NCBI GenBank assembly: GCA_900756725.1
Contig: CAAELJ010000155.1
Span: forward strand, 1-60,064
Source: an uncultured Collinsella sp.
GTDB taxonomy: Bacteria; Actinomycetota; Coriobacteriia; Coriobacteriales; Coriobacteriaceae
Reading direction: 5' to 3'
Length of the DNA: 60,064 nt
Part shown: piece after piece, positions 1 through 60,064 of the stretch
Layout of the letters: every line of letters begins with the position of its first letter
How positions within the stretch are numbered: the first letter of the stretch is position 1
Program-made: the position numbers and the translations under genes
Notes under the pieces: generated by a model
What the model was told of the DNA's origin: nothing
Databases searched by the model: none
Seen by the model: only the letters and a program-made list of their open reading frames with translations

Positions 1-40
1 CCCACCGGCCCCGCGCGTGAACGTGCGGCTAAGCCTCCGC

Positions 41-462
41 GAACAAAACTATGCCGGATTACTACGATAAATCGCCTACCCCCAACCACACCGCATTTGG
101 CAAAACAAAAATCGCAGGTAGACGGCTCGCAGTTTAGCGAAAAAGTCGCGCGTGATCGGCGACCTCGTTTTTATCGTAGTAATCCGGCATAGTTTTGAAA
201 TGCCACCATATCCATGGCAGCTCCTGATCCCCTAGGGACGGAAGAAAACGGATCATTTTGGTCCCGCGAGGCTTGCGGAGGCACTCGTGCAGGGCCGCCC
301 GAACAAAACTATGCCGGTTCACTACGATGAATTCGACATCCCCGACCATGACTGCATTTTTCTAAATATTGCAAGCGCTCTACCTGCGGTTTTGCAAGTG
401 CGCAATTTGCCGTGGTCAAAGGTGGGCGATTCACCGTAGTAAACCGGCATAGTTTTGAAATG
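41..462. repeat. Tandem pair (260-bp period) of inverted-repeat elements with 27-28-bp arms and ~96-98-bp spacers
   Basis: AAAACTATGCCGGATTACTACGATAAA (45-71) is the perfect reverse complement of 170-196. The second pair is 305-332 / 429-456 with 2 mismatches. Both units start with GAAC and end with GAAATG. Confidence 0.9.
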
Positions 463-517
463 GCATTAAAGCGGTAGCAGCCATTTTGCTATGCCGGGGT
501 GGTCGGCCGTTGGGTAA

Positions 518-1147
518 TTACCCTCGCAGGTAGGCAATGGCGATCTGTGTGCGGTTGCGTAGGCCCATTTTGGCAAGGATCGAGCTGATGTGGTTGCGCA
601 CGGTGCCTTCGCCCATGTAGGCGGTGGCGGCGATCTCCTTGTTGTCGAGGCCGCGGGCGATGAGCTCGGCAACTTCGAACTCGCGGTCGGTTAGGCTGGC
701 GAAGGCCGCGGGTCGGCGGAGTGTGCCCGCCTCAACGCCCGTTCCGTCAAAATTGATGTCCTCGATCGCCTTGCCCTCGAGTACGCGTTTGCCGTCCATG
801 ACTTGCGTCAATGCCGGAGGAATGGCGGCGACATCGGTCTTGATCAGGTAGCCGCGGGCACCCAGTTTGAGCGCCGACACAATGTACTCGTCATCCGAGA
901 ATGTCGTCAGAAACACCACGCGTGCCGAAGGGTCGCGCTCAAGGATCTCGCGTGCCGCCGAAAGTCCGTCACGCCCCGGCATCTGAATGTCGAGCAGTGC
1001 GATATCGGGCGCGTGTTCGGCATAGAGCGAAACCGCATCGTTGCCGTTGGCACCGGTGCCCACCACTTCGATCTGCGGCTGGGCGCCCAGGATAATCTTG
1101 AGCGAATCGACCACCAAGCGGTCGTCGTCGACAACGATGAGCCTCAT
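518..1147 (-). CDS. NarL/LuxR-family response regulator
   Basis: REC domain (VVDDD, LLDIQMP, FLTTF, GYLIK) plus a C-terminal LuxR HTH (LTDREFEV...GLDNKEIA...TVRNHISSIL). Confidence 0.95.
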   Translation of the reverse strand: MRLIVVDDDRLVVDSLKIILGAQPQIEVVGTGANGNDAVSLYAEHAPDIALLDIQMPGRDGLSAAREILERDPSARVVFLTTFSDDEYIVSALKLGARGYLIKTDVAAIPPALTQVMDGKRVLEGKAIEDINFDGTGVEAGTLRRPAAFASLTDREFEVAELIARGLDNKEIAATAYMGEGTVRNHISSILAKMGLRNRTQIAIAYLRG

Positions 1148-2289
1148 CGGCCCTCATCTCCTTGCTGTTTGGGAACGGTGGCAAACACGCGCCAGCCGCC
1201 GGCGCTGGCACGCGGGCCGGCGGTGAAGGTGCCGCCAAGCGCCTCGATGCGCTCGCGCATGGAGGCGAGCCCCATGCCCTCCGCGGCGCCGCGGCTGCTT
1301 GCTTGGACCCCGCCCGCACCATCGTCGGTAACGATGAGCTGGTAAAACGACGGATGCTCCATGCATCGTACGGTGACGGTCTGGGCGCAAGCGTGGCGCA
1401 TGGTATTGGAGAGCGCCTCGCGCAGGACCGCCGCAAAGCAGTTGGCGACGTTTGCGGGCGCATGTTCGGCCAAAACTTCAAGCTCAATCTGCGGGCCGCC
1501 GTCCGAGCGTGCGCCTTCAACAATGCGTTCGAGCTGCACGGAAAGATCGACGGCGTTGTCGTTGAGCGCGTGGACGCTGGTGCGCACAAGCTGGAGCGCC
1601 TCGTCAACGGTGTGCTTGACGTCGGCGAAATCGGCGGCGACGCCGGGTTCATCGGCGTGGACTATGCACAGGGCCTCGGTCTGCAGCGAGGTACGCGTGA
1701 GCTGGTGCCCGACGTTATCGTGGATCTCGCGCGCGATGCGGGCGCGTTCGGCGAGCGTCGCGAGCTCGACTTCGTAGTCCTGGCGATCGGCAAGATCGCG
1801 GTTGCGCGCTTCGAGCGCGAGGGCTCGTTCCTGCAGCTCGTCGCGGATGCGGCGCATGCGCTGCTGCTCGCGCTCCAACTGGGCGGTACGTAGCGATAAC
1901 AAGGTGGCGGCAACTGAAAGGATGGCGGTCAGTAGAAGCGTTCGGGCGGTGAGCGCGTCGGCGCGTAGGTCCGCGACGAGTGCGAAGACAAAGGCGACGC
2001 CAATGCCCAACGCGACCCAAACGTGTTCACGGCGCACGCGCCGCGCGATGTCATAGAGGGCGAGAGGCGCAAACGGCACAAACGGCGGCGCAAAGACGGC
2101 CGCGATGATGTAAGCGTAACTCGCGGCCTTGCTTACACGGCGTGTGCGTTCCCCCTGTGCGACCTCGGCCAGCGAGGTGGCGATAACGCCAAGACAAAAC
2201 GCCGCGACCAGGCGGGCGTCCACAGCAAGGCCCGTGGCGGCCGCAATGCAGCACGCCAGCACGATCGATTTGTCGAAAAGCCTGTTCAT
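1144..2289 (-). CDS. Membrane sensor histidine kinase (HisKA_3 / NarX-like)
   Basis: N-terminal TM segments, H-box ERARIAREIHD, N-box REALSNTMRHA, DDG and GMGL motifs. Start moved to ATG at 2289 (MNRLFDK). Overlaps the regulator start by 4 nt. Confidence 0.93.
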   Translation of the reverse strand: MNRLFDKSIVLACCIAAATGLAVDARLVAAFCLGVIATSLAEVAQGERTRRVSKAASYAYIIAAVFAPPFVPFAPLALYDIARRVRREHVWVALGIGVAFVFALVADLRADALTARTLLLTAILSVAATLLSLRTAQLEREQQRMRRIRDELQERALALEARNRDLADRQDYEVELATLAERARIAREIHDNVGHQLTRTSLQTEALCIVHADEPGVAADFADVKHTVDEALQLVRTSVHALNDNAVDLSVQLERIVEGARSDGGPQIELEVLAEHAPANVANCFAAVLREALSNTMRHACAQTVTVRCMEHPSFYQLIVTDDGAGGVQASSRGAAEGMGLASMRERIEALGGTFTAGPRASAGGWRVFATVPKQQGDEGR

Positions 2290-2339
2290 ACGGGTATTGT
2301 ACGCGAAGCCGCGCGTAGTGGAGGGGCCGCCTGCGCAAC

Positions 2340-2417
2340 CGTGACATTCCTCCCGCGCGACAAATCGGGGGCGTCGGTGGCCACACGGCCAAGCCCCGCA
2401 CTCGTGACAAAGCTCAC
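2340..2417. promoter_or_regulatory. Candidate response-regulator boxes in the divergent HK/ABC promoter
   Basis: CGTGACA (2340), CGCGACA (2356) and the imperfect palindrome GTGACAAAGCTCAC (2404-2417). Confidence 0.4.
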
Positions 2418-2485
2418 TGGTGCGCGCCGGCGGCTCCTGCGATGATGCAATCGTACCGGGCCGCAATCAACAGAAGGGCCGCCTC

Positions 2486-3424
2486 ATGACAGACATCGTC
2501 CACGTCGAAAATCTCGTCAAGCGCTACGACGACCTTATTGCGCTCGACCACTTTAACCTGAGCATCGCCCCCGGCGAGATCTTTGGCCTGCTGGGCCCCA
2601 ACGGCTCGGGCAAGACCACATCCATCAACTGCATTCTGCAGCTGCTCGCCTACGACAAAGGTACCATCGAGCTGTTCGGCGAGCCCATGACGCCCGCCCG
2701 CTACGACCTCAAGCGCCGCATCGGCGTGGTGCCGCAGCAGGTGGCGGTGTTCGACGAGCTCACGGTGCGCGAGAACATCGACTATTTCTGCAGCCTCTAC
2801 GTTAACGATCGCAAGCGTCGCCGTGCGCTGGTGGACGAGGCGATTGACTTTGTCGGGCTGGGTGACTTTACCAAGTTCCGCCCCGGCAAGCTCTCGGGCG
2901 GCCTGGCGCGTCGCCTCAACATCGCCTGCGGTATCGCGCACAAGCCCGAGCTCATCTTTTTTGACGAGCCCACGGTGGCGGTCGACCCGCAGAGCCGCAA
3001 CGCCATCCTGGAGGGCATCTGCCGCCTGCGCGACGAGGGCGCCACGGTGGTGTATACCAGCCATTACATGGAGGAAGTCGAGCAGATTTGCAGCCGCATC
3101 ATGATCATGGACGGCGGCCGCGTGCTGGCGCAGGGCACCAACGACGAGCTCAAGCGCATGATTCAGATGGGCGAGCGCGTGACCGTCGAGGTCGGCGCCG
3201 TCGAGGCCGCCACGGTCGAGCGGCTGCGCGCCCTCGAGCACGTGCTTTCGGTCGAGCTGTCCGGCGGTGAGCTCGTCTGCACCTGCGAGGCGAGCCCGCA
3301 CAATCTGGTCGACATCCTCGACACGCTGCGCGCCGCCGACGTGGCGCTCGGCCGCGTGTGGAGCGAGCCGCCGACCCTCAACGACGTGTTCCTCGAGATC
3401 ACCGGCCGCGAGCTGCGCGACTAG
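2486..3424 (+). CDS. ABC exporter ATP-binding protein (DrrA/LnrL-like)
   Basis: Walker A GPNGSGKT, signature LSGG, Walker B IFFDEPT, H-loop TSH. Start at MTDIV. Confidence 0.95.
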   Translation: MTDIVHVENLVKRYDDLIALDHFNLSIAPGEIFGLLGPNGSGKTTSINCILQLLAYDKGTIELFGEPMTPARYDLKRRIGVVPQQVAVFDELTVRENIDYFCSLYVNDRKRRRALVDEAIDFVGLGDFTKFRPGKLSGGLARRLNIACGIAHKPELIFFDEPTVAVDPQSRNAILEGICRLRDEGATVVYTSHYMEEVEQICSRIMIMDGGRVLAQGTNDELKRMIQMGERVTVEVGAVEAATVERLRALEHVLSVELSGGELVCTCEASPHNLVDILDTLRAADVALGRVWSEPPTLNDVFLEITGRELRD

Positions 3425-3433
3425 GGGGCGGTC

Positions 3434-4621
3434 ATGTTCAACACCATCATCACCACGGTCAAGACACTGCTGCGCCGGCCGAGCACGTGGGTTTGGGGTG
3501 CGGTCTTTCCCATCGCGCTTTCAACGATGTTTATGTTTATGTTCGCGAACCTGAGCTCTGACGGCACGGTCGACCCGGTGCCGGTTGCTGTCGTGGCGGA
3601 TGAGGCTTGGGACGCCTCGACCTTTAAGGACGTGGCGACGTCGCTTGCCCAGGAAGGCGACGACCGGCTGCTCGAGATTCACGAGTGCGACGACGCAGCC
3701 GATGCGAACCGTGCGCTTAAGGCCGGCGAGGTCGCGGGCATCTATACGGTTGACGCCGAAGGCGCACCCAAGCTCACGCTGCTATCGAGCTACGACAGCT
3801 CGCGTGCCTCATCAGTGCTCACCGATCGCAGCATTCTGGAGACGGTGGCAAGCTCGTATACACAAAATGCCGAGCTCATGTCCCAGATTGCCCAGGACAA
3901 CCCGGCGGCGCTCGCCGACCCGGAGGCGGTTGCGCGCGCTCTATCGCTCGAGGGCGGTACCCGCCGCGTAAGCCTGACACGCACCACGCCCGATGGCACG
4001 GTCATCTACTATTACGCGCTTTTTGGCCTGGTCGCGATGATGTCTGCGGAGTTTGCCGCCTTGAGCGTCGTCGACCTGCAGCCCAATCTGTCGGGCCTTG
4101 GCGCACGTCGCTGTGTGGGCGGTCTTTCCAAGACGGCATCGCTGACCGGCATCTTTGTCGGCTCGTGGCTGGTCTCCTTTGCCTCGATGACGATCGCGAT
4201 CGGCTACGTGCGCCTGGTCGTGGGCGTCGACTTTGGCGGGCGCGAGGGGCTGTGTCTGGTGGGTGGCGCCGCTTCCGCGCTTGCCGCCACGGGCTTGGGC
4301 CTTTTTGTGGGCACGCTTCCCGTTAAGGGCGGCAAGGCGTCCAAGTCCGGCATCCTCACGGGCTTTGCTACCACGTGCGCCCTGTTCGCCGGCCTCTACG
4401 GCGAGCCGGCGATGGCGCTTGCCGACGACGTCGCCCGCGCCTGCCCGGCCGAGTGCTGGCTCAACCCCGTCAAGCTCATCTGCGACATGTTCAACCGCCT
4501 GTATTTCTTTGAGGACCTGGGCCCCTTTGTCGTTCGCGCCGGCGCGCTGGTCCTTATGGCGCTGCTGTTCGTTGCCGCCGCCACGCTGACCTTTGGAAGG
4601 AGCCGCTATGAGCACCTTTAA
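3434..4621 (+). CDS. ABC-2 type exporter permease
   Basis: One N-terminal TM, a large extracytoplasmic loop and about 5 C-terminal TMs. Follows the ATPase. Confidence 0.88.
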   Translation: MFNTIITTVKTLLRRPSTWVWGAVFPIALSTMFMFMFANLSSDGTVDPVPVAVVADEAWDASTFKDVATSLAQEGDDRLLEIHECDDAADANRALKAGEVAGIYTVDAEGAPKLTLLSSYDSSRASSVLTDRSILETVASSYTQNAELMSQIAQDNPAALADPEAVARALSLEGGTRRVSLTRTTPDGTVIYYYALFGLVAMMSAEFAALSVVDLQPNLSGLGARRCVGGLSKTASLTGIFVGSWLVSFASMTIAIGYVRLVVGVDFGGREGLCLVGGAASALAATGLGLFVGTLPVKGGKASKSGILTGFATTCALFAGLYGEPAMALADDVARACPAECWLNPVKLICDMFNRLYFFEDLGPFVVRAGALVLMALLFVAAATLTFGRSRYEHL

Positions 4622-5813
4622 GACTGCGCTTCGCATGGCGCTGGCGCACCCGTTCTACCTGCTCATCTATACGGTGTTCATCTCGCTCATGGGCGTATTC
4701 ATCGCGGCATCGGTGAGCTGGAACTCGTCGCAGCTCACCGAGTACGAGCCCTACGATGCCAACGTGATCGTGGTCGACCGCGACGACAGCGACCTTTCGC
4801 ATGCGCTCACCAAGCACCTGGGGTCGCGCTTTGAGTTGGTCACGGGCGTCGGCGACGATACCTACGATCTTGCGGACGCGCTCTCCAAGAGCAACAGCGC
4901 CAAGGGTAGCGCCGACTGCGTGTTCTTTATCCCGGAGGGGTTTGAGAACGACCTGGTCGCGGCCGCCCGCGCGGGGGAGGCCCTGCCCAAGCTCGATGTG
5001 ACCTACGGTGCCGGCACCATGGCGGCGGCGCTTTCGTCTGCTGAGGCCTCGCGCTGGATTTCGCTCGCGGGCGCTGCAGCGGCCCTAGAGCCCGCCGCCT
5101 CTAATGGTAGCGTCGCCAAGGCCGCCGAGCATGCCGCCGCCAAGCGCGCCGAGGTCCAGATTGAGCAGGTCAAGGTTGGTTCGACTGCCGCCGCCATGCT
5201 CAAGTCGTATTTCAACTTTGGCGCGTACGCGATTATCTCGTCGGTCATCGTATCGGTGGGGCTGGTGTTCTCGGGCATGAACGAGCCCGAGCGCGTGCGT
5301 CGTATGGATGCCGGCCCAATCTCCGAGCGCCGGCGTTCGCTCGCCGTGTTTGCGGCCGCCACTGTGATCACCGTCTGCATCTGGTTTGTGTCGAGCATGA
5401 TGGGCGTCGTGGGCTTTGCCGGCGCGGTTGCCGAGGTCGGCGTGGGTCGTGTGTGCCTGGCGCTGGCGGCGACGTTTGCCCTGGCGTGCACGCCTCTGGC
5501 CGTTGGCTTTGCCCTTTCGAGCCTGGGTGCGCGTGAGGAGCTGCTCAACGGTGTGGGCAACCTGCTCGGCATGCTCATGACGTTTTTGGGCGGCGCCTGG
5601 ATGCCGCTGTCGCTGATGGGCCCAGCCGTGCAGACCGCGGCGCATTTTGTGCCGACGTATTGGGTGAACGACGCGATTGGCAAGGCGCTCGCGTCGGACC
5701 TGACGTCTGCCATGTTGGGCGACATCGCCTGCGACCTGGGCGTCACCGTGCTCTTTGCCGTGGTCATCGCCGCCGTAGGCCTAGCCCTCTCGCGCACCAA
5801 ATCCCGTGCTTAG
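4608..5813 (+). CDS. ABC-2 type exporter permease
   Basis: Same topology, with the FLGGAWMPL...PTYW ABC-2 motif. GGAG RBS before ATG at 4608. Confidence 0.88.
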   Translation: MSTFKTALRMALAHPFYLLIYTVFISLMGVFIAASVSWNSSQLTEYEPYDANVIVVDRDDSDLSHALTKHLGSRFELVTGVGDDTYDLADALSKSNSAKGSADCVFFIPEGFENDLVAAARAGEALPKLDVTYGAGTMAAALSSAEASRWISLAGAAAALEPAASNGSVAKAAEHAAAKRAEVQIEQVKVGSTAAAMLKSYFNFGAYAIISSVIVSVGLVFSGMNEPERVRRMDAGPISERRRSLAVFAAATVITVCIWFVSSMMGVVGFAGAVAEVGVGRVCLALAATFALACTPLAVGFALSSLGAREELLNGVGNLLGMLMTFLGGAWMPLSLMGPAVQTAAHFVPTYWVNDAIGKALASDLTSAMLGDIACDLGVTVLFAVVIAAVGLALSRTKSRA

Positions 5814-5817
5814 CCAC

Positions 5818-5848
5818 CTGGTCATTTAAGAACGTCCCCAATGACCAG
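5818..5848 (+). repeat. REP-like hairpin, family 1 (loop TAAGAACGTCCCC)
   Basis: CTGGTCATT-loop-AATGACCAG, 4 nt after the stop codon. Confidence 0.85.
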
Positions 5849-5941
5849 TCTGAAATAAATCCCAAGCCTCGCTCCAAAATAGTTCGCTAAGGTTTACTAT
5901 TACGCTCATAAAGTAGTATGAGGCTAACAGTGGGGGATACC

Positions 5942-6655
<714 letters not shown>

Positions 6656-6663
6656 GCGGCGCC

Positions 6664-9330
6664 ATGACACCTCTCGCAAAACGTCTCCCGCGCGAGCTGC
6701 GCCGCAATATCGGCAAGTACCTGGGAATCTTTTTGCTTATGTTCGGAAGCATCGCTCTCACCTCGGGCTTTTTGCTCGCGGCGCATTCCATCGGTTGCCT
6801 TATCGACGACATGCGCAATGCGTACACGATTGAGGACGGCCGCGTGACCACCTCCTTCGAGGCTACCAAAGACCAGCTCAAGGCTGCCGAGGATGCCGCC
6901 AGTGACGTCGGCGGCGTCGCGCTCTACAAGAATTTCTCCATCGACGCCATCATCAAAAAGACCGCCGGCGACGACGGCACCAAGCGCACGCTGCGCACCT
7001 ATGCGCACCGCACCAAGGTCGATATCGCGTCCTACTGTGAGGGCAAGGAGCCCAAGACGGACGATGAGGTGGCAATCGACCGTGTCTTCGCCACCAACAA
7101 CGATCTCGCCGTGGGCGATAAGGTCGAGCTCGAGGGTCGCACCTACACCATCTGCGGCATCATGACCCAGCCCGATAGCCAGGCGCTGCTCCTCAACAAC
7201 TCCGACTTTACGATCAACACCGTCACCTATGGTGTTGCCGAGGTTGCCGACGCCGGTTTTGCCGCGCTCGAGGACGCCGGCGGCGCACCCGCCTACACCT
7301 ACTCCTTCACCTTTGCCGATCGCGACCTCCCCACCGCGGACCGTACCGATGCCGAGCAGGATATGGTAGAGGCGCTTACCGATGCCGATGCACGCGTGGA
7401 TGACCTCATCGACGCCGATTCGAATCAGGGCATTGGCTATGCGCGCGACGACGTGGACGGCGACTCCATGATGTGGATGACGCTGCTCGACATCATCATC
7501 GTGATCATGGCGTTCGTCTTTGTGGTCCTTACCGACGCCACCATCGAGGAGGAGAGCGCCATCATCGGCACGTTGCTCGCCAGCGGCTATCGTCGACGCG
7601 AGATCGTGCTGCACTACCTTGCGCTTCCCGCCATCGTGGGCGTGGTCGCGGCGCTTTTGGGCACTGCGCTCGGCGTTGTGTTCTTTACCGAGCCCATGCG
7701 CAGCCTCTATTACGGTTCGTACAGCCTGCCGCCCTTCCAGGTGTACTGGAGCTGGGAGATCTTTGTGAAGTGCGCCGTGGTTCCCGCCGCCGCGCTCATC
7801 CTCATCATGCTGGTGGGTCTGCTTCGCAAAATGGGTAAGACGCCGCTGCAGTTTCTTCGCCACGAGGCGAGCGGCAAGTCTGGCACCAAGCGCGGCCTGC
7901 AGCTGTCGGAGCGCATGGGCTTTGTTTCCCGCTTCCGCCTGCGTATCTTCCTGCGCAACCTGGGCAACTTCGCCACGCTCTTCGTGGGCATCGCGTTTGC
8001 GTCGCTGCTACTGCTCTTTGGCCTGGCGATTTTGCCCACGATGACGCACTATGCGGACAACCTCGAGACAAGCCTGGTCGCCGAGCACCAGTACACGCTC
8101 AAGGCGCCACTGGAGCTCGAGGGCACTGCCGAGGAGCGCGAGCAGTGGTCGGCACTCGAGCGCCTGCAGTCGGTTGACGGCGTGCTGCTTTCCGCCGCCC
8201 AGGATGCCGATGACGAGCTTGACGACGCGGCCGATGCGGCGCAGGCGGCAGCCGATGCCGCGGCCGCATCTCCGTCTGCCGAGAGCCTGACCGCAGCGCA
8301 GGATGCGCTTGCCAAGGTCCAGGACAAGAAGGATGCGCTCTGCGCGCGCCTTGGTGATCTTGCCGATGCCCTCGGCTGCGACCGCGATGAGGCTATCGAC
8401 CTGATCGACAAGGCCCCTAAGATCGACACTGACAACGATGATATCCACCCGGTCAATACGACCGACAACGGCGCGGGTGCAATCGCACAGGCCGAGAAAT
8501 ACGCCGTTTACCAGCTGCAATACGACCGCGGCGATGGAAATGGCGAGGAGACGATTTCCGTCTACGGCATTTCATCCGATTCGCGCTACTGGAAAGATCT
8601 CAACGTCGGCGACGGCCGCGTCGTCTTTGGCGGCGGTCTGCTCGATAAGTTTGGCTGGAGCGAGGGTCAGAAGGTCACGCTCAGCGACAAGTACGAGGGC
8701 GAGCATTATTCCCTCGAGTACGCGGGCAAGGATTGTACCTGGGGCTCCAAGTCGGACATGAATATCTATATGAGCATCGACGACTTTAACGAGCTGTTCG
8801 GCAACGATGCCGCCTACTTTAACGGCTATGTGAGCGACGAGAAGCTCGACCTCGATGCTCGTTACTTTGCCGGCGACACCACGCCCGACGATATGCGCGC
8901 CGTGGGCGACCAGTTCATCGGCATGATGAGCAAAATGATCGGCATGATGGTCGGGCTTGCGGTGTTCATCTTCCTGCTGTTTATGTACCTGCTGACCAAG
9001 GCGGTGATCGACCACAGCGCCCGTTCGATCAGCTACATGAAAGTCTTTGGCTATCGCGATAGCGAGATCTCGCATCTGTACATCCGCTCGATCACGCTGT
9101 GCGTGGCGGCGTCGCTCGTGCTGAGCCTGCCCGTGATCATTGGCTCGCTCACGGCCATCTTCCGCTCGATGCTGCTCGCCTACAGCGGCAATATCGAGAT
9201 CTACGTGCCCACTTGGTCCATGACGGCGTGCGTGGGCATTGGCTTTGCGACCTACCTGGTCGTGGCGCTGCTACACACGCGTTCTATCAAGCGCGTCAGC
9301 CTGGCCGAGGCCCTTAAAGTCCAAGAGTAG
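6664..9330 (+). CDS. FtsX/MacB-type ABC permease (duplicated module)
   Basis: Two FtsX-like TM blocks (IGTLLASGY; ISYMKVFGY) with large extracellular domains. Confidence 0.88.
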   Translation: MTPLAKRLPRELRRNIGKYLGIFLLMFGSIALTSGFLLAAHSIGCLIDDMRNAYTIEDGRVTTSFEATKDQLKAAEDAASDVGGVALYKNFSIDAIIKKTAGDDGTKRTLRTYAHRTKVDIASYCEGKEPKTDDEVAIDRVFATNNDLAVGDKVELEGRTYTICGIMTQPDSQALLLNNSDFTINTVTYGVAEVADAGFAALEDAGGAPAYTYSFTFADRDLPTADRTDAEQDMVEALTDADARVDDLIDADSNQGIGYARDDVDGDSMMWMTLLDIIIVIMAFVFVVLTDATIEEESAIIGTLLASGYRRREIVLHYLALPAIVGVVAALLGTALGVVFFTEPMRSLYYGSYSLPPFQVYWSWEIFVKCAVVPAAALILIMLVGLLRKMGKTPLQFLRHEASGKSGTKRGLQLSERMGFVSRFRLRIFLRNLGNFATLFVGIAFASLLLLFGLAILPTMTHYADNLETSLVAEHQYTLKAPLELEGTAEEREQWSALERLQSVDGVLLSAAQDADDELDDAADAAQAAADAAAASPSAESLTAAQDALAKVQDKKDALCARLGDLADALGCDRDEAIDLIDKAPKIDTDNDDIHPVNTTDNGAGAIAQAEKYAVYQLQYDRGDGNGEETISVYGISSDSRYWKDLNVGDGRVVFGGGLLDKFGWSEGQKVTLSDKYEGEHYSLEYAGKDCTWGSKSDMNIYMSIDDFNELFGNDAAYFNGYVSDEKLDLDARYFAGDTTPDDMRAVGDQFIGMMSKMIGMMVGLAVFIFLLFMYLLTKAVIDHSARSISYMKVFGYRDSEISHLYIRSITLCVAASLVLSLPVIIGSLTAIFRSMLLAYSGNIEIYVPTWSMTACVGIGFATYLVVALLHTRSIKRVSLAEALKVQE

Positions 9331-9355
9331 TCGTTTAAGAACGTCCCCAACGACT
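9329..9355 (+). repeat. REP-like hairpin, family 1
   Basis: AGTCGTT-TAAGAACGTCCCC-AACGACT, overlapping the permease stop codon. The stem shows a compensatory change relative to the 5818 copy. Confidence 0.85.
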
Positions 9356-9440
9356 CGGTTTCGCGCTTGACTTTGACCCTACTTCAGCGGGTACCATCCT
9401 CTTATGTCTGTAACGCCATATAGACCGAGGGGATAGATCT

Positions 9441-10646
9441 ATGACCGCAACTGCACCCGCAGCACCCGCTAAGGTGTACTTCACCAACCTGCGCACGCAT
9501 GCTCGCGAGAGCCAGCTCGACAAGCTCAAGCGCCTCATACGTCACGCCGGTATCGAGCAGATCGACTTTGAGAACAAGTTCGTCGCCATCAAGATTCACT
9601 TTGGCGAGCTGGGCAACCTGAGCTTTTTGCGCCCCAACTACGCCCGCGCCGTCGCGGATGTCGTGAAGGAGCTGGGTGGCAAGCCCTTCCTCACCGACTG
9701 CAATACGCTCTATGTGGGTAGCCGCAAAAACGCGCTCGAGCACATTGATACCGCCTACCAGAACGGCTTTACCCCGTATGCCACGGGTTGCCAGATCATC
9801 ATCGCCGACGGCCTCAAGGGCACCGACGAGGCGCTCGTCCCGGTTGAGGGCGGCGAGTACGTGCACGAGGCCAAGATCGGTCAGGCGCTCATGGACGCCG
9901 ATATCGTGATTAGCCTCACCCACTTTAAGGGTCATGAGCAGGCCGGCTTTGGCGGTGCCATGAAGAACCTGGGCATGGGAGGCGGCAGCCGTGCCGGCAA
10001 GATGGAACAGCATGCCGCCGGCAAGCCGAACGTCACGACCGAGCACTGCGTTGGCTGCCGTGCCTGCGAAAAAATCTGCGCGCACAACGCTGTCTCGTTC
10101 ACCGACACCCGCGAGCGCGAGCTTGTCAACGGCAACACCCGCACGGTGCACGTGGCCGCCATCGACCACGATCGCTGCGTGGGTTGCGGCCGCTGTATCG
10201 GCGTGTGCAACCAGGACGCCATCAAGCCCGGCTATGAAGCCGCGGCCGACGTGCTCAACTGCAAGATCGCCGAGTATACGAAGGCCGTTGTCGACGGCCG
10301 CCCGAGCTTCCATATCTCGCTTGCCATGGATATCAGCCCCAACTGCGATTGCCATCCCGAAAACGACACGCCTATCGTCAACGATATCGGCATGTTCGCG
10401 AGCTTCGACCCGGTCGCCATCGACCAGGCCTGCGCCGATGCCGTCATGGCATCCGAACCGCTGCCCAACACCGAGCTCACCGATAGTGCGGCCAAGATGG
10501 AGCATAACCACGAGCATCTGGAGGGCGAGCAGGCCAAGGACCCCTTCTGCATCACGCATCCCGACACCGACTGGCGCACCTGCATTGCGCATGCCGAGAA
10601 GATCGGCCTGGGCACGAGCAAGTACGAGCTCATCGAGGTCAAGTAG
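9441..10646 (+). CDS. DUF362-family Fe-S protein with 2x[4Fe-4S] ferredoxin insert
   Basis: KIHFGE, HFKGH..GFGGAMKNLGMG, CVGCRACEKIC, CVGCGRCIGVC and SFDPVAID motifs. Confidence 0.88.
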   Translation: MTATAPAAPAKVYFTNLRTHARESQLDKLKRLIRHAGIEQIDFENKFVAIKIHFGELGNLSFLRPNYARAVADVVKELGGKPFLTDCNTLYVGSRKNALEHIDTAYQNGFTPYATGCQIIIADGLKGTDEALVPVEGGEYVHEAKIGQALMDADIVISLTHFKGHEQAGFGGAMKNLGMGGGSRAGKMEQHAAGKPNVTTEHCVGCRACEKICAHNAVSFTDTRERELVNGNTRTVHVAAIDHDRCVGCGRCIGVCNQDAIKPGYEAAADVLNCKIAEYTKAVVDGRPSFHISLAMDISPNCDCHPENDTPIVNDIGMFASFDPVAIDQACADAVMASEPLPNTELTDSAAKMEHNHEHLEGEQAKDPFCITHPDTDWRTCIAHAEKIGLGTSKYELIEVK

Positions 10647-10897
10647 CACCTGTCTATTGGACGTATCAAGCGCTTTTGTAGCGCAACGTTAGTAAAAGCA
10701 GCCCGTGAGCACAGCGCTCGCGGGCGGCTTTCCGGAAGTATGCGGCAAATTTCGAGACCGCCGAGCACACGACATTTTTTGGCAACAAAACCCCTGATAA
10801 ATTGTTGGTAAAACCGTGGTCTGGTCGGGCTCCCCGCGATTTTCCCCGCACTTCCGAAAATAGGGGGTCAGATAAATCCCCAGACGCCGCTTTTTCC

Positions 10898-11863
10898 CTA
10901 AAAATTCCTATCGAGGAAGTCGTCGACCGTGTTCCAGTAGAGCTCGGGGTCAACTTGCGCGCTCTTGGCGTGGGTGGCGCCGTGGATAGCGAGCTTCTGT
11001 TTAACCTTGCTGGCGCACGCGTCGTAGTTTTGGTCGAGCATGCTGTACGGTACAAAGGTGTCCCGGTCGCCGTGAATAAACAGCATGGGAGCTGTTGCGC
11101 GTTTGAGTTGATCCACGCTGCTCGCCGTATGAAAGTCGTAGCTCGCGCGCACGTTGCACACCAAGTTTGCTACATCGAGCAAGGGAAAGTTGGGCAGGCC
11201 GAACACGTCCTTGAGCTGCAGGGAAAACTCGTCCCAAACACTCGTATAACCGCAGTCCTCGATAATGCATTTTACGTTTGCAGGCAGAGATTCCCCCGCG
11301 ACGTTCATGGCCGTCGCCGCGCCCATCGATTCGCCAAAGATCAGGATGCGCGCCTCGGGGTCGGCCTGAACGATTCGCCCGATCCATGCGACGACGTCGA
11401 GTCGCTCGGGCCAGCCCATGCCGATATAGTCGCCGCCGGAGCGCTCATGGGCGCGGGCGGCGGGTGCGAGTACGTTCATGCCGCGGTCGTGGAAGCGCTT
11501 GACGTATCGGGCCATGCCGATGGGCTCGTCGGTGTATCCGTGCAGGCAGATAGCGTAATCGTGCGTGCTCTCCGGGCCGGCAAAATACCAAGCGGCAAGC
11601 TCGGTCCCGTCATCTGCGGTGAGGCTGCTGCTCTCGCGATGCTCTTTGAACCACGCCCGCGCCTCGACATCCTCGGCATCCATCTGCTCGTCCTTTTTGG
11701 CGTCCTTGCCGTCCTGCATCATCTTCATGGTGTACGGCGCCTGGGGGTTCAGGGCAAAGTCAAACAAAAAGTTGCCGGCAAATCCAAGCAACGTGACAAC
11801 GAGCACCAGCGCAACAAAGCCGGCTATCTTGAGCTTCCGATGGGGGCGCGTGTTTTGAGTCAT
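10898..11863 (-). CDS. Membrane-anchored alpha/beta hydrolase
   Basis: N-terminal TM, LHGY, nucleophile elbow GESMG, IHGDRD and GATH. Confidence 0.9.
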   Translation of the reverse strand: MTQNTRPHRKLKIAGFVALVLVVTLLGFAGNFLFDFALNPQAPYTMKMMQDGKDAKKDEQMDAEDVEARAWFKEHRESSSLTADDGTELAAWYFAGPESTHDYAICLHGYTDEPIGMARYVKRFHDRGMNVLAPAARAHERSGGDYIGMGWPERLDVVAWIGRIVQADPEARILIFGESMGAATAMNVAGESLPANVKCIIEDCGYTSVWDEFSLQLKDVFGLPNFPLLDVANLVCNVRASYDFHTASSVDQLKRATAPMLFIHGDRDTFVPYSMLDQNYDACASKVKQKLAIHGATHAKSAQVDPELYWNTVDDFLDRNF

Positions 11864-12049
11864 GCAGCGTTCTCCTCTAAGATGTTAATGCGTCAACAAT
11901 TAAACGAAGCGCATTATGGACGTTCGCCGTTGATGCGTCAACAAGCAAAGAATGGGTAAACAAAGGGGCACACATGGTGCAAATTTCGCACGTACCCAGA
12001 CGCTTTGATATAGTGTTGAGAACTATTTACGTTGGAGGATGTAACCGGC

Positions 12050-12733
12050 ATGTCCGATTCGAGCGACAGTTCTAAGCCGCGACCCAAGACCGCGGCCGTT
12101 CCACACTACACGGTGGGCGAGGAGATCATGAACTCCGTCACCCATGGTGTCGGCTGTCTGCTGGGTATCGCGGGCCTGGTGCTCCTGATCGTATTCGCTG
12201 CCCTGCGCGGCGGCGGCCCGGCCCACATGGCTGCGGCGATTGTCTATGGTGTCAGCATTATCCTCGAATACCTCGCCTCCACGCTCTATCACGCGATTCA
12301 GCCCGCGGGCGCCAAGCGCGTGTTTCGCATCATCGACCACAGCTGCATCTACCTGCTCATAGCCGGCAGCTATACGCCGTTTTGCCTCGTCACGCTCGCA
12401 AACGACGGCGGCCCTATGCTGTTCTTTGCCGTATGGGCCATCGCCATTATCGGCATCGCCCTCGAGTGCTTTTTGCGCGAGCGCCAGCCGCATTGGGTAA
12501 GCGGCCTGGTCTATCTGCTGATGGGCTGGCTCGTCGTCTTTAAGCTGCCCGAGCTCGTGTCGCTGCTCAACCCCGTGGCGCTTGCCCTGCTCGCCGTCGG
12601 CGGCGTGTGCTACACCGTGGGCGTGCCGTTCTATATCGCCAAAAACGTGCGCTATCTGCACAGCGTGTTTCACTTGTGGGTGCTCGCCGGCAGCATCTTC
12701 CAGTTCATGGCGGTGATTCTCTTCGTAATCTAG
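12050..12733 (+). CDS. Hemolysin III / PAQR family membrane protein
   Basis: EEIMNSVTH, STLYH, DHSCIYLLIAGSYTP and HSVFHLWV motifs. Confidence 0.93.
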   Translation: MSDSSDSSKPRPKTAAVPHYTVGEEIMNSVTHGVGCLLGIAGLVLLIVFAALRGGGPAHMAAAIVYGVSIILEYLASTLYHAIQPAGAKRVFRIIDHSCIYLLIAGSYTPFCLVTLANDGGPMLFFAVWAIAIIGIALECFLRERQPHWVSGLVYLLMGWLVVFKLPELVSLLNPVALALLAVGGVCYTVGVPFYIAKNVRYLHSVFHLWVLAGSIFQFMAVILFVI

Positions 12734-12843
12734 CGACCACGCCTGCGCGCCCGCGTCCTCGTTTGGGCGCCGGTGCAATTGCCGTATCCGTCATCAACGT
12801 TTTACCCTGACGTCCCGAATCTTGGAGGTTCGAGAAACTCCCG

Positions 12844-14217
12844 ATGGACATAACCATCTCCCTTATCACCACCCTCGTTTTGACCCTCATCAACGGCTAC
12901 TTCTCTATGTCCGAGATGGCTCTCACCACGGCTAAGCGCGCCGTGTTGGAGCACGATGCCGAGGAGGGCGATAAACGCGCCGAGCGCGCCGTCCAGCTTG
13001 CCGCCGATTCCGACCAGCTGCTCGCCACCATCCAGGTCGCCATCACGCTCGTGGGCTTTGCCTCGTCCGCTGTTGCCTCGACGAGCCTGTCCGACCCGCT
13101 TGCCGCGTGGCTCACGAGCTTTGGCATCGCGCCGCTCTCCGCCATCGCGCGCGGCCTGGCGCCGGTCATCATCACCGTCGCCGTCGCCTTTGTGTCCATT
13201 GTGATCGGCGAGCTCGTGCCCAAGCGCATCGGCCTGGCCAATGCCGAAGGCGTGTCCAAGCAGGTCGTGGGCCCGCTTTCCGTGTTCCAAAAGATCGCCC
13301 GTCCGCTCGTGTGGCTGACCGGTGCCTGCTCCGACGGCCTGGCTCGCATCCTGCGCATCAAGAGCGCCGACGACCGCCAGAACGTCTCGGAGGAAGAGAT
13401 CAAGTACATGGTCTCGGAGCAAGACGACCTGCTCGACGAGGAAAAGCGCATGATCCACGAGATCTTCGACCTGGGTGACACCGTTGCCCGCGAGGTCATG
13501 GTGCCGCGCGTGGACACCACCATGTGCGAGGACGACGAGACGGTCGCCGACGTGTTGTCCACCATGCGCCAGACCGGCTTTAGCCGCATCCCCGTCTATC
13601 ACGAGGATCCCGACAACGTCGCGGGCATCGCGCACATTAAGGACCTGATTCAGCCCGCGCTCGACGGCAAGGGCGACCGGCCCATCGCCAGCTATTTGCG
13701 CGACGCCACCTTTGTGCCCGACACCAAGGACATCCTGCCGCTGCTGTCCGAGATGCAGACCTCGCACGACCAGATCGTGGTCGTCGTGGACGAGTACGGC
13801 GGCACGGCCGGCATCATCACCATCGAGGACATCGTCGAGGAGATCGTCGGTGAGATCGAGGACGAGTTCGACCCCGACAACAAGTACCTCACGCGCCTTT
13901 CGCGCCGTGAGTGGCTCGTCGATGGGCGTTTTTCGTGCGATGACGCGATTGAGCTTGGTTGGCCGCTCGAGGAAAGCGATGATTATGAGACCATCGCCGG
14001 CTGGATTTTGGAGCTTTGCGACTCGGTGCCCGACATCGGAGAGGTGTTTGAGGTCGCGGGGTACAAGTTCAAGGTACAGTCGATGCGTGGCCAGCGCATC
14101 TCGCTCATTCGCGTGATCGCTCCGGCCGAAACCGATAAGAAGGATTCCGAGTCCTCGGCAGAGAAGCCGGCGGCGTCGGGTGCGGGTTCTGCGGACCCGC
14201 ACGACGGCGACGAGTAG
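12844..14217 (+). CDS. CNNM/CorC (hemolysin-like, DUF21-CBS-CorC) transporter
   Basis: FSMSEMA, GELVPKRI, EVMVPR, FSRIPVY and VDEYGGTAGIITIEDIVEEIVGEI motifs. Confidence 0.93.
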   Translation: MDITISLITTLVLTLINGYFSMSEMALTTAKRAVLEHDAEEGDKRAERAVQLAADSDQLLATIQVAITLVGFASSAVASTSLSDPLAAWLTSFGIAPLSAIARGLAPVIITVAVAFVSIVIGELVPKRIGLANAEGVSKQVVGPLSVFQKIARPLVWLTGACSDGLARILRIKSADDRQNVSEEEIKYMVSEQDDLLDEEKRMIHEIFDLGDTVAREVMVPRVDTTMCEDDETVADVLSTMRQTGFSRIPVYHEDPDNVAGIAHIKDLIQPALDGKGDRPIASYLRDATFVPDTKDILPLLSEMQTSHDQIVVVVDEYGGTAGIITIEDIVEEIVGEIEDEFDPDNKYLTRLSRREWLVDGRFSCDDAIELGWPLEESDDYETIAGWILELCDSVPDIGEVFEVAGYKFKVQSMRGQRISLIRVIAPAETDKKDSESSAEKPAASGAGSADPHDGDE

Positions 14218-14241
14218 GGCAAGGAAGAGTAGGGGAGAGTT

Positions 14242-15075
14242 ATGGCAGGCCTGTTCAACATCCTTAAGGTCACCGTCAGCGAGGACAAGATTTGCGCGCA
14301 CGTGCTGGTGAGCCCCGGCATGCCGCTCATGACCTCGGAGGATATCGAGGCCACGGCGCGCGTGTACTACCTGGTGCCGGCGATTGCCAAGCACCTGTGC
14401 CTGGGCGATTCGGGTCGCGAGTTCCAGGACTGCATGGGCCAGACCGAGCTTTGCCACCTGCTAGAGCACGTGACGGTCGAGCTCATGAACGAGACCGGTC
14501 TTGCCGGCAGCATCTCGTGCGGCCGCACCCGCGTGAGCGAGCACGACGAGCGCGTCTTTGAGGTTGAGCTTTCGTGTCCCGACGACGCGCTGGCCATTGG
14601 CGCGCTGTCGTCGGCGACCTTTATGATGGACTGGGCGTACCTGCACGCCGACCAGCCCGCCCCTGATGTGGACGGTACGGTCGCGGGCCTGCGCAACCTG
14701 GTGCTGGGCATGCGTGCCGAGGCCGAGGGCAAGGACCCGCACGAGGCCGTTGCCGCTGCGAACGGCGAAGATGCTGCCGAGGACGGGGGCGCTGACGAGG
14801 GTGATGTGCCGGTCGACGCCGAGCCCGTTGCCGAGGCGTCTGCTGAGCCCGAGACTGCGGAGCCCCAGGGCGTCCCGAGCTTTGACGACGAGCCGCAGAT
14901 GCCAATCGATACCGAGGGCGCGGTCGCTGAGAACCACGAGGCCCCCGCGGCCGTCTTTGGCGGTGCGGCAACGGCTCCGTCCGGCTCGGCGCACGAGGGC
15001 AACCTGCCGCTCGTCGATGGCGCCGGCGAGGATCCGGCCGCCACGGTCGCCATGCCTGCCATGCCGCAGGAGTAG
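14242..15075 (+). CDS. Stand-alone cyanophycin-synthetase N-domain-like protein with acidic tail
   Basis: P-x4-H-x-C53...H72-L-L-E75-H76-x3-E-L...GRTR resembles the CphA1 N domain. The C-terminal ~110 aa are Glu/Asp/Ala/Pro low complexity. Confidence 0.65.
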   Translation: MAGLFNILKVTVSEDKICAHVLVSPGMPLMTSEDIEATARVYYLVPAIAKHLCLGDSGREFQDCMGQTELCHLLEHVTVELMNETGLAGSISCGRTRVSEHDERVFEVELSCPDDALAIGALSSATFMMDWAYLHADQPAPDVDGTVAGLRNLVLGMRAEAEGKDPHEAVAAANGEDAAEDGGADEGDVPVDAEPVAEASAEPETAEPQGVPSFDDEPQMPIDTEGAVAENHEAPAAVFGGAATAPSGSAHEGNLPLVDGAGEDPAATVAMPAMPQE

Positions 15076-15211
15076 GCTCACTCGCTTATCACCATTATGT
15101 ACCTGCGCTTTTACCGTACGCAGATGAGCGCGACGGCAAGTGTTGCGCTGCGGGTATAATGGACAGCATTCAAACGGTGGGCATCGAGGTGCCCGCAGGA
15201 GAGGAATGATC

Positions 15212-15601
15212 ATGGGAAAGACTTTCAGCTTTGTCTCCGGTGCGCTCTTTGGTGCTGCCGCCGGTGCTATCATCGGCGTTGCTCTGGCCCCGCGTTCGGG
15301 TGCCGAGACCCGCGCCATGGCCGCCGATATCGCCAACGATGCCTGGGACAACATGCGTGACACCTACGAGCACAGTGCCGAGGAGGCTCGTGCCGCGGTC
15401 AACGACTTTGGTCCGATGGTCGACGCCAAGACCGATGACCTGCGCGCTAAGGTCGACCTGGCCCGCGAGCGCATGGACCAGCTTCGCGAGCAGCTCAACG
15501 ACGCCATCTCGGGCGGCAACGTGACGCCCGCTGCCGACGTCGTGGTCGAGAACGTCGCTGAGGCCGACACCGAGGCCACGGAGCCCTCGACCGAGGCATA
15601 A
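15212..15601 (+). CDS. YtxH-like protein
   Basis: FVSGALFGAAAGAIIGVALAPRSGAETR N-terminal signature. AGGAGAGG RBS. Confidence 0.85.
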   Translation: MGKTFSFVSGALFGAAAGAIIGVALAPRSGAETRAMAADIANDAWDNMRDTYEHSAEEARAAVNDFGPMVDAKTDDLRAKVDLARERMDQLREQLNDAISGGNVTPAADVVVENVAEADTEATEPSTEA

Positions 15602-16356
15602 TGCGCGCAGGGGATTTTGTCGGCGTCAAGGTTTATCGTAAGCCTGCCGAAGACAAGCGCACCAAAAAGGACGGCACGCCGCGCAGCCCTAAAAAGCTCG
15701 GCAAGATTCACTTTCCCGTCTTTACCCCGGGCGGCACGCGCGTGGTGGGCTTTATGATCCGCCAGTCCGATATCGCGGGCATGATCGAGCGCCCCGACCG
15801 CTTTGTGGCGCTCGATGCCATCGGCGTCTATGAGGGTGCTGTTGCGGTCGACGACGTCAAGGGCACCTACGATGCCGCCGCGGCCAAGCGCCTCGATATC
15901 AACCTGGACGATTGCATCATCTGGGTTGGCATGGACGTGCGCACGGAATCGGGCGATGTCGTGGGCTACTGCTCGGACGTTGAGTTCAAGCCGCGCTCGG
16001 GTATTGTGCAGACGTTCTACGTGACCGCCGGTGCCGCTTCGAGCGTGCTGGTGGGCGACACGCAGGTGCCGCCGACGATGCTGCGCGGCTACGAGAACGG
16101 CGCGATGATTGTCTCGGACGAGGTCAAGACGCTCGGGTATTCGGGCGGCGCGGCCGCCAAGGCTGCCGAGGCCAGTGTCGTGGTGGGCGATAAGGTCAAG
16201 AAGGGCGCCAAGGTGCTCGATGACAAGGGATCGGTCGCCGTGGACAAAGGCAGTCGCGCACTGGGCAAGCAGCTCGGCAAGACGCGCGGTATGTTCAAGG
16301 CCTTTAAGGACGAATATCAAAAGGCGAGCGGGGGCTCGTCAAAAGCTAGCAAATAG
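15601..16356 (+). CDS. PRC-barrel domain protein
   Basis: WVGMDVRTESGDVVGYCSDVEF PRC-like segment. TAATG stop/start overlap with the upstream gene. Confidence 0.7.
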   Translation: MRAGDFVGVKVYRKPAEDKRTKKDGTPRSPKKLGKIHFPVFTPGGTRVVGFMIRQSDIAGMIERPDRFVALDAIGVYEGAVAVDDVKGTYDAAAAKRLDINLDDCIIWVGMDVRTESGDVVGYCSDVEFKPRSGIVQTFYVTAGAASSVLVGDTQVPPTMLRGYENGAMIVSDEVKTLGYSGGAAAKAAEASVVVGDKVKKGAKVLDDKGSVAVDKGSRALGKQLGKTRGMFKAFKDEYQKASGGSSKASK

Positions 16357-16428
16357 CGACGTACCAAATGATGGGAGGCGAGCCGGAGACATGTTGCTCC
16401 GGCTCGCTGTGTTTATGGGGGAGGGCAC

Positions 16429-17835
16429 ATGCGCCAAAACGGATCTAACTTAAACGGGCGCTCGGGTGCGCGTCCGACGGCGCGCCGCGACCTGGGGCAA
16501 CTGCCCAGCGGTCAGCGTCGACGTCGCCGTAAGCCCGGCGCGATGTACCTCAACCATAGCCGTGGGTTTAGCGACCGCAGCGCGCGCATCGGCAACGGGC
16601 GCTCGCCGCGTCGACCGTCCCGTCTGCCTTATGCGCTCATCGCCGTGGGTTGCGCGCTCGTGCTGTTTATCGCTGCCGTCGTGGGCTACGTCAACCGCAG
16701 CGTGGACGTGGAACTCAACGGGCAAAAGACCGCGGTGCGCGTGGGCTCTACGTTGCAGAATCTTATCGACGATCAAAGCCTGACCGAAACGTACGACGCC
16801 GGCGATCTGCTGGCCGTCGACGACAGCGTGCTCAAGCGCCATGGCGGCGAAAAGCTGTCGGTGAAGGTCGACGGCAAGCGCGTGAAGCAGGGCAAATGGG
16901 ATAGCCGTGAACTTGAGGGCGGCGAGAAGGTGACGGTCAAGGACGGCCGCAGCGCGTATGAAAAGCACGAGGTCCAGGCCACGACTATCGAGCCAAAGCT
17001 CAAGGTCGAGGGCGCGGGTGCCATTGAGTATGTCAAAACCTGGGGCGTTCAGGGCCGCTCCGAGGTATGGGTCGGCGAGCAGTCGGGCAAGACGCAGGAC
17101 CGCGGCGAGGTCGTGCCCGCCACCGACTGCGTAGTCGAGTGCGCAAGCGTGGCGCCCAAGGGCAACGAAAAGTACGTGGCCCTGACATTTGACGAGGGTC
17201 CGAGCGGCGCGACCAAGCAGATCTTGCAGGTGCTCAAGGAAAAGGGCGTCACGGCGACGTTCTTCCTTTCGGGCGATGCCGCGGAAGCCTCGCCCGCTAC
17301 TGCCAAAGCGATTGCCGATGCCGGGCGCGAGATCGGCTCCAACAGCTACAGCGATGATTCGCTCAAGGGCGAGGATCGCGAGACGGTGCGCAAGCAGATC
17401 ACGAAGGGCACCGAGGCGATTAAGTCGGCGACCGGCGTCGAGACGATGTTGCTGCGTGCCCCCTACGCCGCGTTTGACGAGCAAAACTGGATCGACTCGA
17501 TGGACCTGGTGTCCGCCGTGGTTTCGTGGAATATCGATTCGGGTGACTGGCTGCTCAACGGCGCTGACGAGCAGGTATCGACCGTGCTCGACTCGGTGAC
17601 GCCGGGCAATATTGTGCTGCTCACCGATAGCGATGAGTGCGCCGAGCAGACGCTCGAGGCGCTGCCGCAGATTATCGACGGGCTTATTGCCGACGGCTAC
17701 AAAATCGTGACATTGAGTGATCTGGTCAAGACGGATACATCGCTGAGCAAAAAGCTCACCTCGCTGACGAAGGCCGCCATGCCCAAAAACGCCGTGTTCC
17801 CCCAGCTCGCCGAAGATGACGACACCACAGACTAG
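16429..17835 (+). CDS. Membrane-anchored CE4 polysaccharide deacetylase homologue, probably catalytically inactive
   Basis: VALTFDEGP, ATFF, RAPY and WNIDSGDW NodB motifs. The metal-binding and catalytic His residues are absent. Confidence 0.8.
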   Translation: MRQNGSNLNGRSGARPTARRDLGQLPSGQRRRRRKPGAMYLNHSRGFSDRSARIGNGRSPRRPSRLPYALIAVGCALVLFIAAVVGYVNRSVDVELNGQKTAVRVGSTLQNLIDDQSLTETYDAGDLLAVDDSVLKRHGGEKLSVKVDGKRVKQGKWDSRELEGGEKVTVKDGRSAYEKHEVQATTIEPKLKVEGAGAIEYVKTWGVQGRSEVWVGEQSGKTQDRGEVVPATDCVVECASVAPKGNEKYVALTFDEGPSGATKQILQVLKEKGVTATFFLSGDAAEASPATAKAIADAGREIGSNSYSDDSLKGEDRETVRKQITKGTEAIKSATGVETMLLRAPYAAFDEQNWIDSMDLVSAVVSWNIDSGDWLLNGADEQVSTVLDSVTPGNIVLLTDSDECAEQTLEALPQIIDGLIADGYKIVTLSDLVKTDTSLSKKLTSLTKAAMPKNAVFPQLAEDDDTTD

Positions 17836-17861
17836 TCATGTAAGAACGTCCCCAATGACTA
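17833..17861 (+). repeat. REP-like hairpin, family 1
   Basis: TAGTCATG-TAAGAACGTCCCC-AATGACTA, overlapping the stop codon. Confidence 0.8.
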
Positions 17862-17935
17862 TGTCACGGATGCGTCAGCGTTTGGTATGCCTGCGATGTT
17901 TGGAGCATAAATTTGGCGCCACGGCGCGATGCTGA

Positions 17936-18150
17936 TGCTATAGTTACTGCGGATAACAAGGGTCAAGAGAAAGGCTGCAGGTGAAATCCAAACCTCGACC
18001 ATACAGTCGATGACCCCATGCAGGTGCTTCTTGCGCATGTACGGGGTGTGAGCGCCGAGCGGCGTGCCGCCCGCGCATGCGTATACATATCTAAAAGTCC
18101 ACGGACGGCGTGCCGGCATGGCCGCAGTCCGAAGGGATAATGATGGGGAG
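17936..18150 (+). promoter_or_regulatory. Extended -10 promoter plus ~200-nt structured leader, possible divergent M-box (ykoK) Mg2+ riboswitch
   Basis: TGcTATAGT at 17936-17944. AGGTGA (17979) and CTAAAAGTCCACG (18091) resemble the ends of the M-box. Several stems lie between them. It is upstream of Mg2+ transport genes. Confidence 0.5.
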
Positions 18151-18155
18151 CACCA

Positions 18156-20000
18156 GTGAATTATCTGAGTGAGATGCTCAAACTGCCGGTCTTGGACGTC
18201 GATGGCGAAAAGCTCGGCGTTGTGAACGATTTTGGCATTGCTACCGGCGAAGTTTTTCCGCACGTGACGTCGCTCGCGTTCCGCGGGCCCGGCAAGACGC
18301 CGTTTATGATCAGCTGGCGTAAATGGGTCGACCGTATCGACGAGACGGGCGTACACCTTAAGTCGCCGGCCACCGAAATCCGTTTTTCGTACCTGCAGCC
18401 GACCGAACTCTTGCTCGCCCGCGACGTGCTCAACAAGCAGATTGTCGACACGCAGGGCATGAAGGTCGTGCGCGTCAACGACATTAAGTTTTCCATGTCG
18501 GGCGAAAATCAGCTGCGTCTGCTGGGTGCCGAAGTTGGCGCCCGCGGTCTGCTGCGCGCGATCAGCCCCGCACTCGAACATGTCGTCGAGAGCTTTATGA
18601 AGCACCTGGGCAAACCGCTCGGTGAGGACATCATCGCCTGGTCCTACATGGACCTGCTCGACCGTTCGACTAAAAACATCCAGCTTTCGGTGTCGCACAA
18701 GACGCTTGGCGAGCTGCACCCTGCTGACATCGCCGACATTATCGAGCAGCTCGACCCGCGCCTGCGTGCGCAGGTGTTCGCGCAGCTCGACACCGCCCAG
18801 GCCGCCGAGGCCATCTCGGAGTTCGACGACGACGAGCTTATGACCGAGATGCTCGAGGGCCTGTCCGATACGGACGCATCGTCGATGCTGGCCATGATGG
18901 ACCCGGACGACGCCGCCGACCTGATCGATGAGCTCGATTACGAGAAGGCCGAGAAGCTGTTGCGCCTGATGGGCGTTCAGGAGGAGAAGGCGATTCGTAA
19001 CCTGCTGGGCTATGAGGACAACACTGCCGGTCGCATCATGACCTCGGAGTTTGTCTCCCTGCCCGCCACGGCGACGGTCGGTGACGCTATCGAGGCGATC
19101 CGCAAGCTCGATGAGGACTTCGAGAGCGTCTACTATGTCTATACCGAGGACCCGAGCGGCATGCTCACCGGCGTCCTTTCGCTGCGCACGCTCATCGTGG
19201 CCGACCGCGATGCCACGCTGGGCCAGCTGGCCTATCGCGACCTGGTGTATGTGTCGCCCGACGATGACCAGGAAGACGTAACGGACGAGATGACCAAGTA
19301 CGACCTGGTCGCCATCCCCGTTTGCGACGAGAACCGTCACATCTTGGGTATCGTGACCTTTGACGACGCCATGGACGTTATCGCCGAGGAACACCAGGAG
19401 GACCTGCAGATCGCAGGCGTCGGCTCGGGCGATAGCGCGTCCGACGACTCGACGAATGTGCTCAGCTGGTTTGTGCATCGCCAGTACTGGGTTGTCGTGT
19501 GGGGTATTGCCTCGTGCATCATGGCAACGGTGCTGGGGACGGCACTGGGCTCCGCGCATCTGGTGGTGTTCCCCATGTGCGCCATGCCGCTCGTGCTGCT
19601 GGCGGCCTCGCGTATGGTGTCGTTCGTCAAGAACTACTTCCTGGAATACGACGGCCATGACGATGAGCCCAAGCCGTATCTGGGGTTCTTCTTCCAGAGC
19701 ACGGGCATGGGCCTGATCCTGTCGCTCGTGACCTACCTGTGCGCCCAGCTGGTGCGCACGGCCGCATTCCCAGACGCACCCATGTTTGAGGAACAGCTCT
19801 TTACCGGCTGCTTTAGCATCGCGGCCATCGTCTGCCTGATTGGCAACATGAGCGCCGTGATTTACCTGATGGTGCTGTTCTGGCGTGACGAGCACGACCT
19901 CAATACGTCGGGTACCGCCATGAACGTCATCGCCGTCATGATCTCGTGTGTGGCGTACTGCATCGCCGCGGTGCTGCTTGCCATGTCGGTCATGGGTTAG
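18156..20000 (+). CDS. mgtE: MgtE-family protein (2 PRC barrels + MgtE_N + CBS pair + divergent TM domain)
   Basis: LHPADIADII, MDPDDAADLI, YEDNTAGRIMTSEF, YYVY and LGIVTFDD motifs. GTG start with GGGGAG RBS. Confidence 0.8.
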   Translation: MNYLSEMLKLPVLDVDGEKLGVVNDFGIATGEVFPHVTSLAFRGPGKTPFMISWRKWVDRIDETGVHLKSPATEIRFSYLQPTELLLARDVLNKQIVDTQGMKVVRVNDIKFSMSGENQLRLLGAEVGARGLLRAISPALEHVVESFMKHLGKPLGEDIIAWSYMDLLDRSTKNIQLSVSHKTLGELHPADIADIIEQLDPRLRAQVFAQLDTAQAAEAISEFDDDELMTEMLEGLSDTDASSMLAMMDPDDAADLIDELDYEKAEKLLRLMGVQEEKAIRNLLGYEDNTAGRIMTSEFVSLPATATVGDAIEAIRKLDEDFESVYYVYTEDPSGMLTGVLSLRTLIVADRDATLGQLAYRDLVYVSPDDDQEDVTDEMTKYDLVAIPVCDENRHILGIVTFDDAMDVIAEEHQEDLQIAGVGSGDSASDDSTNVLSWFVHRQYWVVVWGIASCIMATVLGTALGSAHLVVFPMCAMPLVLLAASRMVSFVKNYFLEYDGHDDEPKPYLGFFFQSTGMGLILSLVTYLCAQLVRTAAFPDAPMFEEQLFTGCFSIAAIVCLIGNMSAVIYLMVLFWRDEHDLNTSGTAMNVIAVMISCVAYCIAAVLLAMSVMG

Positions 20001-20008
20001 GTGGTCGC

Positions 20009-21271
20009 GTGCAAAACACGAAGCAAAAGTCGGGCACCAAGCAAAAGCTGACCATCGCGGCCATCTTTGGCGCTATGGGCCCCGGTCTGCTGGCGGCGCT
20101 TTCGGGCAATGACGCCGGCGGCATTGCAACGTATTCCAGCGCGGGCGCCAGCTATGGCTACAAGATGCTCTGGATGCTTCCCGTCATGACTGTGCTGCTC
20201 ATCGTGACGCAGGAGACCGCGGCGCGCTGCGGCTGCGTCACGGGCAAGGGCCTGGCATCGCTCATTCGCGAGCGCTTTGGCGTGCGCAAGAGCGTGTTGG
20301 CCATGGCGGCGCTGTTGATCGCCAACACGGCTGTGACCATTTCGGAGTTTGCGGGCATCGCCAGCGGCCTTGCTCTCTTTGGCGTGCCGGCGAGCATCTC
20401 GGTGCCGTTGGTGGCGCTGCTGGTGTGGATGCTTACCATGTCGGGTAGTTTCCAGCGCATCGAGAAGATTCTGCTGCTGGTGAGCTGCGTGTTCGTGACC
20501 TATATCGTCGCCGCGTTTATGGCTGGCCCCAACTGGGGTGAGGTCGCGGTCGACCTGGTCGTGCCCAACATTCAAAATGACCCCAGCTACGTGTCGCTCG
20601 TGGTCGCAACGATCGGTACCACTATCGCGCCGTGGATGATTTTCTTGGCGCAGAACAACGTGGTCGATAAGAACGCGGGCGAGGACGATATCGTGCTGCA
20701 GCGCATCGATACCGTGAGCGGCTCGCTTGCCGCTGATGTCATTGCCGGCTTTATTATCATTACGACCGGTACGGTGCTGTTCCCGGCGGGTATTCAGATT
20801 AGCGATGCTGCCGATGCTGCCCGCGCGCTGGAGCCTATTGCGGGTCAGTGGTCTACGGTACTGTTTGCCTCGGGCCTGGTCGCGGCGAGTTTCTTGGCTG
20901 CCTGCGTGCTGCCGGGCGTTACGTCGAGCGCTATCTGCGAGGCATTTGGCTGGGAGCGCGGTGCCGATCGCAGCTGGGACGAGGCCCCGGTCTATCGCGG
21001 TATCATTACGGCCATCATCGGTATCTCTGCCGTGCTGGTGCTTATGCCCGGCGTCGATCTGTTCCAGATTATGATGACCTCGCAGGTCATCAATGGCGTG
21101 CTACTGCCCGTGGTTCTGGTGTTCCAAGTGGTTATCGCCGCCGACCGTCACATTATGGGCGCCAACCGCAACGGCCGCGTGTGGAACGTGCTCACGTGGG
21201 CGACTATCGCCGTGATTACGGTGCTCACGGTCGTCATGTTTGTCCTGCAGGCGATGGGTTACAGCGCTTAG
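20009..21271 (+). CDS. NRAMP-related Mg2+ transporter (NRMT type)
   Basis: MGPGLL..GNDAGG (DAGG in place of DPGN), IGTTIAPW (no Met) and SQVINGVLLP. GTG start at 20009. Confidence 0.85.
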   Translation: MQNTKQKSGTKQKLTIAAIFGAMGPGLLAALSGNDAGGIATYSSAGASYGYKMLWMLPVMTVLLIVTQETAARCGCVTGKGLASLIRERFGVRKSVLAMAALLIANTAVTISEFAGIASGLALFGVPASISVPLVALLVWMLTMSGSFQRIEKILLLVSCVFVTYIVAAFMAGPNWGEVAVDLVVPNIQNDPSYVSLVVATIGTTIAPWMIFLAQNNVVDKNAGEDDIVLQRIDTVSGSLAADVIAGFIIITTGTVLFPAGIQISDAADAARALEPIAGQWSTVLFASGLVAASFLAACVLPGVTSSAICEAFGWERGADRSWDEAPVYRGIITAIIGISAVLVLMPGVDLFQIMMTSQVINGVLLPVVLVFQVVIAADRHIMGANRNGRVWNVLTWATIAVITVLTVVMFVLQAMGYSA

Positions 21272-21289
21272 CGCCCACTTTTGCTTCCG

Positions 21290-21324
21290 AACAGGCCGCA
21301 GCGATGGACTGCGGCCTGTTTTTT
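21290..21324 (+). terminator. Intrinsic terminator
   Basis: AACAGGCCGCAG / CTGCGGCCTGTT stem followed by a T-run. Confidence 0.85.
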
Positions 21325-21353
21325 GCCCGCTATAGGGCATTAGTTATATGGCA

Positions 21354-21583
21354 GTGGACAAAAAATGCCAAATATGAGTACTGTTGCTAAGTGAATAGCA
21401 TTTACATCCAAGAAGATAATGGACATAGCCGATAGTATGTTCATTAAAATTGACTCCAATATGTCTTAAACCAGTCAGGTTGGCTGCTTTAGGGGGTTGT
21501 AGGGGTCGCTCGGACGTCATTTTGGGTGGTTTTGCCTGCTACTAAAATGGTAACAGTACTCATATTTGCCCCTTTTTGTCCAC
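21354..21583. repeat. Inverted-repeat element with 36-bp arms and AT-rich 158-bp spacer
   Basis: 21354-21389 versus the reverse complement of 21548-21583 match at 31/36 positions, with a perfect core CAAATATGAGTACTGTT. Confidence 0.8.
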
Positions 21584-21756
21584 GACCCCTTGGAGCCGGC
21601 TCGAAAAGAGTGATTTTGGGTTGTTTGCTGCGGGTGTGGGCTTGGAAACAACGTTCGGGGTGGCGAGGCGCCCAGAATTTGGTCGCAAGGAGGGCGTTCC
21701 TCGGCTGTGTCAGGAGTGTCCCTGGGTGCCGGCACATAAGGAACGTCCCTAACTGT

Positions 21757-21792
21757 CGGAGGGGGTGCCTGCCGTGGCGGGCACCCCCTCCG
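21757..21792 (-). terminator. GC-rich hairpin downstream of the acyltransferase
   Basis: CGGAGGGGGTGCCTGCC / GGCGGGCACCCCCTCCG. Confidence 0.55.
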
Positions 21793-21816
21793 GATGTGGG
21801 AAGTTTGCGCTGCAGG

Positions 21817-24033
21817 TTACTTGTCGGTGCCCAGCTTGTGCGGCTTGAGAGCGAGCGCATTGACGAGCGCGTCGGTGGCAGACTTGACGGCCGCCGGCTG
21901 CGGATCGTTGACGTGATCCTCGGGATGCACGGGCAGGTCCTTCTTGACTGCATCGTGGATCAAGTTGAGGTACTCAGTCACGCCAGTGGTCGACAGGTGC
22001 GTGCCATCGCCATCGAACAGGTCGTTGCGATTGGCACTGTATCCGTACCAGTCGATAACGCGCACGTTCTTGTAGCGCGTAGCAGCGTTGGCGATGGCCT
22101 GGTTGGTAGAGCCAACCCACGGCTGCGGGCTGCGCGTGTTCACAAACACCACAATACGCTTATCTCCTGCATCGGTCATGATGGCGTCGATCTGGTCGTC
22201 GGTTACCAAGCCGTTGGTGCCCAGTGCAAAGACCACGATCTTGCCGGCAAGGTTCTGTTGGAGATAGCCCTCAAATGTCGCGCGGCCCGCATCAAACTGG
22301 CGGCCCTTTTCGGCATCGATATGGCTGTGCGGGAACACGCCGTCAAAGGAATCAACGGCGCGCAGCGACACGGAGTCACCGATCATCAACAGGTCGTAGG
22401 AGCCATCGGGGAAGCCGTCGTTGTCCTTGTCGGTGTCGTCGGCCGCCTGTTGGTCTGTGGGCGCGGTGTTTTTGGCTTCCTTGTTGAGGACTTCGGCGCC
22501 CTCACCGCTCAGCGCAGACGTCTCGGGCACAAAGATCAGGCCGCCCAGTGCAACGACCAACACGACAGCGCAGGCTGCGCAGACAGGGACGTGCGCGCGC
22601 ACCCAGTTGGCGGGCGCGGTGGTGCCGTCGCGGAACTCGGATACGGTGCGCCCAAAGGCGCCCTTTCTAAACGGCGTCTCGATAAAGCGATATGAACATT
22701 CGGCTACGGCGACCACCAACAACACCTGCAAAATGTACTGCCACCACGGCGTATCGTTGATGTTGGCGACCGGGTTCATGAGCAACAGTAGCGGATAGTG
22801 CCACAGGTAGATGCTGTACGAGCGCTTGCCAACCCACACGAGCGGCTCGGCGGACAGTGCGCGGGCAACCATTCCCTGGGGCTGCACGCAGGCCGCGATG
22901 ACCATGAGCGTGAGGATGGAGCATAGCAGCGTGCCGCCGCGATACTGGAACGCGGTGTAGCCGTTGGTGAGCGCGACCATGGCGGCAAGGCCAACCAGAC
23001 CCACGACGCCCAACACATCGATGGATGCGGGCGAGGACCAAAAGCGCACGAGGGCGCTCGGCTGTGCCGGGACGGTCTCGGCTGCGTTGTCGGCCTTCTC
23101 GCCAGGCTTGCCCTCGGCGTTCTTGCCGTGCTTGGCGGCGCCAGCCAGGCGATTGAGCCCCAAACGATGAGCGAGACGCACCGGCGCCAGGTCGCGATTG
23201 GGGATAAAGGCCATCCAGGCGCCCAGCAGCAGCGAGAAGACGCGGGTGTCGGTGCCGTAGTACACGCGGCTGGGGTCGGCGGCAGGGTTGTAGAGCACCA
23301 TCATGGCAAGGGCGGATACCGCTGCGAGTCCCAGGACCACACGGCGCGTGTTGGGTTTGCTCACATGCATGGACACCATGGCAAACAGCAGCGGTGGCCA
23401 AACCAGGTAGAATTGTTCCTCGATGGCGAGCGACCAAAAGTGCGTAAGCGGCGAGGGGTCGCCCAGGGCGTTGAAGTACGAAACGTCCTGCATAATCTGC
23501 CACCAGTTGTTAAAGAACAGCAGCGACGGCAGAATGTCGGGACGCATCTTGGTGAGCATCACGTGGTTGAAGACGGTGCACAGCGCACAGGTTACAACCA
23601 CAACGGTCACCACGGCGGGGACCAGGCGACGGATGCGGCGGATCCAGAAGCTCTTGAGGTCGATGCGGCCGGTCTTTGATACTTCGTTGATGAGCAGGCG
23701 CGTGATCAGGTAGCCCGAGAGCACAAAGAAAATCGTGACTCCAAGCAAGCCGCCCTGCGCCCAGGTGAGGTTGAGGTGATAGAGCACCACCGCGACGACG
23801 GCAAGCGTGCGCAGACCGTCGAGGGCGGGGATATACCGAGATTTGGGGCGCGCGGGCACCTGCTCTTTTGTGGCGCTGCTGGCGTGGGCGCCCTTGTTGG
23901 CAGACGCGCGATGGGGGTCTGCGGCTTGGCGCGGCTCGGAGGTTTGGCGGCTGGCGCGCGAGCGTTCGTGCGGCGCCTGTTGATCGCTCGAGTGGCGTGA
24001 GCTGCGCGAGTTCGATCGCGGGAATTGTTCCAT
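21817..24033 (-). CDS. OatA/OafA-type O-acyltransferase (acyltransferase_3 + SGNH domain)
   Basis: LDGLR, FFVLSGYLIT, RRIRRL, HFWSLAIEEQFY, GKRSYSIYLWH, and C-terminal IGDS and DGTH motifs. Confidence 0.92.
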   Translation of the reverse strand: MEQFPRSNSRSSRHSSDQQAPHERSRASRQTSEPRQAADPHRASANKGAHASSATKEQVPARPKSRYIPALDGLRTLAVVAVVLYHLNLTWAQGGLLGVTIFFVLSGYLITRLLINEVSKTGRIDLKSFWIRRIRRLVPAVVTVVVVTCALCTVFNHVMLTKMRPDILPSLLFFNNWWQIMQDVSYFNALGDPSPLTHFWSLAIEEQFYLVWPPLLFAMVSMHVSKPNTRRVVLGLAAVSALAMMVLYNPAADPSRVYYGTDTRVFSLLLGAWMAFIPNRDLAPVRLAHRLGLNRLAGAAKHGKNAEGKPGEKADNAAETVPAQPSALVRFWSSPASIDVLGVVGLVGLAAMVALTNGYTAFQYRGGTLLCSILTLMVIAACVQPQGMVARALSAEPLVWVGKRSYSIYLWHYPLLLLMNPVANINDTPWWQYILQVLLVVAVAECSYRFIETPFRKGAFGRTVSEFRDGTTAPANWVRAHVPVCAACAVVLVVALGGLIFVPETSALSGEGAEVLNKEAKNTAPTDQQAADDTDKDNDGFPDGSYDLLMIGDSVSLRAVDSFDGVFPHSHIDAEKGRQFDAGRATFEGYLQQNLAGKIVVFALGTNGLVTDDQIDAIMTDAGDKRIVVFVNTRSPQPWVGSTNQAIANAATRYKNVRVIDWYGYSANRNDLFDGDGTHLSTTGVTEYLNLIHDAVKKDLPVHPEDHVNDPQPAAVKSATDALVNALALKPHKLGTDK

Positions 24034-24220
24034 AAAACATCATCCAAATGACGAGAATAATCAGCACGCCTTTATTGTAGCCGCCTGCTCCTGTGAATGC
24101 TTGCTGCTGGCGCAAGCTCAAGCGCGCGTCCACATCAAAGTGAACTAAAGTTATAGAGGCGTGAGAGCGCACGATCGACGACCGGCAGCGGGTGCAGAGC
24201 CCGCGGACGAGGAGGTTTCC

Positions 24221-25216
24221 ATGGCAGATTGCGGCATCGTCGCGGTGTTCGGCAGCATGAACATGGACCTTTCGGTGGCGTGCGAGCGCATGCCGCGTGC
24301 GGGCGAGACCGTCGGCGGCAGCGGGTTTATCACCAACGCCGGCGGAAAAGGCGCCAACCAGGCCGTAGCGGCTGCGCGCATGGGCGCGCACACATGCATG
24401 ATCGGTGCGGTCGGTCGCGACGCGTTTGGCACGTCGCTCGTGACGGGGCTCCAAGACGCTGGCGTGAGCTGCGATTTTGTGGCGCGTCGCGACGACGTGG
24501 AGACGGGAACGGCGACCATCATTCGCTTTGGTGGCGACAACCGTATTGTGCTGTCGCCGGGCGCCAACCATGCGCTTACGGGCGAGGACGTTGCCTGCGC
24601 GCTGAGGTGCCTGGTGGCCGATGAACTCGACGGCGACGCCAGCAAGATTGCCCCGGCTGCCGGAAGCGTCTTTATCGCCCAGGGCGAATGCGACCTGGCG
24701 GCGACGGCCGAGGCACTCGTTTGCGCTCACGAGCTGGGGTTCTATACGGTCTTTAACCCGGCGCCGGCAAGTGACGTGCCGGCAGGGGCTTGGACGGCGG
24801 TCGACCTGGTCTGTCCCAACGAGACCGAGTGCCAGGTGCTGACGGGCATCTTGCCCGCGGATGATACGAGCTGCGCCGCAGCGCTCAATGCCCTGCTCGC
24901 CAAGGGTGCCGGAGCTGCGGTCATCACGTTGGGCGGTGCCGGGTCGGTTACGCTCGGCGACGACGGCGAGCTGCTGCGCATGCCGGCGCTTTCGAGCACG
25001 GTGGTCGATACGACGGCCGCGGGCGATACGTTTATCGGTGCGCTTGCCGCGGCTCGTCTGGAGGGCCTGCCGCTCTTTGAGTGCATGGCCGCGGGTGCCC
25101 GTGCCTCGGCGGTGACGGTGTCGCGCTTGGGTGCACAGCAGTCGATTCCCACGCGTGGCGAAGTCGAGCGCGCGTTTGGTTTAGACGATTACGTACAAGA
25201 CGGAGAAGCGGAGTAG
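24221..25216 (+). CDS. rbsK: Ribokinase (PfkB family)
   Basis: GSMNMD, GGKGANQAVAAAR, NPAPA, PNETE and DTTAAGDTF motifs. Confidence 0.85.
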   Translation: MADCGIVAVFGSMNMDLSVACERMPRAGETVGGSGFITNAGGKGANQAVAAARMGAHTCMIGAVGRDAFGTSLVTGLQDAGVSCDFVARRDDVETGTATIIRFGGDNRIVLSPGANHALTGEDVACALRCLVADELDGDASKIAPAAGSVFIAQGECDLAATAEALVCAHELGFYTVFNPAPASDVPAGAWTAVDLVCPNETECQVLTGILPADDTSCAAALNALLAKGAGAAVITLGGAGSVTLGDDGELLRMPALSSTVVDTTAAGDTFIGALAAARLEGLPLFECMAAGARASAVTVSRLGAQQSIPTRGEVERAFGLDDYVQDGEAE

Positions 25217-25220
25217 AACA

Positions 25221-26195
25221 ATGGCAATCAAGAAGCTGATCCTTGATCTGGATATGGGTGTGGACGATGCGATGGCGCTTGCCTATGCCATCGCGAGCCC
25301 CGAGGTGGAGCTCGTGGGCATCACCACGTGCTTTGGCAACGTGCGCGTCGAGCAGTCGGCGCATAACTGCCTGGCGGTGCTCGACCTGTTGGGTCGTCCC
25401 GAGGTGCCGGTGTATCTGGGTGCCGACCGTCCCCTACAGGCGACCGAGCCCTATACGCCACCGGCGTCCACCACGCTCATCCACGGCAAGAACGGCATCG
25501 GCGGCGCGAGCGTGCCCGCGTCTCCCTACGAGCCAGTGGGGGCGACCTCGGCCGATGGCAATGCCGCGGTCGATTATCTGATCGATGCCGCGCGCACCTA
25601 TGGGCCCGATCTGGTCTACGTAGCGACCGGCCCGCTCTCCAACCTGGCACTTGCCTTGGAGCGCGATGCGGCGGCGATGATGTCTATCGGCCGCGTGGTG
25701 GTGATGGGCGGCGCCCTGACCGTGCCCGGTAACGTGAGCGCGGGTGCCGAGGCCAACATGGCAAGCGATCCCGAGGCCGCCGATGCCGTGCTGCGCTCGG
25801 GCCGCAAGCTCACCATGGTGGGCCTGGACGTGACGCATCGCGTGGTGCTCACGCGCCGCGATGTTGCCGGCTGGACAGGCTCGGGCACCATGGCGGGCTG
25901 CGCATTTGCGAGCATGGTCGAGCACTACATTGGCTCGTACGAGATGAACGCACCCTACCTGGGTGGTTGCGCACTGCACGATCCCCTGGCCGTTGCCGTG
26001 GCGATCGACCCCACGCTCGTGGGTGCGCTCGGCTGCAATCTGCGTGTCGACCTGCTGGGCGAGTACCGTGGCCGCACCATCTGCGACGAGCACCGCCTGT
26101 CCGATCCCGACAAGAGCGCGCTTGTGGCGCTGACCGTTGACGCCCCGCGCTTCCTGTCCGAGTTTAAGGCGCGCATGGCCCGCGTCCTAGGTTAA
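25221..26195 (+). CDS. Inosine/uridine-preferring nucleoside hydrolase
   Basis: DLDMGVDD, TGPLSN, MGG, AEAN..DPEAA and LHDP motifs. Confidence 0.92.
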   Translation: MAIKKLILDLDMGVDDAMALAYAIASPEVELVGITTCFGNVRVEQSAHNCLAVLDLLGRPEVPVYLGADRPLQATEPYTPPASTTLIHGKNGIGGASVPASPYEPVGATSADGNAAVDYLIDAARTYGPDLVYVATGPLSNLALALERDAAAMMSIGRVVVMGGALTVPGNVSAGAEANMASDPEAADAVLRSGRKLTMVGLDVTHRVVLTRRDVAGWTGSGTMAGCAFASMVEHYIGSYEMNAPYLGGCALHDPLAVAVAIDPTLVGALGCNLRVDLLGEYRGRTICDEHRLSDPDKSALVALTVDAPRFLSEFKARMARVLG

Positions 26196-26220
26196 ACGAT
26201 TCCTGCACCCCGCCCCATGT

Positions 26221-26249
26221 AGTCAATTTGGGACGGGGCTTTTTTAGCT
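26221..26249 (+). repeat. REP-like hairpin, family 3 (GGGACGGGG core)
   Basis: AGTCAATTTGGGACGGGGCTTTTTTAGCT. Related copies lie at 32571-32599 and (inverted) 32627-32655. Confidence 0.75.
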
Positions 26250-26293
26250 ACCGAGCAAATGCGCCCGTTGGGGGAATAGTCGTGCCACTTCGC

Positions 26294-26340
26294 TTGACAA
26301 CAGGCTAAACTAGCTCATAAACATTTACTATTATGTTTAG
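26294..26340 (+). promoter_or_regulatory. lacI-family gene promoter with TAAAC/GTTTA operator-like half sites
   Basis: TTGACA at 26294, CTAAAC at 26305, TAAACATTTA at 26318 and GTTTAG at 26335. Confidence 0.5.
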
Positions 26341-26414
26341 TTTGAATTTGCGGCCGTTTAGTTGCCGAGCCATCGAGTCGCGATGCTCCACCACGGCCGC
26401 CGCTAGGGGGACCA

Positions 26415-27425
26415 ATGGCCAAAGCAAGTGTTCGCGAGATCAGCCGCATCACCGGTTTTTCGCCCGCAACCGTGTCCAACGCGCTCAACCGCAAGCGCAG
26501 CGTGAGCGAGGAGACCGCCAAGGTCATCCTGGAGTGTGCGCAGTCGCTCGGCTATCAGCAGTCGACGCAGCTCGAGAGCATCCAGTTTGTACTTGCGCGC
26601 AAGACGGGCGCCATCCTGGACGAGAGCACCTTCCATCCCGCGGTCATCGAGGGCGTGGAGCGCCAGGCGCGTCGTCACGGCATGAGCACGAGCTTTGTCA
26701 CACTCGACTTTAGCGACCTGGACGCCGTGCGCCCGCAGGTCGAGGGCCTGATCGCCGATCCGTCTGCTGCTATCGTGCTGATGGGCACCGAGCTGGGCGA
26801 GGAAGACTACGCCCTGTTCGCCAACGCTGCCGCCCACCTGATCGTGCTCGACGGTTGGAGCGATCGCCAGTACTTCGATGCCGTGGTCATTGCTAACACC
26901 GATTCGGTGCTGCGTGCCGTGGACTACCTTATCGAGAAGGGCCACAGACAAATCGGCTACCTGGCAGGCGACCTTCGCATTCGCAACTTTAAAGATCGTG
27001 AGCGCGGCTATCGCCAAGCGCTTGAGGATGCGGACCTCGAGGCCAACCCGACCTGGCACGTCACGCTGGGCACCACGCTCGAGGGTGCTTATCGCGACAT
27101 GGGCGCGTGGCTCGACGGCGTCTCGCGCGATGACTTGCCGACGGCCTTCTTTGCCGAGAACGACGTGCTCGCCGTGGGCGCTATGCGCGCCCTGAACGAG
27201 CACGGCATACGCGTGCCCGAGGATGTTTCGATCATCGGCTTTGACGACCTATCTTTGGGCGCTTTCTCCAACCCGCCGCTCACCACGGTGCACGTTCCCA
27301 AGCACGAGGTGGGCGAGATCGCGGTGCGCCGTCTGGTGGGCAACATCCGCAATCCCAAGAGCTACACCTGCAAGACAGCCGTATCGACCTATTTTGTCGA
27401 GCGCCAGAGCGTGCGCGAGCTCTAG
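26415..27425 (+). CDS. LacI-family transcriptional regulator
   Basis: N-terminal HTH (SVREISRITGFSPATVSNALN), GHRQIG and VPEDVSIIGFDD...PPLTTV. Confidence 0.95.
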   Translation: MAKASVREISRITGFSPATVSNALNRKRSVSEETAKVILECAQSLGYQQSTQLESIQFVLARKTGAILDESTFHPAVIEGVERQARRHGMSTSFVTLDFSDLDAVRPQVEGLIADPSAAIVLMGTELGEEDYALFANAAAHLIVLDGWSDRQYFDAVVIANTDSVLRAVDYLIEKGHRQIGYLAGDLRIRNFKDRERGYRQALEDADLEANPTWHVTLGTTLEGAYRDMGAWLDGVSRDDLPTAFFAENDVLAVGAMRALNEHGIRVPEDVSIIGFDDLSLGAFSNPPLTTVHVPKHEVGEIAVRRLVGNIRNPKSYTCKTAVSTYFVERQSVREL

Positions 27426-27486
27426 GCGAAAGCGGCATCGCACGCGCCGTGCCAAGATGCGCGGGGCGGCACGCATAACGTCGTTC

Positions 27487-27516
27487 AAAGAGGGGGTCCT
27501 TCGGGGCCCTCTTTTT
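27487..27516 (+). terminator. Intrinsic terminator
   Basis: AAAGAGGGGGTCC-TTCG-GGGCCCTCTTTTT. Confidence 0.7.
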
Positions 27517-27537
27517 GTTCCCCTTGTATGTTCAGAT

Positions 27538-27661
27538 TGTTTACATACCGTTTAGGCTGATTTCTCTACCGTCTACGGGTATTTCGCGTTAAACTTCTAA
27601 ACAGAAGAGTAAAACATTTAGTAAACAGAACAAAACGAAACACGCGTCTGTTTACTGAACA
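27538..27661 (+). promoter_or_regulatory. AT-rich promoter/operator region of the isomerase operon
   Basis: Dense TAAAC/GTTTA sites. TGTTTACTGAAC (27649-27660) is the exact reverse complement of 51732-51743. Confidence 0.6.
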
Positions 27662-27682
27662 TGTGACTAGGGGAGGACGTAC

Positions 27683-29083
27683 ATGGATAAGATCAAGCTC
27701 GGTTTTGTGCCCACGCGCCGCAGCATCTTTAGCGCGCCGGACGCGATCAAGTATCGCGGCCTGACGGCTGATCGCCTGCGCGAGATCGGCGTCGACATCG
27801 TGGATATCGACGACATCAACGACGAGGGCCTGCTGTTCGATGACAGCCATATCGAGCCTATCGTCAAGAAGTTCCGCGCCGAGGGCGTCGACGGCATCAT
27901 GCTGTGCCACGCCAACTTTGGCACCGAGTATGTCTGCGCCCGCCTTGCCCGCGAGCTCGGCCTGCCCGTGCTGCTGTGGGGCCCGCGCGACGAGCGCCCC
28001 GAGCCCGATGGCACCCGTCTGCGCGATAGCCAGTGCGGCCTGTTCGCCACCGGCAAGGTCCTGCGCCGCTTCCGGGTTCCCTTCACCTATATGACCAACT
28101 GCCGCCTGACCGACCCCGAGTTCGAGCGCGGCGTCTGGGACTTCTTGGCTGTGTGCAACGTGGTCAAGACCTTCAAGCACACCCGCATTCTGCAGATGGC
28201 CACCCGTCCGTTCGACTTCTGGTCCACGATGTGCAACGAGGGTGAGCTGCTCGAAAAGTTCAATATCCAGCTTTCGCCCATCCCCATGACCGAGCTTGTC
28301 CAGGCCGTGCGCGATGCCCAGGCCGACGAGCAGGCCATGAACGCCATGCTCGCCCACATCACCGACAGCTTTGAGATCTGCATCCCCGAGGACAAGGTCC
28401 CCGCGGTCGCAGGGCTCGCCATCGCCATGAAGCGCCTGGTCGAGAAGTACGGTTGCAACGCCGGCGCCATCCAGTGCTGGAACGCCCTGCAGGACGAGCT
28501 GGGCATTATGCCCTGCGCCGCCAACGCCATCCTCAACGAGATGGGCATCCCCGTCGTGTGCGAGACCGATATCCACGGCGCCATCACCGCGCTGATGGTC
28601 GAGGCGGCCGACCTGGGCCGTCACCGCGGCATGTTCGCCGACTGGACCGTGCGCCATCCCGATAACGAGAACGGCGAGCTGCTGCAGCACTGCGGCCCCT
28701 GGCCCTGCAGCTGTGCGGCCGTCAAGCCTAAGCTCACCTACCCGCTGGCCTTCGATCACCCCGGCGCGCTGACGGCCGAGGCCAAGCACGGCGACCTCAC
28801 CCTTGCCCGCTTTGACGGCGACAACGGCGAGTACTCGCTGCTGCTGGGCAACGCCCGCGGCATCGACGGCCCGGCCGGCATGGGCACCTACCTGTGGGTC
28901 GAGGTCGACAATCTCAAGCGCCTCGAGGCCAAGATCGTCGAGGGCCCCTACATCCACCACTGCGTCGCCATTCACGCCAACGTGGTGCCGGTGCTCTACG
29001 AGGTGTGCAAGTACATCGGCATTGCCCCCGACCTGTACGACCCGATTGAAGAAGACGTCAAAGCCTACCTGCGAGGAGAGTAG
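27683..29083 (+). CDS. L-fucose/L-arabinose isomerase-family sugar isomerase (candidate apiose isomerase)
   Basis: NFGTE, RDSQCG, AIQCW, VVCETDIHGA, HCGP and YIHH motifs typical of the FucI-like family. Confidence 0.85.
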   Translation: MDKIKLGFVPTRRSIFSAPDAIKYRGLTADRLREIGVDIVDIDDINDEGLLFDDSHIEPIVKKFRAEGVDGIMLCHANFGTEYVCARLARELGLPVLLWGPRDERPEPDGTRLRDSQCGLFATGKVLRRFRVPFTYMTNCRLTDPEFERGVWDFLAVCNVVKTFKHTRILQMATRPFDFWSTMCNEGELLEKFNIQLSPIPMTELVQAVRDAQADEQAMNAMLAHITDSFEICIPEDKVPAVAGLAIAMKRLVEKYGCNAGAIQCWNALQDELGIMPCAANAILNEMGIPVVCETDIHGAITALMVEAADLGRHRGMFADWTVRHPDNENGELLQHCGPWPCSCAAVKPKLTYPLAFDHPGALTAEAKHGDLTLARFDGDNGEYSLLLGNARGIDGPAGMGTYLWVEVDNLKRLEAKIVEGPYIHHCVAIHANVVPVLYEVCKYIGIAPDLYDPIEEDVKAYLRGE

Positions 29084-29085
29084 AA

Positions 29086-29922
29086 ATGGCAACTATCGAA
29101 GAGCTTGAGTCCCTGCGTTGGGACCTTCGCCGCGATTGCGTCGATATCATCATGGCTGGCGCCGGCGGCCACATCGGCGGCGACATGTCGGTGATCGACG
29201 CCCTCATGACCCTCTACGCCAACCACCTCAACATTTCGCCCGAGACCGTCGACGATCCCGGTCGCGACCGCTTCGTGCTCTCTAAGGGCCACGCCATGGA
29301 GGCCTACTACGCGGTGCTCTGCCACGAGGGCTATCTGGACCTCGACGACGTCAAGGCCCGCTTCTCCAAGTTCGGCAGCCCCTACATCGGTCACCCCAAC
29401 AACAAGCTCAAGGGCATCGAGATGAACTCCGGTTCGCTGGGCCATGGCCTGCCCGTGGCCGTGGGCATGGCGCTTGCCGGCAAGATGGACGGCCGCGACT
29501 ACCGCGTCTACACCATCATGGGTGACGGCGAGCTTGCCGAGGGCTCGGTCTGGGAGGGCGCCATGAGCGGCGGCAACTACCAGCTCGATAATCTGTGCGC
29601 GCTCGTGGACCGCAACCGCCTGCAGATCAGCGGCAGCACCGAGGACGTCATGAAGCAGGACTCGCAGGAGGAGCGCTGGGCCGCCTTCGGCTGGAACGTG
29701 CTCTCCATTCCGGGCAACGACGTCCAGGCCATCGACGCCGCGCTGACGCTGGCCGCCGAGACCAAGGGTAAGCCCACGGTCATCATCCTCAACACGGTGA
29801 AGGGCTATGGCTCGCCCGTTATGGAGGACAAGGCCTCCTGGCATCATCACCTGCCCAACGATGAGGAATATGCCCAGATCATCGCCGATTTCGCTGCCCA
29901 TAAGGAGGCCATCAATGGCTAA
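29086..29922 (+). CDS. Transketolase, N-terminal (ThDP-binding) subunit
   Basis: GHIGG, DRFVLSKGH, GSLGHG and GDGELAEG..WE motifs. Confidence 0.95.
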   Translation: MATIEELESLRWDLRRDCVDIIMAGAGGHIGGDMSVIDALMTLYANHLNISPETVDDPGRDRFVLSKGHAMEAYYAVLCHEGYLDLDDVKARFSKFGSPYIGHPNNKLKGIEMNSGSLGHGLPVAVGMALAGKMDGRDYRVYTIMGDGELAEGSVWEGAMSGGNYQLDNLCALVDRNRLQISGSTEDVMKQDSQEERWAAFGWNVLSIPGNDVQAIDAALTLAAETKGKPTVIILNTVKGYGSPVMEDKASWHHHLPNDEEYAQIIADFAAHKEAING

Positions 29923-30853
29923 CAAGATCGCCAATCGCAAGGTTATCTGCGACACGCTGCTCGAGGCCGCGAAGACCGATAAGGACATCGTCGTCCTGTG
30001 CTCCGACTCCCGCGGCTCCGCGTCGCTCACGCCGTTCTTCGATCGGTATCCCCAGCAGTCCGTCGAGGTCGGCATTGCCGAGCAGGACCTGGTGAGCATC
30101 GCCGCCGGCATGGCTTCGTGCGGCAAGAAGGCCTGGGCCGCCTCGCCGGCGTCCTTTGTGACCACGCGCTCGTATGAGCAGTGCAAGGTCGACGTCTCGT
30201 ACTCCAACACCAATGTTAAGCTCATCGGCATCTCGGGCGGCGTGTCCTACGGCGCCTTAGGTATGAGCCACCACTCTGCGCAGGATATCGCCGCCATGAG
30301 CGCGATTCCCAACATGCGCGTGTATCTGCCGAGCGACCGCTTCCAGACCGCCGAACTCGTGCGCGCCCTGGTCAACGATAACAAGCCGGCCTACATCCGC
30401 GTGGGGCGCAACCCGGTCGAGGACGTGTATACCGAGGACGAGTGTCCGTTCCAGATGGACCGTGCCACCTGGGTTCGCCGCGGCAACGATGTGACGCTCG
30501 TCGCCACCGGTGAGATGGTCCGCCACGCCGTGGATGCCGCCGACCTGCTGGCCGAGCAGGGCATTTCGGCAACGGTGCTCGACATGTACTGCGTCAAGCC
30601 GCTCGACGCCGAGGCCGTGATCGAGGCTGCCGGTGCCACGCGCGCCGTCGTGACGGTCGAGGAGCACAGCCCCTTCGGCGGCCTGGGCTCTATGGTCGCG
30701 CAGGCGGTGGGCGAGCATTGCCCGCGTCCGGTCAAGTGCCTGAGCCTGCCCGACGCGCCGGTCATCACCGGCACGAGCCCCGAGGTCTTTGCGCACTACG
30801 GCCTCACCGGCGAAGGCATTGCCAAGACCGTCGCCGAGTTCCTCGGCAACTAG
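29915..30853 (+). CDS. Transketolase, C-terminal subunit
   Basis: VGIAEQ, GMSHH, VKPLD and VEEH..GGLGS motifs. Start MANK overlaps the upstream stop. Confidence 0.95.
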   Translation: MANKIANRKVICDTLLEAAKTDKDIVVLCSDSRGSASLTPFFDRYPQQSVEVGIAEQDLVSIAAGMASCGKKAWAASPASFVTTRSYEQCKVDVSYSNTNVKLIGISGGVSYGALGMSHHSAQDIAAMSAIPNMRVYLPSDRFQTAELVRALVNDNKPAYIRVGRNPVEDVYTEDECPFQMDRATWVRRGNDVTLVATGEMVRHAVDAADLLAEQGISATVLDMYCVKPLDAEAVIEAAGATRAVVTVEEHSPFGGLGSMVAQAVGEHCPRPVKCLSLPDAPVITGTSPEVFAHYGLTGEGIAKTVAEFLGN

Positions 30854-31027
30854 TAGACACAGACGCTGCGCGGCCGCCAAGCACCGCACCTTGCCGTTCA
30901 AACCGTCGCTTGCGTACGCAAAGTACGCGGCGCTCCTCTTTCACGGCAATCTGCGGCACTTGGTGGCCGCTCGCTCCTTGTCCGTCGGGTTTTAGTTTTT
31001 GAATCGGCGGGGGAGACAGGAGAGTAC

Positions 31028-32518
31028 ATGAGTAAATACATCATCGGGATCGATCAGTCCACGCAGGGCACCAAGGCGCTGCTGGTGGACGAGGGCGGCC
31101 ATTTGATTCATCGTGCCGACCGCTCGCATCGCCAGATTGTCAACGAGGCCGGCTGGGTGAGCCATGATCCGGCCGAGATTGCCGCCAATGTGCTGGCCGT
31201 GGCGCGCGCTGTGGTGGAGGAGACCGGGGTCGATCCGGCCGACATCGCCGGCATCGGCATCTCCAACCAGCGCGAGACCACCGTTGCCTGGAACCGCACG
31301 ACGGACGAGCCGCTGTGCGATGCCGTGGTGTGGCAGTGCGCCCGCGCCCGCGAGCTGTGCGACAAGCTGGCCGCGCGCGAGGGTGTGGCCGAGCTGGTGC
31401 GTGACACGACGGGTCTGGTGCTCTCGCCCTACTACCCGGCGGGCAAGATGGCCTGGATCCTCGCGAACGTTCCCGCTGCTGCCGAGGCTGCCGCGGCGGG
31501 CGAGCTGTGCCTGGGTACCATCGATGCCTGGGTGGTCTGGACGCTCACGGGCGGTGCGGAGTTCCGCTGCGACTGGTCTAACGCCAGCCGCACGCAGCTC
31601 TTTGACCTGCGCCGTGGCTGCTGGAGCGAGCCGGTGTGCGAGGCCTTTGGCGTCGACGTGGCCTGCCTGCCGCAGGTGACCGATTCCGACGGCCTGTTCG
31701 GCACGACGGATCTGGGCGGCTTTTTGCCGGCGCCCGTGCCCATTCACGGCGTGCTCGGCGACAGCCACGCGGCCTTGTTTGCCCAAGGCTGCCATAGTCG
31801 CGGCATGGCCAAGGCGACCTATGGCACCGGCAGCTCGGTCATGATGAACGTCGGCAACGAGTTCGTTGCCAGCTCGCACGGGCTTTCGAGCTCGCTCGCA
31901 TGGCGCATGGACGGCGTGACCGAGTACGTGCTCGAGGGCAACGTGAGCTATGCCGGCGCCGTCAAGACGTGGCTGCGCGACGATCTGGAGCTCATCAATA
32001 ACCCCGAGGAAGTTACCGACCTGTGCTACGCCGCCAATCCGGCGAGCCGCGTCTACTTTGTGCCGGCGTTTACCGGTTTGGGCGCGCCGCACTGGGCGAG
32101 TGACGCCGAGGGCTGCGTCTTTGGCATGACGCGCACCACGGGTCGCGCGGAGTTCGTAAAAGCTGCAGACGAATCGATTGCCTATCAAATCTTTGACGTA
32201 ATTGACGCAATGGTCGAGGATTCGGGCGCGGCACTTGCCGAGCTTCGCGTTGACGGCGGTCCCACGCGCGATGCGTACCTGATGCAGTTTGAGAGCGACT
32301 TGGTTGGCTCGCCTATCCGCATCGCGAGCAACGACGAGATGAGCGGCCTGGGTGCGGCCTGGGCCTGCGGCATTGCGCTGGGCATGTATACGCGCGATGT
32401 CGTCGACGTCTATGGGGCCCGCGGCATCGTGGAGCCTGCCATGACCGCCGACGAGCGCGCCAAAAAGATCACCGGCTGGCGCCACGCCGTAGCCGCCACC
32501 ATCTCGTACACTGCCTAG
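31028..32518 (+). CDS. FGGY-family carbohydrate kinase, glycerol-kinase-like (candidate apulose kinase)
   Basis: IDQSTQGTK, ISNQRET, VWQC, NASRT, GDSHAALF, KATYGTGS and VDGG motifs. Confidence 0.9.
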   Translation: MSKYIIGIDQSTQGTKALLVDEGGHLIHRADRSHRQIVNEAGWVSHDPAEIAANVLAVARAVVEETGVDPADIAGIGISNQRETTVAWNRTTDEPLCDAVVWQCARARELCDKLAAREGVAELVRDTTGLVLSPYYPAGKMAWILANVPAAAEAAAAGELCLGTIDAWVVWTLTGGAEFRCDWSNASRTQLFDLRRGCWSEPVCEAFGVDVACLPQVTDSDGLFGTTDLGGFLPAPVPIHGVLGDSHAALFAQGCHSRGMAKATYGTGSSVMMNVGNEFVASSHGLSSSLAWRMDGVTEYVLEGNVSYAGAVKTWLRDDLELINNPEEVTDLCYAANPASRVYFVPAFTGLGAPHWASDAEGCVFGMTRTTGRAEFVKAADESIAYQIFDVIDAMVEDSGAALAELRVDGGPTRDAYLMQFESDLVGSPIRIASNDEMSGLGAAWACGIALGMYTRDVVDVYGARGIVEPAMTADERAKKITGWRHAVAATISYTA

Positions 32519-32655
32519 AATGATTTTTCTGGGACGGGGATTAAAAAATCATTCGGGCCCCGTCCCGGGTAGCTCATTTGGGACGGGGCTTTTTTGACTG
32601 GTATGATTGGTGCGACCATTCCAACCAGCTAAAAGAGTCCCGTCCTAAATTGACT
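32519..32655. repeat. Cluster of family-3 GGGACGGG hairpins
   Basis: AATGATTTTT-CTGGGACGGGGATTA-AAAAATCATT (32519-32553), plus copies at 32571-32599 (+) and 32627-32655 (-). Confidence 0.75.
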
Positions 32656-32671
32656 ACCGAGAGGATCTGCC

Positions 32672-33160
32672 ATGGAGCGCATCGCGAGTTTTTCCGTTGA
32701 CCATCTGCTGCTTGAGCCCGGCGTGTACGTGAGCCGCATCGACCGCGATCCGGCGACCGGTGCCGCCGTCACCACGTTTGACCTGCGCCTGACCACGCCC
32801 AACCAGGAGCCGGTCATGAACACGGCCGAGTGCCACACCATCGAGCATCTGGGTGCGACGTTCCTTCGCAATCATGCCGAGTGGTCGAGCCGCATTGTCT
32901 ACTTTGGCCCCATGGGCTGCCGCACGGGCTTTTACCTCGTCGTATTTGGCGAGGTGACGAGCGAGGAGATCTTGCCGCTCGTGCGTGAGCTGTTCGCGTT
33001 TGTCGCGGGCTTTGAGGGCGATGTTCCCGGTGCCGCTCCCGAGGAGTGCGGTAACTACCTGGACCAGAACCTCCCCATGGCAAACTGGCTTGCGCGCCGT
33101 TATCTCGACCGCGATCTGGCCGATATCGACGAGAAGCACCTGCACTATCAGCAGGCATAG
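32672..33160 (+). CDS. luxS: S-ribosylhomocysteine lyase
   Basis: SFSVDH, FDLR, HTIEH, PMGCRTGFY and CGNY motifs. Confidence 0.96.
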   Translation: MERIASFSVDHLLLEPGVYVSRIDRDPATGAAVTTFDLRLTTPNQEPVMNTAECHTIEHLGATFLRNHAEWSSRIVYFGPMGCRTGFYLVVFGEVTSEEILPLVRELFAFVAGFEGDVPGAAPEECGNYLDQNLPMANWLARRYLDRDLADIDEKHLHYQQA

Positions 33161-33261
33161 GGCCGCCCTCTGCCTCCAAACCGTTCACACGGAGATATTG
33201 ACCGTTTAACTGTTTAGAAGTGTTTATTCGAGGTCATTAGCACTAGCTCGCTTAAACTAGT

Positions 33262-33348
33262 TCTTAGAGTGATATTCAGGCAAGGCTCCTGAAGCAGCAT
33301 CTGTTGACATTGATTGTCGGATTCTGCTTCGGGAGCCTTGTTCTGTTT
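33262..33348 (+). promoter_or_regulatory. RAT-like element overlapping a leader terminator
   Basis: TGA-TAT-TCAGGCAAG overlaps the 5' arm of the hairpin CAAGGCTCCTGAAGCAG / CTGCTTCGGGAGCCTTG followed by TTCTGTTT, directly before a BglG-type gene. Confidence 0.65.
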
Positions 33349-33358
33349 AGGGGGGCAC

Positions 33359-34198
33359 ATGGAAATTGTTAAACGAATTAATACCAGCGCTGTCCTCTGC
33401 GTCGATGGAAATGGCAGACAGTTGGTTGCATTCGGCCGTGGTCTGGGGTTTAAGAATGTCGGAGACGAGGTCCCTCTTTCGGAGATTCAACGAACGTTTT
33501 ATAACGTTAGCTCTCGCTACATCGCTCTCGTTGACGAGGTCCCCGACGAGCTTCTTGAGCTTACCTCGGATGTTATTGATATGTCGACAGGTTTGCTGCC
33601 TTATGAGGTGAGCCCTAATTTGCCGTTTATCCTTGCGGACCATATCGCGTATGCGGTTAAGCGCAAAGAGCAAAATATCGTTGTCCGCATGCCTTTATCG
33701 TTTGATGTCCGCCAACAATATCCCGTCGAATTTAAAATCGGCGAGTATGCACTTAGGATAATCAGGAAACGTCTTAACGTTAGGCTTCCAGCTCATGAGG
33801 CAGTTGGAATTGCCATGGCGTTTATCAATAACATGGCCGATTCGGACTCATGCGAAGTAGTTAAAGAGTTTAGCGCGGATATCTACGATCGTGTTCTGGA
33901 GGAGTCAACCGTTGCTGTTGAAAATCGGCTTGGCATTCAAGTTGATCGGGAAGGTTTCGATTACGCAAGGTTCGCAACCCATCTTCAGTACTTATTCAAT
34001 AGGTTGAACTCTGGCGAAAGCATCGTGAGCGACAACCGCAAGATGTACCTCTCGCTCAAAAAAGAATATCCGGTGGCATCAATGTGCGCCGATGATATTG
34101 CTTCTGTTCTCAGCCGACTGACGGGGCGGGAACTTATAGACGAAGAAAGACTCTACCTCATGATGCACATCAATCGAATTGCATCGAAAACAAGGTAA
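33359..34198 (+). CDS. BglG/LicT-family PRD antiterminator
   Basis: CAT domain (GRGLGF), PRD1 LADHI, PRD2 RFATHL and YLMMHI. Confidence 0.9.
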   Translation: MEIVKRINTSAVLCVDGNGRQLVAFGRGLGFKNVGDEVPLSEIQRTFYNVSSRYIALVDEVPDELLELTSDVIDMSTGLLPYEVSPNLPFILADHIAYAVKRKEQNIVVRMPLSFDVRQQYPVEFKIGEYALRIIRKRLNVRLPAHEAVGIAMAFINNMADSDSCEVVKEFSADIYDRVLEESTVAVENRLGIQVDREGFDYARFATHLQYLFNRLNSGESIVSDNRKMYLSLKKEYPVASMCADDIASVLSRLTGRELIDEERLYLMMHINRIASKTR

Positions 34199-34266
34199 TT
34201 AGTTGGCAAAGGCGCGCGCTTTGCTGATGGTTACATATAAAACTCAACATGGGAGAAATGGTATTT

Positions 34267-35637
34267 ATGGCAGATACAACCAAGCTCGCTGCCGAGATTC
34301 TCGAGATGGTGGGCGGCGCAGACAACGTTACATTTGTAGCTCACTGCATGACTCGTTTAAGGTTCAACCTTAAGGACGAAAGCATCGTAGACGATGCAAA
34401 AGTCAAGGCGATTGATGGCGTGATCGACATTCGCCATTCCGCGGGGCAATATCAGGTGATTGTGGGACCTAAGGTCGATAAGGTCTATGAAATCGTTGCC
34501 AAGGAAACCGGGATTGACGCCGGAGATTCCGAGGCAAGCGAAGGAGAGACTAAGGGCTTTCTGGGAAAGCTAATGAAGTTCATCAGCGGCATCATGATGC
34601 CCGTTCTTCCTGCCTTGATCGCATGCGGAATGATAAACGCCATCCTTAGCATTCTGACGACGGCGGGTGCTGTTTCCGCCGAGAGCGGAATATACACTCT
34701 GCTGTACGGCATGGGAAATGCCTGCATGTATTTCCTGCCCGTTCTTGTCGGATCATCTGCTGCTCAGTTCTTTGGAACCGATCGATATATCGGTGCGGTA
34801 CTCGGCGCAATCCTGGTTTATCCGACTTTCGTTGCTGCGGCCGGAGCGGGCGATGCGCTGGATTTGCTCGGCATGAAGTTCACAATGGTGAGCTATTCCT
34901 CCACGGTGTTTCCTGCTATCGTGGCGGCTTGGTTCGCATCCGTTCTTAATAAGTGGCTGCGGGCGGTTCTTCCCGATGTTGTGGCATTTGCGCTCGTCCC
35001 GTTCCTGACGGTTGCTGTTGCCGCCCCCGTCTCGCTCCTTGTGATCGGCCCCGTTATTCAGCAGGCGAGCTCTTTGCTTGCGGCTGCAGTGCTGGCGGTC
35101 TATCAGTTCAGCCCCGTCCTTTGCGGCGTTATTCTCGGGCCGATATTCGGTCTCGTTATGATCCCCCTTGGACTCCATTGGGCCCTGATCGTGCTTTCCA
35201 TCAACAATATTATGACCGTCGGCTCCGATCCTATCCTTGGACTTCTCTGCTGCAGCATGGGTGTTGTCGGCGCTTGTTTGGCGTTTGCCCTCCGCTCGAA
35301 GGACCCGAGTGAAAAGAGTCTTGGGTTCAGCTGTGCCATTACGGGCTTTTTCGGGATTACGGAACCGGCGCTGTACGGCATCATCTTGGAGCACAAGAAG
35401 ATCATTATCGCTTCCATGGTCGCCGGAGCAATCAGTGCTGTTATCCCGGCGATTTTCAACACCTGTACGTTCGTTATGACGTCGAGCGGCATTTTTAGCT
35501 TCCCCGGTTATATGGATCCTTCTGGTGATATGAGCAGCCTCATCGGCGCAATTCTTTGCAATGTCGTCGGTTTAATTCTTAACTTCGTTCTCGTTTACAT
35601 CCTGTATCGCCCTGATGAAGAGGCGGTAGTGGAGTAG
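34267..35637 (+). CDS. PTS EIIBC, beta-glucoside/sucrose class (no EIIA)
   Basis: HCMTRLRF, GQYQVIVG, GLHW and GITEPALYG motifs. Confidence 0.92.
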   Translation: MADTTKLAAEILEMVGGADNVTFVAHCMTRLRFNLKDESIVDDAKVKAIDGVIDIRHSAGQYQVIVGPKVDKVYEIVAKETGIDAGDSEASEGETKGFLGKLMKFISGIMMPVLPALIACGMINAILSILTTAGAVSAESGIYTLLYGMGNACMYFLPVLVGSSAAQFFGTDRYIGAVLGAILVYPTFVAAAGAGDALDLLGMKFTMVSYSSTVFPAIVAAWFASVLNKWLRAVLPDVVAFALVPFLTVAVAAPVSLLVIGPVIQQASSLLAAAVLAVYQFSPVLCGVILGPIFGLVMIPLGLHWALIVLSINNIMTVGSDPILGLLCCSMGVVGACLAFALRSKDPSEKSLGFSCAITGFFGITEPALYGIILEHKKIIIASMVAGAISAVIPAIFNTCTFVMTSSGIFSFPGYMDPSGDMSSLIGAILCNVVGLILNFVLVYILYRPDEEAVVE

Positions 35638-35742
35638 ACAATTATTCGGGATGTAAGCTGCCGAAAACCCCGCGGCAGATTGCATGTGGTGGGCTTGCCG
35701 TTGATTCACGCGAGCCCACCCTCATTTTTGGAGTGACTAGCT

Positions 35743-36723
35743 ATGACAATTACTGCCGATATGACGTTTGGCGAAATCGCGCTCCTTCCTGAGTTCGCTG
35801 GCTTTGGCGAGCACCTTATGCTTTGCCGGCCTTCAACTTGGGAGCGCATGTGGAATAAACCCATTGTGTCTCATATGAATTCTGATGCTAATCCATATGA
35901 AACTGCTCGCGTTTTGCGTGGATTGAATCGAATTGTCGAGCTCGTGGATGACGGGAGGCAGGTTGCCTACGATATTTGGGATGAAGCCGACTGCATCCGT
36001 GATCCGACTCGGCGCAATACGAAACTGTTCTTCTTTCCCGGGAGACCTAGGGCTCCCTTTATCATTGCGGTTTCGGGCGGAGGTTATCAGAGCGTTTGTC
36101 ATCAAGTGGAAGGCTTTCCCGTTGCCCCCGAGCTCAACGATGCGGGCTATAACGTGTTCGTGCTGTCATACAGGGTGAGGGTCGAGCCTTTGATGCCGCG
36201 CCCAATCGACGATTTAAATCGAGCCGTCCGTTTTGTCCTGGAGAATTCAGCGAAATTTAATGTCGCAAAAAGTTATGCAGTTATCGGCTTTTCTGCTGGT
36301 GCGCATTTAACTGCCGAGTGGGGGACGGACAACAAGGGATTTGCGTCCTACGGATGCGAGGCGCCAAAAGCCTTGGCCCTGTGTTATGCACCGATTGATC
36401 TTCATGGCTTTGAGAACGCATCAGACAATAGATTTCTTGATTCGGTGTGCGGCGGGGCTGGTCGCGACTCGCTCGATGATTTCTGTATTAATCAGCATGT
36501 GTGGGAGCAGTATCCTCCGACATATCTTTGGCAATGCGCTGACGATGATATTGTATCGCCCGACAATTATGAAAAGATGGTCGATGCTCTGGATGCAGCT
36601 GGAGTACACCATGAGGGAGTCATGTATTCAGAAGGGGGGCACGCATTGATGAAGCCCCATGCGCCGGAGACCGACTACTGGTGTATGAGCGTTATTGAGT
36701 TTCTTAAAGATTATCTCGACTAG
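35743..36723 (+). CDS. Alpha/beta-hydrolase esterase
   Basis: GGGY oxyanion motif, GFSAG nucleophile, PPTYLW..DD and GGH. Confidence 0.85.
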   Translation: MTITADMTFGEIALLPEFAGFGEHLMLCRPSTWERMWNKPIVSHMNSDANPYETARVLRGLNRIVELVDDGRQVAYDIWDEADCIRDPTRRNTKLFFFPGRPRAPFIIAVSGGGYQSVCHQVEGFPVAPELNDAGYNVFVLSYRVRVEPLMPRPIDDLNRAVRFVLENSAKFNVAKSYAVIGFSAGAHLTAEWGTDNKGFASYGCEAPKALALCYAPIDLHGFENASDNRFLDSVCGGAGRDSLDDFCINQHVWEQYPPTYLWQCADDDIVSPDNYEKMVDALDAAGVHHEGVMYSEGGHALMKPHAPETDYWCMSVIEFLKDYLD

Positions 36724-36846
36724 GAAACTGCATGTCGCTTTTTAAGCGGGTGATTTCGTCATGCAATGTTTTCGGTATTGATCGTGGTCGTGGATGAATG
36801 ATGTTCTAGAATGTTCGTACTGTCACATAAACGAACAGGAGCGAAC

Positions 36847-37491
36847 ATGCATATCTACTCTGTATCAGATCACGAGTTCAAATCTTATGGATGCGTGTGG
36901 AACGACGTTCCGTCCAACCTGACCGCTCCGCTCATCGAGGCGCTCGCGGCTACGCCCATCCCCGAGGGCAGCAAGTACGTAGCAAGCGCGCCGGAGCTCG
37001 AGGGCGTCAAGGATGCCGATAAGCTGGGCTTTCTCATGTACGGCGGCCGCTCCTTCCAGCTCGGCTGGTGCAACGGGCACAACACACGCCTCAACTGCCT
37101 GGAGTATCACCGCGCCAGCGAGTTTAACCTGGGCGCCCGCGACTTTATCCTGCTCGTGGCGCATCGCTGGGAGATCGAGGACGGCAAGCTCGACACCGCG
37201 TGCGTCAAGGCGTTCCGCGTACCGGCGGGCAAGGTCGTTGAGGTCTTCAACACCACGCTCCACTACACGCCCTGCATGGTCGACGACGGCGGCTTCCAGG
37301 TGATGGTGGCGCTGCCGGCGGGCACCAATGGCCCGCGCCCCGAGGCTGCAGCCGACATGCCTGCCGCCGGTGACAGCTACTGCTACTGGAAGGCTGACAA
37401 GTGGGTCCTCTGCCACGCCGATAGCCCCAAGGCAGCCGAAGGCGGCTACGTGGGCCTCGTCGGCAAGAACCTCGACATCACCGTGGACTAG
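36847..37491 (+). CDS. DUF4867-like cupin protein
   Basis: CNGHN..LNCLEYH, TTLHYTPC, LPAGTN and KW..H motifs. Confidence 0.7.
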   Translation: MHIYSVSDHEFKSYGCVWNDVPSNLTAPLIEALAATPIPEGSKYVASAPELEGVKDADKLGFLMYGGRSFQLGWCNGHNTRLNCLEYHRASEFNLGARDFILLVAHRWEIEDGKLDTACVKAFRVPAGKVVEVFNTTLHYTPCMVDDGGFQVMVALPAGTNGPRPEAAADMPAAGDSYCYWKADKWVLCHADSPKAAEGGYVGLVGKNLDITVD

Positions 37492-37504
37492 GGGCTTTTG
37501 TTTT

Positions 37505-37630
37505 AATCTGTAACACCTGGCGGGCTAAATCGTCTCTACCTGTTACAGATTGAGATAACCGCAGAGGGTGCCCGAAAGATCTCGATCTGTAACACCAGGC
37601 CCGGTTTTGGCGGTCTACCTGTTACAGATC
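37505..37630. repeat. Two tandem hairpins ATCTGTAACA-N25-TGTTACAGAT
   Basis: 37505-37551 and 37584-37630, with a compensatory outer pair (A-T versus G-C). Confidence 0.8.
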
Positions 37631-37638
37631 AAGACAAA

Positions 37639-37691
37639 CCGCCCCAAACCACCACAAAGGTGCCTGTCCCCTTTGTGGTGGTTTGGGGCGG
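37639..37691. repeat. REP-like hairpin, family 2 (22-bp perfect stem, loop TGCCTGTCC)
   Basis: CCGCCCCAAACCACCACAAAGG / CCTTTGTGGTGGTTTGGGGCGG. A second copy lies at 56696-56732. Confidence 0.85.
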
Positions 37692-37831
37692 CGGTATCAG
37701 AAAGTGTCAGGCAGGGGCGGCTGCCGGACGCCCGCGCGCGAAAAGAAGTGTCGACCTGCGTTGCTGTCGTTGAGCGGCGCGCTGTTTGCGGGGATACTGA
37801 AGCTACGACAAACAGCGTGTGAAAGGATTGA

Positions 37832-39265
<1,434 letters not shown>

Positions 39266-39304
39266 GGAAGCCGAGACACTCAACTTCAGAGTTTCCTAAC
39301 CAAT

Positions 39305-39340
39305 ACGCCCGGCGAGCAGTTAATGCCCGCCGGGCGTTTT
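39305..39340 (+). terminator. Intrinsic terminator
   Basis: ACGCCCGGCG / CGCCGGGCGT stem followed by TTT. Confidence 0.75.
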
Positions 39341-39349
39341 GTTAAAAGA

Positions 39350-39493
39350 AGTGAAAGCACTCATTGGGGACGTACTTAAATGAGTACCCGCAGAATGAGA
39401 GTGGATAATCTCCCGTTTTTAGCCTGTTTGTGGGCTCAAAGTGGGAGATTATCCACTCTCGCCATTTGGGCGTCCAAAAATCCTCGCTCGTTT
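39350..39493 (+). repeat. 144-bp composite repeat, copy 1 (family-1 hairpin + long GAGAGTGGATAATCTCCC hairpin)
   Basis: Colinear with 48238-48381 (offset 8888). Another family-1 hairpin follows at 39499-39527. Confidence 0.9.
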
Positions 39494-39613
39494 TGTCTTA
39501 GTCATTGGGGACGTTCTTAAACGACTAGTCGCTGGCGACGTCCCTCGCCGTCGGCGGATTTTGGGACATGTGGCCCGCTTTTTGGGCCCGCCTGTCGGTA
39601 CACTAAAAGCACT

Positions 39614-41497
39614 ATGGGTACCCGCGAGCGACATATCGGCCACGCGACCGCCCGATCCGCGCCCGTGGCGGATCTTAGGGGCGGCAGGCTCTTCGCCATG
39701 CCGCGATTCCTTGTTGGAATATCGCATGGCGTGTATCGCCACCGCGTCTTTGTTATCGCCGGCGCCATTACCGCGCTGTTCCTTATGCTTTTGGCAGTCT
39801 TGCCGGCACTGTTTGCCTCCGACCCCAAGCTTTCCAACACCGTGCCCGCCTATAGCGAGGTGTCCGAAGAGGTCGTGGATGCGCTCGTCCACTCGAGCTC
39901 TCTCCCGCTGCTTGTCGCCGCAATTGCATTTTCAATCTGGGGTGTGTTGGCGTACCTACGCTGCTTGGACTACGTCTTGCGCCGCCGCCTTGTTGCCATC
40001 GCCGCCATTTGTGCCCTGTGGATGATCGAGGTCATCCTCAAATATAAGTCGTTCACGCCGTTCTATGCCACCGTGCTGTGGTACCTGTACTACGTGCCCA
40101 TGACGCTCATTCCGCTGATCTACCAGCTGTGCGGTCTGCGCCTCGCGGGTTTGGAACAGCATCGTATGGGGCGTCGGTACCGCACCGTTTTGTGGGTCAT
40201 GGCTGTCCTGCTTATCGGCTTTGTGCTTACTAACGATGTTCATCAGCAGGTCTTCCATTTCGATCGATCGAGTGGAACCTGGAGCAACGATTACACATAT
40301 GGTTGGGGCTACGGTACCGTTCTGGTATGGACAGCCTTTAACTTCGTTGCCTTTTTTATCCTGGTGGGCCGGTCCTCGTCCTTTCGCATCCAGCGTTTCT
40401 CGGGCACGGCGGCGCTCGTACTGCTGGGTGGCGCATTCTTTGCCATCTCGTATGCTCTGCGCGTGCCCTGGGCATGGAGGCTCAACTTTTCGCTCGTCTA
40501 TTGCGTCCTGTGCGTGGTGGCGATGGAAATCTGTCTCGATTGCGGTGTCATTCCGTCATATCACGACATTGCTGGCATCTTCGATACCTTGCCGCTCGAC
40601 CTCAAAGTTCTAACGCGCGACCTGCAGGAAGTCTATGCCACACCGGTGTCAAAGCCAATGCCGGCGGGCGTGTGCGAAGAGCTGCGGGCCCAGGAACACG
40701 GGCATGCCCATGCCTTTGCCGTGGCGTCCGATCCCGATGTAATGTACCGTGCCTTTCCACTGCTGGGCGGATCGGCCCTGCTTGCCCAGGACGTCTCGGA
40801 GCTCAACGAGCTCAATCGCGAGCTGGCGCATCGTCGCATGGAGCTGCAGCGCCAAAACGAGCTGCTCGCCGCCGACTACGACCTTAAGACGCATCTGGCA
40901 GACCAAGAGGCCGAGACCTTACTGGTCCAAGACGTGGACCAAGCGCTTGCCCGTGCGCTCGAAGGGATGTACGACCTGTTGAGCTCGCTGCCGCCGTTGA
41001 CCGATGAGGCATCTTCGCACGAGCGTTACCGCATGCTGCAGCGCGCCAAGATGCTCGTCGCCTATTGCAAACGCAAGGGGTCGCTCACGTTGGCACAGCA
41101 CGGGGAGAGCGGTTTTGACCGCGACCGCATTCAGCTCATCGCCAACGAGCTCGCAAGTGACCTGCGCACCATCGATGTCGATTGCGCCTCGATTATCGCC
41201 ATACGGCGCCCGATGCACGCCAGTACGGTAAGCGCCCTGTACGACTGCGTGTATGACTTTGCGTTTTTTGCCTACACCACCGACCATCCGGCGCTTATGT
41301 ATCACTTGGGCGACCATGACCGGTGCAGTGTCGAGCTGCGCGCCACGCTTTTTTCCAACGATGATGAAGATCTTTCGCAGACGCCCGCTGCGCAAGAGCT
41401 CGAAAGCGCTCTGCAAGGGCGCAACGTGGCATACCGCCTTGAGGGCGAGCCCGGCCAGCTGCGCATGATCGTCTTGATGCCGAGGGCGGGTGAGTGA
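39614..41497 (+). CDS. Multi-TM sensor-like protein (HisKA_7TM-like) without recognisable kinase motifs
   Basis: About 8 TM segments (LWYLYYVP, LTNDVHQQVF), then a coiled coil. No H-box or G-box was seen. Start could also be 39698. Confidence 0.7.
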   Translation: MGTRERHIGHATARSAPVADLRGGRLFAMPRFLVGISHGVYRHRVFVIAGAITALFLMLLAVLPALFASDPKLSNTVPAYSEVSEEVVDALVHSSSLPLLVAAIAFSIWGVLAYLRCLDYVLRRRLVAIAAICALWMIEVILKYKSFTPFYATVLWYLYYVPMTLIPLIYQLCGLRLAGLEQHRMGRRYRTVLWVMAVLLIGFVLTNDVHQQVFHFDRSSGTWSNDYTYGWGYGTVLVWTAFNFVAFFILVGRSSSFRIQRFSGTAALVLLGGAFFAISYALRVPWAWRLNFSLVYCVLCVVAMEICLDCGVIPSYHDIAGIFDTLPLDLKVLTRDLQEVYATPVSKPMPAGVCEELRAQEHGHAHAFAVASDPDVMYRAFPLLGGSALLAQDVSELNELNRELAHRRMELQRQNELLAADYDLKTHLADQEAETLLVQDVDQALARALEGMYDLLSSLPPLTDEASSHERYRMLQRAKMLVAYCKRKGSLTLAQHGESGFDRDRIQLIANELASDLRTIDVDCASIIAIRRPMHASTVSALYDCVYDFAFFAYTTDHPALMYHLGDHDRCSVELRATLFSNDDEDLSQTPAAQELESALQGRNVAYRLEGEPGQLRMIVLMPRAGE

Positions 41498-42993
41498 CGA
41501 TGCAGATTTCGTTCATCCTTCCCCAAATCGTTGCGCTCGATGTTATCTTTGCCCTGGCTGCGTGTCTGCAGATGATCCACGTCCCGCTCATCGCATCGCG
41601 CCGCTCGTCCTATAACCGTAAGGTGATTTGCGCCTACGAGACGAGCCTTGTGCTTCACCTGATGATTTCGGCGCTCATCTTATTCGCGTCGTCTGGCTCG
41701 TATCTGGTGGCGCCGCTTGACGTTTGCGCCAGGGCAATGGGCGGAGTGCTGTGGCTCAATGCCGCGATCTTTGCCTATGGCGTGGTCCTTATGGTGCACT
41801 ATCGTCGCCCTGTCATGCTGGCCGAGCTGCTGCTTGTTGGCGCCGTGACACCGCCGGTGGTTTTTGCCATGGGCTCGGTGTGGGCCGTTGTCCTTATCGC
41901 AGAGGGAGCGTTCTTCCTGTTCCGTTCCGTCGCGGCGCTCTTGATGGACGTCCGTAACCGCCAGGAGGATATCACCGCGTTCTCGACGATCGAAACCATC
42001 AACGTGATTCCCGTGGGCATCCTGTATCTGGACTCGAGGGGCCGTCCACTGCTCATGAACCGCTGCATGCGTAAAAACCTGGTGGAGCTTCATATGCCCA
42101 CCGACCTAGGCGATATGAGCGGTACATGGAACGACCTGCGCAAGCTCAGCATGCAAATGCCCGAAGGCGGTAAGAACCGCGTGCGGATCAACCTGGACCG
42201 CTTTGGTGAGGCGCGTGCGGTGGTCGAGGTTTCTCCCGCCGAGATTCGCCTGTTTGTGTGCGATGGCGTTATGGTCTCGGGCCGTTCGTTCGAGCGCATA
42301 ATCGGTCTGGATGTGACAGAGTATGCGCATGCGCATGACCGCCTGGCGCAGGCCAACCACCTGCTTGAGCTTGCGGGCCAAGAGCTCCAGGCCCAGATCG
42401 AAGAAGTCAAAAAGGTTGCTGGCAATGCGGCCTATCTGCGTATGCGCGCCCGCGTGCACGACGTGATCGGGCAGCGTCTGTCCATCCTCCATCGCTATTT
42501 GGAGGAGGGGCGCTTGGACGACGAGTCGCTCGAGCAGATCGACCCGCTGCTGCGCTCAATCGCTGCCGATCTGCGCAGCGGGGGCGACACCGAACCGGCA
42601 GAGCAACTGGGCGATATCGTCCATGCTTTTGGCCTGGTGAGCGTGCAGATCGATGTTGAGGGTGCGCTGCCTGAGGACGCGCGTGTCGCCGCTGCCTTTT
42701 TGCAGATTATCCGCGAGGCCTCGACCAACGCCACCAAGCATGCGCAGGCGCATCGGGTCCATGTGCGCTTGTGGCAGGAGAGGACGGATGCTGACGCCGT
42801 CGCGCACATGACGATTTCTAACGACGGGTCCCCGGCCCCCGTATCGTATCGCGAGGGAACGGGAATCCCAGGTATGAGGCATGTCGCGCAAGATCTGGGT
42901 GGCAGCCTAGAGGTCCACGCCACCCCGCCCTTTACGCTTACGGTATCCATTCCGCTTAACGCCAACGACACGTCCCAAAGGAGAAACTCATGA
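41494..42993 (+). CDS. Membrane sensor histidine kinase (HisKA_3 type)
   Basis: RVHDVIGQRLS, REASTNATKHA, NDG and GTGIPGM motifs. GTGA overlap with the upstream gene; alternative ATG at 41500. Confidence 0.88.
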   Translation: MTMQISFILPQIVALDVIFALAACLQMIHVPLIASRRSSYNRKVICAYETSLVLHLMISALILFASSGSYLVAPLDVCARAMGGVLWLNAAIFAYGVVLMVHYRRPVMLAELLLVGAVTPPVVFAMGSVWAVVLIAEGAFFLFRSVAALLMDVRNRQEDITAFSTIETINVIPVGILYLDSRGRPLLMNRCMRKNLVELHMPTDLGDMSGTWNDLRKLSMQMPEGGKNRVRINLDRFGEARAVVEVSPAEIRLFVCDGVMVSGRSFERIIGLDVTEYAHAHDRLAQANHLLELAGQELQAQIEEVKKVAGNAAYLRMRARVHDVIGQRLSILHRYLEEGRLDDESLEQIDPLLRSIAADLRSGGDTEPAEQLGDIVHAFGLVSVQIDVEGALPEDARVAAAFLQIIREASTNATKHAQAHRVHVRLWQERTDADAVAHMTISNDGSPAPVSYREGTGIPGMRHVAQDLGGSLEVHATPPFTLTVSIPLNANDTSQRRNS

Positions 42994-43613
42994 TCCGCGT
43001 GTTAATTGTCGAAGATCAGGCCATCCTGCGCGAGAGCCTGGCGCGCTCCGTTGGCGACCAGCCCGATATGACCGTCGTTGCCGCGATCGCCGATGCCTCC
43101 GAGGCCTTGGGTGTCGCGCTCAAGGAGCGCCCGGACATGATACTGATGGACGTGTGCACCGAACACGATTCAAACGGCATCGTGGCGGCGGCACGCATCA
43201 AGGAGCAGCTGCCCGAGTGTCGCATCATTATCATGACAGGCATGCCCGAGATCACCTTTGTCGATCAGGCCCGCGAGGCGGGCGTCGATAGCTTTGTGTA
43301 CAAGAACGTCGGTATCGACGAGCTGTTCGCCGTGATGCGCTCCACGTTGGCTGGCTACTGCACGTTTCCCAAGCCGCCCGAGAGCATTTTTTCGGGTACA
43401 GCAGCCCTCGACGATGTCGAGCTATCGATTTTGCGCCTTGCCTGCGAGGGCAAAAGTCGTCGCGAGATCGCGGCCGAGCTGTTTATGAGTGAGGGCACCA
43501 TCAAGCGCCGCATCTCGGAGATCCTGAGCAAGACCGGCTACGACAACATCATGCGCCTGGCCGTGCATGCGGTGACCGAGGGTAGCATCGTTCCCAACAT
43601 GGAGCGCCCGTAA
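42990..43613 (+). CDS. NarL/LuxR-family response regulator
   Basis: IVEDQ, LMDV, MTG, VYK and the HTH SRREIAAELFMSEGTIK. Confidence 0.93.
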   Translation: MIRVLIVEDQAILRESLARSVGDQPDMTVVAAIADASEALGVALKERPDMILMDVCTEHDSNGIVAAARIKEQLPECRIIIMTGMPEITFVDQAREAGVDSFVYKNVGIDELFAVMRSTLAGYCTFPKPPESIFSGTAALDDVELSILRLACEGKSRREIAAELFMSEGTIKRRISEILSKTGYDNIMRLAVHAVTEGSIVPNMERP

Positions 43614-43721
43614 TCGACGCGCTCACCCGTGTTCCGGCACCGCAAGGATAGGCCGCCCACCGTTTCGCATCTAAAAACGGCGGGCGGCCTGCTTGTATGG
43701 GCAGTGCTGTCGGCATAAAGC

Positions 43722-43756
43722 GACGGGGCCGCAGGATCATCTCCTGCGGCCCCGTC
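43722..43756. terminator. Hairpin between convergent operons
   Basis: GACGGGGCCGCAGGA / TCCTGCGGCCCCGTC. A second hairpin lies at about 43650-43690. Confidence 0.6.
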
Positions 43757-43804
43757 TGGTGTGCGCGGATGTGTCCGCCAATCCGCGGCTGATGTTACGT
43801 GCCG

Positions 43805-44644
43805 CTACGCGATGGTTGCGCTGTAGGAGGCGACGTCCTCGTAGGAATCGGTCAGGTAGGCGTCGATGCCGATGGTCGTGTTGACTAGGCTGTCGAAGCT
43901 GTCAAGCGTGCCCTTCGAGAAGGTGAACTCTTCGGTGGCGTTGGTGCCGGGCATCAGGTGGGCCGAGAACCAGGCTTCCTTCATGGTGCCGTTGACGTTT
44001 GTCTTGCCGGTGGGGGCGTAGAAGGTCAGGTCCTTGTCGCTCTTGTTGGTGATGTTGACGACAAAGCCGATGTCGCCCCAGTCGTCCTGGAACTTCTCGG
44101 TGATGGTGATGGTGCACAGGTCGTCATCGGCGACAGTGACGGCGGGGGAGATTTCGACGCTCTGGACATCGCCGTCTTCGACGGCCTCCTCGACTTCCTC
44201 TTCCTTCTCGGCGGCCTCGCGATCCTTCTTCACGGTACCGGACAGATCCTTATCGGACTTGCTAAAGATGAGCTTGTCCTCGCCGTCCTCAAGGACAAGC
44301 TTGCCGTCCTCGAGCTTCACGTCGGTCGTCTCCTTGTCGACGGTGATACTCGCGGTGGTAGCGTCCTTGGCCTCCCACTTTAGGTCGGAAACTTCGGAGA
44401 ACAAATCGAGGCTGCCCGTGCCGTCTTCGTCCAGGACCAAGATGCAGCTGATGCCCCATTCCTCGAACATATCCATATACTCATCGGTCAGCTCTTCGCC
44501 CTCCGTGGTTCCACCCGAGAGCTTCCAGCTGCCGACAAAGTTGGCCTTGGGGTCTTTGCCGCCGCTGCAGCCCGTCAGGGCAAAGGCGAGCGCCAGGACG
44601 CATGCCAGAAATGCGAGTACGGACTTTTTGAACGTTGTCTTCAT
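43805..44644 (-). CDS. Acidic lipoprotein (lipocalin-like GSW N domain + Ig-like C domain)
   Basis: Signal MKTTFKK...LTGC lipobox, FVGSWKL and GGAGG RBS. Confidence 0.8.
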   Translation of the reverse strand: MKTTFKKSVLAFLACVLALAFALTGCSGGKDPKANFVGSWKLSGGTTEGEELTDEYMDMFEEWGISCILVLDEDGTGSLDLFSEVSDLKWEAKDATTASITVDKETTDVKLEDGKLVLEDGEDKLIFSKSDKDLSGTVKKDREAAEKEEEVEEAVEDGDVQSVEISPAVTVADDDLCTITITEKFQDDWGDIGFVVNITNKSDKDLTFYAPTGKTNVNGTMKEAWFSAHLMPGTNATEEFTFSKGTLDSFDSLVNTTIGIDAYLTDSYEDVASYSATIA

Positions 44645-44723
44645 GGTGTCCTCCTTTATCGAACGAAACCCATAGAAACAAATGCGGGGGTGCGGAACCC
44701 CCGCCAATTACCAGATAGAGGGG

Positions 44724-45959
44724 CTAGGGCCTGGGCGTTCCGCAGTTGCTGCAGAACTTGCCGCCGTTTTCGCTGCCGCAGTTGGGGCAGAACCACTTGG
44801 CCGGTGCCGGGGCGGGTGCGGGACTGCCACACTCGGAGCAGAACTTGCCGGTGTTGGTGGCGCCGCAGCTGCAGGTCCACGTGCCGGCCGCAGGTGCGGC
44901 GACAGGAGCCGGGGCGGGTGCCGGAGCCGGCTGCGGGGCAGCCTGCTGCTGTGCCTGACCGGCGGCGAACAGCTGGCTAGCGTTCATGCCGCCCATGCCA
45001 CCTGCCATGCCCATGCCCATAAAGCCTGCCATCGCGCCGTTGGGGTTGGCCGCTGCCGCGCGCATTGCGTCGCTCTGGGCGCTGGCAATGTTGGCTGCCG
45101 CCATGGTGGGATCGCGCATGACTGCGGCCTTCTGCAGGTCCTTGATCATCTGCTCGTCTTCTTGCGAGGCTGCGATGGAGTTGACGCCAAAGCTCACGAT
45201 CTCGACACCACGCAGGTCGCGCCAGTCGGCAGAGAGGACCTCGTTGAGCGCACGAGCGAGCTCGGTGGTGTGGCCGGGGATGGCGCTGTAGCGGATGCCC
45301 ATCTCCGAGATCTTGGCGAAGGCGGGCTGCAGGGCGGTGAGAAGCTCGGACTTAAGCTGGCTGTCGATCTTGTCGCGCGTGTAGCTATCGGTCACGTTGC
45401 CGCATACGTTGGTGTAGAACAGCAGCGGGTTGGTGATGCGGTACGAATACTCGCCGTTGCAACGCACGGAGATGTCGACGTCCAGACCAATGTTGTTATC
45501 GACCACGCGGAAGGGCACGGGCGAGGCGGTGCCGTACTTGTTGCCGATGATCTCCTTGGTGTTGATGAAGTAGACGCGCTGGTCCTTGCCCGCGTCGCCG
45601 CCAAAGGTAAAGCGGCTGCCGATATTGGCGAAGGTCTCCTTGATGGAATCGCCCAGGTTGCCGCTAAAGACGCTCGGCTCGCTGCCGGTATCGAAGACGA
45701 ACTCACCAGGCTCCAGCGCGACTTCGATGATCTTGCCGTTTTGCACCACGAGCATGCCCTGGCCGTCGTTGACGGCGATGACCGAGCCGTTGGAGATGAC
45801 GTTGTCCTCGCCGCGCGTGTTGGAGCTGCGGCCACCGGTGCGTTTGCTGCCCTTGCAGGCCAAGACGTCAGCAGGCATCGATTCGCAGTAGATAAATTCC
45901 TTCCACTGGTCGGCCATGACGCCGCCGGCAGCTCCCAATCCAGCTTTCAAGAGTCCCAT
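44724..45959 (-). CDS. SPFH/band-7 domain protein with C-terminal double zinc ribbon
   Basis: DQWKE, NGSVIAV, KDQRVYFIN, GMGM linker, WTCSCG..GKFCSECG and WFCPNCG..FCSNCG. Confidence 0.88.
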   Translation of the reverse strand: MGLLKAGLGAAGGVMADQWKEFIYCESMPADVLACKGSKRTGGRSSNTRGEDNVISNGSVIAVNDGQGMLVVQNGKIIEVALEPGEFVFDTGSEPSVFSGNLGDSIKETFANIGSRFTFGGDAGKDQRVYFINTKEIIGNKYGTASPVPFRVVDNNIGLDVDISVRCNGEYSYRITNPLLFYTNVCGNVTDSYTRDKIDSQLKSELLTALQPAFAKISEMGIRYSAIPGHTTELARALNEVLSADWRDLRGVEIVSFGVNSIAASQEDEQMIKDLQKAAVMRDPTMAAANIASAQSDAMRAAAANPNGAMAGFMGMGMAGGMGGMNASQLFAAGQAQQQAAPQPAPAPAPAPVAAPAAGTWTCSCGATNTGKFCSECGSPAPAPAPAKWFCPNCGSENGGKFCSNCGTPRP

Positions 45960-46007
45960 GGTGATCTTCCTTTCTCGTCAAAGGCCGGGTGGTATTGGTC
46001 GGATTGC

Positions 46008-47330
46008 TTAGTCGTCCTTGTCGTCTTTCATGACAACGGTGGTCTCGGTGTGGTTGAAGGTGTCGTGCTTCTCGGTCAGGTCGAGCTCGCCGCAGTACTC
46101 GTCGGCGTGGGTGGCCTCGTTGGCCGTCTTGAGCTGGCCTACCAGTAGCACGTCTCCGATAATCACGATGATCAGCGGCGCGACGATGTTGATGAGGATG
46201 CCCTCGATATCAAAGGCGAGGTAATCCGGATCGAAGGCGTTCTCACCCATAAAGAGAATCTGGGAGAGGATAAATCCGATCACAAAGAACAGCACCGAGG
46301 CAATAGCGAGCTTGGGCTTGGAGCAGGGGAGCTCGCCGACCAAGCGGCCGGTCTGGCCGTTCATGGCAAACAGGTAGCTCTTGCCGTTCCACGAGGTGGA
46401 GAGCATCCAGACGGGGAACAGGGCGTAGTCGCTGTCTTCCCAGGTGTAGTCGAGCTGCTTGCTTTCGACCGTGGCATCGTCGTATTCGTCGACGACAGTC
46501 TCGCGCAGGGCCGAGATCGTGCTTTCTTCCATACGGCGCTCGGCGCGCGCCTTGCAGGTCTCGCAGTCCTCGTCGTAACGGTTGGCGATGTAGCCGGGCA
46601 TATATGCGACCGAGAACGGACGCAGCGCGTCGTAGTCAAACGGCTCGATGGCGTCCATGTGGCCGTCGGGCATCTTGGACGATCCGTCGACGGGCACGCG
46701 CTTAAACGAGATATTGCCCTTGCGATAGGCATCGTAGTGGTCGGTGGTCGTGACGGTGCGGTCGGATTCCTCGGTCACGGTCTCGTTGGTCGCGTCAAAG
46801 TACACTTCGCCGTCCACGCGGGCGCCGTAGAGCCAAAACGGCACGTAGACACCTTGGACCTCGTCGATGTGGTTGCCGGTGACAAAGCTCTTGGGCAGCA
46901 AGATCTTGCCCTTGTAGTGTTCCTTGAGTGCGGCCGTGACGTCGTCGCGCCCGAGCTTAAACGGAATCACCAGGTCGGGCGAGAAGTCGCCAGAGAGCTG
47001 GCCGGGCGCCACGGCGGAGTTGCCGCAGTACGGGCAGGTGGTGACGGCGACGGTGCCGTCGGACACGAGCTCGGCGCCGCACGACGAGCAGATGTAGCCG
47101 GCGTTTTGGGCGAGCTCCTGCACGGCATCGTCGGCAGCAGGTTTGGGAGCTGCGGCTGCGGCATCGGCTTTGGCATCTGCCTTGTCCTGGCGCTCGCGAT
47201 AGAGGGCCTCGACTTCTTCGACCTCAAAGCGCGAATCGCAGTAGTCGCAGACGAGCTTTTGCTCGGCACTGGCAAAATGCAGGGGACCACCGCAGGCAGG
47301 GCACTGATAGTTAACGCTCTCGAAGGCCAT
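46008..47330 (-). CDS. Zinc-ribbon membrane protein
   Basis: CPACGG, CDYC, CSSCGA, CPYCG, YVPFW, PVW, NGQTG and two C-terminal TMs. Confidence 0.8.
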   Translation of the reverse strand: MAFESVNYQCPACGGPLHFASAEQKLVCDYCDSRFEVEEVEALYRERQDKADAKADAAAAAPKPAADDAVQELAQNAGYICSSCGAELVSDGTVAVTTCPYCGNSAVAPGQLSGDFSPDLVIPFKLGRDDVTAALKEHYKGKILLPKSFVTGNHIDEVQGVYVPFWLYGARVDGEVYFDATNETVTEESDRTVTTTDHYDAYRKGNISFKRVPVDGSSKMPDGHMDAIEPFDYDALRPFSVAYMPGYIANRYDEDCETCKARAERRMEESTISALRETVVDEYDDATVESKQLDYTWEDSDYALFPVWMLSTSWNGKSYLFAMNGQTGRLVGELPCSKPKLAIASVLFFVIGFILSQILFMGENAFDPDYLAFDIEGILINIVAPLIIVIIGDVLLVGQLKTANEATHADEYCGELDLTEKHDTFNHTETTVVMKDDKDD

Positions 47331-47354
47331 GATCGGTCCTTTCCGTGCCGGAGA

Positions 47355-48092
47355 CTATGCGCCGATGGCGCCGCCGCAGTATTCGCAGCGCCCACTGGCA
47401 TCGGGAATGGTGGTGGCTCCGCAGAAGGGGCAGGTCACCGCGGTCTTGGGGGCCTTGGCGGCCACGACGCTGTCGCGCGTCTCCTGGCGCAGCTGCACCA
47501 GCGCGTCGCGGACCTCGGTTGCCTGGCGCTTGGCCTCGCGGTATTCGATGGAGCCGCGCTGATCGATGGTGGAGTCGTTTACGCGCAGGTTGATCTCGGT
47601 AAAGTACGGCGTGTTGACGTGGATGGTCAGATTAAAGTCGTAATCCAGGTCGTAGCGCGGCGGGTTGTAGCTCTCGCGCTCGCCGTCCTTGGTCTCGCGA
47701 TAGATTTCGGTGCGATGCTCGTCGATATCCATATCGCAGCCGAGTACCTGCGAGAACTCGATGATGTCGGGATTGGCGTCGCGCCAGCGGCTCTGCGAGG
47801 TAATGATCAGCAGGCCCGCGTCCTCGTCGAGCATGATGTTGGTGCGCCCGGCAGAAAGCGTGCGCGTGGGGTTGAACGACGCCAGGCGCTCGGCATTGGC
47901 CTCGCGGTAGGCGAGCTGCTCGCGGATATCGTCCGCGGTGCTGGAGCGATAGCCGTGAAAGTAGGGGGAGAGCTTGCCGGCGCACTCTTTGCACAGGTAG
48001 CCTTCATTGATTTTTGTCTTACCTAGAAGTCCCAGCTCGGTACCGCAAATCGCGCACTCTTTCTTCTCGAACATCTTGTCAAAGAAGCCCAT
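47355..48092 (-). CDS. DUF4428-like zinc-finger protein
   Basis: MGFF..CAICG..LGLLG..GYLCKEC and C-terminal CPFCGA..CEYCG. Confidence 0.78.
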   Translation of the reverse strand: MGFFDKMFEKKECAICGTELGLLGKTKINEGYLCKECAGKLSPYFHGYRSSTADDIREQLAYREANAERLASFNPTRTLSAGRTNIMLDEDAGLLIITSQSRWRDANPDIIEFSQVLGCDMDIDEHRTEIYRETKDGERESYNPPRYDLDYDFNLTIHVNTPYFTEINLRVNDSTIDQRGSIEYREAKRQATEVRDALVQLRQETRDSVVAAKAPKTAVTCPFCGATTIPDASGRCEYCGGAIGA

Positions 48093-48213
48093 GGCTGCCT
48101 CCCATCAACTGGTAGCGTGTGTCACTTTTGATGATGGGGGAGTGCGCAGCCTTTCACGATACCCAGACGGCTCAACGAGTCTCCACAACTGGGACACATG
48201 GCCCATTTTTCCT

Positions 48214-48381
48214 ACTCATTGGGGACGTACTTAAATGAGTGAAACTACTCATTTAAGTACGTCCCCAATGAGTGCTCGCAGAACGAGAGTGGATAATCTC
48301 CCATTTTTGGCCTGCTTGTGGGCTCAAAGTGGGAGATTGTCCGCTCTCGTTGTTTGGGTGTCCAAAAATCCCCGCTCGTTT
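48214..48381. repeat. Family-1 hairpin (48214-48240) plus 144-bp composite repeat, copy 2 (48238-48381)
   Basis: Two back-to-back, opposite ACTCATT-loop-AATGAGT hairpins. The downstream 115 bp match 39379-39493 at 102/115 positions. Confidence 0.9.
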
Positions 48382-48440
48382 GACGCCTGGGGACACTCTT
48401 TGCCGAATGCGGCGGCTGCCGAATGTGGGCGCCGCCCTTG

Positions 48441-49952
48441 CTATGCCACGGTTACGGCGATTTGGGCGTAGCGGGTGCAGGGGCGCTCGGCGCGCGTCTG
48501 GACGGTGAGGGTGAGCACAAGGCGGTCGCCGGGTCGCGCGTCGGCGGGCACGATGAAAGCGGTGTCTACCGTGCATTCTTGCCACATCGACAGATCCTGG
48601 ACGCCTGCATAGCTCGATGGGTCTACGGCCACATCCCAATGTGCATCGAAGCCCTTGCCGTCGGGGTCGACGATGGTCGCTGTAAGGTTGACGCGCTCGC
48701 CGGCTGTGGCGCTGCGGTCGGCAGTGACCTCGACAACATGCGCCGGATGCGAGCAGATGGCCGGATCATGGGCACACCATTGCGCGCGGGCGGCAAAGTC
48801 TTCCTGATAGGCACGCAGATAGGGATTGAGATTGTCGTCTGCGGGCGTGCCGATGGAGGCAAAACCGGCGGGCGCGTTCGCATCGGGATGCCCATCAAAA
48901 AACATGCGTCCCAGCAGCGTATCGAAGCCGCGGTCGTCGATACCGCGCAGGCCAAACGGCAGCAGCGGAATATAGGTCATGCTGTCGCCTTCGGCCATAA
49001 AATCGCCGCGCTCAAACTGCATCGCGGGCATGCCTTCCAGGCCCCAATCCAGACGGGCATGCTTGCCAAACTGAAAGCGCTCAGGCTCGTTTTCGTAGAC
49101 CTTACCATCGCCATAGAGCATATAGCGTGCCATGAGGGGGCCGTTGCCCTGCGTGAGATTCTGCTCGGGCCAGGGAGCCTTAAACAGCGGCAGCGTATCG
49201 GGCTGAGCTGTTTTGGCGTCGAAATAGTTGCCATACATATAGGGCGTACGCCAAAAGATGAGCTCGGGAAAGAGCTCGCGCCCATGGTCGAGCCACGAGT
49301 TGTCCTGTCCCACGCCATCGGCAACGCCCATCACGCGCACCTTCTGATAGACCTGCTGCTGCACGGCGGGCCACTCGGGCGTGGCGCGATAGCGCTCGGC
49401 AATACTCATGAGGGCGCGAACGATCGTATTCATACCACCCCAGCTGAGCAACCATAACGTACGCGGATCATCATCCAGAATCGCCTGCGCAATTACGCGA
49501 GACCCCTCAGTTTCCTCAGTCACATCACCCTCAAAGGCAACATTTCCCACAAAGGTGCGCTCGATCATCTGGGCGGGCGTGGGAAACGGCGGCTCACCGG
49601 CAGCGGCCGCATTTGCCTGCAACTGCGGCCAAGCCTGGGCATATTCATTACTCCAGAGACTCTCAATCCAATGCTCGGGAAACGGCCGATACTCACGAAG
49701 CTCGCCGGCTAGCGGATCGGGCTCATGAGGCGCAACAGCCCACTCATAAGAGCGCCGCCCTTTGGTCCGCCAATGCGAATTCACCTCGCCGAGCGTATGA
49801 ACCCCATCCCCAAGAAAGTGATACTGCGAAGCCGTATACACCACAGCCTGAACATCAAGCAAGTTGAGATACAGAGCCAAATGAACAAGTGAGTTCATAT
49901 CATCGACTTCCATATCAGTGGTAACAATCACCCGAGTCAACTTCTGGGACAT
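48441..49952 (-). CDS. DUF1593-family protein (nucleoside-hydrolase-like N domain + Ig-like C domain)
   Basis: RVIVTTDMEVDD..SL, WGGMNT, QD, EGDS and DFAARAQW motifs. No signal peptide was seen. Confidence 0.78.
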   Translation of the reverse strand: MSQKLTRVIVTTDMEVDDMNSLVHLALYLNLLDVQAVVYTASQYHFLGDGVHTLGEVNSHWRTKGRRSYEWAVAPHEPDPLAGELREYRPFPEHWIESLWSNEYAQAWPQLQANAAAAGEPPFPTPAQMIERTFVGNVAFEGDVTEETEGSRVIAQAILDDDPRTLWLLSWGGMNTIVRALMSIAERYRATPEWPAVQQQVYQKVRVMGVADGVGQDNSWLDHGRELFPELIFWRTPYMYGNYFDAKTAQPDTLPLFKAPWPEQNLTQGNGPLMARYMLYGDGKVYENEPERFQFGKHARLDWGLEGMPAMQFERGDFMAEGDSMTYIPLLPFGLRGIDDRGFDTLLGRMFFDGHPDANAPAGFASIGTPADDNLNPYLRAYQEDFAARAQWCAHDPAICSHPAHVVEVTADRSATAGERVNLTATIVDPDGKGFDAHWDVAVDPSSYAGVQDLSMWQECTVDTAFIVPADARPGDRLVLTLTVQTRAERPCTRYAQIAVTVA

Positions 49953-50031
49953 AGGAACAGCTCCAATCAAAATCAATTCAGCCAGTTACGCGCAAGGCAA
50001 GACTAAACCCCGGTCCCCGCGATGGGAGGGC

Positions 50032-51369
50032 TTAGCGGTCGACCCTGGCCGACCACTCCCAGCAGCCCACCGGCTCGCCGTCGATGAGTACGTTGCCCCC
50101 GTCGAAGTCTTGATAACACAGGTCGTTGAATTGGTGGATCCACACGCCGTGGTTGAACGTCTTCTTGGCCGAGCCGTCGGCCTCGCGATACACGCCGGTC
50201 AGGTCCTCGACATGGCTAAAGTAGGTGAGGTGCACGTTGGCGCCGGCATCGCGCAGGCGCGCCGTGAGCGGCAGCACGGTCTGTTGCGGTGACACGAGCT
50301 CGTCGCCCTTGGAGTGCGTAAACCACAGCGGCGTCTTGGCGAGCGCGGCCACGTCCTCGTCCGTGGCGTTGTACCACGGGGCGCAGCAGGGAAGGCCCGC
50401 GGCGAAGAAATCGGGGTAGTCGGCGCACAGGCGCAGGGTCATAAAGCCGCCGTTGGAAAGACCGGCGACCACGATGCGGTCGGTGTCGATGCGGTCGGCA
50501 TGCTCGGCGACAAACTCATCGATAAGTGCCTTGAGCACGGGGGAGTAGATGCTCTGGTTGGAGTGACCAAGCTGCTCGACGCCGTTGTCCATCCAAAACG
50601 TGGGCGACTGCGGTACGAGCACCCAGGCAAAGCCGCCAAAGTAGCGCTGGATCTGCGCCTGGCTGATGGCCGTCACGCGGTTGCCGATATAGGCGCGCGT
50701 GGCGCCTTCGCCCTGCGTGGCGCCCTTGCCCTCGCCGGCGCCGTGCAGATACACCACGAGCGGTGCCTTTTGGGGCACGGCCGTGGCCTCGGGCGCAAAG
50801 GGGTTGAAGCATGCCGAGTCCTCGGCCTTAAAGCTGGGCTCAAAGAAGCCGTATTCGAGCGCGATACCGTCGACGGCGGTCTTTTGCGTGTCGTTGCTCC
50901 AGCCTTTGAGCGCAGGGCAGATATCGCCACGGCAGGTGTCGAAGACCAGGCCGCAGGTGGGATCGTCGCCGTCGTTGCCGGGAAGAGCCGCGAGCTGCGT
51001 GATGTGCAACTGGTCATCGAGCATGCGCGAGCCCATGACGCCGCCTTCGATCTTTTTGGTCAGGCGCTGCTCGGCGACCTCGAGCGCCACATGGGTGCCC
51101 ACGGCGAGCTTACGTCCGTTCTCGTCGCACGGATATGCGGCGAGAACGTCGATGTAACCCACGGAGGGCGCGGCATGGTCGGCGCCGCGTTCCTTGCGCA
51201 TCAGAACATCGCCCGAGCGCTCGTGACGCTCTACATATATATGGAAGGTGTTCGCGTCGATGTCGTTGGCGCGCACGGTGCAGGGCAGGTCGAGTACGAC
51301 CTTGCTGATCCAGGGGCCAAAGTCGCCCAAGGTGGTGACGGTTGCGTAGGTACACAATTTGAGTTCCAT
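50032..51369 (-). CDS. Esterase/peptidase (alpha/beta hydrolase with N-terminal Ig-like domain)
   Basis: PLVVYLHGAGE, VLVPQ, GLSNGG, HSKGD and NHGVW motifs. Confidence 0.82.
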   Translation of the reverse strand: MELKLCTYATVTTLGDFGPWISKVVLDLPCTVRANDIDANTFHIYVERHERSGDVLMRKERGADHAAPSVGYIDVLAAYPCDENGRKLAVGTHVALEVAEQRLTKKIEGGVMGSRMLDDQLHITQLAALPGNDGDDPTCGLVFDTCRGDICPALKGWSNDTQKTAVDGIALEYGFFEPSFKAEDSACFNPFAPEATAVPQKAPLVVYLHGAGEGKGATQGEGATRAYIGNRVTAISQAQIQRYFGGFAWVLVPQSPTFWMDNGVEQLGHSNQSIYSPVLKALIDEFVAEHADRIDTDRIVVAGLSNGGFMTLRLCADYPDFFAAGLPCCAPWYNATDEDVAALAKTPLWFTHSKGDELVSPQQTVLPLTARLRDAGANVHLTYFSHVEDLTGVYREADGSAKKTFNHGVWIHQFNDLCYQDFDGGNVLIDGEPVGCWEWSARVDR

Positions 51370-51417
51370 GAGCTGTCTCCCTTGCGCCGCGAATGCCTGG
51401 CATCTGCGGCAATACAA

Positions 51418-51753
51418 ACTAAACATGTTTAGTGTAATCTAGAATTGAAGAATAACAAGATGAACTCGGTAAACGGCAAAATTGAACACGTCGTGAACTA
51501 CTAAACGTATGTTTACTAGCTTCTAGCAGGGATTCTGTTGATGAGTTAACAGATCAGTGAGGTGTTCATCAAAATAAAATCCCACGTAAATGGCTATATA
51601 TCAATAGAGGGTCAAAGAGACCATCTCCCGCCATTCAAATACGTTCACCCCCGATTTCCTACCGTTCACCGGACTGTAGACGGCAAAATTGCCATAAATT
51701 CGGCGCTCCGTGTAAACTAAAGCCCGTAAACGTTCAGTAAACACCTTGTTTAC
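51418..51753. promoter_or_regulatory. Divergent promoter region with TAAAC/GTTTA operator-like sites
   Basis: Perfect palindrome ACTAAACATGTTTAGT (51418-51433), CTAAACGTATGTTTAC (51501) and GTAAACGTTCAGTAAACACCTTGTTTACA (51726). Confidence 0.65.
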
Positions 51754-51859
51754 AAAAGCGTATCCAAGGGTCCGGCAACCGTAAGGGGTTATAGTCGCCG
51801 GGCCAAAGGCGTGCCTAAGCCCAAGGGGACTGGCACACGAAGATATGGGGAGGGGTCCC

Positions 51860-53287
51860 ATGGCAGTAGATAACAAGCAGATTGCCACCGATGTCCTCGA
51901 GCTCGTGGGCGGTGCGGAGAATGTTTCCGTTGCCACCAACTGCATGACGCGCCTGCGTCTGACGCTCAAGGATAACAGCAAGGCCGACGTGGAGAAGATC
52001 AAGAAGGTCAGGGGTGTTCTGGGTTGCCAGTTTGCCGGCAGCCAGCTCCAGGTCATCATCGGCCAGAACGTGCCCAAGGTGCTCGCCGAGTTCGTCGCCA
52101 TCTCCGGTGTCAAGCAGGGTGAGGCCGTCAACGAGAACCTCGATGCTCCCAAGGAGAAGTTCGAGCTCAAGAACCTGCCCAATATCATCCTCGACTATCT
52201 GTCGGGCTCCATGACCCAGCTCATCCCGCTGCTCATGGCCGGCGGTCTGTTCCGTACCATCGCGGCCGTCCTCGGCCCCACCATGCTCGGTGTGCTCTCG
52301 GCCGACGACCCGACCTATACGTTCCTCTACACCACGCTGTACGAGGCCACGTTCACCTTTATCCCCATCTACCTGGGTTATGCCGCGGCTAAGAAGCTCG
52401 GCGCCAGCCCGGTGCTCGGCATGCTGCTCGGTGGCGCCCTCATGGCTCCTTCCGTGGTGAGCGTCGCCACCCAGGAGGGCGGCGGAATCATCTCCGTCTA
52501 CGGCATCCAGATCGCCGCTGCCAACTACCAGCAGTCCGTCCTGCCGATCATCCTTTCGGTGCCCGTCCTGTACTTCATCGAGAAGTTCTTTAAGAAGGTT
52601 ATGCCCGACGTGCTGTCCACGGTCTTCACGCCGTTCTGCACCATGATCGTCACGATCCCCATTGCCTTCATCGTCCTCGCTCCGATCGGCAACGAGATCG
52701 GTACGCTGATCGCCAACGCCCTCTTCGGCCTTGCTGACCTTGGCGGCATCGGCATCCTGATCGTCATGGCCATCCTCGGCGCCTTCTGGCAGCTCTTCGT
52801 GGTCTGCGGCATGCACATGCCCGTCATCCTGCTCGCCCAGGTTCAGATCATCGCTGCCGGTTACGATCCCTTCGTCTTCGTTTCCACCAACTGCGCTATG
52901 GCCGCTGTCTGGGGCTGCGCCTTCGGTGCCTTCCTCAAGATGAAGAACCCCGACGAGAAGTCTCTCGCCATCGGTTACGTCATCTCCGCCATCGCCGGCG
53001 GCGTCACCGAGCCCGCGCTCTTCGGTATCCTCATGCGCTTCCGTCGCACCATGTTTGGCATGTTCATCGGCGGTGCTATCGGCGCTGTGTTCTCCGGCCT
53101 CATGGGTGTTACCTACTACCTCGCAGGCGGTGCCTCCAACTTCCTGGTCTTCACCAACTACCTGCAGGGTGGCCAGATGAACACCGTCTGGGCTATCGTT
53201 GGTATGGCAATCTCCTTTGTCATCGCCGCTGCCGTCGTCTTTGTCTCCGGCTTCTCCAAGGAGGAGCTCGCCGAGATGGAGGCCTAA
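51860..53287 (+). CDS. PTS EIIBC, beta-glucoside class (no EIIA)
   Basis: NCMTRLR, QLQVIIG, GMH and GGVTEPALFG motifs. Confidence 0.92.
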   Translation: MAVDNKQIATDVLELVGGAENVSVATNCMTRLRLTLKDNSKADVEKIKKVRGVLGCQFAGSQLQVIIGQNVPKVLAEFVAISGVKQGEAVNENLDAPKEKFELKNLPNIILDYLSGSMTQLIPLLMAGGLFRTIAAVLGPTMLGVLSADDPTYTFLYTTLYEATFTFIPIYLGYAAAKKLGASPVLGMLLGGALMAPSVVSVATQEGGGIISVYGIQIAAANYQQSVLPIILSVPVLYFIEKFFKKVMPDVLSTVFTPFCTMIVTIPIAFIVLAPIGNEIGTLIANALFGLADLGGIGILIVMAILGAFWQLFVVCGMHMPVILLAQVQIIAAGYDPFVFVSTNCAMAAVWGCAFGAFLKMKNPDEKSLAIGYVISAIAGGVTEPALFGILMRFRRTMFGMFIGGAIGAVFSGLMGVTYYLAGGASNFLVFTNYLQGGQMNTVWAIVGMAISFVIAAAVVFVSGFSKEELAEMEA

Positions 53288-53328
53288 GGCCAAACCGTTC
53301 GGTCGCATAAGACCTCACCTACACGACA

Positions 53329-53472
53329 GGGCCCCGTCAGGCGTAAGCCCGGCGGGGCCCTTCTTGCAAGGTAGACTGATGGAGGCGGGTGAGATTCGCC
53401 CGCGAGGGTTTGCCAAGCGCCGGGGGCTTTCGCGCGGGGTTATCGCGAAAGCCCCCGGCGGTTCGCAAATCC
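53329..53472 (+). other. Two strong intercistronic hairpins
   Basis: GGGCCCCGTC..GGCGGGGCCC followed by TTCTT (~53329-53365), and CCGGGGGCTTTCGCG / CGCGAAAGCCCCCGG (~53420-53458). Confidence 0.6.
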
Positions 53473-53496
53473 TTTATCAAACGAAAGGACATGCAG

Positions 53497-54810
53497 ATGA
53501 GTTTGGGAAAGCTGACCGCCAACGGTCGCCAGGACGGCTTTTTGTGCGAGGGCAAACCGTTCTTCTGGTTTGCCGATACGTGCTGGAGCGCATTTACGAG
53601 CATCGCCGAGAACGACTGGGATTACTACCTGACCCGCCGTGCCGAGCAGGGCATGAACGTGCTGCAGATCAACACGTTGCCGCAGTGGGATCGCTGCTGT
53701 CCCGACCTGGGCATTTGGCCCTATGCCAGCGAGGATGGCGTGCACTTTGATTGGTCCTGCCCCAACCAGGCGTATTGGGATCGTGCCGCCGCCATGTGCC
53801 GCGCGGCCGTCGAGCACGGCATTCGTCCGGCGCTCGTGCTCATGTGGTGCAACTACGTGCCCGGTACCTGGGGTGCCAAGATCGCCGAGCGTTGCGGTGC
53901 CGAGATTATGCCGCGTGAGGAGGTTCGCGCCCACGTTGCCCGCGTCGTCGAGAACCTGGGCGAGTTCGACCCCGTCTACGTGGTGGCGGGCGATACCGAC
54001 TTTGCCGGCGACGAGGCGATCGCCTATTACGAGGACGCCCTCGACGAGGTCGTCAAGCGCGCGCCCGAGGCACTGCGCACCATGCATATCAACCGCGGTA
54101 ACCGCACCATTCCGGCGCAGTATCTGGACCGTCTGGACTTTTATATGTTCCAGCCCGGCCACAACTACGAGGGCCAGCCCGAGGCATGGCGTCTGCCGCA
54201 GGACTTTATCGCCAACTATCCCAAAAAGCCGATGGTCAACTCCGAGCCTTGCTACGAGCAGATGGGTGCGTCGCGCAACGTCTACTGGCGTTTTACCGCG
54301 CAGGATTGCCGCGCGAGCGTATGGTCGTCGATTCTTGCCGGCGCCAGTGCCGGCGTGACCTATGGCGCACACGGCGTGTGGAACTGGCAAACATCGCGCA
54401 GCCAGGGTTCGGTCCTGGGCGAGGGCTTTGACATGCCCTTCCGCTGGCAAGAGTGCCTGCAGTTTGCGGGTGTGTGGGACTTTGGCGCGATCGAGCACGT
54501 GCTTGCCGCCCTAGGCGCTACGGCTGCCGACGATGCACTTGCCGTGGTTCCGGCGCAGGAGCTCCTCGACGACGCGCGCGAGTCCATCCGTGTGGCGCGC
54601 GTTGGCGATCGCATCGTCGCGTACCTGCCGCGTACCACGGCGCTCAAGTTTAAGCTCGACGGCGCGCGTGGCTGGACGGCGACGGTCCTCGACATGGAGG
54701 ACAAGCGCATCGCAAAGCTGCCCGTCCGTGACAACGGTGACGGCACCGTGCGCGTGGCGCAGCATCCCTTTGAGCACGACGCGCTGGTGATCCTGGCCCC
54801 CGGGCGCTAA
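53497..54810 (+). CDS. DUF4038 / GH140-like glycoside hydrolase (candidate apiosidase)
   Basis: GKPFFWFADTCW, R..QGMNVLQ, VAGD, FYMFQPGH, NSEPCYE and GVTYGAHGVW motifs. AAAGGA RBS; no signal peptide. Confidence 0.78.
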   Translation: MSLGKLTANGRQDGFLCEGKPFFWFADTCWSAFTSIAENDWDYYLTRRAEQGMNVLQINTLPQWDRCCPDLGIWPYASEDGVHFDWSCPNQAYWDRAAAMCRAAVEHGIRPALVLMWCNYVPGTWGAKIAERCGAEIMPREEVRAHVARVVENLGEFDPVYVVAGDTDFAGDEAIAYYEDALDEVVKRAPEALRTMHINRGNRTIPAQYLDRLDFYMFQPGHNYEGQPEAWRLPQDFIANYPKKPMVNSEPCYEQMGASRNVYWRFTAQDCRASVWSSILAGASAGVTYGAHGVWNWQTSRSQGSVLGEGFDMPFRWQECLQFAGVWDFGAIEHVLAALGATAADDALAVVPAQELLDDARESIRVARVGDRIVAYLPRTTALKFKLDGARGWTATVLDMEDKRIAKLPVRDNGDGTVRVAQHPFEHDALVILAPGR

Positions 54811-54922
54811 CGGCTCTTCTCCAACATTTACAACCCAGTCCCTTTCATTAGGCTGCGACGGAATGGTTCCTGCATGACGGCTTCAAGCTGCCAAGGGGAG
54901 CCATTCCGTCGCACCCTTTGCT

Positions 54923-54961
54923 TACTCATTGGGTACTCATTGGGGACGTACTTAAATGAGT
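54923..54961 (-). repeat. REP-like hairpin, family 1, with 11-bp tandem duplication
   Basis: TACTCATTGGG occurs twice in tandem; the hairpin is ACTCATT-GGGGACGTACTTA-AATGAGT. Confidence 0.85.
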
Positions 54962-55148
54962 GGCAGTTGGGGGATACTCCTTGCCGAGTTGGAGCTTGCG
55001 CGCGCCCCTTCTGGGTCATGCGGCTCAAAATCGCGGCGTCATGCGGACGGCTGGGGTCGAATTTGCAACATTTCGAACTTGGCTTCGATATTGAGATTGG
55101 TTCTTTATTAAAATGGTGTTCCGGACAACAAAGCGGGTGGGGGTTACC

Positions 55149-56693
55149 ATGAGGGACCTGGGAGACACAACCGCATATTTGCGCCGGGGCATGCGGGAGA
55201 TTCTGTGCCTAGCGCTGTTCTTCTTCACGTTTTTGGCGTGCGAGTATTTCTTTGATGCGCGCATGGCCGAGTTCGTGCCATCGAGTGAGGTCGTCATCTA
55301 CGAGAGCATCGTTGTCGGCGCGAGCGTGATTGGCTTTTTCGTGCGCCCATTTCTGTACTATCGCCGTCCCCAGACGATCGATGCGACGAGCGATATTACG
55401 GGCGTGCTGTTGGTATCGGCGTTGCTGCTGATGATTATGGCAATGCGGTTTGAGGTAGTAATTGCCGGCGGCCTGGTGGCGTGCTGCGCCCTGGGCTATT
55501 GCGGATCGACCGCCCATGCCAATCTTGCGCGGCGTTTTGCGCAGACGCCCTGCCTGGCGCGCACCGTGGCGGTTTCCTATGCTGTGGGCATTTTGGTGCA
55601 GGTGCTCAACCATATGGTGATGCCTGCGGGCATTCCCCAGCAGTCTGTTCTCATTGCCTGTGCGATTGCGCTGGTGGGGCTGCTTCACGGTGTCCGCCGC
55701 GCTAAATTGCGTGATGAGCCTGCGCCCGAGTTCGAGGTCGAGATTGCCGAGCTATCGGTCGATGCGTCGGAGCGTGGCGCCAGGTGGCACGATGACCCCG
55801 AGGCAAAGGCGACCTTTCAGGGCGCCGTGGTGCGTCTGACGGTGGCGACCGCTTGCCTCACCGGCGTGTTCGCGGCCCTCAATGCCGGCCTTACGACCTC
55901 GCATGCCGCTGGCGCTATCGATCTGGGCGACTGGCCGCGCTTGCTGCTGGTTGTGAGCGCCCTTGCCGCCGGCGTCCTGTATGACCTGCGTGGGCGTTCG
56001 TATATGAATATCATCATGACGTGCGCCGCCATGCTGTCCACGCTCTCGTTCTTTGTACTTATCACCGATGGCAACGGTGGCAACACGCTTGCCGCCACGA
56101 TTATCTTTTACCTTGGCACGGGCTTTTTCGTGGTGTTCTTCACCGCGAAGTTCGCCGCGATTTCGATGTATGCCCGCTGGGCGTATCTGTGGCCGTGCAT
56201 GGGCCGTGTTATCAACAACGTTTGCTCGATGCTCGTGACGGCTCCGGCAGTGGCGATTATCTCGAGTCAAAACGTGCTGGCGGCAGTGAGCGTCGTGCTC
56301 GTGCTGTTTGTCGGCATCGCGATTTCGCTGTTGGGACAGTTTGGACAAGACGGTGAGGGCGAGGCGACGCGCGGCAGGCTGGCGCTTGCCACCGACGATC
56401 TTGGCGTGAGCTGTGAGCCCGGCCAGGCCGACACGGTGCCCCTGGAGGCGCCGGAGCTTTCGTTTGACGATCGGCTCGATGGCTTCGTTGCCGCCTTTGG
56501 GCTCACCAAGCGCGAGCGCGATGTTCTGGAGGCACTGGTCGTTTCGGACGACAGCGTGCAGGACGTGGCGGCGGCACTCTTCCTTTCGCGTTCCACGCTC
56601 TATCGCCACATCGCTTCGATTAACAAAAAGACAGGTGCCTCCTCGCGCGTAGCCCTCATCAACTTCTTCTGGTCCTGGACACCCCAAGACTAG
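55149..56693 (+). CDS. ~12-TM membrane protein fused to a C-terminal LuxR HTH (one-component regulator)
   Basis: Two blocks of about 6 hydrophobic helices, followed by GLTKRERDVL...AALFLSRSTLYRHI. Confidence 0.85.
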   Translation: MRDLGDTTAYLRRGMREILCLALFFFTFLACEYFFDARMAEFVPSSEVVIYESIVVGASVIGFFVRPFLYYRRPQTIDATSDITGVLLVSALLLMIMAMRFEVVIAGGLVACCALGYCGSTAHANLARRFAQTPCLARTVAVSYAVGILVQVLNHMVMPAGIPQQSVLIACAIALVGLLHGVRRAKLRDEPAPEFEVEIAELSVDASERGARWHDDPEAKATFQGAVVRLTVATACLTGVFAALNAGLTTSHAAGAIDLGDWPRLLLVVSALAAGVLYDLRGRSYMNIIMTCAAMLSTLSFFVLITDGNGGNTLAATIIFYLGTGFFVVFFTAKFAAISMYARWAYLWPCMGRVINNVCSMLVTAPAVAIISSQNVLAAVSVVLVLFVGIAISLLGQFGQDGEGEATRGRLALATDDLGVSCEPGQADTVPLEAPELSFDDRLDGFVAAFGLTKRERDVLEALVVSDDSVQDVAAALFLSRSTLYRHIASINKKTGASSRVALINFFWSWTPQD

Positions 56694-56695
56694 CT

Positions 56696-56736
56696 AACCA
56701 CCACAAAGGGGACAGGCACCTTTGTGGTGGTTTTTT
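56696..56736 (+). repeat. REP-like hairpin, family 2 (also a plausible terminator)
   Basis: AACCACCACAAAGG-GGACAGGCA-CCTTTGTGGTGGTT followed by TTTT, 2 nt after the stop. Confidence 0.85.
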
Positions 56737-56838
56737 ACCTGCAAAAATATGAATATGAGACATTTGTCACCTGCCGTTTTGGTGCTCAAAGGCATATGAA
56801 TGTGATGCTGAGCAGAGCAGAACGGAGGGGGTGCACCT

Positions 56839-57288
56839 ATGGCGTCTCGGGGTTGCGCGTCTAATAAAATTGCGGGCGTGCTTATCGCCGTGGTGGTCTT
56901 TGCCGCGGCGGTGACACTCTTGCGAGTTTACGTTGCCGGCGACCATGGCGCTCAGGGAAAGACTGCCGCGCAAGTGTCGCTCAACGATTGCGCTGCCGTT
57001 CCGGTGGCGGTCAAGCTTATCGAGGACGGGGAGGCGCGGACGGCCTATGAGACCGACGATGACGAACTGGTCGCATCGACTTTTGCCGCGCTCGATGGCT
57101 GCACCGTGGGGGATGCGGTGGATGAGCGGACGAGCGATGCCGGCCGAACGCTCGTCTTTGTCTATACGGATGGCTCGGAGCAATCGGTAGAACTTGAGGG
57201 CAAAAACATCGTGCTCGATAGGACGGCGTATCGACTTAACGGTGCCGATGAGTTATGGCGGCAGCTTGCCGCAATCAAAAACAGCTAA
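56839..57288 (+). CDS. Hypothetical membrane-anchored/secreted protein
   Basis: GGAGG RBS, N-terminal hydrophobic helix and acidic domain. Confidence 0.65.
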   Translation: MASRGCASNKIAGVLIAVVVFAAAVTLLRVYVAGDHGAQGKTAAQVSLNDCAAVPVAVKLIEDGEARTAYETDDDELVASTFAALDGCTVGDAVDERTSDAGRTLVFVYTDGSEQSVELEGKNIVLDRTAYRLNGADELWRQLAAIKNS

Positions 57289-57308
57289 CGAAATTAGGGA
57301 TGTACGGG

Positions 57309-58868
57309 ATGAGTGACTTGAGATTCTGCCCGGCGTGCGGGGCGCAGCTGCCTCGGGTCGCCGGCGTGCCGGTGCGATTTTGCCCGGGGTGCGGCGTCCG
57401 ACTTGAGGGCGTCGTGGGCTACTCGGGCGCCGTGGGGGCTACAGATGGGGCGACTGCCGATGACGATGCGGACGAAGGCGGCGACCCGAGTGTGGACGCG
57501 CCGGCCGATGCGCCGGTGGAGACTGCCGGCGTCGCGTCGTCTCGTGACGCAGCCACGACGGATGCGCCTCACATCGGTGACCTTGAGCTTCATGCCGCAT
57601 GCGATACCTCTGGCGGCCAGGCACTCGCGCAGGTGGCGCTGCCGCGGGGCTGGCATATCGAAGAAGCGCATCTTGAGCGCAGCGGCAGTTTCGACTGCCC
57701 GATTTCGGTTGGCGTGACGGCGGCGGGTCCGATGGGTGAGCGGATTATGTACCGCTCCGAGCTCTGCTACGTGGATGCGGGCGCCGTTGCCAAGCGTATC
57801 CCCACGCAAACCGAACGCAAGGTGTTTGTGCACGTGGAGGCAGCTTGCGACGAGCTGGCTCAGGCCTGTGCAGCACGGCTGGGCGCGCGGGCAGAGGTTG
57901 TTGCCGAGCAACCGTACCCATCGAGCGCGGCGGTCGATATCGAGCGCGAGCGTGCCCGCGTAAAGCGCGAGGCGGCAAACGACTTTGCAATCCAGGGCTT
58001 TTCGATGGAACCGAGTGATGTGGTCTATGAGTGCCGCATGCGTCGATATCGGCTCACGGGCGCTCCAGTGCCCACCGAGCTCGCGGTGGCGGCCAAAGTC
58101 GAGGGCTATATGTTTTCAATCGGCGGCGTCGCGGGTTCTATGGGTAAAGGTGTTGCCGCTGGGGCCGAGGCGCTGCTGGGCGCGGGCCTTTCGAGTGGGC
58201 TGATCGGCGGTGTTTTGGGCAAGCGCCTGCGCGAGCGCCAGGCGGCGGCAGCGGCGGGACAGGGCGTCGCGCAAGAACAGCCCACGGGTCGAGGCGGTTG
58301 CCCGGACGGAGCGTCGTTCGAGCTGGGTGCGGCCGACCTGCTGCAGTGGCGTATCAGGGACAGCTTCTGTTTGGTTGCGCCAGAAGGTCGCCTGGACGAG
58401 GCGGCCTCCACGGCGCTTGCATCAATGGCGTCGACTCTGCGGCTCAATCCGGCGATTGCACGCGAGGCGTCAGCTCAAAAGCAACAGATGGTGCTTGAGC
58501 AGCGCCAACGCACGCAGATGAACATTGCCCAGCAGCAACAGCAGTTTGCAGCCTGGCAACAGATGCATGCCTCGCAACAGGCGGCGTTCGACAGCTACCA
58601 GCAGGCGTGGTTCGATCGCAGCGACCGTCAGCACGCCGCGAATATGGCTGCCAGCGCCGCCAATTTTTCCAGCGCGGGCGTGGGGACGGGCGCCGCCTCG
58701 TATTCCGATGCCATTCGCGGGGTCAACCATTACGCCAGACCCGACGGCACCGATGTCGAGGTCTCGGTGATGGCCGACCAGGCCTGGGTCAACGGTTCGG
58801 GCGATGTGATCGGTACACGCGATGGTTTTGAACCCGGTTTTGGCTGGACGGAGCTGCCTCGTCAATAG
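57309..58868 (+). CDS. Hypothetical protein with N-terminal zinc ribbon and Gln-rich C-terminal helix
   Basis: FCPACG..FCPGCG at the N-terminus, QQQQQFAAWQQ region and SDAIRGV motif. Confidence 0.72.
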   Translation: MSDLRFCPACGAQLPRVAGVPVRFCPGCGVRLEGVVGYSGAVGATDGATADDDADEGGDPSVDAPADAPVETAGVASSRDAATTDAPHIGDLELHAACDTSGGQALAQVALPRGWHIEEAHLERSGSFDCPISVGVTAAGPMGERIMYRSELCYVDAGAVAKRIPTQTERKVFVHVEAACDELAQACAARLGARAEVVAEQPYPSSAAVDIERERARVKREAANDFAIQGFSMEPSDVVYECRMRRYRLTGAPVPTELAVAAKVEGYMFSIGGVAGSMGKGVAAGAEALLGAGLSSGLIGGVLGKRLRERQAAAAAGQGVAQEQPTGRGGCPDGASFELGAADLLQWRIRDSFCLVAPEGRLDEAASTALASMASTLRLNPAIAREASAQKQQMVLEQRQRTQMNIAQQQQQFAAWQQMHASQQAAFDSYQQAWFDRSDRQHAANMAASAANFSSAGVGTGAASYSDAIRGVNHYARPDGTDVEVSVMADQAWVNGSGDVIGTRDGFEPGFGWTELPRQ

Positions 58869-58941
58869 CGTGAGGCGGGTTATGTGTGAATCGATGCCGG
58901 GTGTGTTTCTCGGCATGGTGATAAAGAACGGGAAAGGAACA

Positions 58942-59682
58942 ATGATGAGGGAGACGGTACTTTCGCGCACGGCATTTGTCGCGGCGGCGGGAACGGCGCT
59001 GCTGACGCTTGTGGGGTGCGGCGGACAGCGGACGCAGGATGCGACGGGTTTTAACGACGACCGCCCGGTAAAGGACAAGATGGATGCGGGTGCGACGTCG
59101 GGCGATTCCGGCGACGCGGACAGCGGCTCGGCGGATGCGTTCGATACGTGGTCGGATGATTGCTGGGATGCGCACCGCAACATCAGCATCGCGGCGCTCC
59201 TCGAGCTTAAGGGCTGGCAGTTGCAGGAGTTTGCCTCGCAGCAGGGCTATACCTGGCAAGACGCGCTCGAGATGTACGAGGACGAGGCGGGACACGTGCT
59301 CAGCGTCTGCAATATCAGCAAGGACGGCGCGACCGAATGGCTCGGCGAGGACGAAATCGGAAAGCTCGACAAGGGCGGCACCGGAAGCACCGTGATGTTC
59401 ACGCTGCAACTTTCGGGCTATTCGAGCTGCGAGGATGTTATCGCGGGCTTTTCCGTGCCGGTCGAGGACCGGGCGCAGATTACTTCGGGCTCATGGATCG
59501 CGTGCGTATACGGTTCCAACATGGCGCGGCACGTCGCCATGACGAGCCCGATGGAAAACGGTGACTACCGCTTGGATCTCATTACCGAGGAGGCTATCAA
59601 GACCGGTAGGTTTACCCAGGGCGGCGGTGCTCCGACGATAGACGAGTTTTGGCAGGAAAAGACTGGACGCGCGCTCGGCTAG
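58942..59682 (+). CDS. Lipoprotein
   Basis: AAAGGA RBS and the signal SRTAFV...LVGC. Confidence 0.75.
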   Translation: MMRETVLSRTAFVAAAGTALLTLVGCGGQRTQDATGFNDDRPVKDKMDAGATSGDSGDADSGSADAFDTWSDDCWDAHRNISIAALLELKGWQLQEFASQQGYTWQDALEMYEDEAGHVLSVCNISKDGATEWLGEDEIGKLDKGGTGSTVMFTLQLSGYSSCEDVIAGFSVPVEDRAQITSGSWIACVYGSNMARHVAMTSPMENGDYRLDLITEEAIKTGRFTQGGGAPTIDEFWQEKTGRALG

Positions 59683-59717
59683 GTGCGACGTGGCCAATAC
59701 CATAGCGAGGAACGAAC

Positions 59718-60064
59718 ATGATGAATGAAGTGACGATGAACCGTGCGGCCTTTGTGGCAGGCGCGGGTGCGCTGGCTTGTGCGCTGGCTGGCTGCTCGGG
59801 CGGATTGGGCGGCGCGGGCGGTGCCAAGAAGGCGACCACGGCGGACGCCGCCTGTGTAGACGACAACGCCAACGTGACGGTCTATGCTGCGATCAACTTG
59901 GACGGCGCCGACCTGGTGCGCCTGCTCAAGCATCAAAACTATGAGTGGCAAGGCGAGAGCGTGGGCTACGGTGCCGCCGATGACGCGGGACTTTTCGCTT
60001 TTACCTTTTCTAAGATTTCGGATGACGTGGACGAACTTGCGAACAGCGCGATACCGCTTTCGGA
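59718..60064 (+). CDS. Lipoprotein, paralogue of the previous gene (runs off the window; absent from the ORF track)
   Basis: MMNEVTMNRAAFVAGAGALACALAGC..., open to the window end. 11/33 ungapped identities with the upstream lipoprotein. Confidence 0.75.
   Translation, partial: MMNEVTMNRAAFVAGAGALACALAGCSGGLGGAGGAKKATTADAACVDDNANVTVYAAINLDGADLVRLLKHQNYEWQGESVGYGAADDAGLFAFTFSKISDDVDELANSAIPLS

Follow-up and report, generated by a model that had tools for sequence, protein, structure and literature searches.

The question raised by this locus is whether its two gene sets, one (half A) encoding an isomerase, a split transketolase and an FGGY kinase and the other (half B) a PTS permease and a DUF4038 protein, form a single sugar utilisation system, and which sugar this system would serve. 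The window analysed here, a stretch of 60,064 nt from a gut Collinsella, resembles Collinsella aerofaciens. A sequence-only reading had interpreted it as carrying a PTS-fed apioside regulon in two halves; this interpretation holds in part, and the computational checks proposed with it mostly turned out in its favour. All genes named there were recovered at their positions by Pfam and NCBIfam scans, including the GD165 and EPCYE250 motifs of the DUF4038 (PF13204) protein. LuxS and a two-component block lying between the halves were absent from that account. The grouping of these genes exceeds chance, because the half-B neighbours are invariant in Collinsella loci and the linkage of isomerase and PF13204 genes recurs in three other lineages. 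On balance, we favour a PTS-fed system for intracellular apioside breakdown, in which apiosyl beta-glucosides would be taken up and apiose degraded by a transketolase route. The parts of such a system are already known; their PTS-coupled intracellular arrangement is probably new.

Catabolic genes of half A

The first catabolic gene (27683..29083, plus strand) encodes a FucI-superfamily aldose-ketose isomerase with a weak PF02952 match, which is proposed to convert apiose to apulose. By sequence comparison, it appears specifically related to the isomerase encoded between aptB and aplK in the Apt-type clusters of Klebsiella and Rahnella (E 2e-42, 24.5% identity) rather than to FucI or AraA; comparison with E. 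coli FucI and AraA gave no significant similarity. Judging by gene position and by passages of PMC13001218, the FucI-like gene of the enterobacteria is probably apsI. The cluster isomerases of Listeria, Lactiplantibacillus plantarum and Monoglobus are closer, with 59–74% identity.

The split transketolase follows on the same strand, with an AptA-like N-terminal, ThDP-binding subunit (TktN, 29086..29922; PF00456) and an AptB-like C-terminal subunit (TktC, 29915..30853 with a refined start; PF02779 and PF02780). TktN is 41–43% identical to AptA of E. coli, Klebsiella and Rahnella, and TktC is 36–40% identical to AptB; like those of the isomerase (24.5%) and the kinase (39%) to their reference enzymes, these identities are low and speak against the apiose reading. 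In a tree of 14 split enzymes and one full-length root, all picked from one collection, the Collinsella, Monoglobus and Listeria transketolases form a clade (support 99/99), the sister of which unites E. coli, Klebsiella and Rahnella with Streptomyces, Rhizobium and Agrobacterium. The joint AptAB-type clade (86/92) leaves out five split transketolases without an adjacent kinase, and its Streptomyces member is surrounded by genes for GH28, GH95, GH127, a GH141-like protein and a pectinesterase. The tree places the Collinsella enzyme with the AptAB proteins from an E. coli apiose cluster that has been validated by growth. The E. coli chromosome used here (L087) carries this reference cluster, with aptA, aptB and aplK beside entD; PMC13001218 describes the cluster beside entD and shows growth on D-apiose for cluster-bearing strains.

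The third component (31028..32518, plus strand) is a GlpK-like FGGY kinase whose pocket is of the AplK type; it is a candidate apulose kinase and shares 39% identity with E. coli AplK and 40% with GlpK. Its motifs GDSHAA and GTGSS are common to all six AplK-type kinases, whereas all six GlpK proteins have GDQQAA and GTGCF. At the position of the glycerol-stacking F271 of E. coli GlpK, Ser is found in 9/9 transketolase-linked kinases and Phe in 6/6 GlpK; the GDQQ of GlpK is replaced by GDSH in eight of the nine and by ADSE in Listeria. The sequence-only reading had suggested trees against AplK and AptAB, and only the transketolase grouped as anticipated: in the free kinase tree, rooted on a very long XylB branch, the Collinsella, Monoglobus and Listeria kinases are sister to canonical GlpK (81/99) with the AplK-type kinases outside. 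A joint clade with AplK is not rejected by the AU test (p 0.418), and the placement of the kinase is ambiguous.

Half B, the optional module and the intervening block

The DUF4038 gene (53497..54810, plus strand) encodes a GH140-like glycosidase (PF13204, 245 bits, cutoff 26.5), a putative beta-D-apiofuranosidase. The suggested HMM check puts it in this apiosidase-like family, and a profile of the protein finds the solved structures 8t9w ('Apiosidase', 7e-34) and BT1012 (3kzs/5msy, 2e-28). With the single sequence, the E-values to the solved apiosidases are 1.6e-20 and 5e-15, i.e. they are distant relatives, and therefore its specificity could differ. Upstream lies the proposed importer EIIBC2 (51845..53287, plus strand), a bgl-family PTS permease without IIA domain (PF00367 and PF02378; TIGR01995, 348 bits) whose Cys33 sits in NCMTRLR. 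On the minus strand, half B further comprises an alpha/beta-hydrolase esterase with an EstA Ig-like N-terminal domain (50032..51426) and a nucleoside-hydrolase-like DUF1593 protein (48441..49952; PF07632, 124 bits; match to 2yhg at 1e-17). Among the Collinsella loci fetched, the four half-B genes always stay neighbours: EIIBC2 adjoins the PF13204 gene in 74/74, the esterase is in place in 73/73, and DUF1593 in all 65 with enough upstream sequence.

Between the catabolic operon and half B, several genes could be assigned. The GH1 6-phospho-beta-glucosidase (37835..39265, plus strand; NF007158, 887.5 bits, cutoff 639), previously counted in half A, belongs with half B; of the 57 Collinsella loci that were informative, 12 have it directly beside DUF1593. 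The DUF4867 cupin (36847..37491, plus strand; PF16161, 224 bits; match to 9gyy at 2.6e-37) is proposed to help in ring opening or anomer conversion of a ketose or furanose; genomic context and kinase fusions of this family are given in section 6 of PMC11968277. LuxS (32672..33160, plus strand; PF02664, 196 bits; NF002604 above cutoff), located between the kinase and BglG genes and flanked by a terminator-like hairpin at 32555-32591, is a probable passenger. In the proteins of both esterases, GH1, DUF4867, DUF1593 and the GH140-like enzyme, no N-terminal hydrophobic stretch or signal peptide was found, in agreement with the cytoplasmic location already proposed for the DUF4038 protein.

The BglG-EIIBC1-esterase genes had also been counted in half A. 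Together with a leader hairpin (-47.7 kcal/mol, z -5.8), they form a low-GC module (33164..36801, plus strand; GC 0.52-0.55) comprising a BglG/LicT-type antiterminator (33359-34198), EIIBC1 (34249-35637), in which the EIIB Cys33 motif is present so that both EIIB domains retain the phosphorylated Cys, and a BD-FAE esterase (35743-36723). One Collinsella locus (L008) lacks this module with exact junctions, and DUF4867 directly follows LuxS in four others as well (L026, L029, L031 and L080). The module is an optional insert under separate control, carrying an antiterminator leader of its own, and is at most a candidate member of the apioside system.

The separation of the halves, correctly noted for this window, is itself due to a repeat-bounded indel. 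The 8.9-kb block that parts GH1 from DUF1593 (39379..48381) has a 115-nt direct repeat at either end (39379-39493 and 48267-48381) and encodes two histidine kinases, one of them a 7TM protein, together with a LuxR-type response regulator and three ORFs that could not be assigned; it is not part of the pathway. L008 connects window position 39383 to about 48244 via a single repeat copy. The halves are apart in 41 of the 57 informative loci.

Linkage, regulation and proposed mechanism

Beyond Collinsella, the isomerase, transketolase and kinase genes are linked with a PF13204 gene in Listeria, on a Lactiplantibacillus plasmid and in Monoglobus, which makes four lineages. The Listeria arrangement cited in the sequence-only reading (lmo1030-1036) proved real, a compact seven-gene cluster of LacI / isomerase-TktN-TktC-kinase-PTS IIBCA-DUF4038 whose last gene encodes the DUF4038 protein. 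Similarly, the L. plantarum plasmid carries PTS-DUF4038-LacI / isomerase-TktN, and Monoglobus pectinilyticus carries isomerase-TktN-TktC-kinase-[DUF5060-PF13204-DUF5605]-SGNH esterase, so that two different PF13204 subfamilies are associated with the same catabolic genes. In Listeria and on the L. plantarum plasmid, DUF4038 and a bgl-type PTS occur together with these genes as expected, whereas in Monoglobus an ABC-type binding protein takes the place of the PTS. The DUF4038-adjacent PTS of Listeria and L. plantarum is nearer to the optional EIIBC1 (37-39%) than to EIIBC2 (29-31%). In a plasmid collection, a PF13204 gene lies within at most 7 kb in 5/5 records with an isomerase at least 59% identical; conversely, the isomerase is present in four of five records with a PF13204 homologue at least 36% identical.

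A LacI-family repressor (26415..27425, plus strand; Pfam LacI and Peripla_BP_3) is the candidate regulator of both gene sets; the isomerase operons of Listeria, L. plantarum and Monoglobus likewise have a LacI gene beside them. The 8-mer AGTAAACA occurs four times in the window against 0.4 expected, namely as an operator-like pair just upstream of the isomerase (27616..27660) and twice at 51510-51743. The latter copies fall into the divergent half-B promoter region (51420..51752), which holds all three TAAAC-N2-5-GTTTA palindromes of the window. An exact 12-mer, GTTCAGTAAACA, is shared by both promoter regions (27649-27660 on the minus strand and 51732-51743); it was chosen after inspecting both, so its shuffle test is biased.

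In the proposed mechanism, EIIBC2, relying on the general proteins of the PTS and on an EIIA whose gene lies elsewhere, would import and phosphorylate an apiosyl-beta-glucoside with a free glucose O-6, for example of the apiosyl-(1->2)-glucoside type. The esterases would take off acyl groups, the GH140-like enzyme would remove beta-D-apiofuranose in the cytoplasm, GH1 would yield glucose-6-phosphate and the aglycone, and DUF1593 may act in some further step. Free apiose would be converted to apulose by the isomerase, perhaps with the help of the DUF4867 cupin, and phosphorylated by the GlpK-like kinase. From apulose-4-phosphate and glyceraldehyde-3-phosphate, the split transketolase would then form DHAP and xylulose-5-phosphate. 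The chemistry of apiose isomerisation, apulose phosphorylation and transketolase cleavage was reportedly described by Carter et al. in 2018. The LacI repressor probably acts on the isomerase operon as well as on the divergent promoters of half B. The substrate, its phosphorylation by the PTS, deacylation and co-induction of the gene sets are what we infer from this gene content. Apiosyl-(1->6)-glucosides, a common plant type, count against the PTS reading, as their O-6 is not free for a bgl-type PTS.

Alternative readings

The best-surviving alternative, which we consider unlikely, keeps the same architecture for some other unusual plant sugar, one with a ketose phosphate that calls for a dedicated transketolase, the PF13204 subfamily having a different specificity. 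The distance to the solved apiosidases, the low identity of the isomerase to its enterobacterial counterpart, the equally weak match of both to the sulfoquinovose isomerase model and the position of the kinase nearer to GlpK in the free tree would fit this. However, the other six members of the transketolase clade are without exception from apiose-type or rhamnogalacturonan-II settings, the kinase has the pocket signature of AplK-type kinases, and the same catabolic genes are tied to two PF13204 subfamilies. Monoglobus, moreover, is a pectin specialist.

Less probable still is that the modules are uncoupled, half B and GH1 forming a general system for decorated aryl beta-glucosides and the catabolic genes using a free sugar via another transporter. 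The glycoside island is indeed variable: in L036, other glycosidase genes (GH43-like and GH35-like) lie ahead of GH1, and the L072 sequence before GH1 does not match the window either. Selenomonas has a DUF1593-GH1-PTS set with a rhamnosidase but without these catabolic genes, its 27%-identical DUF1593 relative lying between a bgl-type PTS and GH1. The frequent separation of the halves and the PTS-free Monoglobus cluster point the same way. Against this stand the tight clustering of PTS, DUF4038, catabolic genes and one LacI in Listeria and L. plantarum, the sites common to both promoter regions and the loci in which the halves adjoin.

It is very improbable that no dedicated pathway exists, the kinase being simply a second glycerol kinase of the ordinary kind and the transketolase a spare enzyme of the pentose-phosphate pathway. 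The kinase does clear the GlpK subfamily cutoff NF000756 (539 vs 498), solved glycerol kinases match it at 1e-124, and the Listeria and Monoglobus copies are annotated as glycerol kinase; yet it falls below the GlpK equivalog cutoff (532 vs 590), lacks the Phe and QQ of GlpK, and bona fide AplK scores equally GlpK-like. Moreover, the four catabolic genes co-travel across phyla, and lmo1034 is not strongly induced by glycerol according to earlier work cited in PMC4536003.

A variant sulfoquinovose (sulfo-transketolase) pathway, suggested because both DUF4867 and isomerases resembling SftI are characteristic of sulfoglycolysis, is the least probable: SftI is the best NCBIfam match of the isomerase, but at 94 bits against a cutoff of 700 and similarly weak to that of the enterobacterial isomerase (114 bits), the sulfo-transketolase route is not known to have a kinase step, and the ORFs scanned across the window yielded no GH31 sulfoquinovosidase, no sulfoacetaldehyde/sulfolactaldehyde reductase and no sulfonate exporter. 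Sulfoglycolytic clusters do conserve DUF4867 (SftX; PMC11968277 and PMC7491151), but a C. aerofaciens entry for DUF4867 in the PMC11968277 supplement has the size figures (267/298) of the 298-sequence cluster that section 6 of that paper links to GH1, FucI-like and FGGY genes, not of the 127-sequence sulfoglycolysis cluster.

If the reading of the locus as a PTS-fed intracellular apioside system is true, this gene set would also account for the long-unassigned Listeria operon lmo1030-1036.

Gene content and strain variation of the locus

The genes that the sequence-only reading had assigned to a regulon split into two halves were each recovered with Pfam and NCBIfam models. On the forward strand, the series runs from LacI (26415-27425) through a FucI-superfamily isomerase (27683-29083), a two-subunit transketolase (TktN, 29086-29922; TktC, 29915-30853), a GlpK-like FGGY kinase (31028-32518) and LuxS to a BglG/LicT-type antiterminator, a first EIIBC (EIIBC1, 34249-35637), a BD-FAE esterase, DUF4867 and a GH1 6-phospho-beta-glucosidase (37835-39265). 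Beyond a gap, DUF1593 (48441-49952) and a second esterase (50032-51426) are encoded on the reverse strand, followed by EIIBC2 (51845-53287) and a PF13204 apiosidase-like GH140 protein (53497-54810) on the forward strand. LacI is preceded by genes for a PfkB kinase and an inosine-uridine nucleoside hydrolase (24161-26195); as DUF1593 is also nucleoside-hydrolase-like, the locus encodes two proteins of that fold. The window has a G+C content of about 61%, and its proteins share 96-100% identity with counterparts in Collinsella aerofaciens and other Collinsella genomes. LuxS (32672-33160) is encoded within the sugar locus, with the kinase on one side and DUF4867/BglG on the other; the adjacency FGGY-LuxS-DUF4867 was seen in the Collinsella comparison loci L008, L029 and L080, and LuxS-DUF4867 additionally in L026 and L031.

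The GH1 protein scored 887.5 bits with NF007158 (cutoff 639), which is above the 6-phospho-beta-glucosidase subfamily threshold. Both EIIBC proteins contain PF00367 and PF02378 and keep Cys33 in the motif N/HCMTRLR, and they score below the TIGR01995 cutoff because that model spans IIA as well. None of the GH140-like protein, DUF1593, the two esterases, GH1 and DUF4867 has an N-terminal hydrophobic stretch (maximum hydropathy over 15 residues below 1.5), so that their chemistry would be intracellular.

To compare the layout, the window proteins were searched by tblastn in 80 loci from Collinsella, which are the best 80 of 579 confirmed relatives from a scan of genome contigs with a GH140-alignment profile, all of them from Collinsella/Coriobacteriaceae. 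Among these best 80 of 579, the upstream context of DUF1593 was visible in 57 loci: 41 are window-like, 12 have GH1 directly adjoining DUF1593 (gap 161-326 nt), and four carry another BglG/EIIBC pair upstream of DUF1593. This extra pair (L022, L024, L058 and L068, at about 1700-4700, 5' of DUF1593) consists of a BglG-like (41%) and an EIIBC-like protein (54% to EIIBC2). In the window, the 8.9 kb between the halves form an inserted block whose genes (39614-48026) comprise two histidine kinases (one of the 7TM type, the other a HATPase kinase), a LuxR-type response regulator and three unassigned ORFs that gave no family match or just a weak zinc-ribbon match. A 115-nt direct repeat flanks the block (39379-39493 and 48267-48381, 89% identity), and L008 joins window position 39383 to about 48244 via one repeat copy. 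The separation of the halves is therefore an indel and no functional division. A short repeat element with the core TCATTGGGGACGTACTTAAATGAGT occurs at 39356-39535, 48213-48381 and 54934-54970, that is, at the ends of the 8.9-kb block and again past the GH140 gene; it includes a 31-nt perfect inverted pair and the 115-nt direct pair and resembles a family of small, indel-mediating intergenic repeats.

A second indel, with exact junctions, removes 33164-36801 (BglG, EIIBC1 and esterase 1) from L008, and LuxS is directly followed by DUF4867 in L026, L029, L031 and L080 as well. The module has a G+C content of 52-55%, compared with 59-66% in its surroundings, and a leader hairpin of its own (z -5.8) that precedes a U-rich run; we consider this an optional beta-glucoside module with separate regulation. 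Half B does not vary among the best 80 of 579 relatives: beside the GH140 gene, EIIBC2 was found in 74/74, the esterase in 73/73 and DUF1593 in 65/65 loci. GH1 keeps its place at this block in L036 and L072 too, although different genes lie ahead of it there. In these two loci, the sequence 5' of GH1 (1-2900 and 1-2860, respectively) is unlike the window, and in L036 it encodes a GH43-like protein with CBM6 and a GH35-like protein with DUF5597; the region upstream of GH1 is a variable glycosidase island. Six loci (L035, L040, L056, L066, L068 and L069) combine a GH140 protein of 96-97% identity with an EIIBC2 of 69-70% and an esterase 2 of 86% (95% in L040), which, judged by these identities, is a divergent allele of the transporter/esterase pair.

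The intergenic regions hold several recurrent elements. Four copies of the 8-mer AGTAAACA are present in 60 kb (0.4 expected), two of them at most 70 nt 5' of the isomerase gene and two between the genes for esterase 2 and EIIBC2. The latter intergenic region also holds all three of the window's TAAAC-N2-5-GTTTA palindromes, one of which overlaps a promoter-like site. An exact 12-mer, GTTCAGTAAACA, is common to both promoter regions (0/100 shuffles, for a 12-mer chosen after viewing the regions). The shared AGTAAACA and GTTCAGTAAACA sites would fit one LacI-type regulon. Further elements include a TAAACA-N10-TGTTTA sequence preceding LacI (26300-26345) and, in the DUF4867-GH1 gap (37500-37640), a 10-nt inverted repeat, ATCTGTAACA ... 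TGTTACAGAT, in two tandem copies about 27 nt apart, which may bind a protein or fold into an RNA structure. The EIIBC2-GH140 gap (53300-53480) has a GC-rich hairpin with TTCTT directly behind it, and also a second inverted repeat, of 30 nt, at 53405-53473 with 90% complementarity; together these may form an internal attenuator or processing site. An Rfam scan of 24000-56000 gave no match.

Relationship of the catabolic enzymes to the known apiose route

The transketolase route of D-apiose catabolism, reportedly set out by Carter et al. in 2018, consists of ApsI, AplK and AptA/AptB. The available text of PMC13001218 describes an E. coli ST131-type cluster with aplK, aptA and aptB together with growth on D-apiose, and places apsI in Pectobacterium and two oxidoreductases instead of apsI in Escherichia. 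We located the E. coli cluster beside entD in one E. coli chromosome by sensitive blastn with the transketolase genes alone; megablast of the Klebsiella cluster against E. coli gave no match. DNA resembling Klebsiella aptA-aptB (about 74% identity) is present in 631/5426 complete E. coli genomes, always on the chromosome. In the Klebsiella and Rahnella copies, a FucI-like isomerase gene lies between aptB and the kinase gene. The apiose-type isomerisation step is filled by differing families in the comparison records: FucI-like isomerases in Klebsiella/Rahnella (L084, L085), and SDR oxidoreductases (E. coli, Rhizobium, Agrobacterium) or a PF01261 TIM-barrel protein (Streptomyces) in L087, L091, L092 and L093. 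NCBIfam has no models for the Apt-route enzymes, and E. coli AplK, like the window kinase, gives a sub-threshold GlpK score.

The window shares with the Apt route the same four enzyme families (FucI-superfamily isomerase, GlpK-like FGGY kinase and two-subunit transketolase), but its identities to the Apt-route enzymes are low (24-43%). Its regulator is of the LacI family, whereas Apt clusters encode a SorC-type 'sugar-binding' regulator, and a bgl-type PTS replaces their ribose-type ABC transporter for free apiose. The cytoplasmic GH140-like enzyme, the GH1 phospho-beta-glucosidase, the esterases, DUF1593 and DUF4867 are further additions relative to the Apt clusters. Based on this difference in transport and glycosidase set, the input of the window system is probably a glycoside rather than the free sugar.

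In a maximum likelihood tree of the concatenated transketolase subunits (15 rows, a small sampling), Collinsella, Monoglobus and Listeria form a clade (99/99) that is sister to a group of Enterobacteria and Rhizobium/Agrobacterium/Streptomyces. The joint clade includes AptAB of the growth-validated E. coli cluster and is recovered at 86/92, a moderate support over 15 rows; five split transketolases from kinase-less clusters fall outside. Eight signature columns are common to the joint-clade transketolases, and a GlpK-like FGGY kinase adjoins the transketolase in 9/9 clade members and in 0/5 of the outgroup. As a potential Apt-type marker, the residues aligned to TktA D469/R358/H461/R520 gave no clean separation, with Leu at the D469 position also found in one of the five outgroup proteins. 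Neighbours of the Streptomyces clade member include GH28, GH95, GH127, a GH141-like protein and a pectinesterase; GH95, GH141 and GH28 take part in the breakdown of rhamnogalacturonan-II and pectin.

For the kinase, an initial 8-row tree was unresolved and an enlarged set was used. In the free tree, the kinases of Collinsella, Monoglobus and Listeria group as sister to six canonical GlpK proteins (81/99), and the AplK-type kinases fall outside; this tree is rooted unsafely, on a very long branch leading to XylB. Constraining the nine transketolase-linked kinases to one clade lowers the log-likelihood by only 0.42 units (p-AU 0.418). The GlpK motif GDQQAA is changed to GDSHAA in eight of the nine transketolase-linked kinases and to ADSEAA in that of Listeria. 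The Phe of GTGCF (GlpK F271), which stacks on glycerol, is retained in 6/6 GlpK proteins and is Ser in 9/9 transketolase-linked kinases. The window kinase reaches 532 bits with the GlpK equivalog TIGR01311 (cutoff 590) and has both the glycerol-site Phe and QQ replaced, and an identity as canonical GlpK was rejected on these grounds.

The isomerase aligns over its full length with the Klebsiella/Rahnella gene in the apsI position (24.5% identity, E 2e-42) and has no significant match to FucI or AraA. Both the window and the Klebsiella isomerases weakly match a sulfoquinovose isomerase model. Altogether, the tree, the pocket signature and the isomerase match place the nearest contextual relatives of all four enzymes in apiose clusters, at low identity; orthology to the apiose-cluster enzymes is supported by these comparisons for the transketolase only.

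The GH140-like protein and its linkage to catabolic genes in other taxa

The protein encoded at 53497-54810 scores 245.1 bits with the PF13204 model (gathering score 26.5). Its profile matches the solved structures 8t9w ('Apiosidase'; E 7e-34, positions 4-404 against 3-405) and 3kzs/5msy (BT1012; E 2e-28), and the GD, FQxGH, EPxYE and YGxH motifs align between the window protein and these apiosidases. BT1012 is the GH140 beta-D-apiosidase of the rhamnogalacturonan-II locus of Bacteroides thetaiotaomicron. All three proteins belong to one Pfam family, PF13204, but are distantly related, and the window protein differs from the periplasmic BT1012 in having no signal peptide and in standing beside a PTS gene. 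The available part of bioRxiv 10.64898/2026.03.13.711244 describes BT1012 as periplasmic and as removing apiose from galacturonic acid.

Context in other taxa was drawn from a plasmid collection, which includes some mislabelled chromosome pieces. Isomerases at least 59% identical to that of the window occur in five records of this collection (Monoglobus pectinilyticus, two Listeria monocytogenes and two Lactiplantibacillus plantarum), and a PF13204 gene lies within 7 kb in 5/5 of them. In Listeria, the order is LacI, isomerase, TktN, TktC, 'glycerol kinase', PTS IIBCA and DUF4038. The lmo1030-1036 arrangement, which the sequence-only reading had put forward, is thus real, as the record matches the gene list in the available text of PMC2996996 and PMC4536003; the lmo1030 regulator is LacI in the record versus BglG-family in one table published there. 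This cluster, which holds glpK2, has the same core in the same order as the window (identities: isomerase 68%, TktN 51%, TktC 54%, kinase 37%, DUF4038 40%), but lacks GH1, DUF4867, DUF1593 and an esterase, and its PTS has its own IIA domain. The available portions of PMC2996996 and PMC4536003 assign no function to lmo1030-1036; the cluster is described there as lineage-variable, with loss of lmo1034 affecting replication in Caco-2 cells according to earlier work.

A mobilizable L. plantarum plasmid carries PTS IIABC, DUF4038 and LacI, followed by the isomerase and TktN. On this plasmid, NZ_CP023307 (L082, 45000-64808; MOBQ), the PTS-DUF4038-LacI-isomerase-transketolase cluster is close to recombinase genes and evidently moves horizontally; its surroundings include an annotated ETX/MTX2 pore-forming toxin family protein and an S-4TM effector. 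The order in Monoglobus is isomerase, TktN, TktC, kinase, a DUF5060-PF13204-DUF5605 protein and an SGNH esterase, and an extracellular solute-binding protein gene adjoins that of LacI. Across these layouts, the four catabolic genes are thus linked to PF13204 genes of two subfamilies and to transporters of two kinds. Conversely, the L. fermentum gene, among the five closest PF13204 homologues, is isolated amid IS elements.

The likeness to sulfoglycolysis clusters lies in a related isomerase subfamily (SftI) and the same DUF4867 (SftX) cupin family. However, the window has a kinase, and the ORFs scanned across it include no GH31 sulfoquinovosidase, sulfoacetaldehyde reductase or sulfonate exporter; a sulfo-transketolase/sulfoquinovose function was rejected for these reasons. 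With the bgl, asc and lic PTS, the window shares EIIB and EIIC with the Cys motif, a GH1 protein above cutoff and one BglG-type antiterminator with a leader hairpin. It differs from them in that EIIBC2 has no antiterminator leader and seems, from its upstream sequence, to be LacI-controlled, and it further includes another glycosidase family, a pair of esterases and a route devoted to the released sugar.

DUF4867 matches the solved cupin 9gyy. According to the available text of PMC11968277, the family is without assigned function; the neighbourhoods of a 298-sequence cluster hold GH1, FucI-like and FGGY genes, and ten natural FGGY-DUF4867 fusions exist. A role in ketose anomer or ring interconversion is proposed there, and the authors' assay failed to detect activity. 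The supplement of the same paper lists C. aerofaciens DUF4867 proteins with PF13204 and PF07632 in their neighbourhoods; in its file mmc2, PF13204 appears 15 times, PF07632 23 times and PF00456 130 times, the first passages there all being from Collinsella. For DUF1593, a search with subscription literature outside its scope returned no paper, and a protein atlas search re-found only the DUF1593 family. In Selenomonas ruminantium, the gene of a DUF1593 relative (27% identical) is flanked by those of a bgl-type PTS and GH1, with an alpha-L-rhamnosidase gene further upstream. The operon-like run on plasmid pSRC2 (L105, 976-11835) comprises a hypothetical protein, alpha-L-rhamnosidase, MBL-fold hydrolase, bgl-type PTS IIABC, DUF1593 and GH1, and looks like a candidate PTS-fed rhamnosyl-glucoside system with the same logic as the window.

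A possible PTS-fed route for apiosides

We infer every function given here for the window genes from families, context and alignments. On this basis, we tentatively propose, at somewhat less than an even chance, that a PTS delivers apiosylated plant glucosides to a cytoplasmic GH140 enzyme, which would act on the phosphorylated diglycoside and free apiose, and that the freed apiose would be burned via a Gram-positive version of the Apt transketolase route. As part of the same proposal, this so far unrecognised pathway for dietary glycosides would be common among gut Collinsella and Lachnospiraceae, and it would also be what Listeria lmo1030-1036 encodes. The parts are of known kinds, and their combination appears to be new: no literature linking apiose to a bacterial PTS or to DUF4038 was found in a search that had subscription papers and Carter et al. 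2018 outside its scope.

The genes are abundant, as judged by the cluster sizes: the 90%-identity cluster of the GH140-like protein has 10,306 member sequences, and two clusters of the isomerase have 9,226 and 3,272. A Lachnospiraceae isomerase is 78-79% identical to that of the window. Apiose in parsley and celery is present as flavone apiosides. The available text of PMC13753588 and bioRxiv 10.64898/2026.03.13.711244 places apiose in rhamnogalacturonan-II, parsley and celery.

Known bacterial apiose routes take up free apiose via ABC transporters or use periplasmic GH140 in Bacteroides. A PTS-coupled, fully intracellular route, if true, would be a different mode of apiose harvest. In that case, the Listeria lmo1030-1036 operon would gain a function, and DUF1593 and DUF4867 would receive their first concrete, testable roles.
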